Below are positions 1-64,000 of a stretch of DNA of 64,000 bases, piece by piece. The translations under genes were made by a program, and so were the position numbers. Under the pieces are notes generated by a model. The model saw nothing but the letters and a program-made list of their open reading frames with translations. It was not told the origin of the DNA and did not search any database. Origin of the DNA: Eledone cirrhosa (taxonomy: Eukaryota); assembly GCA_964016885.1 (NCBI GenBank), contig OZ024741.1:237398001-237462000 (forward strand), written 5' to 3'. Numbering within the stretch: the stretch's first letter is position 1; each line of letters starts with the position of its first letter.

Positions 1-404
1 TTAATCTAGGAAATGAACCCATAACCTTATGATCATGACCCCAACACTCTAACCACTAGGTTTTATTTAATGTTTAGTCAGAGAGAGAAGAGCTGTGCCC
101 ATTACCGATTTTCAGGGCTTCTAAGAGCAGTGTGAGGGAAGGAAGGTTTCCTCAAACCTAAAGTCTAATTCAAATGCTTGCAACAAAGTGGACTTAGCTA
201 AAGGGATCTGAAGGTCATGTGATGGATTAAGTCTACCATGCAAGAAGACCACAGAAGCATTAAACTCAGAGAATATAAAGAACCATAATAAATACTGCAA
301 GGCATTTAACAATTTCTCCAATACAATACTGTTATTTTATTTTATCAATCATAAAAATTGGGGAAGAGTTATTTAGATAATTTGCTTAATTTAGAAACCA
401 TTAT

Positions 405-590
405 TGGTGCAATGGATAAAATACCTTGCAACAATTTATTATGTCCTTTTACTTTCTGAGTTCAAATCCTTCCAAAGTCAACTTTGTTTTTCATCCTTCC
501 AGGGTTCATAAGGTAAGGTACTAGTTATGCAATATGACAACTGCACTGTCCTCCTAAAATCGGTGTTCTTGTGTCAGTGTTAGAAACAAT
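405..590 (+). mobile_element. Old tRNA-derived SINE, family 2 (one of many decayed copies)
   Basis: B-box-like GAGTTCAAATCC then GTCAACTTTGTTTTTCATCCTTCC and a TTAGAAACAAT tail. Related copies at about 3592-3780(-), 9560-9720(+), 10100-10290(-), 13875-14030(-), 18620-18770(+), 19695-20030(+), 23262-23440(-), 54030-54195(+), 56570-56790(+) and 63890-63970(-). Confidence 0.7.
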
Positions 591-2138
591 ATAGTGCTCT
601 TTATTGTTACTATTCATTTCGTCATTTTACTTGATTGATCCCTTATTGATTTTTAAAAGTATTTCGTCTTGGACCACTGTGGCCAATAAAAAAAATGAAG
701 ACTGATCCAATGGTTTAATAGTTGAAATTGGACAGCAGAAAATAACTGCAGCTCATACCATTTAAAACAAACAGGAATGGTTATGTCAAGCTAAATAGCA
801 TCCCTTGTGAAAGGGACAGGATGTTCACGAATGGGACAATTATGATTATAGGGTTGCTTAATCAGAGATTACCCGAAACAAAACAAAACACGCATAGAAA
901 TCGTAGAATGAAGCATATTTATAGAAAGTAGTAGTAGTAGTTGTATGTGTGTATTTGTATGTATGTACATGTGAGTGTGTATATTTATATAAACTTGTCA
1001 GTTAATACCAAGAATTACCCCAACACGCATATACAAATATAAACACACGCATATGTGTGTGCATGTTTACAATATTATTAATCGTATTATGAACATTTCA
1101 ACTACACAAAAGCTCTCTCTCTCTATATATATATGTGTGTGTGTGAGGAGCAAACCACAGGCTAATTTACATACCGTATGTATATATGCGTGTATGTGTA
1201 TACATATACGTGTATATATGTGTGTGTTTGTGTGACGACAAAAATGTCTGTAACTGCACTAAAAATACAGACAATTAAGCAAACAATATTCTCTGGACAA
1301 ACCATGAATATAACACACATCAATACACATAAAAAAACAATCTAAATATGTTTCAGGCTAAACAGGAAAACGAAGCTTACCTAAAGAAACTTGTTAGATT
1401 CCAGTTTGTGAAGAGGGTACATCAGTGGCTATAATACAGTGACCGATATACAAGGTAACTACCGTCATACATTGATCCCTCATTTAAGAATACTCTCATT
1501 TAACTTCTGTAAAACGAACACAAAGCCCTTCGTGGATTTCTGCGAGAAAAGAGAGAGAGGATTTAAAAAAGGAGATTTAAATAAGGGGATTATCTTTGTT
1601 TCAAGAGACAATGGTTCACGAAGAAGACTTCCTTAAGACCTATGATAGCAGAATGAATCGGTCTGAGCAATAACAGGAAGAGAATTTAAAAGGAGGAAGA
1701 TAAGTATACTTACCTTGGAATGTTATGTTTACCAAAATAGTAAGGTGTGTGTATATATATATATGTGTATATATATAGGGAAAGTATATATGTGTAAGTA
1801 TAACTATTATACTATATGTTTACTTATTTGTGGACATATGTGTTTCAGCTCTGGCGGTGTACATGGAGGAGACACAACTGCCACCCTTTGTATATCTCCT
1901 TTTCTCATACATTCTGTTTCTCTTTCATCTTCCCTCTTTTACACTAACTTACTCTCTCTCTTTGTGTCTTAGGTAAAGGGAGATAATCTAGCCAAAGCAC
2001 AGAAGAAGACGGTCTACTGTCATCAATTTTTCAGACGAAGACATTTCCTCATTTTTGATATTACTAAATTTCATGTGTATGTGTAAGAATGCACGCACAC
2101 ACATATGTATAATGTATACATATATATATATATATATA

Positions 2139-2280
2139 TTTCTTCAGGACTAGAACTGTTTCATTCAAAAGAACTCATCAATAAAACAGTTCTAGTCCTA
2201 TATTAAAGTCGATGTTTACACTCTACTAATGTATTTAGTACCTTACTAAGTGTGGTTACTCCCCGATTAAACCCGAGACT
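2139..2280. mobile_element. Decayed copy of the family-B hammerhead fold-back element
   Basis: AGGACTAGAACTGTTT...AAACAGTTCTAGTCCT inverted arms and the tail AATGTATTTAGTACCTTACTAAGTGTGGTTACTCCCCGATTAAACCCG match 35584-35800; the ribozyme core is truncated (TTGATGA on - strand). Confidence 0.65.
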
Positions 2281-2337
2281 CACACACACATATAATAATA
2301 ATAATTACGAAGACCAAAATCCGAAGAGGGCTCGATA

Positions 2338-2576
2338 CAGGGGCGGTGGACCCCCCCAACAATTATTTATTTCTCCCCAAACTACCAAAACACACTTCTA
2401 TTTGTATATGCGCTAATTTATGTACGTTATGTTTATTGCATATCGAAGGTTTTTTTTAATATATCTTGGTTGATATTTGATAATAACAGCTTGCCCTAGC
2501 ACAGCTGATACAACTAAATTGACCAAATCCCCCCCCCCCTCCGCCCACCAATTCAGAAAGGCTTCCACCTCCCCTG
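2338..2576. mobile_element. MITE (non-autonomous DNA transposon)
   Basis: TIRs CAGGGGCGGTGGA / TCCACCTCCCCTG flanked by direct repeat CGATA (2333-2337, 2577-2581); no ORF. Confidence 0.7.
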
Positions 2577-2604
2577 CGATAAGGATTGTATGTGTATGAA
2601 TATA

Positions 2605-3153
2605 TCATCATCATCATCGTTTAACGTCCATCTTCCACGCTTGCATGGGTTTGGATGGGAGTTTTCCCACTTGAGGCAAGATTGGTTGTCTTGCTCGTAT
2701 AGGACTGTCTGGTGGGTTTTCTACGGCTGGATGCCCTTCCTAACACCGTGGACTGGGAGGTTTTTACCGTGTTACCTACACGGTCACATTACAGCGTGGG
2801 CTGTGTTTTTTTTCGTGACACGACCTCATTTATTTCGGACTGGATGTGGTACCAAGATAACATTACATCGAAAGGGGTGGTATAGATGGGGTGGTGGTGG
2901 TGGTGGGACGGGGTGTATTTTTGTTAGAGGTGCCTACTGACTGTAGGTTTCGCTTTGTACTTAGGCAAGGCGGGTCTTCTGTATTACTGTATAGCGCCAA
3001 AGATCTCGGTCCAGTGACATTGTCTTGGAGAGGTGTAAGTGTGTGAGGTCGGAATTTATCAAGTCGTCCCAGGTTTTTCTGGGTCTGCCTACTCCGTGGC
3101 TACCGTCTATTTTTATCGCTCTGCACTTTTTTATACAGCTGTCGTCTTTCATG
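2605..3153 (-). mobile_element. 5'-truncated RTE LINE 3' end (subfamily 2)
   Basis: ORF 2961-3152 (GVGRPRKTWDDLINSDL...DRDLWR) is the RTE C-terminus, followed by 3' UTR and (GAT)n tail; closely similar to 5990-6568. Confidence 0.85.
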
Positions 3154-3280
3154 CAAGCAATGAATTATTTAATTTGTTGATTATTCAACAAATTTAGTTT
3201 ATTACAGTTTAGAAGCACTCAGCAAATTTCTTCTGGAGTATAATATTAATAAATGGAAGGTATCTTTATAAAACCATATT

Positions 3281-3341
3281 TATTTTATTATATATATTTC
3301 AAGGGTACCAAAATTTTGGTATGCTCTCATCAGATAAAATA
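3281..3341 (-). ncRNA. Type I minimal hammerhead ribozyme (family A)
   Basis: Reverse-complement copy of 3474-3534, with one loop II substitution. Confidence 0.8.
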
Positions 3342-3473
3342 CAAAAGTTGGTTTACAGATAGTGACATATTAAAACTAGAACTTAATGTTGTGAGTTCTA
3401 TTTGAATAGTCAAATAGAACTCACAACATTAAGTTCTAGTTTGAATATGTCACTATCTGTAAACCAACTTTTG

Positions 3474-3534
3474 TATTTTATCTGATGAGAGCATACCAAA
3501 ATGTTGGTACCCTTGAAATATATATAATAAAATA
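3474..3534 (+). ncRNA. Type I minimal hammerhead ribozyme (family A)
   Basis: Stem I TATTTTAT/ATAAAATA; core CTGATGA 3482-3488; stem II GAG-CA-TACCAA-aatg-TTGGTA-CC-CTT; GAAA 3515-3518; palindromic loop III TATATA; AUA cleavage after 3526. Confidence 0.85.
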
Positions 3535-3837
3535 AATATGGTTTTATAAATATACCTTCCATTTATTAATATTATTGATATATATATATATAATTGTTTC
3601 TACATTAGGCACAAGGCCAGCAAATTAACCAGTGCATTACTGGTACTTTATTTTATCGACCCCGTAAGGATGAAAGGCAAAGTCAACCTCGGCGGGATTT
3701 GAACTCAGATCGTAAAGGGACGTAACTATGCTGGAAAGCATGGCGTCCGACCCTCTACCGATACTGACAATCCACCGATATATATATAATGAAAATAATT
3801 GAAGTCAGATTTGCAGCTTGTGTCAAAACTCTATTTG

Positions 3838-3924
3838 CATATTACAATTGTTTCAATATCTATCAGCTCGGGTGTGATCAAAGCTATCGAAGCCCGACTC
3901 TTCTTCGAAATTTCCTCAGATATA
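3838..3924 (-). ncRNA. Type I hammerhead ribozyme with long stem II (family C)
   Basis: - strand reads TATAT-CTGAGGA-AATTTC...TCGGG..CCCGA...GATATT-GAAAC-AATT-GTA-ATATG; palindromic stem III ACAATTGT; GUA cleavage triplet. Confidence 0.75.
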
Positions 3925-4525
3925 TGAGTTTACCTGCATGATCCAAAACTGCTGACAGATGTCCCATCATCATTTTATATACACTTATTACTGGCTTCTA
4001 GGTAGGGTGGGTGAGGAAAGGGAGTAGGTAAAAGAACAGTAAATTTCTATTTAAAGATCACATAGATGAAGAATTGTAAATTTCTATTTAAAGATAACTA
4101 ATCAACGGGGATGCTACCAGTTGAAGAAAGGAGGAATAACAAAAGAGAATAGGGGAAGAGGAGGAAAAGAGCAACAGAAGAGAGAAAGAAGAGAACCAAA
4201 GGAGAAAGGGGAAGGGTAGAGAAATAAAGATAAATTAAAGTATTGTGTAAGAAATTTGTAGAAAATACCAAATTCGATGTTTGGCACCATTATTTCCGAT
4301 GGTTTTACAGCCATCTTTGAAGTATCTGTTAGTTAACTATTTGTCATTATGGTTGGGTCAATGATGATGTGTCTATCCCAACGATGACAACAACAATAAC
4401 AATAATCACCACAACAATATCAGCCGCACCAACACAATCATCATCGCTATTGGCAACGAGGGTAGCAGGTGCTGTATTTCAATACCCGCTGAATTGTTAG
4501 AACATTCTCTCTCTCTTCTCTCTCC

Positions 4526-4869
4526 ATTTCATTTTTTCATTTTTCATTTTACATCTGCTTCTCCCTGCTTGCAAGGGTGGGATGGGAACTGATTCTGGCT
4601 TGATTTCTACAGCTGGATGCCCTTCCTAACACCAACCTCATTTACAGTGAGTGGTGGGTGCTTTTTTGCCATGGCACCTCCACGACCACTTTGCAGTGGA
4701 ATGATATGGACCCCAGTCCCTATCATCTCATTTCTACAGCTGAGTAAACTGGAGCAATCTTAAATAAAGTGTCTTGCTCAAGGAAACAACACATCACCCG
4801 GTCTGAGAATTGAACTCACAACCTTTTGATTGCAAGGCCAATGCTCTAACCACTAAGCCATGTGCCTCC
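4526..4869 (-). mobile_element. tRNA-derived CORE-like SINE with RTE-derived tail (family 1)
   Basis: A box TGGCTTAGTGG, B box GAGTTCAATTC, CORE-like CCTTGAGCAAGACACTT...CAGTTTACTCAGCTGTAGAAATGAG, tail CCCACCCTTGCAAGCAGGG shared with the RTE end at 31768-31820. Confidence 0.85.
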
Positions 4870-5058
4870 ATATATATGTATATATATATATATAAAATTA
4901 GAATTTTATTTCTTGCCCTAGGACAGTTGGTACACAAATGTAAGTATGCATACGTACACACACACACACACGCACATACACACACGCACACACACACACA
5001 CACATATATATATTAAAATACGAATATTTATAAAATAGATGTTCTTTTGATCAATTAA

Positions 5059-5111
5059 ATTTTATTATACATATTTCAGAGGTACAACAGTATATCCTCA
5101 TCAGACAAAAT
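5059..5111 (-). ncRNA. Type I minimal hammerhead ribozyme (family A)
   Basis: - strand ATTTTGT-CTGATGA-GGATATACTGTTGTACCTCT-GAAA-TATGTA-TA-ATAAAAT. Confidence 0.75.
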
Positions 5112-5260
5112 ATAATGATGTATGACATACCCTGAGATGTTAAATGGTTAAGATTTAATCTTGATTAAATCTTAAGATTTAATCTTGATTAAATGGTTAA
5201 GATTTAATCTTGATTAAATCTTAACCATTTAACATCTCAGGGTATGTCATGTATCATTAT

Positions 5261-5313
5261 ATTTTGTCTGATGAGGACGTACTGTTGTACCTCTGAAATA
5301 TGTATAATAAAAT
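5261..5313 (+). ncRNA. Type I minimal hammerhead ribozyme (family A)
   Basis: Stem I ATTTTGT/ATAAAAT; CTGATGA 5268-5274; stem II GGA-C-GTAC-tgtt-GTAC-C-TCT; GAAA 5295-5298; loop TATGTA; AUA cleavage after 5306. Confidence 0.85.
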
Positions 5314-5453
5314 TTAATTGATCAAAAGAACATCTATTTTATTAATATTCGTATTTTAATATTAATAACTCTGGAAAATATTTTCTTGTAGAGTGCTTCC
5401 AATTTACTGTAAAACTCATTCTTTGATATACTCATTGAATCTTGTTTAACTCA

Positions 5454-5488
<35 letters not shown>

Positions 5489-5544
5489 TCATCATCATCA
5501 TTATTTTACGTCTGCTTTTCCCTGCTTGCAATATATATATATAT

Positions 5545-6568
5545 GGCCGGTGCTCTGGTGCAATAAGTAGCAGCAAGTGCCCACAAAATACTAGCTCTTT
5601 CAACTGCACAGAGGGCTCTATAGAAATAGTGGACAGCTTCCGTTACCTGGGTGACAAAATCAGCAGTGGGGGAGGGTGCTCTGAAAGTACAGTAGCTAGA
5701 GTCAGAACTGGATGGAAAAAGTTCAGAGAGCTTATACCACTATTAGCCGCTAAAGGGTTCTCCCTAAAAATGAAAGGCAGGTTGTATGATGCCTGCATAC
5801 GGACAGCAATGTTGCATGGCAGTGAGACCTGGGCAGACTAGAGAGGAACGAAGCTTGCATGCTCCGCTGGATGTGTAATAGTAATATACGTGAACGGCAA
5901 AGCATAAACAAACTAAGGAAAAAATTAGAAATAAGAGGGATCAGATGTTGTTTACTCGAGAGAAGGCTACGTTGGTATGGACACGTGATGCGCATGAAAG
6001 TCGATAGCTGTATAACAAAGTGCAGGGCAATAAAGATAGACGGTAGCTACGGAGTAGGCAGACCTAGAAAAACCTGGGACGAGCTGATAAACTCCGACCT
6101 CACACACTTACACCTCTCCAAGACAATGTCACTGGACCGAGACCTTTGGCGGTACTCAGTAATAGAGAAGACCCGCCTTACCTAAATACATAGTAAAACC
6201 TACTACAGTCAGTAGGCATCTCTAACAAAATACACCCCCGTCCCACTACCCCCACCCCATCCACACCGCCCCCTTCTATGTAAAGTTATGTTGGTGCCAC
6301 ACCATCCAGGCCGAAACAAATGAGATCGTGTAGGTGTCATGACAAAAAAACACAGTCCACGCTGTAATGTGGCCGTGTAGGCAACATGGTAAAAACGTCC
6401 CAGACCCACACTGTAAATGTGGTTGGTGTTAGGAAGGGCATCCAACTGTAGAAAACCTGCCAGACAGTCCTATGCGAGCAAGACAATCACTCTTGCCTCA
6501 AGTGGGAAAACCCCCGTCCAAACCCATGCAAGCGTGGAACACGGTCGTTAAACGTTGATGATGATGAT
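5545..6568 (+). mobile_element. 5'-truncated RTE LINE (subfamily 2), RT C-terminal region plus 3' UTR
   Basis: ORFs 5629-5841 and 5859-6185 (DSFRYLGD...MLHGSETW...[12 protein letters not shown]...GRPRKTW) homologous to 31200-31700; (GAT)n tail. Confidence 0.9.
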
Positions 6569-6585
6569 ATATATATATATATATA

Positions 6586-6640
6586 CTAGCTAAACTACCC
6601 GCCCTTTGGACGGTTCAAGTAGCTTTCGATGTAGCTCATT
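6586..6640 (-). mobile_element. Helitron-like 3' terminus (body extends rightwards, far end unclear)
   Basis: - strand hairpin CCGTCC-AAA-GGGCGG followed about 9 nt later by CTAGT. Confidence 0.5.
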
Positions 6641-7155
6641 AAACTAAACAAAGTAAATTTGAATACATAGAAGAAAAACGTACTTGATGTAAACATGAAA
6701 ACCGTAGGCACTATTCCAGCGAAATAATTAATATGTGAGCTCGGTGTCATCCGTTATACCATGTAACAACAGAAATCCAGTCTAGGTATTAATTTTTTTG
6801 GCAACAGTAAAAGCGCATCATGAAATAGAGAAGTGAAGTGATATAATAGACACTATTATATACAAAGCATAATATTGTAAAAGTTATGACATCACTTAAT
6901 GTATGAACATCAAGCTTGAAATGATAAATTATACAATGTCAAATCTATAACTTAACTTAGTGATCTGTTAGAAATTGCTGGTTGTGAAATAATGTTAGAC
7001 TGGTGATGTAACAAAAATATTTTTTATATTGTTATATTGTCCAACCCATGCAAGCGTGGAACAAAGGCCGTTAAATGATGATGATGATCATGATTATGAT
7101 ACATATATATATATATATCTAACAAGTTGGACTGGATACTTTTTCCATATATATA

Positions 7156-8046
7156 CAGGTTGCGGACGATATTTGGTTGCAATTTTCAACTGCTAATTTT
7201 ATGCAAATTTTTTTTACTTCCATTGTCACTCTTGTCTTCATAAAAACAGTGACTATATTTCCATTATTTATTTTCAGAATAATTGATTATGAATAATTTT
7301 GAACCTCCAAATTTGTGGAAGAAACACGGAGTTCTTCTTGGAATCCGCGCCGGGAGGACAAATAAGACCAGAAGATCAACTCCCAGAACAACAGGTGGCT
7401 CGCTGTCTCATACAAAGACGTGCCCAGAGTCATGCAGACAAAGTTTCCAGCGACAACATTGGTCTTAGGTGTCGTCAGCAGTCAAGGTGATATCATGCCA
7501 CCACACTTCTTCCCTGAGGGCCTCAAGCTGAACACCGATGGCTACATCCGCGTTCTGAGCGAGGTAGTAAAGCCCTGGATCGACCAGGTAGCTGTAGGTA
7601 GGCCATACGTGTGACAGCAAGACTCAGCGCTCTGCCATACCAGCCGAAAGACCCAAGCCTGGCTGTCAGAGAACTTCGTCGACCACACTTCACCTGACAT
7701 CTGGCCTCCCAGCTCGCCTGACTGCAACCCCTTCAACTTCTTTGTGTGGGGCGCAGTGGAACGAGACACCAACAGATCTAGCTGCAATACAAAAGACGAT
7801 CTGAAGGCCAGGATCACAAGTGCCTTTAGGGGCCTAAGTCGGGGGAGAGTGACGAAGGCCTGTAGCCGGTTCCGAGGCTGCCTTGAGGCCATCATCAAAG
7901 CCAATGGCGGGTTTATCGAGTGAGATCGAAAGAACAAATTATGAAGACAAACTGACCCAAGTTTGATAAATAAATTTAAAAAATAAAACTACTGTGTTAT
8001 TTTTTCCTAGACAGTAATCTTGCAAACAAATATCGTCTGCACCCTG
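7156..8046 (+). mobile_element. Internally deleted Tc1/mariner DD37D (maT-type) transposon
   Basis: TIRs CAGGTTGCGGACGATATTTGGTTGCAA / TTGCAAACAAATATCGTCTGCACCCTG with TA duplication; transposase relic PPHFF...RPYV*QQDSALCH...WPPSSPDCNPFN has 37 residues between the second D and the third catalytic position (now N). Confidence 0.9.
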
Positions 8047-8092
8047 TATATAAACATGAAGTGTAAGTCAATAGGTTAAAATTATCATATTT

Positions 8093-8151
8093 GCTGTTAT
8101 ATATATTTCGGTGATAACCATTATGCAACAGCTATGACCTCATCAGACAGC
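8093..8151 (-). ncRNA. Type I minimal hammerhead ribozyme (family A, solo)
   Basis: - strand GCTGT-CTGATGA-GGT-CA-TAGCTGTT-gcat-AATGGTTA-TC-ACC-GAAA-TATATA-TA-ACAGC; stems I and II fully pair although their sequence differs from other copies. Confidence 0.85.
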
Positions 8152-10406
8152 TTGAATTTGAACAGAAAAAAACAGAAAACCATAGTGATGGAATAAAGAT
8201 TACTTCTGTTATTTCTATTTTGATATGCTCAGTGCTGAAGTTTGGTGTTGTTTTCTCAAAGCACTGGTTGCATATATATATATATGATGGTGACATGAAT
8301 AGACCTGTTTTTTCTCTAGAAAATGTTTTCCATTGCTGCCACTGCCCAGTCTCTCCTCTACCTTTCTATTTCTTTTTAATTTCTCATTCTATTTTCTGAT
8401 GAAGGACTAGCATCTGAAACATGAGGACTCTTTTTCTACTATATCAAGTGTAAAACTAATGATATATTTCTTCATTGTTCTGTGACGTTTGCTTTGTTAT
8501 TTCTGTTTGCTTTTTGCATATATATATATTGATAAAGAACACCCAGTCCACACTGTAATATGTTGGCATTAGGGAGGACCTCAAGCGGTAGAAACCAAAC
8601 CAGAAAAAGTTCTGTATGAGCAAGACACTGTTGTAGCAGTAATTTGATACTCTCCTCAATAGAGTTTCTTTCACCCTTTTAAGTAGCCACCAAGAAGCTG
8701 ACCTTTGTGGCCTCATAATTAAGTTTCTATTGTCTGAGATTTTGTCATATCAAACGGATATCTGCTTATTCTCGAGTCCCAGAGACAAAGGAAAGAATAC
8801 TCATAAATAATTTGCTCCCAGAGTCAATTCCAGCAGTCAACTAGCTAAAATGTAGTGGTCAACTGTTTCACATACTGACCCCTTTGGGTCTCTCTCTCTC
8901 AGTTTCTCCCTCAGCCAGGCCAGTGAATTCATCCTATCAACAGAAGTTTGTTAAATACATATTGAATATCATTATTGAAAGCAAACAGACATATACATCA
9001 CATCGTCATTTCTTTATAGTTTCAAGTTTTGCTCTTGAAAAGTTCTAATAGTTGGATGCATTAATTACATCTGAACACTCCAATTTCCTCACATTATAAG
9101 AATGATTTTATATCTATTGGTGGTTCACTTCCTGAAACCTCCAATTTCTACTAATTGTTAAAATTCCTTTAAGAATGTTGGTATTTCTAGAAAAAAGAAA
9201 ATTATTATGTTTAATAATGGTTTCAAATTAATTAAATCTGTTTTTACTTTCACTAAATCTTGTGCTTTTATTTAATATGTATGAACTACCTATATAGTAT
9301 TTACAAAATTCAATTATGAAATATACTATTTATATTGAGCATGTATTTGTAGCACAGTGCATTAGACGCCAGGATCTTATAAATGCTTAAGAAAACATAC
9401 TTAATTTCTTGCATGAAGATCACTCCAATAGTATTAAAGAGAAATCCAATTGTTTTATTAAGAACAATTTGGGCATATTTATAGCAAGATTTCAACATAG
9501 GTAATGCGAGATATTTTGCTAGTATGTATTAAATATTTTATGTATTATATAAGTTACTGGGTGGTGGTAAATTAGTAGAATCATGAGAACATTGTATAGA
9601 ATGCTTTGTGGTATACATTCCAGCTCTCTATACTATCTGAGTCCAAATCCAGCTAAGATCAGCTTTGCCTTTCATCCTTTTGAGGTCGATAAAAAAAGGT
9701 ACCAGTTAAATAATGTGGTAGATTTTTTTTTCTCTATCTCTTTCTCACTTCATCTTTTTCATATCATCTTTCTCACATCCTCTTTCTTACTCTCTCTCTC
9801 TCCTTCTCTGGAAGAAATCAGCTGTGTCTGGACCTAGAGAAGGGATGAGTTCTGTCAGGTTTAAAGTACCTGAGACATGCTGTATGTCACATGTGAAATT
9901 CAGGAATTGTATAGAATACTTTGGTATTCTAGAAAAATCCTAAAGGCAAGGTATTAAATGCACATATTATATTGTAACTTTATATACTTTACCTAGGTGC
10001 TGTATACAATGCATACATGAATTTAGGCAAAGTATAATATTACATAACAGAGGTGGAGCACTTTATTAAAAAATTGAAATCTATGAGACCTAAACCAATA
10101 ATGATTTCTAATTTAGACACAATTCCTGCACTTTGTGGGGGAGGGGAAGTTGATTATATTGACCCCAGTACTTTTCTGATATTTTCTTTCATTGACCTTG
10201 AAAGGAGGAAAAGCAAAGTGGACCTTGATGGGATTTGAACTCAGAACATAAAGAGCCACAACAAATGCTCAAATGACTTTGCCAATCCATTACTTTGAAA
10301 CTTAAACAACCAATAATAAACATCAGAGATGAAAACATTTTATTAACAAACTAGTATTTGAATCCTAATCTAAATAATATTTTGATTAATATTGCATAAT
10401 TTTAGT

Positions 10407-10725
10407 CTACAATTTATTGCAATAGTCTGAACTTGAATGACATTTTGAATGGCATAATACATTTTTCTCTATGCAAAAACATTTCTATGTTTGGCACTTT
10501 GTCTTACACATGCACTTAACAAATCCTTGTCCAGTTCTCATAGATTGTGGTGTTGCAGCTGATCTGAGTAAGATTTAGTTATCCATCAAGATGTCTTCCA
10601 ATGCTAATAACGGCTACTTGTACACAGAAAACCTCTTCAGTCATGCCTAACAAATAGACATTGTCCTGAATATCCAAATTGGGAATGTCTCCACATCTTT
10701 TGTCACACTCAGGAATGGAAATCAA
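10407..10725 (-). pseudogene. Relic C-terminus of a Ginger2/TDD (KRBA2/SCAND3-like) integrase-type transposase
   Basis: Manual - strand translation LRSAATPQSMRTGQGFVKCMCKTKCQT*KCFCIEKNVLCHSKCHSSSDYCNKL* matches the Cys-rich tail recalled for these proteins; upstream SIPECDKRCGDIPN resembles the IPxVDRGRGDxxN motif. Confidence 0.7.
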
Positions 10726-11326
10726 AAATGGCAAAAAGTATAGGTAGGTATTCATGATGTGCACGCACAAAATGACTCATGATAAATAAATAAATAAATG
10801 TTTAACTGTAAACAAATAACAGTCAGCCAGTAGTGGCGAGGTACATTATTTACTATAGTTTACTCCTATTGAACTAGGTAATCTACAAAAAACTTAGGAA
10901 ATGTGTACAGATGATTTGATTTTATACTTAGCCTTGAAGTTTTAAGTATTCTGTAAAATGCCTGAATATTTTATACAATGTTGGGTTCCCCACTTTGCCA
11001 GTAACATATGTAGAAACTATGTAATATGATGGCTACAGCCAGACAACATCCAATGCCCCTATACCAGTAACTGGAGCAGGTTGAAGTATGGTTTTGAAGT
11101 ACGTTTGAATTTAGTTTATGACTGATGCAATGTGGTGTAGTGGATAGGGTTGATTATAGGAATATGACTGGAGTTTACTTGAGTTCATAGATAGCATGGG
11201 CTTACTTTAAATTTATTTACGTTCCTATGTATAGGGTTTCCCTTTTAAAAAATTGCTTTTCATTTTGCCTTGTTTTCTTTTGTTGTCTTCTCCTCCCTTT
11301 ATTAATTTCTATAAGTTTATCATATA

Positions 11327-11650
11327 TATCATCATCACCGTTTTTACGTCCGTTCTTCCATGCTAGCATGGGCTAGACGGGTTGTCCTGTTGTGGGCAGT
11401 GTCTGGTCGGCTGACCATACCTTGCTCATACAGAAACTGATTTTGGCTTGATTTCTACAGCTGGATGCCCTTCCTAACACCAACCTCATTTACAGTGAGT
11501 GCTGGGTGCTTTTTTCTGTGGCGCCTACACGTCCACTTTACAGTGTGGGCTGGGTGCTTTTTTGCCGTGGTACCTCCACGAGCACTTTGCAGTGGGAGGG
11601 TGTGGGGCATATTGTCTATATGCTTCAGCTTGTACCCATGGGAGGTCGGG
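11327..11650 (-). mobile_element. SINE-like element with RTE-type tail (family 3)
   Basis: Near-identical to 28155-28465; shares the GGAAGGGCATCCAGCTGTAGAAATCAAGCC block with family-1 SINEs; (GAT)n tail. Confidence 0.7.
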
Positions 11651-11671
11651 TACTCTATATATATATATAGA

Positions 11672-11900
11672 GGTCATGAAAGTTATAGAAAGATTGCACA
11701 AGTGATTAGGTATCAAATTAACCTAGAGATGAGATGCAGTTCGGCTTTGTGCCAGGAAAAAGTACCATAGATGCCTGCTTCATTTTGAGGCAACTGCAGA
11801 AGTACCTAGTTGAAAGTAAATCCCTTTACTTGACAACCCATCTAAACCATACAATCATGGAAAATAGACATTTTAACAGTGATGATGATGATGATGCTGA
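11672..11900 (+). mobile_element. RTE RT fragment
   Basis: MQFGFVPGKSTIDACFILRQLQ matches 30450-30520. Confidence 0.75.
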
Positions 11901-13724
11901 TTTATTCTGGATGTTTGGAGTTAATTGTTTGTGTGGCAGGAACAATGCAAGTTAACGCTTGTTTTAGAAGCAAACTGTGTCTCTTGTATGTCTAGATTGT
12001 CTTTGTTAGAATATTTGTGTTAGTTGATGTGGTTTGTATACAACCTGTCATGACTATGTGGTTCACTGTTTTGTGTTCATTGTAGTTTAGTGTGGTTTGT
12101 TGTAGGAGATAGAGGGCCTAGGTGGGATTGGCTTAGCCCATGATGGATATAATGCATTGTTTATACAACATTGTTGTTGCTTCTTCACTGTCGTCTGTGA
12201 ATTGATTGTTATTTTTGAAGTTTATTTTTTGATCTTTTATAAAATGTATACATAAATATTAGACACATATACAAAATTTTATCTATTTCTGTAGCTACTA
12301 TCCATATATGTGTGTAAGAAAGGTGAATTGTCAGATACAATATAAAGCCAGAAAGAATACATTGCTGCATTCATTTTGGTCCTCTGTGCTCTAAGTTCAA
12401 CTTTGCTTTTTATCCATTTGAGGTTAATTCTTCACACTCTGTTTTTTTTTTTTTCTTTCTGGAATAAATTGGCACTAATAAAATTTGGAAAGGAATAGGC
12501 TCTGACAGATTTAAAAGGCTCAAGACATGCTATATATTATGACAACACCGCTATAACTCCTTTAGGAGTTGAGGACTCAATTTAGTTTTAAAATGTTAAA
12601 TGAATATTTTTTCTGTTGAGTAACAGAAAGATAATTGATTACTTTACCAAATGGTACTGAATCACTGGCCAGTGGACAAATCTGCTTGGTTGGGATTCAA
12701 AAGACTTGTTTTTATCCACCACCATCACCACCACTACTACTTCTGAGACTGGTTTGCCTTGCAAGAAATGGTCATATGAAGGAGTGGGACTATATTGAAC
12801 TGATTTGCAGAATTTACAACAAGGTCTTTGCTTGTCACAAATTCTTGTTCATATCTTAAAACTTCAGTTATTTTCAGGCTATTATGTTAATTTTTATATG
12901 GATGTTACCAAGGTAACCAAAAAATATATTCCATTGAATATGTATGTGTGGGTATTTGTGTAAATATCTAGAGTCTAGCTACAAACAGGTTTCAGGTTAG
13001 AATTTAAGTCATAAGCTCCCATAAAGCTCTTTATAGTGAAACTTGGTAAGTTAAATATCTTAGACACTGTCAAGAACAGCATATGTAAAACTACACGAAT
13101 TGCTAACCCTTTCATTGAGTGTCAGCGATGTTATTGAATTAGTCATATAGTTAAACTATCACTTTTACTGAAGTCATCAGTCTTCCTTGCATCATTTTCC
13201 TAGATCCTGCAAAAAACTCATAAAATTTATTCCCATGGTGGTATGACCATGCACATTCACATCAATGCCTCCCCAGTGTTGATGCTTCAATAAAAATGTA
13301 TTCGGCCCACTCTGTAAAATGGTGGTGCTAATACCATGATTAAAAGCATTGTCTGCATTGTAAAATGATAGTGCTGGTGCCACAACAAAAAGCATCCTGT
13401 CCACTTTGTAAGGTGGTAATTCCAGAGTCACAATAAAATCATCTTAGTATATGCTGTAAAGTAGTTGGCATTAGGAAACCATGCCAAAAAAAATGGAGCT
13501 TATGGACAAGGTGTGATCACTTGACCAGTCGAGCCTCACTATGTAACCCCCAAAACACATGCAAGCATGGAAAATAAACATGAAATGATGATGATGAGAG
13601 TGAATTAACATGATTGAAGTAAGACTACACACACTAACTGAAATGGTTGGGAAATAGTAAGAGATATAGAGAAGCAAAAAAACGCTGGATGCGCACACAG
13701 ACACACACACACACTCTCTCACAC

Positions 13725-14260
13725 ACATACACAAGTAATTGTCATCTGCTGAGCATTTGTGCAAAGTTGTTTTCATCCAATCTTTGTTATTTTTCATGAA
13801 TTGAATATATATACATAAAAATATATATTCCTTTTCTCAAAATTTTTTCTTTCCTTTTTTTAAAAAATTGCTGCATCTGCACAAGGCCAGCAATTTGGGA
13901 GATGAGGGAAAGTTGTATTAACTGGAGTACCTAACTGGTAATTTATTGTATGAATTGCAGAAGGATGAAAGACAAAGTTAACCAGAGCATAACTAAATTC
14001 CACAAAACACTCTACCAATACTACCAATCAACGGCTCTGCTGCTTCATTTAAATATTATATTTGTAGTGCCTGAGCATGAGCAATATAATGAATTGTAGT
14101 GAAATACAGGTCTATTGAATGGATATATTTATCTTTATTAATACATTTATTTTTTTTTAAATAAGAAATAAATAATAAAGAAATCATTAATACATTTTAT
14201 GTATTTATCAACTGTTATTAACAGCGATAAACATTTACTTCCAAATTTACCTGTTATATA
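13725..14260. repeat. Diverged local duplicate of 16610-16932, interrupted by a SINE
   Basis: Colinear shared blocks AATTGTCRTCTGCT, AAAATATATTCCTTTTCTCAAA, ATATTTGTAGTG, AAATACAGGT, TTTATCTTTATTAA, TTACCTG. Confidence 0.7.
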
Positions 14261-15499
14261 ACACCTGTTATATAAGGTTGTCATCTTAATTTGTTAAATA
14301 TATACACAGACACACACATATATGCGTGTGTAATATATAATATATATCATCATCATCATTTAACATCCACTTTCCCTTCAAGCAAGGTTTGGATGGGACT
14401 TTACATACTGAATCTGTACTAAAGAAGCGCTACTGACCTCCCAGGGGTTCACCTCTGACTTACACATGGTTCTACATTCTACAAAGTGCAATTTATAGTG
14501 ACAAGAACACTAAAGAAGTTGTTACAACGGGAGTATCCTCCCAACCCTTTTTTTGGCAAGCTTTCTATGGCTGGATGCCCTTCCTATCACCAACCACTTT
14601 ACATTCTGTACTGGGTGCGTTTATCATGTAGATCACCAACACTAGAGAGGTTGTTGTGCCATTGACACAACTGAAGGGTGCTTTCAATCCTTTTAGGCAT
14701 GATTTCTACAGCTGTTGCCAACCACTTTACAGGGTGTAATGGGTGCATTTTTGTGGCACTGTCACTAGAAAAGTTTTTGGTCATAGTTTCAACTGAAGAT
14801 CCCTTTCTGCTCTGTAGGGTTTGTGGTGTGGGTGGTGTGATAGGGGGTATAGATATGAAGTTATAGGTGTATGTGGTGGTTTAGCAGAGTGATGAGTAAG
14901 GGGAAAGGGTGACTGATAGTATAATGTAATGGTGTGGGAGGTGTGGATGGTGAGGTTAATAGTGTGTGCAGGGGAGTGTAGAGATAAGTTAATAGCTAAA
15001 GAGAGGCAGTGGCAGTGAGGATATATGCTGGGGAATGCTAGTGTAAGTGGGACACACCTGGATATGTCAGGACATATTGACTGTTGGAATATGCACTTAT
15101 TTACATAACTGATACCAACAGTTTGACATTGGTGAAACTGGTGCTGGTTTGGGTATATATATCAATATTTTTTATATTTATATTGATTTGATTATTGAGT
15201 GATTCATATTAGTTGTAATAATTTTGTTGATAACCCAAATTAATTTGTGGGTATATATCAATATTTCTGATATTTTTTATTAATTAACTTGATTATTGAT
15301 TGGTTGATGTTAGTTGTATTAATTTTATTGATAGCCCTAATTATTTTGTTCAATTATTGCCACTACACTACTAAATTTATATGAATATACTGTTTCTGAA
15401 ATTCATTTCAGTTAGCATTGGTTAAGATAGTGTGACAGTGTGACACGGTGTTACATATGTGCATAAAACATCTAGTGGTAGTGTGATTTCGTAAACTTA

Positions 15500-16390
15500 T
15501 TAGTATGTTAAAGCCCGGCATTGCTCGGGGTCATTAAGTTACCAAAGTTAGGTTGCACCACCCATTTTATGGCAGCACTTTTTTGTCTGCCAGGCACTGG
15601 GTGAATGAATTGCAGACCTGGAAGCATGAGCTGCGCCAGCAGTGACAATTGTAGTTTCGCCTATGGATATTATCTCTGTGCAAAAAAGTATTGAAATTTA
15701 TTGTTTCACAGTACTTGCGCAACACGCGCGTAGACGATGCCAGCCGAACAACAGAGCTGCGATGGAGTTGTTCTGCATGGCTGTCTGTGTGTTTTCTAAA
15801 TTTAAGACAGTAAGGAGGGTTGTGATATGAGGGAGAGTTAGCTGTTGTTTCTAGCAGGTTTAGTGACCTCATAGAGGATATGTTTTCTAAATTTAAGACA
15901 GTAGGGAGTGGTGTGATATGGGGGAGAGTTAGCTGCTGTTTCTAGCAGGTTTAGTGACCTCATAGAAGATATGTTTTCTAAATTTAAGACAGTAGGGAGT
16001 GGTGTGATATGGGGGAGAGTTAGCTGCTGTTTCTAGCAGGTTTAGTAACCTCATAGAGGATATGTGTTTTCTAAATTTAAGACAGTAGGGAGTGGTGTGA
16101 ACGGACAGTATCACCATCAAGCTTGGAAAGAGAAAGTAGCAGAAAGTATGAAGTTGTATAGATTTTGAATGGTAGTAGAAAGAGTTCAGCAGTTTAAATG
16201 AGAGAGAAAAATCGTAAAATATTGAGTTTTATGTATTTTTTGTGTAATTGTGGGTGAAATTGAAATAATTATCTGCGTCAAGACGCAATCGAAACTATTT
16301 CGAATACTGAATTGTAAATTTCAATTGAAGAAATTCTATATCGTAGATTTCTATAACGAAGGAGCATGACCACACACTGAGCTTTATAGA
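15500..16390 (-). mobile_element. Non-autonomous Helitron-like element carrying a tandem array
   Basis: - strand begins TCTATAAAGCTCAGTGTGTG and ends with hairpin CCCGAGC-AAT-GCCGGG followed by CTAAT (CTAG-like). Confidence 0.6.
15791..16099. repeat. 91-bp tandem repeat, about 3.3 copies
   Basis: Unit GTTTTCTAAATTTAAGACAGTAGGGAG...GACCTCATAGAGGATAT starts at 15791, 15882, 15973 and 16066. Confidence 0.95.
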
Positions 16391-16398
16391 TTATGATG

Positions 16399-16429
<31 letters not shown>

Positions 16430-16615
16430 AGGAATATAATACTTGGTGTGTTGCTTGATTGATCCAGTGTTAGATGTCACGTTTGACATCATATAGAGAG
16501 AAGAGGATAAAGAGAAAGTAAAAGAGATAGAAAGAGAAAATTAATATATGGGTTGAAGGAGGTGTATACATACTGATTGAAGTAGCAGGTGGAGATAGTG
16601 AGCATGCATACATAC

Positions 16616-16932
16616 ATGTACAAGGAATTGTCGTCTGCTTATAGCATTTGTACGGCGTTTGGGTTATCTTTTCGCTCTTTCTTCGTTGATGAATAGAAGA
16701 AACATCTATAGAAAATATATTCCTTTTCTCAAATTCTTTTCTTTCCTTTTTCTCAAATCAATGCTTTATTTAATATCATATTTGTAGTGTTTGTGCGTGA
16801 GCAAAATAAGAAATAGTTTGAGACAAATACAGGTGTAGGGAATTTATTTATTTATCTTTATTAACACATCTAAAAAATGTATTTACCTACATTACAATAG
16901 TAAACGTATACTTCCCCAAACTTACCTGCCAT
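16616..16932 (-). other. Candidate first two coding exons of an unidentified minus-strand gene (16926-16932 and 16616-16705)
   Basis: ATGGCAG|GTAAGT donor, TTTTCTATAG| acceptor, and a 90-nt open phase 1-1 exon ending in |GTATGT, giving MADVSSIHQRRKSEKITQTPYKCYKQTTIPCT; no recognised homology. Confidence 0.3.
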
Positions 16933-17196
16933 ATGACGGGTAACCCTAGTTTATAAAAAATAACCTTTACTGAAATTCCTTGTTCGATACTGTTAAACGT
17001 AATTATAATGTCAGGTTTGTATCTATATAGATTAGAAGTAACAGACTACGAAAATATGTATATAAATTTACACGTTTTTGTATATAGACATCTAAACATG
17101 TCAAATATACATATTTTTCTGTAAAATGATATTTTTTTTCAATTTTCTGGGTAATACGTATATTTGGCATGTTTACATGTCAATATACGAAAAATT

Positions 17197-17237
<41 letters not shown>

Positions 17238-17689
17238 GAAAATATAGAAATTAATATATATCCTAATTATAATAGAAGACTAAGATTGAGAAAGACTTAA
17301 ACTATCTAGTGGTTACCTTCTCTTGTTTCTCAACCGTCACCGTTAGTTGCTGCTACTATCGCTACTGCTGCTACTTCCTGTATTTCCTTACTAAATGGAG
17401 CCACAATGATAACAACAAAAGAAGGTGTGAGGACTTTATTACTGCTAAATTAAGTGTTCCTTTTTACCGGGCCTCTGTTCAATATTTCTGGATCACGCAC
17501 TCTATTTACTTTACATTTCATAATCTTCTGCTATTGTTAGAACGAAACCGCTACAAAAACTGCTCTTCAAGTCACAGTTACCTTTTTCCATTCATTAGTA
17601 TATCCACATTATACATACATGTTTTACCGTATTTCTAGCTAGGTTTAGAAGATCTATATCTACACATACATACATACATATATATATTT

Positions 17690-17835
17690 GATAACTAGAC
17701 ACACAAACCATACATAATACATTTTAATTCGTCTAAACGGGTTTTATCATATATATATAAATCTGATAACGAGATACACACGAACCGTACATAGTACATC
17801 TTAATTCCTCTAACGGGACATTTATCATATATATA
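17690..17835. repeat. Two diverged tandem copies of a ~76-bp unit
   Basis: GATAACTAGACACACAAACCATACATAATACATTTTAATTC... and GATAACGAGATACACACGAACCGTACATAGTACATCTTAATTC... Confidence 0.75.
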
Positions 17836-20800
17836 TATACACACACACACACACAAAGAGAAGGGGAGAGAGAGATAGGTGAAGTGTTCACTAAGTCCTA
17901 TCAACATCTCTCCCCTGTACAAACCACACAACTTGGTAAGTACACATTCTAAACTTTACTCTAAAGTTCCTAATATAAATCAATATTTCTTGTGATTGTT
18001 AAAGCTGTAAATTTTATAACTTTAACCCTTCTCTCCATCTCTCTAGTCATCTCTTTTTTTCACTCAAAATTCCTCTAGTTATTACATCCCTACCAGATAA
18101 TGATAATAGTAATTGCATTAATGAGATTTTCTGTCCATATAGAAAGCATTATAATGATGATTCCTTACCAAGACAGATGAACGCCGTTAATTTTAAGAAG
18201 GGGTGAAGTGGGGTAGTTTCACTTTTGTCCAAACTTGAACTGGCAACGAAGAAATAACGAAGTGCTCCAAATTATTTTATCCGATACTTATCGTTTCTGC
18301 GACCCACCCCCAATTGCTATGATTTCATACAAGGCCAAATTTTTGGTTTTAGTATTATTATTTTTGTCGAGGGCACCATCCTGGATTGGTTCTTATTTTA
18401 TCAGACCGCGCGGAAAATGAAAAGAAATGTTGACATCGACGTGGTTTGAACATGAAGAGACATAATTAAATATCACAAGACCACAAAAAGGTAGCAATTT
18501 TTATAAGTATTTCTTTTCTTTTAAAGAAATTATATTGGACATGCAATAATGTGTTAATTTATAAAATGTGATTCAGACCATCCATCTATCCATTTCAGTT
18601 TTGTGTTGTTATTTAACCCCAGAGTTCAAATCCCGCTGTGATTAGCTTTTCCTTTCATCCTTACGGAATTGATAAAATAAAGTACCAGTAACGCAACTGG
18701 AATCGATTAAATCGACTTTCCCGTTCCCTCCATATTGCCGGCCTTGTGTCAAAAGTAGAAACAATTATTTAACCCCATGTCAGCAGTGTTAGAGCAGACC
18801 TACGATCGAAGGCGTTATAGCTCTGATCATCCTGTCTTTTACCAAGTAATGTATCTAAGACTGCATTATCCAATATGTCCTACATTTGTTTCAAGACAGT
18901 AGGGTGTGATTTGAGGGAGATTTAGCTATTATTTTTAGCATCTCGAGCGACAAGATAGAATGTTTCTGGACTGCTGTTGTACGAAGTAAATTGAAGTATT
19001 GCACCTCCGCTGTCCACAAAAAAAAAGGACAATTAAGTGGGTAGGTGACTTGTTCCTGCAGACAATTACGGTTCCACGAATAGACAGGAGGAAAAGTGAT
19101 GATGCTTTGCATCTCCTTCAGACACGACAAACATTCTGACTTCTTCATGTCCTACTTCAAGACACACACGAGAGTAATGTATAGTTCCATCTCTAGCAAG
19201 ATTATTTTTTATGAAAAAGGGGGTTAGTGTTATTTGAAGGGAGTTTGGCAGTTATATTTAGCAGGTCCAACGGCCGTGTTTAGGTGCTGCCTGAATGTCA
19301 CAGTAATATTGGTACAGCTGGATTGACTGCCTTTACGATATCACCATTGTTCGGAGTTCAAATCACGCTGAAATCGTTTTACCTGTTATATTTTATGGGA
19401 TCGGTAAAATAAGTACCAGCTATATTATTTAATTTACGATAGAAGCACCCGTATTCTTCCGTTTACAAACTGACCTCGTGACTTAGTCAACAGAAACCAT
19501 TATTGTTGTTAAGTTACAGGTGAAACCTGATGGTGCATTCCAACGGTGACCATCTTATCTAAAGAGTGGTGGAAGACAACCATTAGCTAACGTGTCCATC
19601 CCCCTTTTCGTAAGACGAGATCTGGTTTGACTGCTGTTTCTAGCAACTTGAACGAACATGTAGAGTCTTTCGTTGACTCAACTACCATTATTAGTGGTGG
19701 ATTGGTAGAATCGTTAGGATGTCGGACAAAAATGCTTCGCGGTATTTGTTCGGACTGTTTATGTGCTCATTTCAAATCCCACTGAAGTTAACTTTACCTT
19801 TTAAATTGACTTATCTTTCCCCCAAATTGCTGGCCTTGTGCCAAAGAATTATCATTTGTGGAAGAGCGGTTGACTGGCTGCAAAATGATTTTCTGTATTT
19901 AGTTACGTCATCCTACGTTCTGAGTTCAAATCCCGCCGAGGTCAACCTTGCCATTCATCCTTCTGGGGTCGATGTAATTGACTTTCTCTTTGCCACAAAT
20001 TGCTGGCCTTGTGCCAATGTTAGAAATAATTGTTTTTATTTGTGTAAGAGAGATGGAGATAGCGCTGATGACTTAGCTTGTTGCTTCGATAATCTGTGTT
20101 CAAATCACATGAAGATTACTTGAATTTCACCAACAACCTCCGGGGTTCGCAATATAATAGTTGAATCGATATCAATTTTGTTAACTATATACTCCTCTCA
20201 CCATACCAAAGAAAAACTAGGTTCATGTGTCCAAATCAAAATCATTTTTAAAATGATTTCGAGAAAGGTATGAACATCATCACACAATCCCATTGGCCCC
20301 CACCCCATAAACGTGTGCAGCCTTGCTGGTAGAAAGCGGTTGAGTACCTTAATCGGTTTCATCCGCCAGAGTCAACTGAATTAAAATAAAAACCATTAAT
20401 ATACTAGGTTCACGTCAATCAATTCTATCTCCTCCTCACTTAAGAAAAATATGCTGTCCACTAATATTATTAGAGCAAGACATGAACACCTAGTTCAAAC
20501 TTAACTCTCAGAAAACCGTATCTTTACCGCCAATGTAAAAGATCACCACCGCCACAACCATCATCATTACAGTCACCCCTATTATGTCTGCTGCAGGTGT
20601 TTTATCATTTATCAATACCTTATGTCTTTTCCTGTCTTTTTTATTTCCACTATCACTACTCACCGCCACCTCTATTATCTCCCCCACCAACATATAATAC
20701 CGTCACACATCATCCTCAAATTACAACCCACTTTCACACTGGTCTTAGGTTCCTTCCTGAGTGATCACAAATGGAATGTCTTCGATCACATGTCTGCTCG

Positions 20801-20919
20801 GTCAGCGCTGACCTCGGGCTAAACAAAAACAGCAGCTACTTTCTAGTACCACAATAATCATCACCACTACGCTATACACTACAATATTTTCCATAAATCT
20901 CCAGCTAATCTTTAGTTTC

Positions 20920-21705
20920 CTCCCTTTTCTCCCCTTCTCTAATACATTATATATTACCCTCTTTTCCTTCTCAATCTAGCTTCTCTTTTCCTCTCGAATA
21001 CATTATCTATTTCGCCACCTCTCTAATACATGTCTCTTTCTCTCCCTCAAATAAATTATCTATCTTTTCGTCTTCTATTGTTATATATTATCTATAATAT
21101 CTCTCAGTATATATTTTATATTCCTTCTTCTCTAATACATTATATTCTCTCTTTTCCCCTCTCTAAAACACTATCTATCTTCTCTCTCCTCTTCACTAAT
21201 GCAGTATCTTTCTTCCTTTTCTTTAATACACTATTTATCTTCTCTCTAATACATTTATATTTCCCCTGTCATACTTCCTTACTCTTAATTTCCTCTCTTA
21301 CCATCTTTTCTATTTCCTGTCTCGTACTATCCTCCTTTCCCTCTTTCACATACCTTCACTTTTTTATCCTTATTTAACTTGTCTTCCTCCTTTTTTCTCT
21401 CTTTATACTTTCCTCTCTTTTGTTCACCCCTCTCCCTTGCTTCGATATATATTCCCTTTCTCATAGTTTCTTTATATTTATTTTTTCTCCATTCTCTTTT
21501 CTTTCGTTTTCTTTTGTGTCCCTTTATTTCTTTACATTTTCTCTCTTTTCATTTTTTATCTTTCACTTTTTCGTGTCCTTTATATCTTATCTACTCCTCC
21601 TGCCTTTTTTTATTATTTTTTTTTGTACTCTTAGTCTTTCTTTTCTCCTTCTTCCATTGGTTCCTTTTTATTTATTTATTTTATTCATTCTTTCTATCTT
21701 TCCAC
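20920..21705 (+). repeat. Pyrimidine-rich low-complexity tract with degenerate CTCTCTAATACATTAT units
   Basis: Motif recurs several times between about 20936 and 21260; overlapping F/L/S-rich ORFs are compositional. Confidence 0.7.
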
Positions 21706-24169
21706 ATGAAAACATTTACTCTTGTAAAAAAAATGCAGGAGAGAAATAATCACCAAAACGATAGTAGCAGTTTTCCCTTCTTTGGTTGGTTCTATCATCA
21801 CCATCGTCATTACTGTTGCTATTATTTTAGTATTAGAACCATTACCATCGTTGACGTTATTTCACCATTTACTCAATGTTCACCCCTCCCACTTCTTTTG
21901 GATCTCAGAGACACAGACAGAACATACTGAGAAGACTCGGTGATTAATTTATAAACATATATATATATAACACGCACCTTAAATCAAAGTCAATATTACA
22001 CATATACATTATACACTTTGTCACAAATATATTCACATTTTCCTGACGTTTGTACATTACCCTATGTACTATACATACACTTTTTGATGAGTTGTAGTGC
22101 ACCTGAGCACTGTACACAATATTTCATTATTATTATTATTATATATCCATCATCATCATTTAACGTCCATTTTCCCTACTATCAAATGTGTGTTTTATGT
22201 GTGTGTGTCTTTTTAAGGAATGTTGATAATCTGACTTCTGCGAGGCTCCTGTGATTGGAAAGTTCAGGCTGACCTGAAAAAAAGCCCTAGTATTCCCAAG
22301 CCATATTTCTATAACAACAGTACACTATGCCCCAACCTTATAACAGTCTGATTGTTGTCCTAACAATGCCTTGTGAAGACAATATGCAGTGGGCTCATGA
22401 AAGAAAGTACATAAATTATGAAGAACTAAAGGAGTCATGTGATGCTGAGGGTAGCAGTGTACATTGCTTTCAGTTGACGTGGGATGACATGGATTTGTGG
22501 CTTGATCCAGCATGTCCTACCTGGTTGGTATAAGATTTGGAAAGGAAAGTAGTGAAGTGATTCAAGAGCTTGATAAGAAAAGCATTCAAGTGAAAGACCA
22601 ACTCAGATTAGACAGTAAGCCCTTAGCAATGAGTAAAGATCATAATGCCTGAATAATGAAAATGGTTACAACAGCGTCACAATTCTGATGACAGCAGCAG
22701 GAATGACAATGAAAATCCTGCTATTGAGTGGCCCATAAAACTTGGACATTTCCTTGAAGCATCACTGCTGGATGGATGGATATTGTCATAAGGAGCCAAA
22801 ATCGTTAATATCTTATGTTGATATATATATATATGGGTTTGGTATCATTAAATGTACTGAATATATGCTGAAAAATGGTTTGCATTTGCAAAGGCATCTA
22901 ACTGTAGAATTGTTGGTAAGGAGTTAGAGTAGAAGAAACATCACTGAGTGTGTGATAGGAGTATGCTGAAAGAGCAAGTACCAGAATGACATGGAAATAG
23001 AGAAAAGAGTAATGGAAAAATGATAAAGCAGCTACATGATGGTTGATAAGAAGTTTGTATAGGATCTGTGGCATGATGGGAAGAGGAGTAGAGAGAGTGA
23101 TAAGGGAGGGAAAATGATGGAAGTGATGGGAGAGGAAAGTGATACAGTAGGCAGTTAGGCAGTAATATGACAGAAAAAAAGAGAGCTTGTGTATTGAATA
23201 GCAATAAAAAAAGGCTGATAGTAGGGGGTGTCCATAACACTGGTGGTGAATTGGGAGAGCTATAATTGTTTCTACTTTTGGCACAAGGCCAGCAATTACC
23301 CAGTGCATTAGTGGTACTTTATTTTATCGACCCCGTAAGGATGAAAGGCAAAGTTAACCTCGGTGGGATTTGAACTCAGAATGGCAAGGGGCATAACTCT
23401 ATGCATTAAAGCATGGTGTCCAACCCTCTACCGATACTGCCATATTGGGAGAAATATAATGATAGTAAGGAACTCCATTATCATTTCATGTCTGATTTTC
23501 CAAACTTGCATATGTTTTGTGGGTTTTCTTTGGTTCAGTGTTTCAACACTTGTTGCAATCCTTTATAAAGTCTAGCTTCTTGAGAGCCACCTTCACCACT
23601 TTGCTCTCTGCTTTACTTGGTCCCTCTTTTTCACAGGTTCCATCCATTTGGAGCTCTTGGCACTTCTTTATACAAATACCATCCTCCATATGCATCACAT
23701 ACCCATAACAGTACAGTCTTCTGTCTGCTTCTTTTTATATTCAGCTTTTCTCTCAGCTCATTTATGTTCAGTAGTTCATGCACATTCAGAAAAAGCATGC
23801 TCATTTCATTTTTTTTTTCAAATCCTTCTACACAGCATTGCACTTCGTATTCAAACACAGTAAAATCTACCCTTCAGTCTGAGATTTCTTTGTTGCCAGT
23901 AAAGATAATAGCTAACTTGACTTTATCCACTCCATTCTTACTCTAGTAACTATGCTTTTGGAACACCAACCTCTATAGGTAATAAGGATATCTAGATAAC
24001 AAGCTATCAACTATAAGACCTCTATTTTTTTCAGGGAGTTTATTTTATCTCTACTGTTACTACTAAGTACTTCTGTGCATCAGCTCACCTGTGATCCCAC
24101 TACATCTCTTGTGTACCTGTAATTTATATTGAGTACACTATATGGAGTTTCTACCTACTCTTTTTCCGT

Positions 24170-24820
24170 ATATCCAGTGTGACTACTTCCTTGGTGACAG
24201 TAATGTACTGTCCTCTTTCTTGATAACAAAAACTTTGGTCTTTTCTAAATTTATTTTGAGGCCTCTAAGTTTAGAATTTCCTCTCTAAAACTTTGACCAA
24301 TTCAGCTATGAGAACTATATCATATTGGCAATTGGTTTTAAACTGTTATGGCCTGAATGACTATAATAAACAGAAGAGCTGAGAATCAAGTCATAGTTGA
24401 CTGCTACAAGCTTGCTAACTGCCACCTTGCAGGTGGCACCTCAGTACACGCCTCGCAGTATACCCACAATCCATTAATCTACACTTAGTTTTCTTAAAAA
24501 CTCCCAAATTGTGTGATACTCTGTTAAAGTCCTTCTCCAGATGGACAAATGTTAAGTAGAGTGGCTTACTCATAGCTAAGTACGTCTCTCACTAAAAAAA
24601 GGGGCATCAGTAGTATCCTATCCTGGACTGAATTTTATCTAGGCTTAATTCTCTTAATCAGTTATGCTTTGAATCTTCCAGAAATTTCATAACCTGGTCC
24701 AACAATTTGATGCCTCCATAGGTGCCTCTCTCTAGAGCATCTACTTTGTCCTTGTAGTAATTGATGATATTGCTACACCAGTTATTGGTAAGAGCCCACT
24801 GGTGATTGACATAGGAGAAT
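24170..24820 (-). mobile_element. Old degraded RTE RT fragment
   Basis: Reverse complement matches the GDALERxxY-GIKLxDQVMK and NLEKTKV regions of the 29-31 kb RTE; heavily broken. Confidence 0.6.
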
Positions 24821-24879
24821 AGGTTTTCAGTAGATGTGACTTGACAAAAGTTGTACAGATGGTCATTAAGAATGGAAAG

Positions 24880-25560
24880 AGATGGGGAAGGTTGTTAATG
24901 GTTGTCTCCATTTACCTTGAAAGTAAGCATGATAGGACAATAGTTGACAAAGAATGAGGGGTTTGAGAATGGGACATTGTAGCATGTTTCCAAATATTGA
25001 GATATATACATTTCTTTAGAGAGGTAGAAATTGAAGTTGGTGAGGATGGGGCTAGCTCTGAGGCACATTGTTTAAGGATAATGGAAGGGAAATTGTCAGA
25101 GCTTATGACTTTGTTAGTTTGAAGCAAATAGAGATACTTTTGCACTTGGCATGTATATGGGTGTGCTGGTGTGATCTGTAGAGTAGAAAAGGATAATTTT
25201 TGGAGATTTACCTAGTGTGTGCAGCTGTGTGGTGTTGGATATCAAGTGGCAGCAAATGTGGAAGCTTTCTCCACAAAATTACTACTTACAGAACCATCAA
25301 GGTTGAGAAGTTGAAAAAAGGAGGATTCAGCTAAATTGGTAGAAATCCTCTTGGCAAGGGACTGCAGATTTGGAAGTGGGATAGTTTGTGAACTGTGGAT
25401 ACAAGGAGCATTTTTTGTAGATTGAATGATGATCTTGCATGAGTTGTACATGTTGAGCTAGCTTCAACAAGTGAATTCACAGCATTGTGAATAGAGACCA
25501 TATATATATGGTGATTACTGGTGTCTAATGTGGATGTAATCAACCAGTCATGTTTCTAAT
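24880..25560 (-). mobile_element. Old CR1/Jockey-like LINE fragment
   Basis: NKVISSDNFPSIILKQCASELAP resembles the KS.GPD.IP..VLK.CA.ELA motif preceding the RT. Confidence 0.55.
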
Positions 25561-25789
25561 GGCAGGCACCATGTATGTGAGGATAGGATATTAGCTCAAG
25601 ATCAGTTGTTCACTTTGCCATTTACACCATACCAGGAGGGGTTCTGTCATGATTGCATCCCAGATGAATTCACCTCACAGGCAGTGGAACATGTGATCAA
25701 ACTAATGGAGTTGCCTTTTGAGTAAGAATTGTTGGAGGGAATCAATCCATCAGAACAATGAATTTCAAGGTTTGAGTCAAGATCCAATG

Positions 25790-26130
25790 CACAAATATGG
25801 AGCATTCAGTGAAAGCAAAAGTGATCAAATACTTCTAATTTGTGTAAGTTGGTAACTGTCATTGGCCATATCACTTCATATAGAAGCATAGCATAAATGA
25901 GTGCTTGGTAGATCCAAACTTTTGAGTCCAGCTCAATCTCCAACCTAGACCAGAGCCAGCTTTGAAGATGACAGAATGCACTGCATGCATGGTTGATGCA
26001 GATATCTATCTCATCTTTGCTGCTAGAAAGGGACATTAAAACGACAATGATGATGAGTGTGATTAAGACCCTGTCAAAAAGGGAGATGCCAGCAGATACT
26101 ATCTTCATTTTAGTTGCATTGATTTTCAAA
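25790..26130 (-). mobile_element. Old RTE/BovB-like RT C-terminal fragment
   Basis: DEIDICINHACSAFCHLQSWLWSRLEIELDSKVWIYQALIYAMLLY...KLEVFDH. Confidence 0.7.
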
Positions 26131-28154
26131 ATCCATAAAGCTGCTGATGGTTTACTACTGGTAGCTCCAGCATTGTTATAGAACCCTTCTCAAAGTAAGA
26201 TTTAATGTGTAGCCTCAGCCTTGATGAAAACCATATTGAAGTGAATATCTTGGCTGCAATATCTAACAGCCAATGCCCTAGCAGTTATTGTCACAACAGC
26301 TATCATCCTTGAAGAAAGGGAGAAGAGCTGCATCATGTGTCATACTTTATACATATTTTGGATGGTTTATTGGCCTTCAAACACATACTAAATATTGCTT
26401 ATATCAGAATATGGTCTAAGCCATTTTCACTGCCCATTTCAGCGTTACAATAAAATCATCAATCAAGTTTACAGCTGGTCCAACACGATTGACCAATTTT
26501 ATTGGCTATAGCAGCCATTGTTTGAATACTCTGTGACCAGGGTTTTTTTTTAAAGGTTGTTTGAACCGAATATTCCTTATCACCAGCTAGTTTGCTATAG
26601 CAAAGTTTACTATGTATTCCCCATTGTTGCAATGGTTCCCAACTGTGAATGTACTTAGGATCAATCTATTGTTTGTATCACCTTTTCCTGTGAATCAGTT
26701 GCTTATGATGGTAAGGAGATAACTACCTGGAGATCACTATAGAACTGATCCTTTGGTACTGGGTAAGTGCTGTTCAGATTTTTGGGTGGGTGATTTTCTC
26801 TGAGTATTGTAGGGTAGGTTCTTTGCTTGAACTGCTGTAACGAGGCTATAAGTCAACCACTTATGGAACTTTGGGTTGTTTGTGTGATGTGGAAGGACAT
26901 GGTTAAGAGGATGGTTTCAGTCATCTGCCTTGCAGTTTCTGATGGGGCCAAGGTGAAACTTATCTGTTACCAGTGATAGTTAACGTAGAACTGGCAGAGT
27001 CCTAACCAGTCAGCTGACATGACCTGCCATGGAGTTTGAGATGTGGTATAGGTGTTGTATACTATGTGTGGTGGGTAGTCCTAAGGTAGTTATCAGATGA
27101 GCTGATAGCTAAAGAGGTGATTATGGTCTGGTGGCGTCTGAGGTGAAAAAAGAGGTGAAGTGTTTGTGAATCAGTCAAGCATGCATTTAAGAGATGATAC
27201 TAGTTGATGAAGAGAGCTGATCATTTCAAAAGAATTAGTTTCTGTATCAGCAACATCAATATGGAATGAGTTTGAGGGCCAAGAACTAGTCTGAATTTTG
27301 AAGTCACTGATTTTAACACTCGAGGAAAGGAGAAGTCCTCAATGCAGGAAGAGTTGGGGGAATTAGTCCCACCTGTACTCCAGGGAAACCTCTTGCCCAG
27401 GAATAGTTATTTTCCCAGTTCTGAAGAGTCTGGTGACTGCACATATATTGAATACTCAATGGTTATAGTATCAAGGTAGGAGGATTTGGCTGCTGGATGT
27501 TGAGTTTGGAGAATAATAGAAGAAGCAGATGTATTTGGAGGAATGAAGGCAATGGAAACTATGAACTAGAGTAATTGAAAGTCTTTGTTGCTGCTATAAA
27601 TTGGAGAGTGATAGAGGAAGATGTATTTGGAGAAATGGGAGGAGAGGACCATGAGCTAGAGTAACTGGAAGTCTTTGTTGCTGATGTCAAGGTAAAACAG
27701 TGAGTTGTAATGTGAGTTGAATCTCCAATTAGCAGAGAACACTTTTTGGAGTGAAGTTTGAGTAAAGAATGTAGCTGGGGTAGCAAAGATAGATAAGAGT
27801 GGAAACATTTTGTATTCTATCAGTGGAACACACCTACAGAAGAGGAAAACCAATAAAAAAAAATGTGGGTTCAGGTGTTGGGTATACTGGGTTTGACAGA
27901 AGATAAAAGACTGACTGGATTGTTCAGCAGACCTGTCCAATCCATGGCAACAGTAAAAGATGTATATAAAAACATTGACAATGGATTTATTGTTTAACAT
28001 GTATACACATACTCGCATGCATATACACACACATCGTCGTTATTGTTTTTACGTCACTTTTTCAAAGAGTTTTATAGTCAGATGTACTTCTTGACGACAA
28101 CCATTTTAGTTGTCTCTTACAACACAGGGATAAGGTGTGTTTATAAAAATTGGA

Positions 28155-28465
28155 ATCATCATCATCATCATCATCATCATCACCGTTTTACGTCCGTTCT
28201 TCCACGCTAGCATGGGTTAGACGGGTTGTCCTGTTGTGGGCAGTGTCTGGTCGGCTGACCATGCCTTGCTCATACAGGAACTGATTTGGCTTGATTTCTA
28301 CAGCTGGATGCCCTTCCTAACACCAACCTCATTTACAGTGAGTGCTGGGTGCTTTTTCGTGGCGTCTACACGTCCACTTTACAGTGTGGGCTGGGTGCTT
28401 TTTTGCCGTGGCACCTCCACGACCACCTTGCGGTGGGGGGTGTGGGGGCATGCGGTATCCCTATA
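28155..28465 (-). mobile_element. SINE-like element with RTE-type tail (family 3)
   Basis: Copy of 11327-11650 with (ATC)n on the + strand. Confidence 0.7.
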
Positions 28466-28504
28466 TATAAATATATAGTTTATATGAAGCATTGTGAAAT
28501 ATGT

Positions 28505-28700
28505 AATTAAGAATGTATTGGGAAAGCTGATACAATGAGAATAGGAAATATAATGGTGAAAGTATAGTAAAGTAAGAATGACAAGAAAACAATAGTTTTT
28601 ACTCTTTATTTTGGTTTGTCATTCTTATTTTACTCTACTCTAGTTCCAACATTATATTCCCTATGAGCATTGTACCAGTTTTCCTAATACATTCTTAATT
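28505..28700. repeat. Old imperfect fold-back repeat
   Basis: AATTAAGAATGTATTGGGAAAGCTGATACAATG ... CATTGTACCAGTTTTCCTAATACATTCTTAATT, with inner AAGAATGACAA/TTGTCATTCTT. Confidence 0.75.
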
Positions 28701-29221
28701 AAATAAATATATGTATATGTGTACGCATATATATATATATATATATAAGTATATATGTACTGGGTTCAGTCTAAGCTGGGTCCATGATAAAATACGCCAA
28801 GTACACACTGTAAAGTGGTTACCAGAGAAAGGGCATCTAGCCATAGAAACCATGCTAAAAATTAAATGTATGAGCAAGACGTAGTACTTCAAACTGTCTA
28901 GCTTTGGACTGTGATGAACTGTCCAACCCATGCCAACATGGAAAATGGACATAAAATAATAATGATGATAATGTTTTTGTTTATAATATAAGCATGCATA
29001 AACCATTGCTAAATTGAAGATATTAAACCTTATTATATATTTTATCTGACATACATATAGGCCATGTATATCCCGGATTTTTAGAATAGGTACACCATAT
29101 CCCTGTGTATCATAAAAGAGTTTGCATCAGGAAGGGCATCTGGCTGTGACACATTGTCTTAGAACATCCCATCCAACCCATGCCAACATGGAAAAGTGTG
29201 CTTAAAAATGAAGATGATGAA

Positions 29222-31820
29222 GACTTATATATAGCAGGGGACTTCAATGGTCATGTTGGACAGCTCCAGGATGGTTACACTGGGGTACATGGTGGGCACG
29301 GTTACGGCTCAAGAAATGAAGGAGTGAGACTTCTTGAATTTTGTGATGGAAGTACACTGACTATTTGCAACACAAACTTCCAGAAACCTGCCAATCACCT
29401 AATAACATACAAATCTGGCGAGCACATAAGCCAGATTGACTTCTTACTAGTTAGGCAGCGGGACAGGCAGATAGTGTCAAATACCAAGGCATACCCTGGG
29501 GAAGAATGTACCCCACAGCGTAGGTTAGTCGTTAGTGATATCTCAGTAAGCAAGAGATGAAATGAGACATACAGGAAGGTGTGGAGAAGAAAGGTCTGGA
29601 AGTTAAAAGACCTTTCACTAAAATACAAATTTAGGAAAGCCCTTCAAGATGTATATGACGAAAAAGAAGACGATTTAGAGACGTATGACAGATAATAACT
29701 GGAATTTCTTACGTGACAACTTGCTGCAGGCTACTGATGAAACTTGTGGCTGGAGCAGAGCTTCAACCAGACAGAGAGTGACCTGGTGGTGGAACAGCAC
29801 AGTAGATAAGGCCATTAGAGACAAAAGACTAGCATGGAAGGCTTGGAAAAAGGGTGGGAGAAGGGAAGAATATACAGCCGCTAAGAGAGAAGCTAGACGT
29901 CGGGTGTACTTAGTACGCAGGGAGGCTGAGAGTAGGAGGTTTGCCAATGTTCTGCAACGGTGTCAATGCAAATCAGGATGTTGTTGGAGATAAATGTGTC
30001 CGGGATGATGCCGGTGTACTTAGTATCACAAATGATCAGAAAAAGGAGGCCTGGAAATGTCATTATGAGAGACTGATGAATGTGGAGAACGAATGGGAGA
30101 GAGAGAAATTACCCTTAGTAGATCTGACAGAGGGACCAGCTATTGAGATTGACGAATATAGGGTCCAAGAGGCTATTAAGGAAATGAAAAATGGTAAGGC
30201 TGCTGGACCATCGGGAATAGTTGCTGGGGACGTAGGCACTAAACTGGTTGCACGCATCATCAATCAGGCTATATATCGTGGTGTCATACCCAAAGACTGG
30301 TGCAGCAGTATTCTCATAAATTGCTACAAAGGTAAAGGGGATGCTCTGGAGAGGAGCAATTATAGGGGTATAAAACTGATGGATCAGGTTATGAAAGTGG
30401 CAGAAAGGGTATTAGCACAACTAATTAGAGAAAGGGTCAAACTAGATGAGATGCAGTTTGGTTTTGTGCCTGGGAAAAGTACAACAGATGCCCTCTTCTT
30501 GGTGAGACAATTGCAAATAGAGGTTCTTAGAGAAAAATAAGCCACTATACTTAGCCTTTGTTGACTTAGAGAAGGCCTTTGATAGGGTACCCGATCTGTC
30601 ATCTGGTGGTCCCTAAGGAAACTAGGTGTTGAGGAATGGCTTGTGAGGACTGTGCAAACTTTGTACAGAGGTACTCTCAGTAAAGTCAGGCTAGAAATGG
30701 AGTTTAGTGGGGAATTCCAGATATAAGTAGGAGTACATCAAGGTTCGGTCCTCAGCCCGCTCTTGTTCATTATAGTCCTCCAAGCCATAACAGAGGAGTT
30801 TAAGACTGGCTGTCCATGGGAACTTCTCTATGCTGACGATCTGGTTCTTATAGCAGAATCAGTAGAGGAGCTAGAGAACAAATTCTGGCTATGGAAACAG
30901 CAGTTGGAAGCAAGAGGACTGAGAGTGAACCTAGCTAAGACAAAAGTGTTGATGAATAGAAAAGAGGACAACACTCTGATTCAGTCAGGGAAATGGCCAT
31001 GTTCGATATGCAGAAAAGGAACTGGCATAAATTCTATAAAATGCACACAATGCAGATGCTGGGTACACAAGAGATGTAGTGGGATAGCAGGCAAACTAAC
31101 AGGTAGGGAGAAATATGTATGCAGTAGATGTACAGGGAAATTAGACAGTAGAAGTCGCATTGATAGACACATTTTTCAAATGCAGGAGGGTGCTATAGAA
31201 GTGGTGGATAGCTTCCGGTACCTAGGAGATCAGATTAGCATGGGAGGGAGGTGTTCCAAGGCCATAGTATCTAGAATAAGGACGGGTTGGAAGAAGTTTA
31301 GGGAGCTGCTTCCTCTGCTGACGAAGAAGGGTTTCTTCCTGTGTACGAAAGGCCGGTTGTATGATGCCTGTGTGAGGAGCGCGATGCTGCATGGTAGTGA
31401 GACATGGGCAGCAACTGCAGAGGATATGCGACGGCTGGAGAGAAATGAGGCAAGCATGCTTCGTTGGATATGCAATGTAAATGTGCACGAACGACCCAGC
31501 ATAAATGTGTTGAGAGAGAAACTGTGTCTGAGAGGGATAGAATGTAGTGTACGGGAGAGGCGACTGAGGTGGTATGGACATGTGATGCGCATGGAGGATG
31601 ACCGATGGGTGAAGAAGTGCCAGGAAATGCCAGTTGAAGGAAGACGTGGTAGAGGTAGACCACGAAAAACATGGGCGGAGGTGGTGAGGACAGACCTCTG
31701 ATCGTTGAAGCTCACGGTGGAGATGACGAGGGACCGTGACGAGTGGAGAGATGCTGTGCTGAATAAGACCCGTCCCACCCTTGCAAGCAGGGAAGAGCAG
31801 ATGTAAACTGATGATGATGA
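29222..31820 (+). mobile_element. RTE-clade LINE, 5'-truncated, frameshifted (APE, RT, PHD-like finger, C-terminal domain)
   Basis: APE motifs GDFNGHVG and SQIDFLL; RT motifs QFGFVPGKST, AFVDLEKAFD and LLYADD; Cys cluster CSIC...CTQCRCWVHKRC...CSRC; RRLRWYGHV; GRPRKTW; (GAT)n tail; split across four ORFs. Confidence 0.95.
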
Positions 31821-32001
31821 TATATATATATATAAGTTAACAAGGTATTATTTAAGGTAATTGAGTGATGTAGTTTCTGGCAATTGGCAGTTTTTAGACA
31901 CACCGGACTAATGAAACAATTGTTAATACTTTGAATAAACCCTATTGTACAGCCGACCACGTTATTCTTCACTCATTTACTATATATATATATATATATA
32001 T

Positions 32002-32390
32002 GGAGGCACATGGCTTAATGGTTAGAGCATTGGCCTTGCAATCGAAAGGTTGTGAGTTCAATTCTCAGACCAGGTGATGTGTTGTTTCCTTGACTGGGGT
32101 CCCAGTCCCTATCATTCCACTGCAAAGTGGTCGTGGAGGTGCCACAGCAAAAAAACACCCAACCAACACTGTAAAGTGGTCGTGGAGGTGCCACGGCAAA
32201 AAAACACCCAACCAACACTGTAAAGTGGTTGTGGAGGTGCCACGGCAAAAAAGCACCCAGCACTCACTGTAAATGAGGTTGGTGTTGGGAAGGGCATCCA
32301 GCTGTAGAAATCAAGCCAGAATCAGTTCCCGTCCCACCCTTGCAAGCAGGGAAACAGCGGACGTAAAATCAAATGTTGATGATGAAATGA
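32002..32390 (+). mobile_element. Family-1 SINE variant with CORE deleted and an internal ~49-bp unit triplicated
   Basis: tRNA-like head; CACTGTAAAGTGGTCGTGGAGGTGCCACGGCAAAAAA.. three times; RTE-like tail. Confidence 0.85.
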
Positions 32391-32460
32391 TATAGTAGTA
32401 AAACACCGGGAGATTATATCTGTAGTAGGTAGAGCACTCAGTCCATAGGATGAGTTCGGT

Positions 32461-32607
32461 ATAAAGTTAATTCCACAACAAATTAGCAAACCATACTCGG
32501 GCGCACGTGTTTCACCCAACGGATTCTCAACTCGAGTTGAGAATTCATTGGGTGAAGCACGTGTCCTCGAGTATTCTTAGCTAATTTGTTGTGGAACTAA
32601 CTTCATA
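32461..32607. repeat. Imperfect ~146-bp hairpin (MITE-like)
   Basis: AAGTTAATTCCACAACAAATTAGC...TTCTCAACTC|GAGTTGAGAA...GCTAATTTGTTGTGGAACTAACTT. Confidence 0.8.
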
Positions 32608-32616
32608 TATGTAATC

Positions 32617-32677
32617 ACTGTTATACATATTTCAATGGTATCTTATGTAGTACTCAGATACTATCTCATCAGACAGT
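32617..32677 (-). ncRNA. Type I minimal hammerhead ribozyme (family A, solo)
   Basis: - strand ACTGT-CTGATGA-GATAGTATCT-(12 nt)-AGATACCATT-GAAA-TATGTA-TA-ACAGT. Confidence 0.85.
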
Positions 32678-32804
32678 TTTTTGACTTGCATGAACATTAG
32701 TGATGTAAGTTCTCATCTGATATGCTAGTTGGTGGGCTTAGATATTGTTTCTTCACCTCTCTGTTAGCATATCTATATATATATATAAGATTTATAATAG
32801 AAAT

Positions 32805-32856
32805 GGCTTCTACAGGACTAGAATTGTTTCATTCGAAGGAAATCATCAGGAAAGCC
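32805..32856 (-). ncRNA. Type I hammerhead ribozyme (family B, solo)
   Basis: - strand GGCTTTC-CTGATGA-TTTC-cttc-GAAT-GAA-ACAA-ttctagtc-CTGT-A-GAAGCC; TATAAATA about 22 nt upstream (32879-32886). Confidence 0.7.
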
Positions 32857-33100
32857 GACTGACATTGTGGTATGGTGGTATTTATACGTTTTCTGGTGGT
32901 TGGAGAAGCTGGTGATTAGGATGAGTGGAGGTCATTGGCCAAGTGATTTTAAAGAACGGATTCTTTGAAAAAAACTATATTTAGAGAAATATACATGTTA
33001 ATACAATGGCACATATAAAATATATATAGACATACAAACATGCACACACACACACACACACTACTTTCAGTTGAATTTTTTTCTCTCTTCAAACATTAAT

Positions 33101-33120
33101 TCCTGTATTCTCTATTTCAG
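33101..33120 (+). promoter_or_regulatory. Probable splice acceptor for the exon holding the 5' UTR and CDS of zinc-finger gene 1
   Basis: TCCTGTATTCTCTATTTCAG|AT with pyrimidine-rich upstream sequence. Confidence 0.6.
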
Positions 33121-33440
33121 ATAACTATCTAAATGGCTGTCTATTACTGTGGCCCAACTAACTGCTTATATCGATACAAAGTTACACTGAAGAGTACTTT
33201 TCATCATCATCTTCATCATCAGAACTACAACATCATTGAAGAAAATATATTAAATTTTGTGAACTGTCATCATATTGATCAATAAATTGATTAAAGAGGA
33301 CATATAATTAATTAAAGAGAAGAATCTACATCGTATATTTAATGAGAATTTGAAAGTCTGTTGAGATCTGTGTAGGTAGAATTGAAGGCAGAAGGAAACT
33401 ATTTTTTGGAAAGTCACCCGCCGTTAAACAACTGAGCACC

Positions 33441-34820
33441 ATGTATTCTGATCAACCCATATATCCTACAATGGTCCCTCCACCAAACTATCATACTTGT
33501 GGTATACATCTGCAAGACAATGACAACAGCAGCAGCAACATTCCCGGCAACAGTGATGATAGCGATCAGGCAAGGGAAAATTCTAGCTCAAGCAGCAGGA
33601 AATCAGTGGCAATACAGGAACAACCAACTTACTACAATCACAAACATGGAGAGAAACCATACAAGTGTAACACCTGTCGGAAAGCTTTTTCAAGACGGGC
33701 AGATCTAAACAACCATGAAGTAGCTTTTGCTGGAGGTAAACATTTTAGTTGTGCATATTGCTGCAAAGCATTTTGCCAGCGTGCACACTTGAAGAGCCAT
33801 GAACGCATTCATACTGGAGAGAAACCCTTTCAGTGTGATTCTTGTCCAAAGTCTTTTAGCCAGAAGATTCATCTGAAAGTTCATGAGAGAGTCCACTCTG
33901 GAGAGAAACCTTACCGATGTCATATGTGCTGCAAAGCATTTGCTCAGCGGGACCATCTAAGCAATCATCAACGTGTTCATACAGGAGAGAAACCATTCAG
34001 CTGCACATTCTGCTTGAAGTCTTTCAGTCAACGTGCACATCTAAGGAATCACGAAAGAGTCCATACTGGAGAGAAAGCATTCAGTTGTTACATCTGTAAC
34101 AAAACTTTTAGTCAGAGAACTTACCTGCGCAACCATGAACGAATTCACACTGGAGAGAAACCATTCAACTGTGACGTATGTTTTAAGTCATTCAGTCAGA
34201 AAGCCCATCTCAACACCCATGAGCGCATTCACACCGGTGAGAAACCATTCAAATGTCATGTGTGTAAGAAGGCGTTTAGTCAGCGCGATCATCTTAACAA
34301 CCACCAAAGGACCCACACTGGAGAGAAACCATTTACCTGTGCGTATTGTCACAAAGCATTCAGTCAGCGGGCTCACCTAAACACTCATGAACGAACCCAC
34401 ACAGGAGAGAAGATACCATCACCATCTTCTCAGACTTCTACAACTGCCACCTGCTTAGTCCATAACTGCAAGACATCCAATATTCCTGTTACATGCTGTG
34501 GTACACACAAAACCACTTCCAAACGGGACGTGAAGGCTCAAAACCGTCACCAAAATTTCTGCAATCACCACCACCACCATCACCACTACCACCACCACCA
34601 CCATCACTCTGGTTCACAGGAATCTGGTGAGAAGTCACTCACAACCCCCAACCAAGATACCAACAGAAAGACATACACACCTCGAGCCAGTTCCACAAAA
34701 AACAATGGCCATTGTGAACACACTTCATCAGAGCCTCCTGTAGAGACATCACCTGTGACAGCATCCCAGCAACAGCCACCGCCGCCAGCAGCAGCAGCAA
34801 CAGCACCAGCACCGCCGCAA

Positions 34821-34855
<35 letters not shown>

Positions 34856-35000
34856 ACAACAACAACCACCACCACCACCACCACCACCACAGCAGCAACA
34901 ACAACCACCACAGCAGCAACAACAACCACAGCAGCAGCAACAACAACCACAGCAGCAGCAGCAGCAACAACCACAGCAGCAGCAGCAGCAGCAACAACCA

Positions 35001-35032
<32 letters not shown>

Positions 35033-35327
35033 CCCTACTCCAACATCTGCTTCCACTCCACATCCTTCACAGCAGCTCTCCCCCATTGCCAACCCAAGTA
35101 ACATACCAAGAAACAACAACAGTGGTGTTGGCATCCAGCAGCCGAACCCTCCTACCTTGATACTGCAGCCGTTGAGTATTCCATCTACATGCAGTCACCA
35201 GACTCTTCAGAACTGGGAAAATAACTATTCCTGGGCAAGAGGTTTCCCTGCCATGTCCCCCACGTGGGGTACAGGTTGGACTAATTCCCCCAGTGTCTTC
35301 CCATGTACTCTGAGACAAAGTAAATAG
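33441..35327 (+). CDS. C2H2 zinc-finger protein (8 canonical plus 1 degenerate finger; C-terminal polyH and polyQ/P)
   Basis: Intact 628-aa ORF, ACCATG start, repeated CxxC..F.....L..H...H with TGEKP linkers; the first finger lacks its second His. Confidence 0.95.
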
Positions 35328-35601
35328 TGTAGATTTACACTACAGCTATTATATGAATTGCTCTTTATCTCATTCATCACCTTGGACAAATAACAGACAA
35401 ATGGACATCTACAGATTATAAACTATACAGAAGAAACATATGAACAGGAGATTAAAATATATCAAATCTCGTATATATCTGTGTGTTTGTATGTGTATGT
35501 ATATATATATATATATATAATGTTTGTGTGTGTATATATGTGTATGTATGTATATATATATATCTATATATATATATATATATAGTTTTAATATAGATCA
35601 G

Positions 35602-35648
35602 ATTCTACAGGACTAGAACTGTTTCATTCTTTAGAAATCATCAGGAAT
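35602..35648 (-). ncRNA. Type I hammerhead ribozyme (family B)
   Basis: Exact reverse complement of 35668-35714. Confidence 0.7.
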
Positions 35649-35667
35649 ATAACAAATATATGGTTAT

Positions 35668-35714
35668 ATTCCTGATGATTTCTAAAGAATGAAACAGTTC
35701 TAGTCCTGTAGAAT
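35668..35714 (+). ncRNA. Type I hammerhead ribozyme (family B)
   Basis: ATTC-CTGATGA-TTTC-taaa-GAAT-GAA-ACAG-ttctagtc-CTGT-A-GAAT; GUA cleavage after 35710; stem II closes on U.U rather than the canonical G-C. Confidence 0.7.
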
Positions 35715-35798
35715 CTCATCTATATTAAAACTTTTATACTCTGCAATGTATTGAGTACCTTACTTACTGTGGTTACCTCCGATTCAACCCGGAATAAC

Positions 35799-35856
<58 letters not shown>

Positions 35857-35981
35857 GTTACGTAAGTGTGTAACTACAGTTAGAGGCAGTTCATCGTTCT
35901 CAGCACTCGATCATGTTACAATGATTGATTTCGTGTTTGGTTGCATACCAGGATTAAGGCAGCTGTAGTGTGGAAATAAAA

Positions 35982-36317
35982 GTAAGCAGGATCAGAGACA
36001 ATGGTGCACCATATATATAAACTTCATTGGCATATTACAATCATTTCAATATCAATCAGGTGAGGGAACAATCATAATGAGTGGGACCTGATTCTGTCCC
36101 AAGATCTCATCAGATATCTGAGTTTATATGTGCAAAAACACGTTCAAACTTTCAATGTCTTTTTTCACATTTAAAGTAACATATCTTTTGAGATGATGAG
36201 GCAGGGTCAGCCCCAGTCATTTTGATTGTACCCTGACCTGATCAATATTGAAATGATTGTAATATGCCTATAAAGTTTATATATATATGGTGCAACATTG
36301 ACTTCAATCCAGCTTAC
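35982..36317. mobile_element. Older fold-back element with family-C hammerhead arms
   Basis: 35982-36070 is the diverged reverse complement of about 36223-36317; the left arm has an intact core and the right-arm core has decayed to CTTTTGA (36185-36191). Confidence 0.7.
36032..36117 (-). ncRNA. Type I hammerhead ribozyme with long stem II (family C)
   Basis: - strand ATAT-CTGATGA-GAT...ATT-GAAA-TGATTG-TA-ATAT; same architecture as 3838-3924. Confidence 0.65.
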
Positions 36318-36580
36318 CTACATGTGTATATGTGTGTATGTATATATGCATGTGTGTGCGTGTATATATATATATGTGTGTATATATATTATAAATATAT
36401 GAGTATATATTTCATTTTTCATTTTACGTCCACTTCTCCCTGCTTTATATATTATAAATATATGTATATATATATATATGTATGTATATGTATGTATATA
36501 TATATATATGTATGTATATATATATATGTATGTATATGTATGTATATATATATATATGTATGTATATATATATATGTATA

Positions 36581-36914
36581 GGCACATGGCCTAGTGGTTA
36601 GAGCATTGGCCTTGCAATCGAAAGGTTGTGAGTTCAATTCTCAGACCGGGTGATGTGTTGTTTCCTTGAGCAAGACACTTTATTTCACATTGCTCCAGTT
36701 TACTCAGCTGTAGAAATGAGATGATAGGGACTGGGGTCCATATCATTCCACTGCAAAGTGGTCGTGTAGGTGCCACGGCAAAAAAAGCACCCAGCACTCA
36801 CTGTAAATGAGGTTGGTGTTAGGAAGGGCATCCAGCTGTAGAAATCAAGCCAGCATTAGTTCCTGTCCCACCCTTGCAAGCAGGGAAAAAGCGGACGTAA
36901 AATGAAATGATGAT
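36581..36914 (+). mobile_element. Family-1 SINE
   Basis: tRNA head, CORE-like body and RTE tail, as at 4526-4869. Confidence 0.85.
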
Positions 36915-36967
36915 ATCATAAAACATGTCTATAAAATTACAAGATAAAATATGTACCATTTCCTCTC

Positions 36968-37515
36968 CCAATTAGCATAATTAACTATATAAAAAATCGA
37001 ATAGACCAGGCTATAAGAATGAGGCTTCTATGAAGAAATCTCCAACAAATAACCGAAACTAGCCCTTTTCGTCGGCCGCAACGGAATATTTATCGAATAT
37101 TTCGACAGCGTAATCGCCCAGATTGACCGCTACTACGTCACGATTCTTAGCCATTTTGAATGAATTCTTGGCGCGATCACTTTTGAAAATTTAGTGTCTA
37201 GATCAGAGCAAATCTCCTGATGAATCCGATGCTCGAGTTACATAATTATTACATAATTATTGGAAATCTCAAAATGCAGACGAAACCATGGTAGAGGTAT
37301 TTAAATGTATTCTATTTTCTCCTAGTTTATTTTACACCTAATTCTGTTTAATTGACTATATCTGGGCGATTACGCTGTCGAAATATTCGATAAATTTTCT
37401 GTTGCAGCCGACGCGAAGGGCTAGTTTTGGTTATTTGTTGGAGATTTCTTCATAGAAGCCTCATTCTTATAGCCTGGTCTATTCGATTTTTTATATAGTT
37501 AATTATGCTAATTGG
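36968..37515. mobile_element. Inverted-repeat element with a hammerhead in the spacer (family D)
   Basis: 156-bp inverted arms 36968-37123 and 37360-37515 with few mismatches. Confidence 0.85.
37212..37298 (+). ncRNA. Type I hammerhead ribozyme with long stem II (family D)
   Basis: ATCTC-CTGATGA-(58 nt, imperfect stem II)-GAAAC-CATG-GTA-GAGGT; palindromic stem III ACCATGGT; GUA cleavage after 37293. Confidence 0.7.
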
Positions 37516-37690
37516 TATTGTATTTTGTTAGAGATGCCTACTGGCTGTAGTAGGTTTTACTATGTATTTAGGTAAGGCGGGTCTTCTCTATTACTGAGTA
37601 CCGCAGGTCACGGTCCAGTGACATTGTCTTGAGAGGTGTAAGTGTGTGAGGTCGGAGTTTATCAGCTCGTCCCAGGTTTTTCTAGGTCTG
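37516..37690 (-). mobile_element. RTE subfamily-2 fragment
   Basis: [20 protein letters not shown]; matches the reverse complement of 6060-6232. Confidence 0.85.
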
Positions 37691-37697
37691 TATATAT

Positions 37698-37731
<34 letters not shown>

Positions 37732-38192
37732 ATGTATGTATATGTATGTATATATGTGTATATATATATGTATGTATATGTATGTATATATGTGTATATA
37801 TATATGTATGTATATGTATGTATATATGTGTATATATATATGTATGTATATGTATGTATATATGTATATATGTATATATGTATATGTATATATGTATATG
37901 TATATATATGTATATGTATATATATGTATATGTATGTATGTATATATGTATATGTATGTATGTGTATATGTATATGTATATATGTATATGTATATATGTA
38001 TATATATGTATATGTATATATATGTATGTATATATGTATATGTATGTATGTATATATGTATATGTATGTATGTATATATGTATATGTATGTATGTATATA
38101 TGTATATGTATGTATATATGTATATATATATGTATATGTATGTATGTATATATGTATATATATATGTATATGTATGTATGTATATATATATG

Positions 38193-38227
<35 letters not shown>

Positions 38228-38228
38228 G

Positions 38229-38259
<31 letters not shown>

Positions 38260-38260
38260 G

Positions 38261-38290
<30 letters not shown>
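37691..38290. repeat. (TA)n/TATG compound microsatellite
   Basis: Directly visible. Confidence 0.95.
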
Positions 38291-38291
<1 letters not shown>

Positions 38292-38782
38292 GAAATCGTG
38301 TGTCGAAACAAATATTGTTATACTTGGGGAGGGTCATATTGTGTAATATTGCCAGAATTAATAACAGACCACACTCACTGTTTGGTTGGTTTCGCTTCTC
38401 GCTTCTGTGTCTTTTAATAGTCGTAATCTAACTTACTCGGTCCTCAATGTTGCCATTGACTGACCGACAATAGCACCACTGACGATGTTGCAGATGTGCA
38501 ACGAAAGAACTTTGATAAACTATATATATGTGCCTTGTGTCTATATTGTATCTGTATTATTTTTGACCGTCGGTCAGTCAATGGCAACATTGAGGACCGA
38601 GTAAGTTAGATTACCAATATAAAAGACACAGAAGCGAGAAGCGAAAACCAACCAAACAGTGAGTGTGTTCTGTTATTAATTCTGGCAATATTACACAAAT
38701 ATGACCCTCCCCAAGTATAACAATATTTGTTTAGACACATGATTTCATATAAAAAACCTCGCAAAACTAATTCATCGCCGTT
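38287..38782. mobile_element. Inverted-repeat element with a hammerhead-like motif in the spacer (family E)
   Basis: About 182-bp inverted arms 38287-38468 and 38569-38751 plus a short one-sided extension; spacer 38473-38533 has GCACCA-CTGACGA-T-GTTGCA-gatg-TGCAAC-GAAA...TA-TGTGC with a weak stem III. Confidence 0.75.
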
Positions 38783-38787
38783 ATATG

Positions 38788-38839
<52 letters not shown>

Positions 38840-38890
38840 TATGTATGTATATATGTATATATGTATATGTATATATATATGTATATGTAT

Positions 38891-38946
<56 letters not shown>

Positions 38947-38978
38947 GTATATGTATATGTATATATATGTATATGTAT

Positions 38979-39010
<32 letters not shown>

Positions 39011-39182
39011 GTATGTATATATATATGTATATATATATATATATATGTATGTATATATATATGTATATATATATATATATATATGTATGTATATATATAT
39101 GTATATATATATAATATATGTATATGTATATATATATATATGTATATGTATATATATATGTATATATATATATATGTATATG

Positions 39183-39215
<33 letters not shown>

Positions 39216-39445
39216 GTATGTATATATATATATATATATATATACATACATATATATATATGTATAATGTATATATATATGTATATATACATATATATAT
39301 ATATGTATATATGTATATGTATATATATATATGTATATATGTATATGTGTATATGTATATGTGTATATGTGTATGTATATATATATATGTATATATGTAT
39401 ATGTATATATATATATGTATATATGTATATGTATATATATATATG

Positions 39446-39476
<31 letters not shown>

Positions 39477-39703
39477 GTGTATATATATATATATGTGTAT
39501 ATATATGTGTATATATATATATATGTGTATGTATATATATATGTGTATATATATATATATGTGTATATATATATATATGTGTATATATATATATATGTGT
39601 ATATATATATATGTGTATATATATATATGTATATATATATGTGTATATATATATATGTATATATATATATATGTGTATATATATATGTATGTATATATAT
39701 ATG

Positions 39704-39743
<40 letters not shown>

Positions 39744-39825
39744 TGTATGTATATATATATGTATGTATATATATATATGTATGTATATATATATGTATGT
39801 ATGTATATATGTATGTATGTATATA

Positions 39826-39858
<33 letters not shown>

Positions 39859-40269
39859 TATGTATGTATATATATATATGTATATATATATATGTATGTA
39901 TATATGTATGTATGTATATATGTATGTTGTATGTATGTATGTATGTATGTATGTATGTATGGTATATATTATGTATGTATGTATGTATGTTTATGTGTAT
40001 GTATGTATATATATATGTATGGTATATATATATGTATGTATGTATATATATATGTATGTATATATATATGTATGTATATATATATGTATGTATATATATA
40101 TGTATGTATATATATATGAATGTATATATATATGTATGTATATTATATATGTATGTATATATATATGTATGTATATATATATGTATGTATATATATATGT
40201 ATGTATATATATATGTATGTATGTATATATATGTATGTATATATGTATGTATGTATGTATATATGTATG
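38783..40269. repeat. (TA)n/TATG compound microsatellite
   Basis: Directly visible; runs into the assembly gap. Confidence 0.95.
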
Positions 40270-40469
40270 NNNNNNNNNNNNNNNNNNNNNNNNNNNNNNN
40301 NNNNNNNNNNNNNNNNNNNNNNNNNNNNNNNNNNNNNNNNNNNNNNNNNNNNNNNNNNNNNNNNNNNNNNNNNNNNNNNNNNNNNNNNNNNNNNNNNNNN
40401 NNNNNNNNNNNNNNNNNNNNNNNNNNNNNNNNNNNNNNNNNNNNNNNNNNNNNNNNNNNNNNNNNNNNN
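40270..40469. other. Assembly gap (200 N)
   Basis: Run of n. Confidence 1.
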
Positions 40470-40657
40470 TGACTCCCTCAACTACAACATGTTGGGTTCT
40501 GTTTGACAGGAAGCTCTTGATCCACTGCAGCAGCTTTCCAGTGACACCAATATTGGACAGCTTTCTCAGTAGAATGTTATGATCAACCCTGTCAAAGGCC
40601 TTGCTGAAATCAAGGTAGATAACATCAGTGTTGGAACCCTCTCCCAAGGCTCTCAAA
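40470..40657 (-). mobile_element. CR1-like LINE RT fragment
   Basis: [23 protein letters not shown]...[15 protein letters not shown]. Confidence 0.9.
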
Positions 40658-40731
40658 ATGTATATATATATATATGTATATATATGTATATATATATATG
40701 TATGTATTATATATATATATGTATATATATG

Positions 40732-40765
<34 letters not shown>

Positions 40766-40781
40766 TGTATATATATGTATG

Positions 40782-40828
<47 letters not shown>

Positions 40829-40849
40829 GTGTATGTATGTGTATATATG

Positions 40850-40880
<31 letters not shown>

Positions 40881-40901
40881 GTATATATATGTATATATAT
40901 G

Positions 40902-40939
<38 letters not shown>

Positions 40940-40951
40940 TGTATATATATG

Positions 40952-40987
<36 letters not shown>

Positions 40988-41009
40988 TGTATATATATGT
41001 ATATATATG

Positions 41010-41044
<35 letters not shown>

Positions 41045-41083
41045 GTATGTATATATATGTATATATATGTATATATATGTATG

Positions 41084-41118
<35 letters not shown>

Positions 41119-41134
41119 GTATATATATATGTAT

Positions 41135-41166
<32 letters not shown>

Positions 41167-41170
41167 GTAT

Positions 41171-41224
<54 letters not shown>

Positions 41225-41255
41225 GTATATATATATATATGTATATATATATATG

Positions 41256-41302
<47 letters not shown>

Positions 41303-41365
41303 GTATATATATATATGTATATATATATATATGTATATATATATGTATATGTATATATATATATG

Positions 41366-41396
<31 letters not shown>

Positions 41397-41411
41397 GTAT
41401 ATATATATATG

Positions 41412-41459
<48 letters not shown>

Positions 41460-41512
41460 CATATATATATATACATATACATATATATATACATATATAT
41501 ATATATACATAT
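40658..41512. repeat. (TA)n/TATG microsatellite
   Basis: Directly visible. Confidence 0.95.
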
Positions 41513-41839
41513 TTGGTAAATAGCATCTTGGTTAAGAGAGTGGGACTGGCTTTGTGCAGTGCCTTTGCTCACTATAAAAGCTTCACGGCACAGGCATTGC
41601 TTTATATCTGGAGATCTCTCTGCACTTGTCCTCACATGGGCCCAGCACTATGTGTCAATAGTTGTCCTACCATGGGCCTAGCACTATGTGTCAATAATTG
41701 TCACAGGTGTAGTGTTTGTACCAGAGGTTTCAAGTCGCTGGCTGGACTAAAAAGTCACACTCGTTCAGCGCTTCGGTAGGGGTTATCCTACATGGATGTA
41801 AAGTAGTGGCCGTACTCGAAAACGAGTTGGCAGCCACCA
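41513..41839 (+). mobile_element. 3' end of an RTE/BovB-like element with terminal C2H2 motif
   Basis: [22 protein letters not shown]; homologous to 49124-49421. Confidence 0.7.
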
Positions 41840-42029
41840 TATGTATATATATATATATGTATATATATATATGTATATATATATATATGTATATATATAT
41901 GTATATATATATATGTATATATATATGTATATATATGTATATATATATATGTATATATATATGTATATATATATATATGTATATATATATGTATATATAT
42001 ATATATGTATATATATATGTATATATATG

Positions 42030-42060
<31 letters not shown>

Positions 42061-42255
42061 GTATATGTATATATATATATGTATATGTATATATATATAT
42101 GTATATGTATATATATATGTATATATATATATGTATATGTATATATATATATGTATATGTATATATATATATGTATATGTATATATATATGTATATATAT
42201 ATATGTATATGTATATATATATGTATATATATATATGTATATGTATATATATATG

Positions 42256-42307
<52 letters not shown>

Positions 42308-42346
42308 TATATACATATATATACATATATATATACATATATATAC

Positions 42347-42429
<83 letters not shown>

Positions 42430-42434
42430 TATAC

Positions 42435-42479
<45 letters not shown>

Positions 42480-42531
42480 TATACATATATATATACATAT
42501 ATATATATACATATATATATGTATATATATG

Positions 42532-42562
<31 letters not shown>

Positions 42563-42603
42563 GTATATATATATATATGTATATATATGTATATGTATAT
42601 ATA
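41840..42603. repeat. (TA)n microsatellite with TATG and TACA blocks
   Basis: Directly visible. Confidence 0.95.
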
Positions 42604-43144
42604 TGATCAAGCCGCCTCCCCCCTTCAAAGATGAAGCAGAGGCGGTGTTTCTGTGCGTAATAGCCATGGCGAAAGAGGTTGTATGGTGGACGCGTCTGAA
42701 AGGACTGAGGTCAGGCACCTTTCTCTCTGGCCAACAACTGGTCCGTTTCTTCCGATATCATTTCGGAAGAAGGATCAGGATGGAGAGAGAGGTGCTGCAC
42801 CCCAGCCGTTTCTATGAAAGATGGGTGAAAGTGGCGAGAATGGCCCGTGTGAATGGGCCTTCACTCTACATCAGACTATAGGTGAGGAAGATGAAAGACC
42901 AAGGGAGCACCCCTTCTCTGTGCTCCTGAGGAGAAGGGTTGCACACTTTTTTCGGGGGTGTGTGCGACCCCCCAAGGCGCCTCCTCTCTATTGAGGATTT
43001 TGTTAAAAATTTTATTTTTTGTGATATCTTATTTTATTTTTATATTTTGTTATTGCCTCCTCCTTATTGAGGACGCCTTTTTGTGTAAACTCCCCCCTTT
43101 GTACATGTCCCACTTTTGATGCCCTAGTGGCAAATAAAAGAAAT
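42604..43144 (+). mobile_element. 5'-truncated L1/Tx1-like LINE 3' end
   Basis: [18 protein letters not shown]...FYERW resembles Tx1 ORF2 C-termini; 3' UTR ends with AATAAA just before (TA)n. Confidence 0.6.
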
Positions 43145-43263
43145 CTATATGTATATGTATATATATGTATATATATATATATGTATATATATGTATATAT
43201 ATGTATATGTATATATATGTATATGTATATATATGTATATATATATATATGTATATATATATG

Positions 43264-43300
<37 letters not shown>

Positions 43301-43429
43301 GTATATATATGTATATATATGTATATATATGTATATATATATATATGTATATATATGTAAATATATATATATGTATATATATGTATATATATATATATGT
43401 ATATATATGTATATATATATATATATATA

Positions 43430-44180
43430 TGGGAGTAACCGTGGACAGCAACATAAGCTGGACCACGCATATAAGCAGCAAAGTTGACATGGCCCGCAGA
43501 ATGTGTTCCTGGATCCTCAGAACCTTCCAGTCGAGAGATTCCCGCACCATTATCCTTCTCTTCTCTACTTTCGCCCGACCACACCTTGAATACTGTTGTC
43601 CACTGTGGTCTCCCCACACGAAACAAAGTATCATGAAACTTGAAGCTCCTCAAAGGGCAATCACGAAAAAGATAGATGGCATGTCAGACCTTGACTACTG
43701 GGGTCGATTGGAAAACCTGAAACTTTACTCACTCCAACGTCGCCGTGAGCGTTATATTATCTGCATGATGTGGAAAATGTTCCATCATCACTGCCCAAAT
43801 GATGTTGGCATCGCCTTCAAGATACACCCAAGGCTTGGGCCCCGTGCTATCCGTCCCATTCAAAAATCTAAATCGCAACTCATAACAACAATACGGCACA
43901 ATTATTTCACCTCAATCGGCCCTGCTCTCTTCAACATCACACCAGGACACGTCAAAACAGAAACTGACCACACAAAATTCAAGAAGTCTTTGGACAAATT
44001 CCTCCAAGTAATCCCGGACAAACCACCCACACCCGGATATGTCTCCGCAAACAGTAATTCTCTTCTCGAATGGGCCATGGTACCCAAATCCTGAATGAAA
44101 GACTTCGCCAGGTGGTGCTATTAAGTTAGACATGGCCTGGGCCAATACTGGCCAAAACATTTCAAAGTTATTCAAAGTTA
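43430..44180 (+). mobile_element. 5'-truncated CR1-like LINE 3' end
   Basis: [14 protein letters not shown]...[13 protein letters not shown]...[11 protein letters not shown], open to stop at 44094; tail (TTCAAAGTTA)2. Confidence 0.9.
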
Positions 44181-44250
44181 TATATATATATATGTATATA
44201 TATGTATATATATATATATGTATATATATGTATATATATATATATGTATA

Positions 44251-44323
<73 letters not shown>

Positions 44324-44422
44324 GTATATATATGTATATATATATATATGTATATATATGTATATATATATATATGTATATATATGTATATATATATATA
44401 TGTATATATATGTATATATATG

Positions 44423-44453
<31 letters not shown>

Positions 44454-44656
44454 GTATATATATGTATATATATATGTATATATATGTATATATATATATA
44501 TGTATATATATGTATATATATATATATGTATATATATGTATATATATATATATGTATATATATGTATATATATATATATGTATATATATGTATATATATA
44601 TATATGTATATATATGTATATATATATATATGTATATATGTATATATATATGTATA

Positions 44657-44701
<45 letters not shown>

Positions 44702-44783
44702 GTATATATATATGTATATATGTATATGTATATATATATGTATATATATATGTATATATATATATATGTGTATATATATATGT

Positions 44784-44814
<31 letters not shown>

Positions 44815-44815
44815 G

Positions 44816-44886
<71 letters not shown>

Positions 44887-45141
44887 GTATATATATGTAT
44901 ATATATATATATGTATATATATATGTATATATATATGTATATATATATGTATATATGTATATATATATGTATATGTATATATATATGTATATATATATGT
45001 ATATATATATATGTATATATATATATGTATATATATATGTATATATATATGTATATGTATATATATATATGTATATATATATATGTATATATATATGTAT
45101 GTATATATATATGTATATATATATATATGTATATATATATG

Positions 45142-45172
<31 letters not shown>

Positions 45173-45353
45173 GTATATATATATGTATATATGTATATAT
45201 ATATGTATATATATGTATATATATATATATATATGTATATGTATATATATATGTATATGTATATATATATGTATATATGTATATGTATATATATATGTAT
45301 ATATATATGTATATATATATATATGTATATATATGTATATATGTATATATATG

Positions 45354-45424
<71 letters not shown>

Positions 45425-45475
45425 GTATATATATGTATATATATATATATGTATATATATATGTATATATATATG

Positions 45476-45542
<67 letters not shown>

Positions 45543-45553
45543 GTATATATATG

Positions 45554-45588
<35 letters not shown>

Positions 45589-45855
45589 GTATATATATAT
45601 GTATATATATATATATGTATATATATATGTATATATATATATATGTATATATATATGTATATATATATGTATATATATATATATGTATATATATATATGT
45701 ATATATATATGTATATATATATGTATATATGTATATATATATGTATATATATATGTGTGTATATATGTATATATATATGTATATATATATGTATATATAT
45801 ATGTATATATGTATATATATATGTATATATGTATATATATATGTATATATATATG

Positions 45856-45910
<55 letters not shown>

Positions 45911-46046
45911 GTATGTATATATGTATATATGTATATATATATATGTATATATGTATGTATATATGTATATATATGTATATATATGTATATATGATATATA
46001 TATATATATATGTATATATGTATATATATATATATATGTATGTATG

Positions 46047-46077
<31 letters not shown>

Positions 46078-46166
46078 ATATATATATATATGTATGTATG
46101 TATATATATATGTATATATATATGTATGTATATATATATGTATATATATATATATATGTATGTATG

Positions 46167-46197
<31 letters not shown>

Positions 46198-46758
46198 ATA
46201 TATATGTATATATATATGTATGTATATATATATGTATATATATATATATGTATGTATGTATATATATATGTATATATATATGTATGTATATATATATGTA
46301 TATATATATATATATGTATGTATGTATATATATATATATATGTATGTATGTATATATATATGTATATATATGTATGTATGTATGTATGTATATATATATA
46401 TATATGTATGTATGTATATATATATGTATATATATATGTATGTATATATATATGTATATATATATGTATGTATATATATATGTATATATATGTATGTATG
46501 TATATGTATGTATATATATATGTATATATATATATGTATATATATATGTATATATATATATGTATATGTATGTATATATATATGTATATATATGTATGTA
46601 TGTATATGTATGTATATATATATGTATATATATGTATGTATGTATATGTATGTATATATATATGTATATATATATATGTATATATATATGTATATATATA
46701 TATGTATGTATATGTATGTATATATATATGTATATATATATATATGTATATATGTATG

Positions 46759-46789
<31 letters not shown>

Positions 46790-46918
46790 ATGTATATATA
46801 TATATGTATATATATATGTATATATATATATATATATGTATGTATATGTATGTATATATATATGTATATATATATATATGTATATATGTATGTATATATA
46901 TATATGTATATATGTATG

Positions 46919-46977
<59 letters not shown>

Positions 46978-46983
46978 GTATAT

Positions 46984-47017
<34 letters not shown>

Positions 47018-47365
47018 GTATATATGTATGTATATATATGTATATATGTATGTATATATATGTATATATGTATGTATATATGTATATATATGTATACATA
47101 TGTATACATATGTATATATATGCATATGTATATATGTATATATATATATATGTATATATATATGTATATATATATATATATATGTGTGTATATGTATATG
47201 TATATATATGTATGTATATATATGTATATATATATATGTATATATATATATATGTATATATATATGTATATATATGTATGTATGTATATATATATATATA
47301 TATGTATATGTATATATATGTATATATATATATATATGTATATGTATATATATGTATATGTATAT

Positions 47366-47398
<33 letters not shown>

Positions 47399-47433
47399 TA
47401 TATATGTATATATGTATATGTATATATATATGT

Positions 47434-47465
<32 letters not shown>

Positions 47466-47837
47466 GTATATGTATATGTATATATATATGTATATGTATA
47501 TATATGTATATATATATGTATATGTATATATATATGTATATGTATATATATGTATATGTATATATATGTATATGTATATATATATGTATATGTATATGTA
47601 TGTATGTATGTATGTATATGTATATATATGTATATATATATAATATATATGTATATATATATATATATAATGTATATGTATGTATGTATATATGTATATA
47701 TATGTATATATATATAATATATATGTATATATATATATATGTATATGTATATATATATAATATATATGTATATATATATATATGTATATGTATATATATG
47801 TATGTATGTATATATGTATATATATATAATATATATG

Positions 47838-47888
<51 letters not shown>

Positions 47889-48310
47889 GTATGTATGTAT
47901 ATATGTATATATATGTATATATATATAATATATATGTATATATAATATATATGTATAAATATATAATATATATGTATATATGTATATGAATATATATGTA
48001 TGTATGTATATATGTATATATATGTATATATATATAATATATATGTATATATATATGTATATATATATATGTATATATATGTATATGTATATATATGTAT
48101 ATATATATATATGTATATATATGTATATATATATAATATATATGTATATATATATAATATATATATATATGTATATATATGTATATATATATAATATATA
48201 TGTATATATATATAATATATATATATATATGTATATGTATATATATGTATGTATGTATATATGTATATATATGTATATATATATAATATATATGTATATA
48301 TATATATATG
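44181..48310. repeat. 4.1-kb (TA)n/TATG compound microsatellite
   Basis: Directly visible; source of the 1100-1470 aa spurious ORFs. Confidence 0.97.
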
Positions 48311-48311
48311 T

Positions 48312-48647
48312 GGAGGCACATGGCTTAGTGGTTAGAGCATTGGCTTTGCAATCGAAAGGTTGTGAGTTCAATTCTCAGACCGGGTGATGTGTTGTTTCCT
48401 TGAGCAAGACACTTTATTTCACGTTGCTTCAGTTTACTCAGCTGTAGAAATGAGATTATAGGGACTGGGATCCCTATCATTCGTGGAGGTGCCACGGCAA
48501 AAAAGCACCCAGCACTCACTGTAAATGAGGTTGGTGTTAGGAAGGGCATCCAGCTGTAGAAATCAAGCCAGAATCAGTTCCCGTCCCACCCTTGCAAGCA
48601 GGGAAAAGTGGACGTAAAATGAAATGATGATGATGATGATGAAATGA
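48312..48647 (+). mobile_element. Family-1 SINE
   Basis: tRNA head, CORE-like body, RTE tail and (GAT)n. Confidence 0.85.
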
Positions 48648-48859
48648 TATATGTATATATATATATGTCATATATATATATATATATATGTTTATGTATA
48701 TATATGTATGTATGTATATATGTATATATATGTTTATGTATATATATGTATGTATGTATATATGTATATATATGTATATATATATAATATGTATGTATAT
48801 ATATATGTATATATATGTATATATATATAATATGTATGTATATATATATGTATATATAT

Positions 48860-49421
48860 CCCATGGTAACATGTATCCCAGTACAACCTGTCCCATGGTC
48901 GGGTCGCTGGCGACTAAACTGGCAACCCCACCAAGGTTTCTTGGTGAGGAGGGTGACTTTGGAAATCCTGCAGGACTAAAGACAAAACCTGTCAAACGGC
49001 AATCAAAATCACTGGGAGAGATGACCCCTTAGCCTTTGTCAAGGCAGAATCCTAGGAGAAGGAAAACTCTGATATAACACCTGCAACCCTGATGGTATCC
49101 AATGATGTTGACTTGTTCTTCTTTTTGGTAAATATCATCTGGGTTAAGAGAGTGGGACTGGTTTTGTGCAGTGCCTTTGATCACTATAAAAGCTTCACGG
49201 CACAGGCATTGCTTTATATCTGGAGATCTCTCTGCACTTGTCGTCACATGGTACCATGGGCCCAGCACTATGTGTCAATAATTGTCACAAGTGTAGTGTT
49301 TGTACCAGAGTTTTCAAGTCGCTGGCTGGACTAAAAGTCACACGCGTTCACCGCATCGGTGGGGGTTCTCCTACATGGATATAAAGTAGTGGCCGTACTC
49401 GAAAACGAGTTGGCAGCCACC
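48860..49421 (+). mobile_element. Non-autonomous, probably bipartite, RTE-derived element
   Basis: 3' half matches 41513-41839; 5' half has GGCAGAATCCTAGGAGAAGGAAAACTCTG, resembling RTE 5' UTRs (from recall). Confidence 0.6.
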
Positions 49422-49442
49422 ATATATATATATGTATGTAAT

Positions 49443-49473
<31 letters not shown>

Positions 49474-49847
49474 GTATGTATATATATATATGTATGTATA
49501 TATATATATATATGTATGTATGTATATATATATATATATGTATGTATGTATATATATATATATATATATGTATGTATATATGTATATATGTATATATGTA
49601 TGTATATATATATATATATATATTGGTGAAGGCATGTGGCTGAGTGGTTAGAGAATTGGATTCACAATCTTGAGGTTGTGAGTTCGATTCCTGGACCAGG
49701 TGATGCGTTATGTCCTTGACAAAGATACTTTATTTCACGTTGCTCCTTCTACCTGGAGTTGCGACCGATAGATAGTATTAGCAACAGAAAGACCAACGGA
49801 AACATTGTTTCCGCGGTCCGATTTGACGAAAGTCGATCATTCCTAAA

Positions 49848-49893
<46 letters not shown>

Positions 49894-49920
49894 GTATGTA
49901 TATATGTATATCTGTGTGTA

Positions 49921-49955
<35 letters not shown>

Positions 49956-50303
49956 GGAGGCACATGGCTTAGTGGTTAGAGCATTGGCCTTGCAATCGAA
50001 AGGTTGTGAGTTCAATTCTCAGACCGGGTGATGTGTTGTTTCCTTGAGCAAGACACTTTATTTTACATTGCTCCAGTTTACTCAGCTGTAGAAATGAGAT
50101 GATAGGGACTGGGGTCCCTATCATTCCACTGCAAAGTGGTCGTGGAGGTGCCACGGCAAAAAAGCACCCAGCACTCACTGTAAATGAGGTTGGTGTTAGG
50201 AAGGGCATCCAACTGTAGAAATCAAGCCAGAATCAGTTCCCGTCCCACCCTTGCAAGCAGGGAAAAAGTGGACATAAAATGGAATGATGATGATGATGAT
50301 GAT
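49956..50303 (+). mobile_element. Family-1 SINE (full length); a related truncated head lies at 49625-49745
   Basis: As other family-1 copies. Confidence 0.88.
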
Positions 50304-50305
50304 AT

Positions 50306-50384
<79 letters not shown>

Positions 50385-50524
50385 TATATACATATACATA
50401 TACATATACACATATACATATATATGCATACATATATATACATATATATATATATACATACATATCGATATATATATATATATATACATATATACATACA
50501 ATATATACATACATTTATATATAT

Positions 50525-50571
<47 letters not shown>

Positions 50572-50899
50572 TATATACATACATATATGTATGTATGTAT
50601 GTATGTATATATATATGTGAATATATATGTATGTATGTATATATGTATGTGTATATATGTATGTATATATATGCATGTATATATATATGTTTATATATAT
50701 GCATGTATATATATGTATTTATATATATTTATATATATGTATGTTTATATATATATATGTATATATATATGTTTATATATATGTATGTTTATATATATGT
50801 ATGTATATATATATGTATGTATATATATATGTGTATATATATATGTGTATATATATGTATGTATATATATATGTGTATATATATGTGTGTATATGTATG

Positions 50900-50940
<41 letters not shown>

Positions 50941-51368
50941 GTATGTATATATATGTATGTATGTATATATGTGTATATATATGTATGTATGTATATATGT
51001 ATATATATATGTATGTATATATATATGTGTATGTATGTATATATATATATGAGTATATATATGTATGTATATATATGAGTATATATATGTTTGTATATAT
51101 ATATGTGTGTATATATATATGTATGTATATATGTGTGTATATATATATATGTGTATATATATGTTTGTATATATGTATTTATATATATATGTGTGTATAT
51201 ATGTATTTATATATATATGTGTATATATATGTATGTATATGTATGTATAAATATATATGTATATATATATATGTATATATATATGTATATATATATATGC
51301 ATGTATATATATATATGCATGTATATATATATATGTATATATATATATGTATATATATATATGTATGT

Positions 51369-51409
<41 letters not shown>

Positions 51410-51627
51410 TGTATATACATATGTATATATATATGTATGTATGTATATATGTATGTATATATATATGTATGTATATATATATGTATATGTATATGTATGT
51501 ATATATATATGTATGTATATATATATGTATGTATATATATATGTATGTATATATATATGTATGTATATATATATGTATGTATATATATGTGTATGTATGA
51601 ATATGTATATATATGTATGTGTATATA
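50304..51627. repeat. (TA)n/TACA/TATG compound microsatellite
   Basis: Directly visible. Confidence 0.95.
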
Positions 51628-52507
51628 CGAGGTGTGTCAGAAAAGTTCCACGACTGATGTCACAAAAGATTTATTTCAAACCCAAACTTCACACTAAGAG
51701 TTTTCTCCTTCAAAGTAATCCCCCTGGAGTTTGTATCTGTAATCTTAGCTCTGTGCAGCGATCAAACTTTTTTCTTCATAATTTTATATACATGTCCTCT
51801 GTTTCAGGTCGTCAAGCAATGAGCACAGAGCAACGAACAAACTTGAAGTTTCTGGTACTGTTGGGGAAAACTCTGTCAGAAGCACTAGGATTGCTGCAGA
51901 AAGTGTATGGAGATGAGACGTTGTCATGCTCACGTGTTTTTGAGTGGTGCCAAATGACCCCAGGAGCGGAAGGCCCTCAACAACTGAGGTCAACGTTGAA
52001 CGTGTCAGGCAGATGGTGCATAGCGATCATCGGCTGACTGTTTGACTGATGGTAAATGAGCTGGGCATTAATCGGGACAGCGCCTGGAAGATTCTCACTG
52101 AAGATTTGGACATGCGGAGAGTCTGCGCGAAGATGGTGCCAAAACTGCTGAACAATGACCAGAAGGGTCGACGCATGAAAGTGTGCCAGGATACCCTCGA
52201 GCGTCTTGAAACCGAACCAGACTTGCTAGGGACAGTCAACACCGGTGATGAGTCATGGATCTTCGAGTACGACCCGGAGGGGACCTGTTTTGAAGACGTG
52301 GACGACATCAAAAAGGCTGTGACGACGGAACTGCGGAGGATCTCGGAAGAATCCTTCCAGGAGTGCATGCAGGTGTGGCAGAAAAGGATGGAAAAGTGCA
52401 TTAGACTCCAGGGGGATTACTTTGAAGGTGAAAACTCTTAGTGTGAAGTTTGGGTTTGAAATAAATCTTTTGTGACATCAGTCCTGGAACTTTTCTGACA
52501 CACCTCG
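51628..52507 (+). mobile_element. Internally deleted mariner element with ~103-bp inverted termini
   Basis: CGAGGTGTGTCAGAAAAGTTCC... / ...GGAACTTTTCTGACACACCTCG with TA duplication; transposase relics EQRTNLKF...VFEW, CAKMVPKLL...TGDESWIFEYDPE and GDYFEG. Confidence 0.93.
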
Positions 52508-52809
52508 TATATATATGTATATATATATGTATGTGTGTATATATATAAGCATATCTGTATATATATATGTATGGATATATATAAGCATGTTTGTATGTAT
52601 ATATATGTATGGATATATATAAGCATGTCTGTATGTATATATATGTATGCATATATATAAGCATGACTATGTATATATATGTATGCATATATATAAGCAT
52701 GTCTGTATGTATATATATATATATATGCATATATAAGCATGTCTGTATGTATATGTATGCATATATATAAGCATGTATGTAAGTATATATATGTATGCTC
52801 ACATATAGG

Positions 52810-53432
52810 CATCATCATCATCAACGTTTTACGTCCGTGTTCCACGCTTGCATGGGTTTGGACGGGGGTAGTCCCACTTGAGGCAAGAGTGATTGTCTTG
52901 CTCGCATAGGACTATCTGGCAGGTTTTCTACAGTTGGATGCCCTTCCTAACACCAACCACATTTACAGTGTGGGTCTGGGAGGTTTTTACTGTGTTGCCT
53001 ACATGGCCACATTACAGCGTGGACTGTGTGTTTTTTTGTCGTGACACCTACATGATCTCATTTGTTTCGGCCTGGATGGCGCGGCACCAACATAACTTTA
53101 CATAGAACGGGGTGGTGGTGGGACGGGGTGTATTTTGTTAGAGATGCCTACTGGCTGTAGTAGGTTTTACTATGTATTTAGGTAAGGCGGGTCTTCTCTG
53201 TTACTGAGTACCGCCAAAGGTCTCGGTCCAGTGACATTGTCTTGGTGAGGTCGGAGTTTATCAGCTCGTCCCAGGTTTTTCTAGGTCTGCCTATTCCGTG
53301 GCTACCGTCTATCTTTATTGCCCTGCACTTTGTTATACAGCTATCGACTTTCATGCGCATCACGTGTCCATACCAACGTAGCCTTCTCTTGAGTAAACAA
53401 CATCTGATCCCTCTTATTTCTAATTTTTTCCT
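52810..53432 (-). mobile_element. 5'-truncated RTE subfamily-2 3' end
   Basis: [33 protein letters not shown]; near-identical to the reverse complement of 5917-6568. Confidence 0.9.
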
Positions 53433-53850
53433 TGTATGTATATATGTATGCATGTATGCATGTATGTATATATATATATGTATGCATATATATAAGCATG
53501 TATGTATATATATGTATGCATATATATAAGCATGTATGTATGTATTTATATATATATGTATATATATATATAAGCATGTATGTATGTATTTATATATATA
53601 TGTATACATATATATAAGCATGTATGTATGTATGTATTTATATATATATGTATACATATATATAAGCATGTATGTATGTATGTATTTATATATATATGTA
53701 TGCATATATATAAGCGTGTACGCATGTATTTATATATATGTATGCATATATATAAGCATGTATGTATGTATTTATATATATATGTATGCATATATATAAG
53801 CATGTACGCATGTATTTATATATATGTATGCATATATATAAGCATGTATG
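53433..53850. repeat. Higher-order minisatellite built from (TA)n (GCATATATATAAGCATGTATG units); a similar array lies at 52510-52800
   Basis: Recurring TAAGCATG unit every 28-38 bp or so. Confidence 0.8.
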
Positions 53851-54472
53851 TATCTATATTAATAAAGCTGATGGCCGTATGTATGTAACAAACTTTTCGC
53901 CAAACGGCACCAAATTTGCAGGATGCGAGGGTGTTTTTGTCTACTAAATTTCGTTAAAAGATTAAAGATATTTTATTGTTTATTTAAATATTCATTTCTT
54001 TAAAATTTTCAAATATCAACACTTCCGGCTAGCGATCATCCTTATGGGGTCAATAAAATAAAGTACTAGTAACGCACTTGGGTCTATTTAATCACCTTTC
54101 CTTTCTCCCCAAATTGTTGGCCTTGTACCTAAATAAAGTACCAGTAATGCACTGGGTGATTGCTGGCCTTGTGCCTAAAGTAGAAACAATTATTAAGTTT
54201 ATTAATAACTCTTATGTTTCTTTCTTTTGCTATTTCAGATGTTCAGTTTCTTCAGCCATATGTTCTAAGTTTGTTGTTACACCGATTGTTAACGTGGCCT
54301 TTCCAATGAATGTGGTAGTTAAATTAAATAACGTGAAGTATACAACACTACTATTTCAAACTGTGACCTACTGGTTATATTCTTAGAAGCACTGAAGTTT
54401 CATTTTAAGGTTCTCCTTCTCCAAACTCAGAGTAACTTATAAAGGAGTGTACAAAGTATGTTCTAGATTAAT

Positions 54473-54881
54473 ATGGAAAGGTCCACACCACATATAGCTA
54501 GGGCTCATGTCCCTGAGAAACGGATGCCTAATGAAATGTGCTCACTCCCAGTTCCATCACAGAGAATCCTCAACCATGTTGACAGCAAATTCTACCATCC
54601 AGATTTGTACAGTTTTCAAAGTGCACAGCGGTTACCTCATGTAGGCGAGACAGTGTTCCCTACAGATGTCTACCTGAAGCAGCTAGCGCAGCCATACTTT
54701 GTCACCGCTCTACCAACCGCTGTTGCTGTTGCAGTCAACTCAGATAAGTCATACCAAGAAAATATTAAACAAAGTTCCAGCCTTCAACTACAACAGCAGC
54801 CTGAACAACAACCACAACCACAACAACAGCAACAGCCACAACAGCAGCAGCAACAACAGCAGCAGCAACAACAGCATCACC

Positions 54882-54915
<34 letters not shown>

Positions 54916-54927
54916 ACAACAACAGCA

Positions 54928-55011
<84 letters not shown>

Positions 55012-55936
55012 AGCACAATCGCAACCATCGAGAAAGCATTCATCTGATTCTCAAGTTTCACCTCAATCAGCATCAGTGTCATCAAAAGAAAAGAACATTT
55101 ACCAGTCAGACTCCTCCTCAAAAGATAATCAACCCAGCACTGCTTCAACAGATGAAGATACTCCTGCTAAAGGACTTAAACAGAGCTACTGTGAATATTG
55201 TGGCAAATATTTTGCCCAGGAGTATGTTTTACAAATGCACCGACGCACCCACACTGGAGAAAGGCCCTACCAATGTGAATTCTGCCTGAAGCAGTTCGCC
55301 CGCAGAGACACACTTCAAGTCCACAGGCGGACTCACACCGGAGAGAAGCCATATCAGTGTGATGTCTGCTTTCAGTACTTTGCTCAGAGAGATTATCTAG
55401 CAGTCCACAAACGATCCCACACAGGAGAGAAGCCGTTCCAGTGTGACTTTTGTATCCAGAAATTTGCCCGGAGAGATACTCTACAGATACATAGGAGAAT
55501 TCATACAGGAGAGAAACCATTCCAATGCGATGTGTGCCTGAAGCAGTTTGCTCAGAGAGACAAGCTGCACACTCACCAGAGAACACATAACCGCAAAAAG
55601 AAGTTTCACTGTGACATCTGCCTGAAGCAGTTTGCCCACAGAGACTATTTACAGATACATCGCAGATCTCACACCGGGGAGAAACCATTCCAGTGTGATT
55701 TCTGTATCCAGAAGTTCTCTCGCAAGGATACATTGCAAATACATCGACGGATACACACCGGAGAAAAACCGTTTCATTGTGACCTCTGTGGAAAGAGATT
55801 TGCCCAGACAGACAAGCTTCGCCGCCATAAACGTACACACCCAGAGTTCAATACTGACCAATCAAAGTCTTACCAAAATGCTAACAGCAACAACAATTAC
55901 AATAGTAAGCTGGTACCTACTTCTAACATGATGTCA
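54473..55936 (+). CDS. C2H2 zinc-finger protein (8 fingers; N-terminal polyQ/polyH), main coding exon
   Basis: Intact ORF (499 aa if unspliced, stop at 55972); TGEKP-linked fingers; upstream acceptor TTTTGCTATTTCAG at 54238; phase-0 donor TCA|GTAAGT at 55936/55937. Confidence 0.93.
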
Positions 55937-58367
55937 GTAAGTACCTGTATTGTCACTTTGTTGTCTCCTTAATAGCCTATCAGTGTCATCTTCCCAGTAG
56001 TTTGTTCTCTTTCGCTTCTATTGTTTTTTTACAGGTTTCAGTCATTAGACTGTGACCTTGTCAGGGTACCTCCTTCAAAGGATTTAGTTGATCATATCAA
56101 CTCCAGGGCTTATTTTCCAAGTCTAGTACTTATTTTATTGATCTCTATTTGTGTAACAACTAAGTTATGGCAATAAACAAACAGTAAATGTAAACACAGA
56201 TGCACACACACATTATATATATATCCACACAACAAGATTCTGTATAATTCTTGTCTACCAAATTCTACTAACAAGGCATTGTTCAACCCAAGGCTATTAG
56301 TAGAGGATATTTGGTCAGGTTTCTGCACAATGTAGCTGAGCCTGAAACAATGTGGTTGTGATGCAGTTTCTTTAACCACTCAGTGATGCCTGCACCTATA
56401 AATAAAATATTCACAGAGCTTAAGTTATTGTTAATAAACCTCAGGTCAAATTCTAATCTAATGTCTTGTGATGTAAACACCAAGTAATTGACTGATTTTT
56501 GCTCACTGAGTGACAAACCCATTGACTATAAATGAGGAGAAGCAGGTGTTATCAATAGTTGAACCTCAGGTGGTAGATTTCAAAATTGGTAGAGCATTGG
56601 ATAAAATTCCCTTGTGGTATTTGTTCTGGCTCTTTACATTTTGAATTCAAATTCTGCCAAGGTCAACTTCGCTTTTCATCCCTCTGGGCTTGATAAAACA
56701 AAATACCAGTCAATTACTAGAGTTGATTCAATCAATTTTGCCCTTTCTCCAAATTTGCTGGCTCTATGCCCAAATTAGAAATCAGTAATTGAACTTCAAT
56801 ACATTATTGATCTTCATCGGATAAAAAAAAACTAAGCCAACTCTTTGGGATTTGAATCCAGATGGAATGGGAATGTATACTTTAGATGTATTGACATTCC
56901 ATGGTCTTGTTTAACCCTAGGTGAGACCTTTGATCAGAGGCATTCCAGCCATTACCATACTACCTTTTTAGGGGTTTATAGGACTACATTATCAAATGTA
57001 TTCTTATCATATTCAAGATAATAGGGTATGATTTGAGGACGAGTCCACTTGTATTTCTAGCAGGTTAAGTGACCACTAGAAGGATTCCCAACCTTTTTGC
57101 AGACCTCTCCCTCTTGGCTTTTATCCTCTCTCCTAATGTTACCATTCAGCAATTACAAAACTTTATTCAAAATATCAGTGTTGTTAGTTTACATAGTACT
57201 GTGATTTAAAGAGCCAGCTTTGTCACACTAAATCTCCCTGTGAATTACATGGTATACATGCCTGTGTAATACTTTGCCACTTACACATTAATTTAGCACA
57301 TGCTGTTCTGTTGATCAAACAACTGGAACAGTCATCATAAAAACCAAGTGATCCATTTATTTATGCAAGTTAACCAAAGTAACATTTAAGACAACAAGTT
57401 GGTAGAGGGAGATTTGGTTTCTATTTCCATAGAGGCTCCCATCTGTGGCTGAGTAGAGACGACGCCATTATTGGAACAAAGACATTATTACCCCTTAGTA
57501 GTTTACTATTTTTTGTAAGTGTTGTTCAGTGTTTGATTTTGTGTTCACCTTTTCAATCGTAACCATTTAGTGTTTACCATATATTTCAGGAGTTTATCAA
57601 AAGATCATTTACTCACTGTATATTGTTGTTCACTGCATAGCTACACACTGTTTATCATCATCATCATCATCTTACATCCTCTTTCTACGCTAGCTTGGGT
57701 TGGGTAGACTGTCATGGTCTGAGACTTGACAAGTCAGAGCAAACCATTTTGCTTGTAACGTTCCATATTTGGCATGGTTTCTATGGCTGAATGCCCTTCC
57801 TAATGTCATTCACCTCACAGTGTGTACTGGGTGCATTTTTTTAACACCAGCATAACCATTTTACAGAATAGTTTCAGTGCATTTTATCATGGTACCAGCA
57901 CTAAAGAGGTTGTCACATGCTAGGCATGTGAATCTTGATTCGATTGCCAAACACTGTACCCTCTGATCTCTGACCACGTTTACTTTTACAGGTCTTTTGT
58001 ATTATAGCATATTGGCGATTTTGTATTATACCATAGCTTGGTCCTGTTCTACAGGTATCATCCACTTCAAGCTCTTGGTACTTTTTTTACTGAATCTTTA
58101 TCACCTCATAGCTTCTCACTGTGCTACTCTTTCTGAAGTTACTGTTTTCACTCTCACACCATTTATACTTAACACAAACCAATGAGGAAACATTTATGTG
58201 GTTACTCAACCTGTTAGAAGTAGCAGTCAAATCTTCCTTCAAATTACACTGCACCATTATAAAAAAGAAAAAAAAAACACTTGATATTATATTCCTAAAT
58301 ACACTATTTCTCAAAAAAAAAATTGGGTAGTCATGGATGAAATGCTTTTGATCATAGATCTGCTTGA

Positions 58368-58615
58368 TTAACCCTATTAATGCCAAACTGACTGAAACCA
58401 CTCTGGTTTTATGATACAAAACTACTAAATGTTTATCCTTATATTAAAACCTATTATCATAATTTTATTTTATTAAATAATATTCTAAATATTAGTTTAC
58501 TAATGAAAATCTTTATTTTATTAAATTCTTCCAAATTTTAGATTATTTTAAAATTTAATTGAAGCACATAGGCAGTGTATTTCATTAGAAATATCATACA
58601 ATAATGAAAGGGCTA
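58368..58615. mobile_element. Old TTAA-flanked (piggyBac-like) MITE; related inverted copy at about 62955-63174
   Basis: TTAACCCT...AAAGGG ends; left end resembles the reverse complement of 63120-63174. Confidence 0.4.
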
Positions 58616-59284
58616 CGGTTAACCTAACACTAAACACTGTTAGAATATAAGCTTATATTAGTTAATCTCACCCCTAGTTATGTCCTTGGCTGATCTATTA
58701 ATTTCTGAATTATTTCCAAGCTATATATGGTGTTTATGGGAAGAAAAGTGAGCTGAGAGTTGTGTTAGAACTAAAGATTTTATGAATTTTTGTAGTCCAG
58801 AACTTTCCAAACTTTTCATATTAACAACACACACACTTTCAAAAATAAAAAATTTTTATAATACAATAATTAACTCTTAACATCTTATTAGATTTAACAG
58901 TAAATATCTCAATGCAGGTTTTGTAATTCAAATGTTTGTAGTACCTATACTAGTAGATAGATTGTTGTGAAAATTTACAGTATTAAAGAAATGATTTTAA
59001 TTTTTGATATAATACATAGTGCTTTAGAAGAATGTGATTTTAATGTCATGTCATAGGGTTGTTAAACTGTTCAAGAATGTTTTGCTAATGTGGTTTTATG
59101 TAGTACATGATGTTAAGTGTTACATTTTGTTAGCAACAAGAACTTAATGAAATTAATAAATAAGAAATTAAATATATATCAAATTATGAGATTTTGAATT
59201 TACTTTACAGCCAAATATTTGTAAAAATTAATCAGATTTGACTTAATTTCATGATACATCTAGATATTACCAATTTAGAACGGA

Positions 59285-60450
59285 AGTCATCATTTTTATG
59301 TCTGCCTTTTCATGCTTGCATGAATTGGATAAATCCTCTCAGCACATCTGTCCCTCCATCTGTCACATTGCTTCAAAATATTGTCTGTGAGATTCAGCAT
59401 ATTAAGATCAGCTCTCACCACTTCTGCCCAGGTTTTCCTTGGTCTTCCTTTTCTGCAGCTACCTTATACTTGGGGCTCCTAGCACTTTGTCACCCAACAG
59501 TCATCATCTATATCAAGCATGTCAAACATGCGGCGCTTTTCAAGCATACCTGCGGCCTACACAAAGGTTTTTACAGCGCGAGCATGTTTTATCTTCGTAA
59601 AATTAGTTGTAAGTGTACAATTAGTTATCGTGTGTGGCCCTCAGACAACACATATGTGACCCATGTGGGGGACCCTCAGTTTGACATGCCTGATCTATAT
59701 GCATCATGTATCTGTACCAGTGCAATCTTCTCTCTTGTACACTACATCTGATACTGCTCGTGCCCAATTTTTCCTTCAGCTCATCTGTGCTATGTTGTAC
59801 ATGCACACTAACATTTCACACTCATTGTAGCAGCCTAGCCTCATTTCTTCTAACCTTCACACATCCTCTGCATCCAATGCTCATGTCTACTATGCAACAT
59901 TACAGTTCATATGCAGACATCATATATCTAACCTTCCCTCAAAGAGATAATCATTTTCTGCCTGCAGAGGTACTAACTCCCTGGACTTTTTTGTCCCATT
60001 CTTATTCTGGCTACTATTCTTTTGAGCTCTCTCCACCACTACCAATTAACCTAGATAACAGAAGTTATGAACTAATTCTCTGAAGCCTTTCTTAAAAGAC
60101 TTTATTTCTTTGGTGTTCTTACTACTCCTGTGCATCTGACACAAAATCTCTTTTCTCTGTTAGCCTGCCTGTGATCTTACTACAAATTTTACACTGGGTG
60201 TTCTGTATGGAGTTTCTTTCTACTCCTTTGCTACAAATTGAATATGGCAGCATGATCCTACATTCTTTCCTATTTACTAAGCCTTTGTTTTTTGTTAAGT
60301 TTACTCTTAGGCCTTTTAATTCTAGGTTTTGTTTCCATATTTGGAATTTCTTTTCTGAATCTTTCACAGATTCAGCTATAAGTCCTAAATCATCAGCATA
60401 TAGGAGATCCCATGGGCAGTTAATCCTAAGCTCCTCTATTATGACCAATC
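59285..60450 (-). mobile_element. Old degraded RTE LINE 3' half
   Basis: CPWDLLYADDLGLIAES...GLRVNLTK and RCSVQERRLHWY. Confidence 0.85.
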
Positions 60451-62046
60451 TTAAGCTCCTCAGTATAAACAACTCTAGAACATAATTATTGATGTGAAGA
60501 AGAGGAACAATGTTTTTCAAGTCAGAAATATAAACAGTAAGGATGATGAAAATTATTGTCACATGCTGAAAAATTCAGTTGACATTAACATGAATTTAGA
60601 TTCAAATCTTGTAGTTTAACTGGGGATTTTATAGTGTTCTCTACAACTGGATTTTTAGGATCTACACTCACCACTGAAGTTATTTTGATAAGTACAGTAT
60701 TAACAGCAAAACAGTTTTTACTTTTAAATATTTTGGTCTAGAGTAAAGGGACTGTATTGCTTTCATGTGAGATATGGAGCAAAGTGGCTGTCTCAAAAGC
60801 CCTCACGTGCTTTTCTAGATAGGTGAGATCTGGCAGAAAAGGACTGTCGGTATAGTCTCCTGGTAGTCAGATGTCTGGAGGAAGGGGCTGCATCCAGAGT
60901 CTTTGTATGTGAGCTCATTGTAGTTTATGTTCCTTAAGAACAGTTGCAAGTTGATTGCTGCAATATAAACATGGACAGAAAAAGAATTCCAGAGGACTGA
61001 CATTCTGAGAATAGTAGTTAGTGCAGGGTCGTTAGAGGAAGGGGATCAATATGATACCTTTTTTTTACTGCAGTTTTCTTAAAATATTTTTCTTTACATT
61101 GTGTTAATATTTTACTGATCTCCTGAAATAAACTATTTAACACAAACTTCAAGACTTTGATGTTAGAATTTGTTGAGGTTGTGGTACATATTCCATTCAC
61201 ATATTGAAATCTGTACATGGTTATACATTTATGCACGAGTTTTCAGGAATACAATTCTTACATATGCTTAGGACATCCTGTATGTGTGAGTGTATGTGTG
61301 TTTGTGCATGTGTGTACACACACATACACACTCACACATATAGACTTTATAAGTTATATATTTGTTAAGATTGAGAAATAACCTGTCGGTGGGTGGGTTA
61401 GTTTTTTTAAAATCTCAAACTACTGCTGTTGTATATCCCTAGGTCAGCCCTGTTTGAACAAAATCAAGGACAAAGGTCTGTCACTTGTGACCATGTCACA
61501 TGGTGTATCAAGGACTACATTATCTAATGTTTCCTGTTTTATTTTTAGATGGTAGGGTGTGATTTGAGAAAGATTGACTGCTATTTCTTTTCATTGGCAC
61601 CTTCTCTCCACTAACACTTATTACCACTTCCTCTGAAAAATTTATGGGAGTATTATTCAAGACCTGAGAATATGTTCCTATTTTCATGTCTGTTTTCTAT
61701 GCTACTCTGAGTTCATCTACAACAACATGCATGCATGCACACAGTTATGTAACTATAAGCATCAATGGCAGATTTCTCTGATATTCTGAGTTTATCTACA
61801 ATTACCTTATTTACTCTTGTATAGGTCGCACTGGTAGATAAGTTGCACCTCCATTTCTACATACAACATTCTTGGCCCAGCATTAGATTTGAATTGATGT
61901 TTTGTAGGTCCAGTAGATAGGTTTCCTGCTGGTTTATGTGTTGTATTTACATAGTAAAAAAAAATGTGATTTATGCGTCAATGTATACTTTAATTATTTT
62001 CAATCAAACATCTAATGATGTTTCTTTTTTCTTCGATTTCAAACAG

Positions 62047-62166
62047 AAAGTTCAGTGTTCAAAACCCAGTGGTAGTCTGTCACAGTTGAATAATTCCTGT
62101 TGGATACCAAACCAGGAGCAGCGAGTCAATGACACCAGTTCTTCTGTCTTACAGTTTTGGCAATGA
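62047..62166 (+). CDS. Probable terminal coding exon of zinc-finger gene 2
   Basis: Acceptor TTCTTTTTTCTTCGATTTCAAACAG|AAA in phase 0, matching the donor at 55936; encodes KVQCSKPSGSLSQLNNSCWIPNQEQRVNDTSSSVLQFWQ*; AATAAA at 62614. Confidence 0.55.
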   Translation, partial: KVQCSKPSGSLSQLNNSCWIPNQEQRVNDTSSSVLQFWQ

Positions 62167-63216
62167 AATGAAAAAACTAAACAAAAAAAAGAAGGTGAAT
62201 CTACTCCTGTCAAACAGTGATAGGCAGTTCTCTTTGGACCAAAAATGATCTTTTTACCCCATCCCCGACCCCAAAATTGGACATAATAATATCACTTGTA
62301 CTAAGAACTCTGATGCAAAGAGAATCAACCATATTTTCAATGTTAACTCTTATACCGGACATTAGTTTATTCCAGCCAACATAGAATATGTAGTTAATTA
62401 AAAGAACTGCTAACGACGATGATGATGATGACGATGATGTTGATGATGATGATGACGATGATGGTGGTGATGATGATGGTCAATTCCAACCTGGAATGTT
62501 TCTATGCAACCCAACATTGGCCTTCATATGATGTGTATTTGTGTATATTTGTGGCCAGAAGCTTTCTCTCAAGGAATGGTATTCTCAAAACCTTCAATTC
62601 TGCTTCGAATTTCAATAAAACTTAAATTAAATGCTCCTTGCCTTATAATTATTGAATTACATTGACAAAAGTGTGTTTTACCTTAATTTCTGTTGTATAT
62701 TCTGTCTTATGATTTATCTTCTGTCATATATTCTGTCTTATCTGCTTTATGTTCATTCTGCTTTGTTATGTTCTATTTTATGTTGTCTTAACACTTTAGT
62801 AATTGTATATCTAATGAAAAACTGCTTATTATTTTCAAATACTTTTGAAATTAATCAATAATTTTGATGGATTTTGATAGCTTAACAAAAGTTCTTACGT
62901 AAAATTATGATAGGTTTTTAGATAAATATAAACACTTTTGGTATCAAAAGGGTTAACCCTTCCATGGCCATATTTCTAATGAAATGCATTTCATTTCAAT
63001 TAATAAATTTTTGGGGATTTACTTTATTTCTTTATTAAAATAGCAACTTAACACATGGTTCTTATATAAAATTATGTTGGAAGATTTTAATTCAAATAAA
63101 AACCCTTTAAAATGGGTTGTTTTGTTTTAAAGAATCAGAGCCAGTTTTGGCTGGGTTGGTATCAAAAGGATTAAAGATCCTGCTTAAATGACCGACCTTC
63201 TCTGGATCCAATTTTT

Positions 63217-63500
63217 AAATATCCTAGTTCCACACCAGATCCAGCTTAAATATCCTAGTTCCACACCAGATCCAGCTTAAATATCCTAGTTCCACACCAG
63301 ATCCAGCTTAAATATCCTAGTTCCACACCAGATCCAGCTTAAATATTCTAATCCTGTTCTGGATCCAGTTTAAATACCCTTGTCTCGTTCTGAATCTAGC
63401 TTATGTATCCTAGTCTCATTCCAATTACAGTTTAGTTATTACAGTCCCACTCTAAATCTGACTTAAATTTCCCAGTCCTGATTCACACCTAATTTAAATA
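63217..63500. repeat. 31-bp minisatellite (4 perfect copies, then degenerate copies)
   Basis: AAATATCCTAGTTCCACACCAGATCCAGCTT at 63217, 63248, 63279 and 63310. Confidence 0.95.
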
Positions 63501-64000
63501 GGTGTTGGTTGGCTGGGTCTTGTTTTACTTCATTCAAGTTGTTAGGTATTGTAGAGAAAGGCATGAACATCACACAATCACACCAGTTCTAAACTTATGG
63601 CTGCATCATGCCATTGTCTGCTTATCTATGCTTGTTAAGTTTACCTGTTCACACTGGCCATTATAGGTTGGATGGGATGATCGAGTGGTCAGATGATTAA
63701 TTCTGGCCTTCAGTCCTCAGCTTATCTGAGAGGTCAGTGGCTCTGCTTGAATACTAACTTTGTCTGTGATCCAGCCCCTATTAGCAGGGAAAATAGATGG
63801 TAAAGAATAATGAACACGATCAGCTTATAAGTAAAATTTGAGTTGGAAGAGGTACAAAAATACATTATCTGACTTCTAACAATTCCACTAATCCTCCACT
63901 TTGAATTGGTATTTTATTTATCGAATACCAAAAGGATCATATGTAAAGTTCATCTTGGCAGGATTTGAATTTTTATCTTACATTTAGAATTTAGATTGAG

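Follow-up and report, generated by a model that had tools for sequence, protein, structure and literature searches.

A stretch of 64,000 nucleotides from the Eledone cirrhosa contig OZ024741.1 (the window) carries short repeats that lack open reading frames and contain hammerhead ribozyme motifs, which raises the question of what kind of mobile element left them there. A preliminary description had taken them for several Penelope-derived, non-autonomous families copied in trans. We favour, with a probability of about 0.72, a reading in which they are short pseudo-LTR (pLTR) end pieces, generated by insertion of several hammerhead-bearing families of Penelope-like elements (PLEs) into TA runs and predicted to be mostly dead ends.

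All 12 hammerheads originally listed, together with one weak and two decayed motifs, are found in place, and in descriptor scans the matches are far above the shuffled level (9 versus means of 0.07–0.3). A strict descriptor recovers eight of the 12 listed motifs (100 block dinucleotide shuffles: mean 0.07, maximum 1). It also gives an unlisted weak match at 8393(+), which was taken as chance, as were the poorly stemmed candidates at 26193, 59870 and 61564 from relaxed variant-core scans (U3-A8). A relaxed descriptor gives nine matches, the same eight plus the weak motif at 38473(+), against a mean of 0.3 and a maximum of 2 in 40 shuffles. No motif is found when stems of at least four strict pairs are demanded, because stem II of families A and B is mismatched at pair 4. 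The motifs at 35602, 35668, 32805 and 37212 were laid out by hand, their first stem II pair being U-U or A-C. CUGANGA, GAAA and a UH site are present in type I order in 13/13 laid-out motifs; the site is AUA or GUA, and CUU in the weak motif. Core residue C3 is located at 3333(-), 3482(+), 5104(-), 5268(+), 8146(-) and 32672(-) in group A, 36113(-) and 3919(-) in group B, 35644(-), 35672(+) and 32849(-) in group C, 37217(+) in D and 38479(+) in E. The weak motif has a good but offset stem II and only two stem I pairs adjoining the core. In the decayed motifs the core is altered, at residues C3 and U16.1 in the one at 2146 and likewise within the core in the one at about 36180.

The Rfam hammerhead models, which had been named as a means of finding the motifs, do not detect them. 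No hammerhead family is returned at E ≤ 10 for 2000–8500 and 32300–37600, which hold all 12 listed motifs but not 38473, and none is among the best 150 of 340 matches for the whole window; the matches listed are miRNA-type hairpin noise only. The stems vary in sequence between families yet stay paired, as first described. Across nine copies stem I is paired at 36/36 positions and stem II at 26/36 (2/20000 and 1/20000 permutations, respectively), a test that is biased upward because the motifs were chosen for pairing. Loop III is fully self-complementary in nine of 13 motifs, with five different 8-mers, and partly so in the three C motifs and E. The G10.1-C11.1 pair is G-C in just one of nine copies at offset 0, and also in E at offset 1; its loss may reduce ribozyme activity. 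In the contig depth data (X1), the family majority letter brings back a stem II G-C pair (A3493G, 112,405 of 117,229). Isolated motifs mostly do not adopt the hammerhead at minimum energy, with a stem I probability of ≥0.9 in 2/13. The minimum-energy homodimer is a double hammerhead for two of ten motifs, including that at 8093, and another fold for the remaining eight.

The motifs fall into five sequence groups, a fair count of families as originally given: A (elements at 3157, 5013, 8093 and 32617), B (35982 and 3838), C (35587, 32805 and 2146), D (36968) and E (38293). The fold-back structure that had been described holds up, with arm identities of 81–98%; single arms occur at 3838, 8093, 32617 and 32805. 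Element A1 (3157..3575) consists of arms 3240–3405 and 3410–3575 (98%) around a 4-nt turn, with a tail on the left arm (3157–3239), TA on one side only, and hammerheads at 3281–3341(-) and 3474–3534(+) that are predicted to cut after 3289 and 3526. Its arms have three non-majority letters in common at mirror positions 3259/3556, 3322/3493 and 3351/3464 (the letter at 3322 being read from its mirror position), a pattern in the letters that is compatible with one template and one event. Element A2 (5013..5457) has arms to 5184 and from 5187 to 5367 (94%), a right-arm tail (5368–5457), hammerheads at 5059–5111(-) and 5261–5313(+), a 25-nt unit repeated 3.8 times at its centre and TA on both sides. 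The other two A elements are single arms on the minus strand: A3 (8050..8151, hammerhead 8093–8151) and A4 (32608..32677, hammerhead 32617–32677).

In group C, a zinc-finger stop codon lies 260 nt upstream of C1 (35587..35799), which has arms of 97% identity, a 9-nt turn placed ∼10 nt 5' to the core, a tail at ∼35739–35799 and hammerheads at 35602(-) and 35668(+) in which stem III is 4 bp long and stem II has U-U at its base. The single minus-strand arm C2 (32784..32853, hammerhead 32805–32853) terminates in a TA run, at the short end also seen in the C1 left arm. A decayed fold-back, C3 (2141..2285), turns within the ribozyme and has a tail resembling that of C1; it lies before the start coordinate of the preliminary description. 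B1 (35982..36317) is an older fold-back (81%) with a hammerhead at 36032–36117(-) and a decayed partner at ∼36180(+). B2 (3786..3924) is a single minus-strand arm with a hammerhead at 3838–3924 and its 3' end inside a TA run; this locus and its flank are also present in another organism's run. D (36917..37515) has arms 36968–37123 and 37360–37515 (96%), a left extension (36917–36967) and a 236-nt centre carrying the hammerhead 37212–37298(+), and its right end adjoins a LINE fragment. E (38293..38782) is flanked by TA on both sides and has arms 38293–38468 and 38569–38745 (97%), a 100-nt centre with the weak hammerhead 38473(+) and a ∼33-nt tail to 38782. A fold-back that was not on the original list, F (32388..32607; arms 32460–32533 and 32534–32607, 85%), has no hammerhead, and its tail (32388–32459) bears the shared tail motif described below. 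Further fold-backs at 17054–17215 and 28463–28740 also have no hammerhead.

The arms are 5'-truncated and inverted head to head with their 5' ends meeting, as is characteristic of PLE insertions. In every two-armed copy, 10–90 nt separate the turn from the core. Breakpoints vary among copies of the same family, and the turn or end point is different in each of the three C copies. One arm is 33–90 nt longer than the other, giving A1, A2, C1, E and F a one-sided 3' tail; in B1, D and C3 the one-sidedness is equivocal. TA flanks are found on both sides of A2, C1 and E and on one side of A1, B2 and C2; TA runs at the ends would mask any target-site duplication. A motif ACTC-N9-22-GAGTRCYY is shared by four tails, at 3213..3239(-), 5368–5398(+), 32432–32455(-) and 35738–35760(+), in each case beginning no more than about 7 nt from where the shorter arm stops. 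Its count of four compares post hoc with an expected mean of 0.21. The tail hairpins show no unusual stability (z of -1.49 to +0.98 in six tails) and the tails do not align across groups in MAFFT. We regard this hairpin-like motif, found in different families, as a candidate start signal for reverse transcription.

One of the families reaches very high abundance in this species and is almost missing from a related one. In X1 the depth peaks at 791,177 in the ribozyme bin, is 80,724 in the next 5' bin and falls ∼460-fold to 1,715 at the A1 turn, with 11–16 on the unique flank; part of the ribozyme peak may reflect conservation across subfamilies (80% cut-off). The tail has a depth of just 5,270, which 5' truncation cannot account for. 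The loose ends displayed in these data are dominated by a neighbouring SINE.

As had been stated, the window contains no PLE ORF, and GIY-YIG is found by Pfam in 0/137 window frames. A metagenome pattern scan gives at least 116 loci, mostly chance; 14 of 116 pass a strict descriptor, some of them sitting inside long bacterial-looking ORFs. Neither reverse transcriptase (RT) nor GIY-YIG is found by Pfam in 71 frames of 12 metagenome loci, which are the 96 listed frames minus 25 of L053. One locus (L030) shows the same anatomy, with 175-nt arms, a 2-nt turn and a hammerhead in the arm. No RT or GIY-YIG ORF of a PLE was linked to any stub, and a PLE origin is likely on the strength of the insertion anatomy. 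The minimal type I hammerheads of the preliminary description stand, as does, by anatomy, its Penelope-like origin; its non-autonomous families copied in trans are unproven. Short end products of ordinary PLE insertion are the simpler reading because breakpoints differ, the depth is not flat and there is a precedent in the hammerheads that PMC4209133 reports.

An RT/GIY-YIG protein from an autonomous PLE elsewhere in the genome would nick TA-rich DNA, and reverse transcription would be initiated internally on the RNA, 3' of the ribozyme, with two alternative start sites yielding either a short or a tailed end. The enzyme would read through an uncleaved hammerhead, a template state that we infer because sequence to either side of the cut site is retained in the stubs, and would halt 10–90 nt beyond it. 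The same event may also produce a second copy in inverted orientation, primed either by fold-back of the first or from the opposite nicked strand. Ribozyme activity is predicted only for dimers formed through the palindromic loop III, within a parent RNA that contains several copies, whereas read-through transcripts of two-armed stubs would have their ribozymes blocked by pairing between the arms. A point against PLE stubs is that tails of 60–90 nt exceed the published 30–40 nt.

The strongest competitor, which we consider rather unlikely, is that short ORF-less PLE derivatives consisting of a ribozyme and a start signal are transcribed and re-inserted in trans as non-autonomous families. The tenfold depth drop within 50 nt 5' of the ribozyme is what a fixed 5' end would give, and the proximity of every turn to the core points the same way. 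In the text of PMC3846280 drawn on here a pLTR alone is enough for trans mobilisation in a rotifer, and non-autonomous PLEs and PLE-derived retrozymes are already published. Against this, no turn is common to any two window copies and the A1 turn has 0.2% of the ribozyme depth. Two-armed transcripts, with predicted folds of -115 to -312 kcal/mol, would be poor templates, and copying of an autonomous RNA that runs off its 5' pLTR yields an equally short length. More doubtful still is a bolder reading, in which octopus PLEs mass-produce ribozyme stubs: reverse transcription would start at a conserved ACUC...GAGU hairpin at the tail base and run off the RNA 5' end, and some stubs would now be self-propagating short elements. 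With copies numbering in the tens of thousands, these would place hammerheads and long double-stranded hairpins next to and within host genes such as the zinc-finger gene 33354–35327.

It is improbable that the repeats are non-LTR retrozymes, or monomer offspring of these, spread via small circular RNAs. Type I hammerheads, a length of 150–500 nt and the absence of an ORF are shared with retrozymes; solo monomers are described in 10.64898/2026.07.22.740005, and an axolotl retrozyme ribozyme has the U-U that group C shows at its stem II base (PMC7229834, in the part cited). However, no hammerhead in the window lies in a head-to-tail array; the units here are not tandem, which speaks against retrozymes. 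Moreover, the cut site is internal, 20–230 nt from the 3' end and not at a unit boundary, and the motifs are of the minimal, not the canonical, type. The least credible source is a set of MITEs from a DNA transposon that targets TA, with an incidental ribozyme likeness: inverted repeats, small size, TA flanks, the lack of an ORF and window frames that look mariner-like by their motifs would suit them, but the ends are unequal with a one-sided tail, the arms meet at a 0–9-nt turn, length is not fixed within a family, single arms occur in the same families, the depth profile is not flat, and the catalytic core is retained while the stems covary.

The repeats are likely end stubs of PLEs, a known by-product of Penelope-type elements in other animals and not a new kind of element, and the known picture of PLEs is unchanged by these findings. 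In annotation work, stubs of this kind can be both highly abundant and species-specific, escape Rfam and resemble MITEs or miRNA hairpins, and the risk of labelling them as MITE or unknown, raised at the outset, is real; ribozymes go unmentioned in the main text of a recent repeat annotation of Octopus vulgaris (PMC13282606). Mechanistically, natural stubs, in their thousands and with two 3' ends, chart where PLE reverse transcription starts and stops, and the shared tail motif is a new detail, a candidate start signal open to testing.

As far as the excerpted text of PMC4209133 (2014) goes, opposite-strand and single minimal hammerheads are ascribed to truncated PLEs, a self-complementary loop III is a trait of PLE hammerheads and cephalopods are not mentioned. 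The window motifs resemble these metazoan hammerheads in type I topology, short stem I, long stem II and palindromic loop III, and in having many families per genome, mostly solo, with opposite-strand pairs 100–700 bp apart. Unlike them, G10.1-C11.1 is mostly replaced here (G-U, U-U, A-U, A-C), and E alone has their additional unpaired base after A9. Among endonuclease-bearing PLEs, the relevant sections report head-to-head inverted pLTRs with a palindrome at the junction and an optional 31-bp tail (PMC3846280), an inverted 5'-truncated copy with a one-sided tail and TA bias (PMC8557442) and a lizard PLE that nicks AT-rich DNA, initiates internally at two sites and uses uncleaved RNA (PMC11167929). 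The window elements share with these insertions the head-to-head arms, palindromic junction, one-end tail and AT/TA target, but have no ORF between the arms, tails of 33–90 instead of 30–40 nt and one tail motif common to unrelated ribozyme groups. Non-LTR retrozymes, as portrayed in the cited parts of PMC7229834 and 10.64898/2026.07.22.740005, are likewise ORF-less, with type I hammerheads and a proposed PLE ancestry, but form head-to-tail tandem arrays with mostly canonical ribozymes, whereas the window elements are inverted or single. Octopus Naiads are also cephalopod PLEs that prefer (TA)n; in the account of PMC8557442 used here they are without canonical hammerheads, unlike the window stubs, and the source of the stubs is therefore more likely another PLE clade (Neptune, Poseidon, Nematis or Hydra).

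The window holds five sequence groups of hammerhead motifs (A–E). A strict descriptor matches nine motifs, against a mean of 0.07 and a maximum of 1 in 100 shuffles, and eight of the nine had been listed in the preliminary description. A relaxed descriptor also returns nine, including the weaker motif at 38473, against 0.3 with a maximum of 2 in 40 shuffles. The other four listed motifs have a mismatched stem II base and were laid out by hand, and the two decayed copies (about 2146 and 36180) were borne out on inspection. The observation is confirmed as a whole. Points against it are that the Rfam check proposed with it showed no hammerhead match at E ≤ 10 in 2000–8500 and 32300–37600, that a G10.1–C11.1 pair is rare among the motifs and that the predicted stem I probability is at least 0.9 in just two of 13 isolated motifs.

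Pairing was scored at pairs 1–4 of each stem in nine copies, a set without E and without mirror arms, and is present in 36 of 36 positions of stem I and 26 of 36 of stem II. Swapping strands between copies equals the observed pairing in 2/20000 and 1/20000 permutations, respectively, a test biased upward because the motifs had been chosen for pairing. Pair 4 of stem II is a mismatch common to groups A and B. Loop III is fully self-complementary in nine of 13 motifs, with five different 8-mers. Stem III of group C has 4 bp, and this ribozyme could fold alone, without a partner. For two of the ten motifs tested, those at 8093 and 37212, the minimum-energy prediction for the dimer is the double hammerhead.

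In all two-armed elements the ribozymes read outwards, and the arms (the two copies of the inverted pair) are therefore joined at their 5′ ends. The turn between them measures 0–9 nt in A1 (3157–3575), A2 (5013–5457), B1 (35982–36317), C1 (35587–35799) and F (32388–32607), a fold-back without a hammerhead. Turns are positioned 10–90 nt 5′ of the ribozyme core. D (36917–37515) and E (38293–38782) consist of two copies of unequal length, with the ribozyme in the unpaired centre of the element. An additional 3′ tail extends one of the two arms in A1 (83 nt), A2 (90 nt), C1 (∼60 nt), E (∼33 nt) and F (72 nt). The elements terminate in TA runs, which flank A2, C1 and E on either side. Groups with two-armed elements are also represented by single arms, and the break points of the three C copies all differ. 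The A2 centre contains a 25 nt unit repeated 3.8 times, as repeated fold-back would give. The predicted cut site is 20–230 nt ahead of the short 3′ end, and since the sequence continues past it the template was presumably uncleaved there.

Four tails (A1, A2, C1 and the ribozyme-less F) begin with ACTC-N9–22-GAGTRCYY. This pattern was composed after the tails had been seen, making the count post hoc; its four matches in the whole window are all tails, against a mean of 0.21 in 100 shuffles. The stability of its hairpin is not unusual, and the motif is absent from D and E.

The best explanation, with a probability of about 0.72, is that the elements are short insertion products of autonomous Penelope-like elements (PLEs). 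Their short length could result from priming at a 5′ copy of a candidate reverse-transcription start signal followed by run-off at the RNA 5′ end. The preliminary description had proposed non-autonomous Penelope-derived families; the PLE origin is supported by anatomy and ribozyme type, and the non-autonomous families rank below insertion products. Re-amplification of the short elements as non-autonomous units is an unlikely alternative, on which sequence depth bears. Contigs from three sequencing runs were mapped onto 3100–4500 at 80% likeness: X1 (the same organism), X2 (the sample of X1, hence not independent) and X5 (another organism). The summed depth in X1 is 11–16 on unique flank, 791,177 and 294,755 in the two ribozyme bins of A1, 80,724 and 51,724 just 5′ of these and 1,715 at the turn, and the tail has 5,270; summed depth is not copy number, and the ratio says no more than that the family is very abundant. 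This profile is not flat, whereas that of a fixed-length fold-back family would be. The low tail depth implies a contribution of subfamily divergence to the profile as well, and truncation and a very short element are therefore not separable by depth. Descent from retrozymes is far less probable: these are defined, in the available text of PMC7229834 and bioRxiv 10.64898/2026.07.22.740005, as tandem arrays, whereas the window elements are not tandem. That the elements are MITEs is the least credible reading.

In X5 the depth is 22–25 million on the neighbouring SINE but 0–260 over A1. The A1 signal is therefore not AT-rich noise, and the A1 family is species-specific or else diverged by more than 20%. 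The group B copy B2 (3786–3924) is found with its flank in X5, and its insertion is therefore older. At position 3493 the majority letter restores a stem II pair. Three non-majority letters are common to both A1 arms at mirror positions, which fits one template copied in one event, although later arm homogenisation could also account for them.

Read-through transcripts of two-armed elements have predicted folds of −115 to −312 kcal/mol, within which ribozyme pair probabilities are at most 0.01. The stem II probability of A1 drops clearly, from 0.93 alone to 0 in the two-armed transcript; for several other motifs the pair probabilities are already low in isolation. From these predictions, two-armed elements are more likely to be double-stranded RNA sources than active ribozymes.

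Pfam, applied to 137 window frames of at least 70 aa (TA-repeat frames left out), identifies RVT_1 in three places (29914, 30727, 60125), as well as an AP-type endonuclease at 29150, and no GIY-YIG domain in these frames. Relatives of the 30727 protein, which we take to be of LINE origin, contain RVT_1 and PHD. Metagenome loci with similar hammerheads (71 frames of 12 loci covered by Pfam) gave no link to an ORF either, so that anatomy and ribozyme type are the basis of the PLE assignment. Four eukaryote-like metagenome contigs (L030, L032, L047 and L020) have several similar hammerheads apiece; one of those in L030 lies within a fold-back (L030:643–994) with 175 nt arms and a 2 nt turn.

The DNA of the window is of animal origin, rich in TA, and contains LINE fragments. 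A frameshifted LINE (29150–31820) comprises endonuclease, RT and a C-terminal PHD finger and ends in ATG repeats; short 3′ relatives are located at 2604–3154, 5500–6564, 37519–37688 and 52811–53432. Its tail is matched by the 3′ part of a 330 nt tRNA-headed SINE family (4542–4868, 36580–36914, 48313–48639 and 49957–50299; 90–96% identity). Between 37690 and 53900, LINE and SINE pieces also break up a degenerate TA/TG microsatellite that is ∼16 kb long and contains gaps in the assembly. Decayed fold-backs without a hammerhead at 17054–17215 and 28463–28740 (arms 79–80%, beside TA runs) are possibly older PLE stubs. Short elements bounded by inverted repeats (7150–8052 and 51629–52506) contain transposase-like frames, presumably mariner-like, that have no Pfam match. 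Two single-exon-looking C2H2 zinc-finger genes with polyQ/polyH tracts lie at 33354–35327 and 54467–55972. Among the 120 relatives listed for the latter protein, the named ones are led by Octopus bimaculoides (71% identity), a cuttlefish (69%) and Argonauta (57%), and named non-cephalopods reach at most 53% identity. The DNA accordingly comes from a coleoid cephalopod, likely an octopus. C1 starts 260 nt past the stop of the former ORF; given candidate poly(A) signals at 35451, 35724 and 35975, it may or may not lie in the 3′ UTR. The copies C2 and A4 (32617–32853) are in antisense orientation and precede an AG acceptor at ∼33120.

According to the available text of the sources cited here, minimal hammerheads number thousands per animal genome and are mostly solo; some form opposite-strand pairs 100–700 bp apart, ascribed to truncated PLEs, and monomers are inactive and dimers weak (PMC4209133). 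The giant squid has 235 hammerhead loci (PMC6962438), and O. vulgaris has 31 recently active PLE families, in a repeat paper whose available text does not mention ribozymes (PMC13282606). Octopus Naiads are described as having no canonical hammerheads (PMC8557442). The literature searched yielded no study of hammerhead stubs from octopus PLEs; the supplementary lists of PMC4209133 may include molluscs. PLE insertions consist of head-to-head inverted pseudo-LTRs with junction palindromes and an optional 31 bp tail, and the pseudo-LTRs allow mobilisation in trans (PMC3846280); the same structure is reported together with TA targeting in PMC8557442. For a lizard PLE, internal priming at two sites defines the tail, AT-rich DNA is nicked on both strands, and the ribozyme is protein-assisted and dispensable for insertion (PMC11167929). 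The PLE insertion structure is already in print, and the elements probably belong to this known kind.
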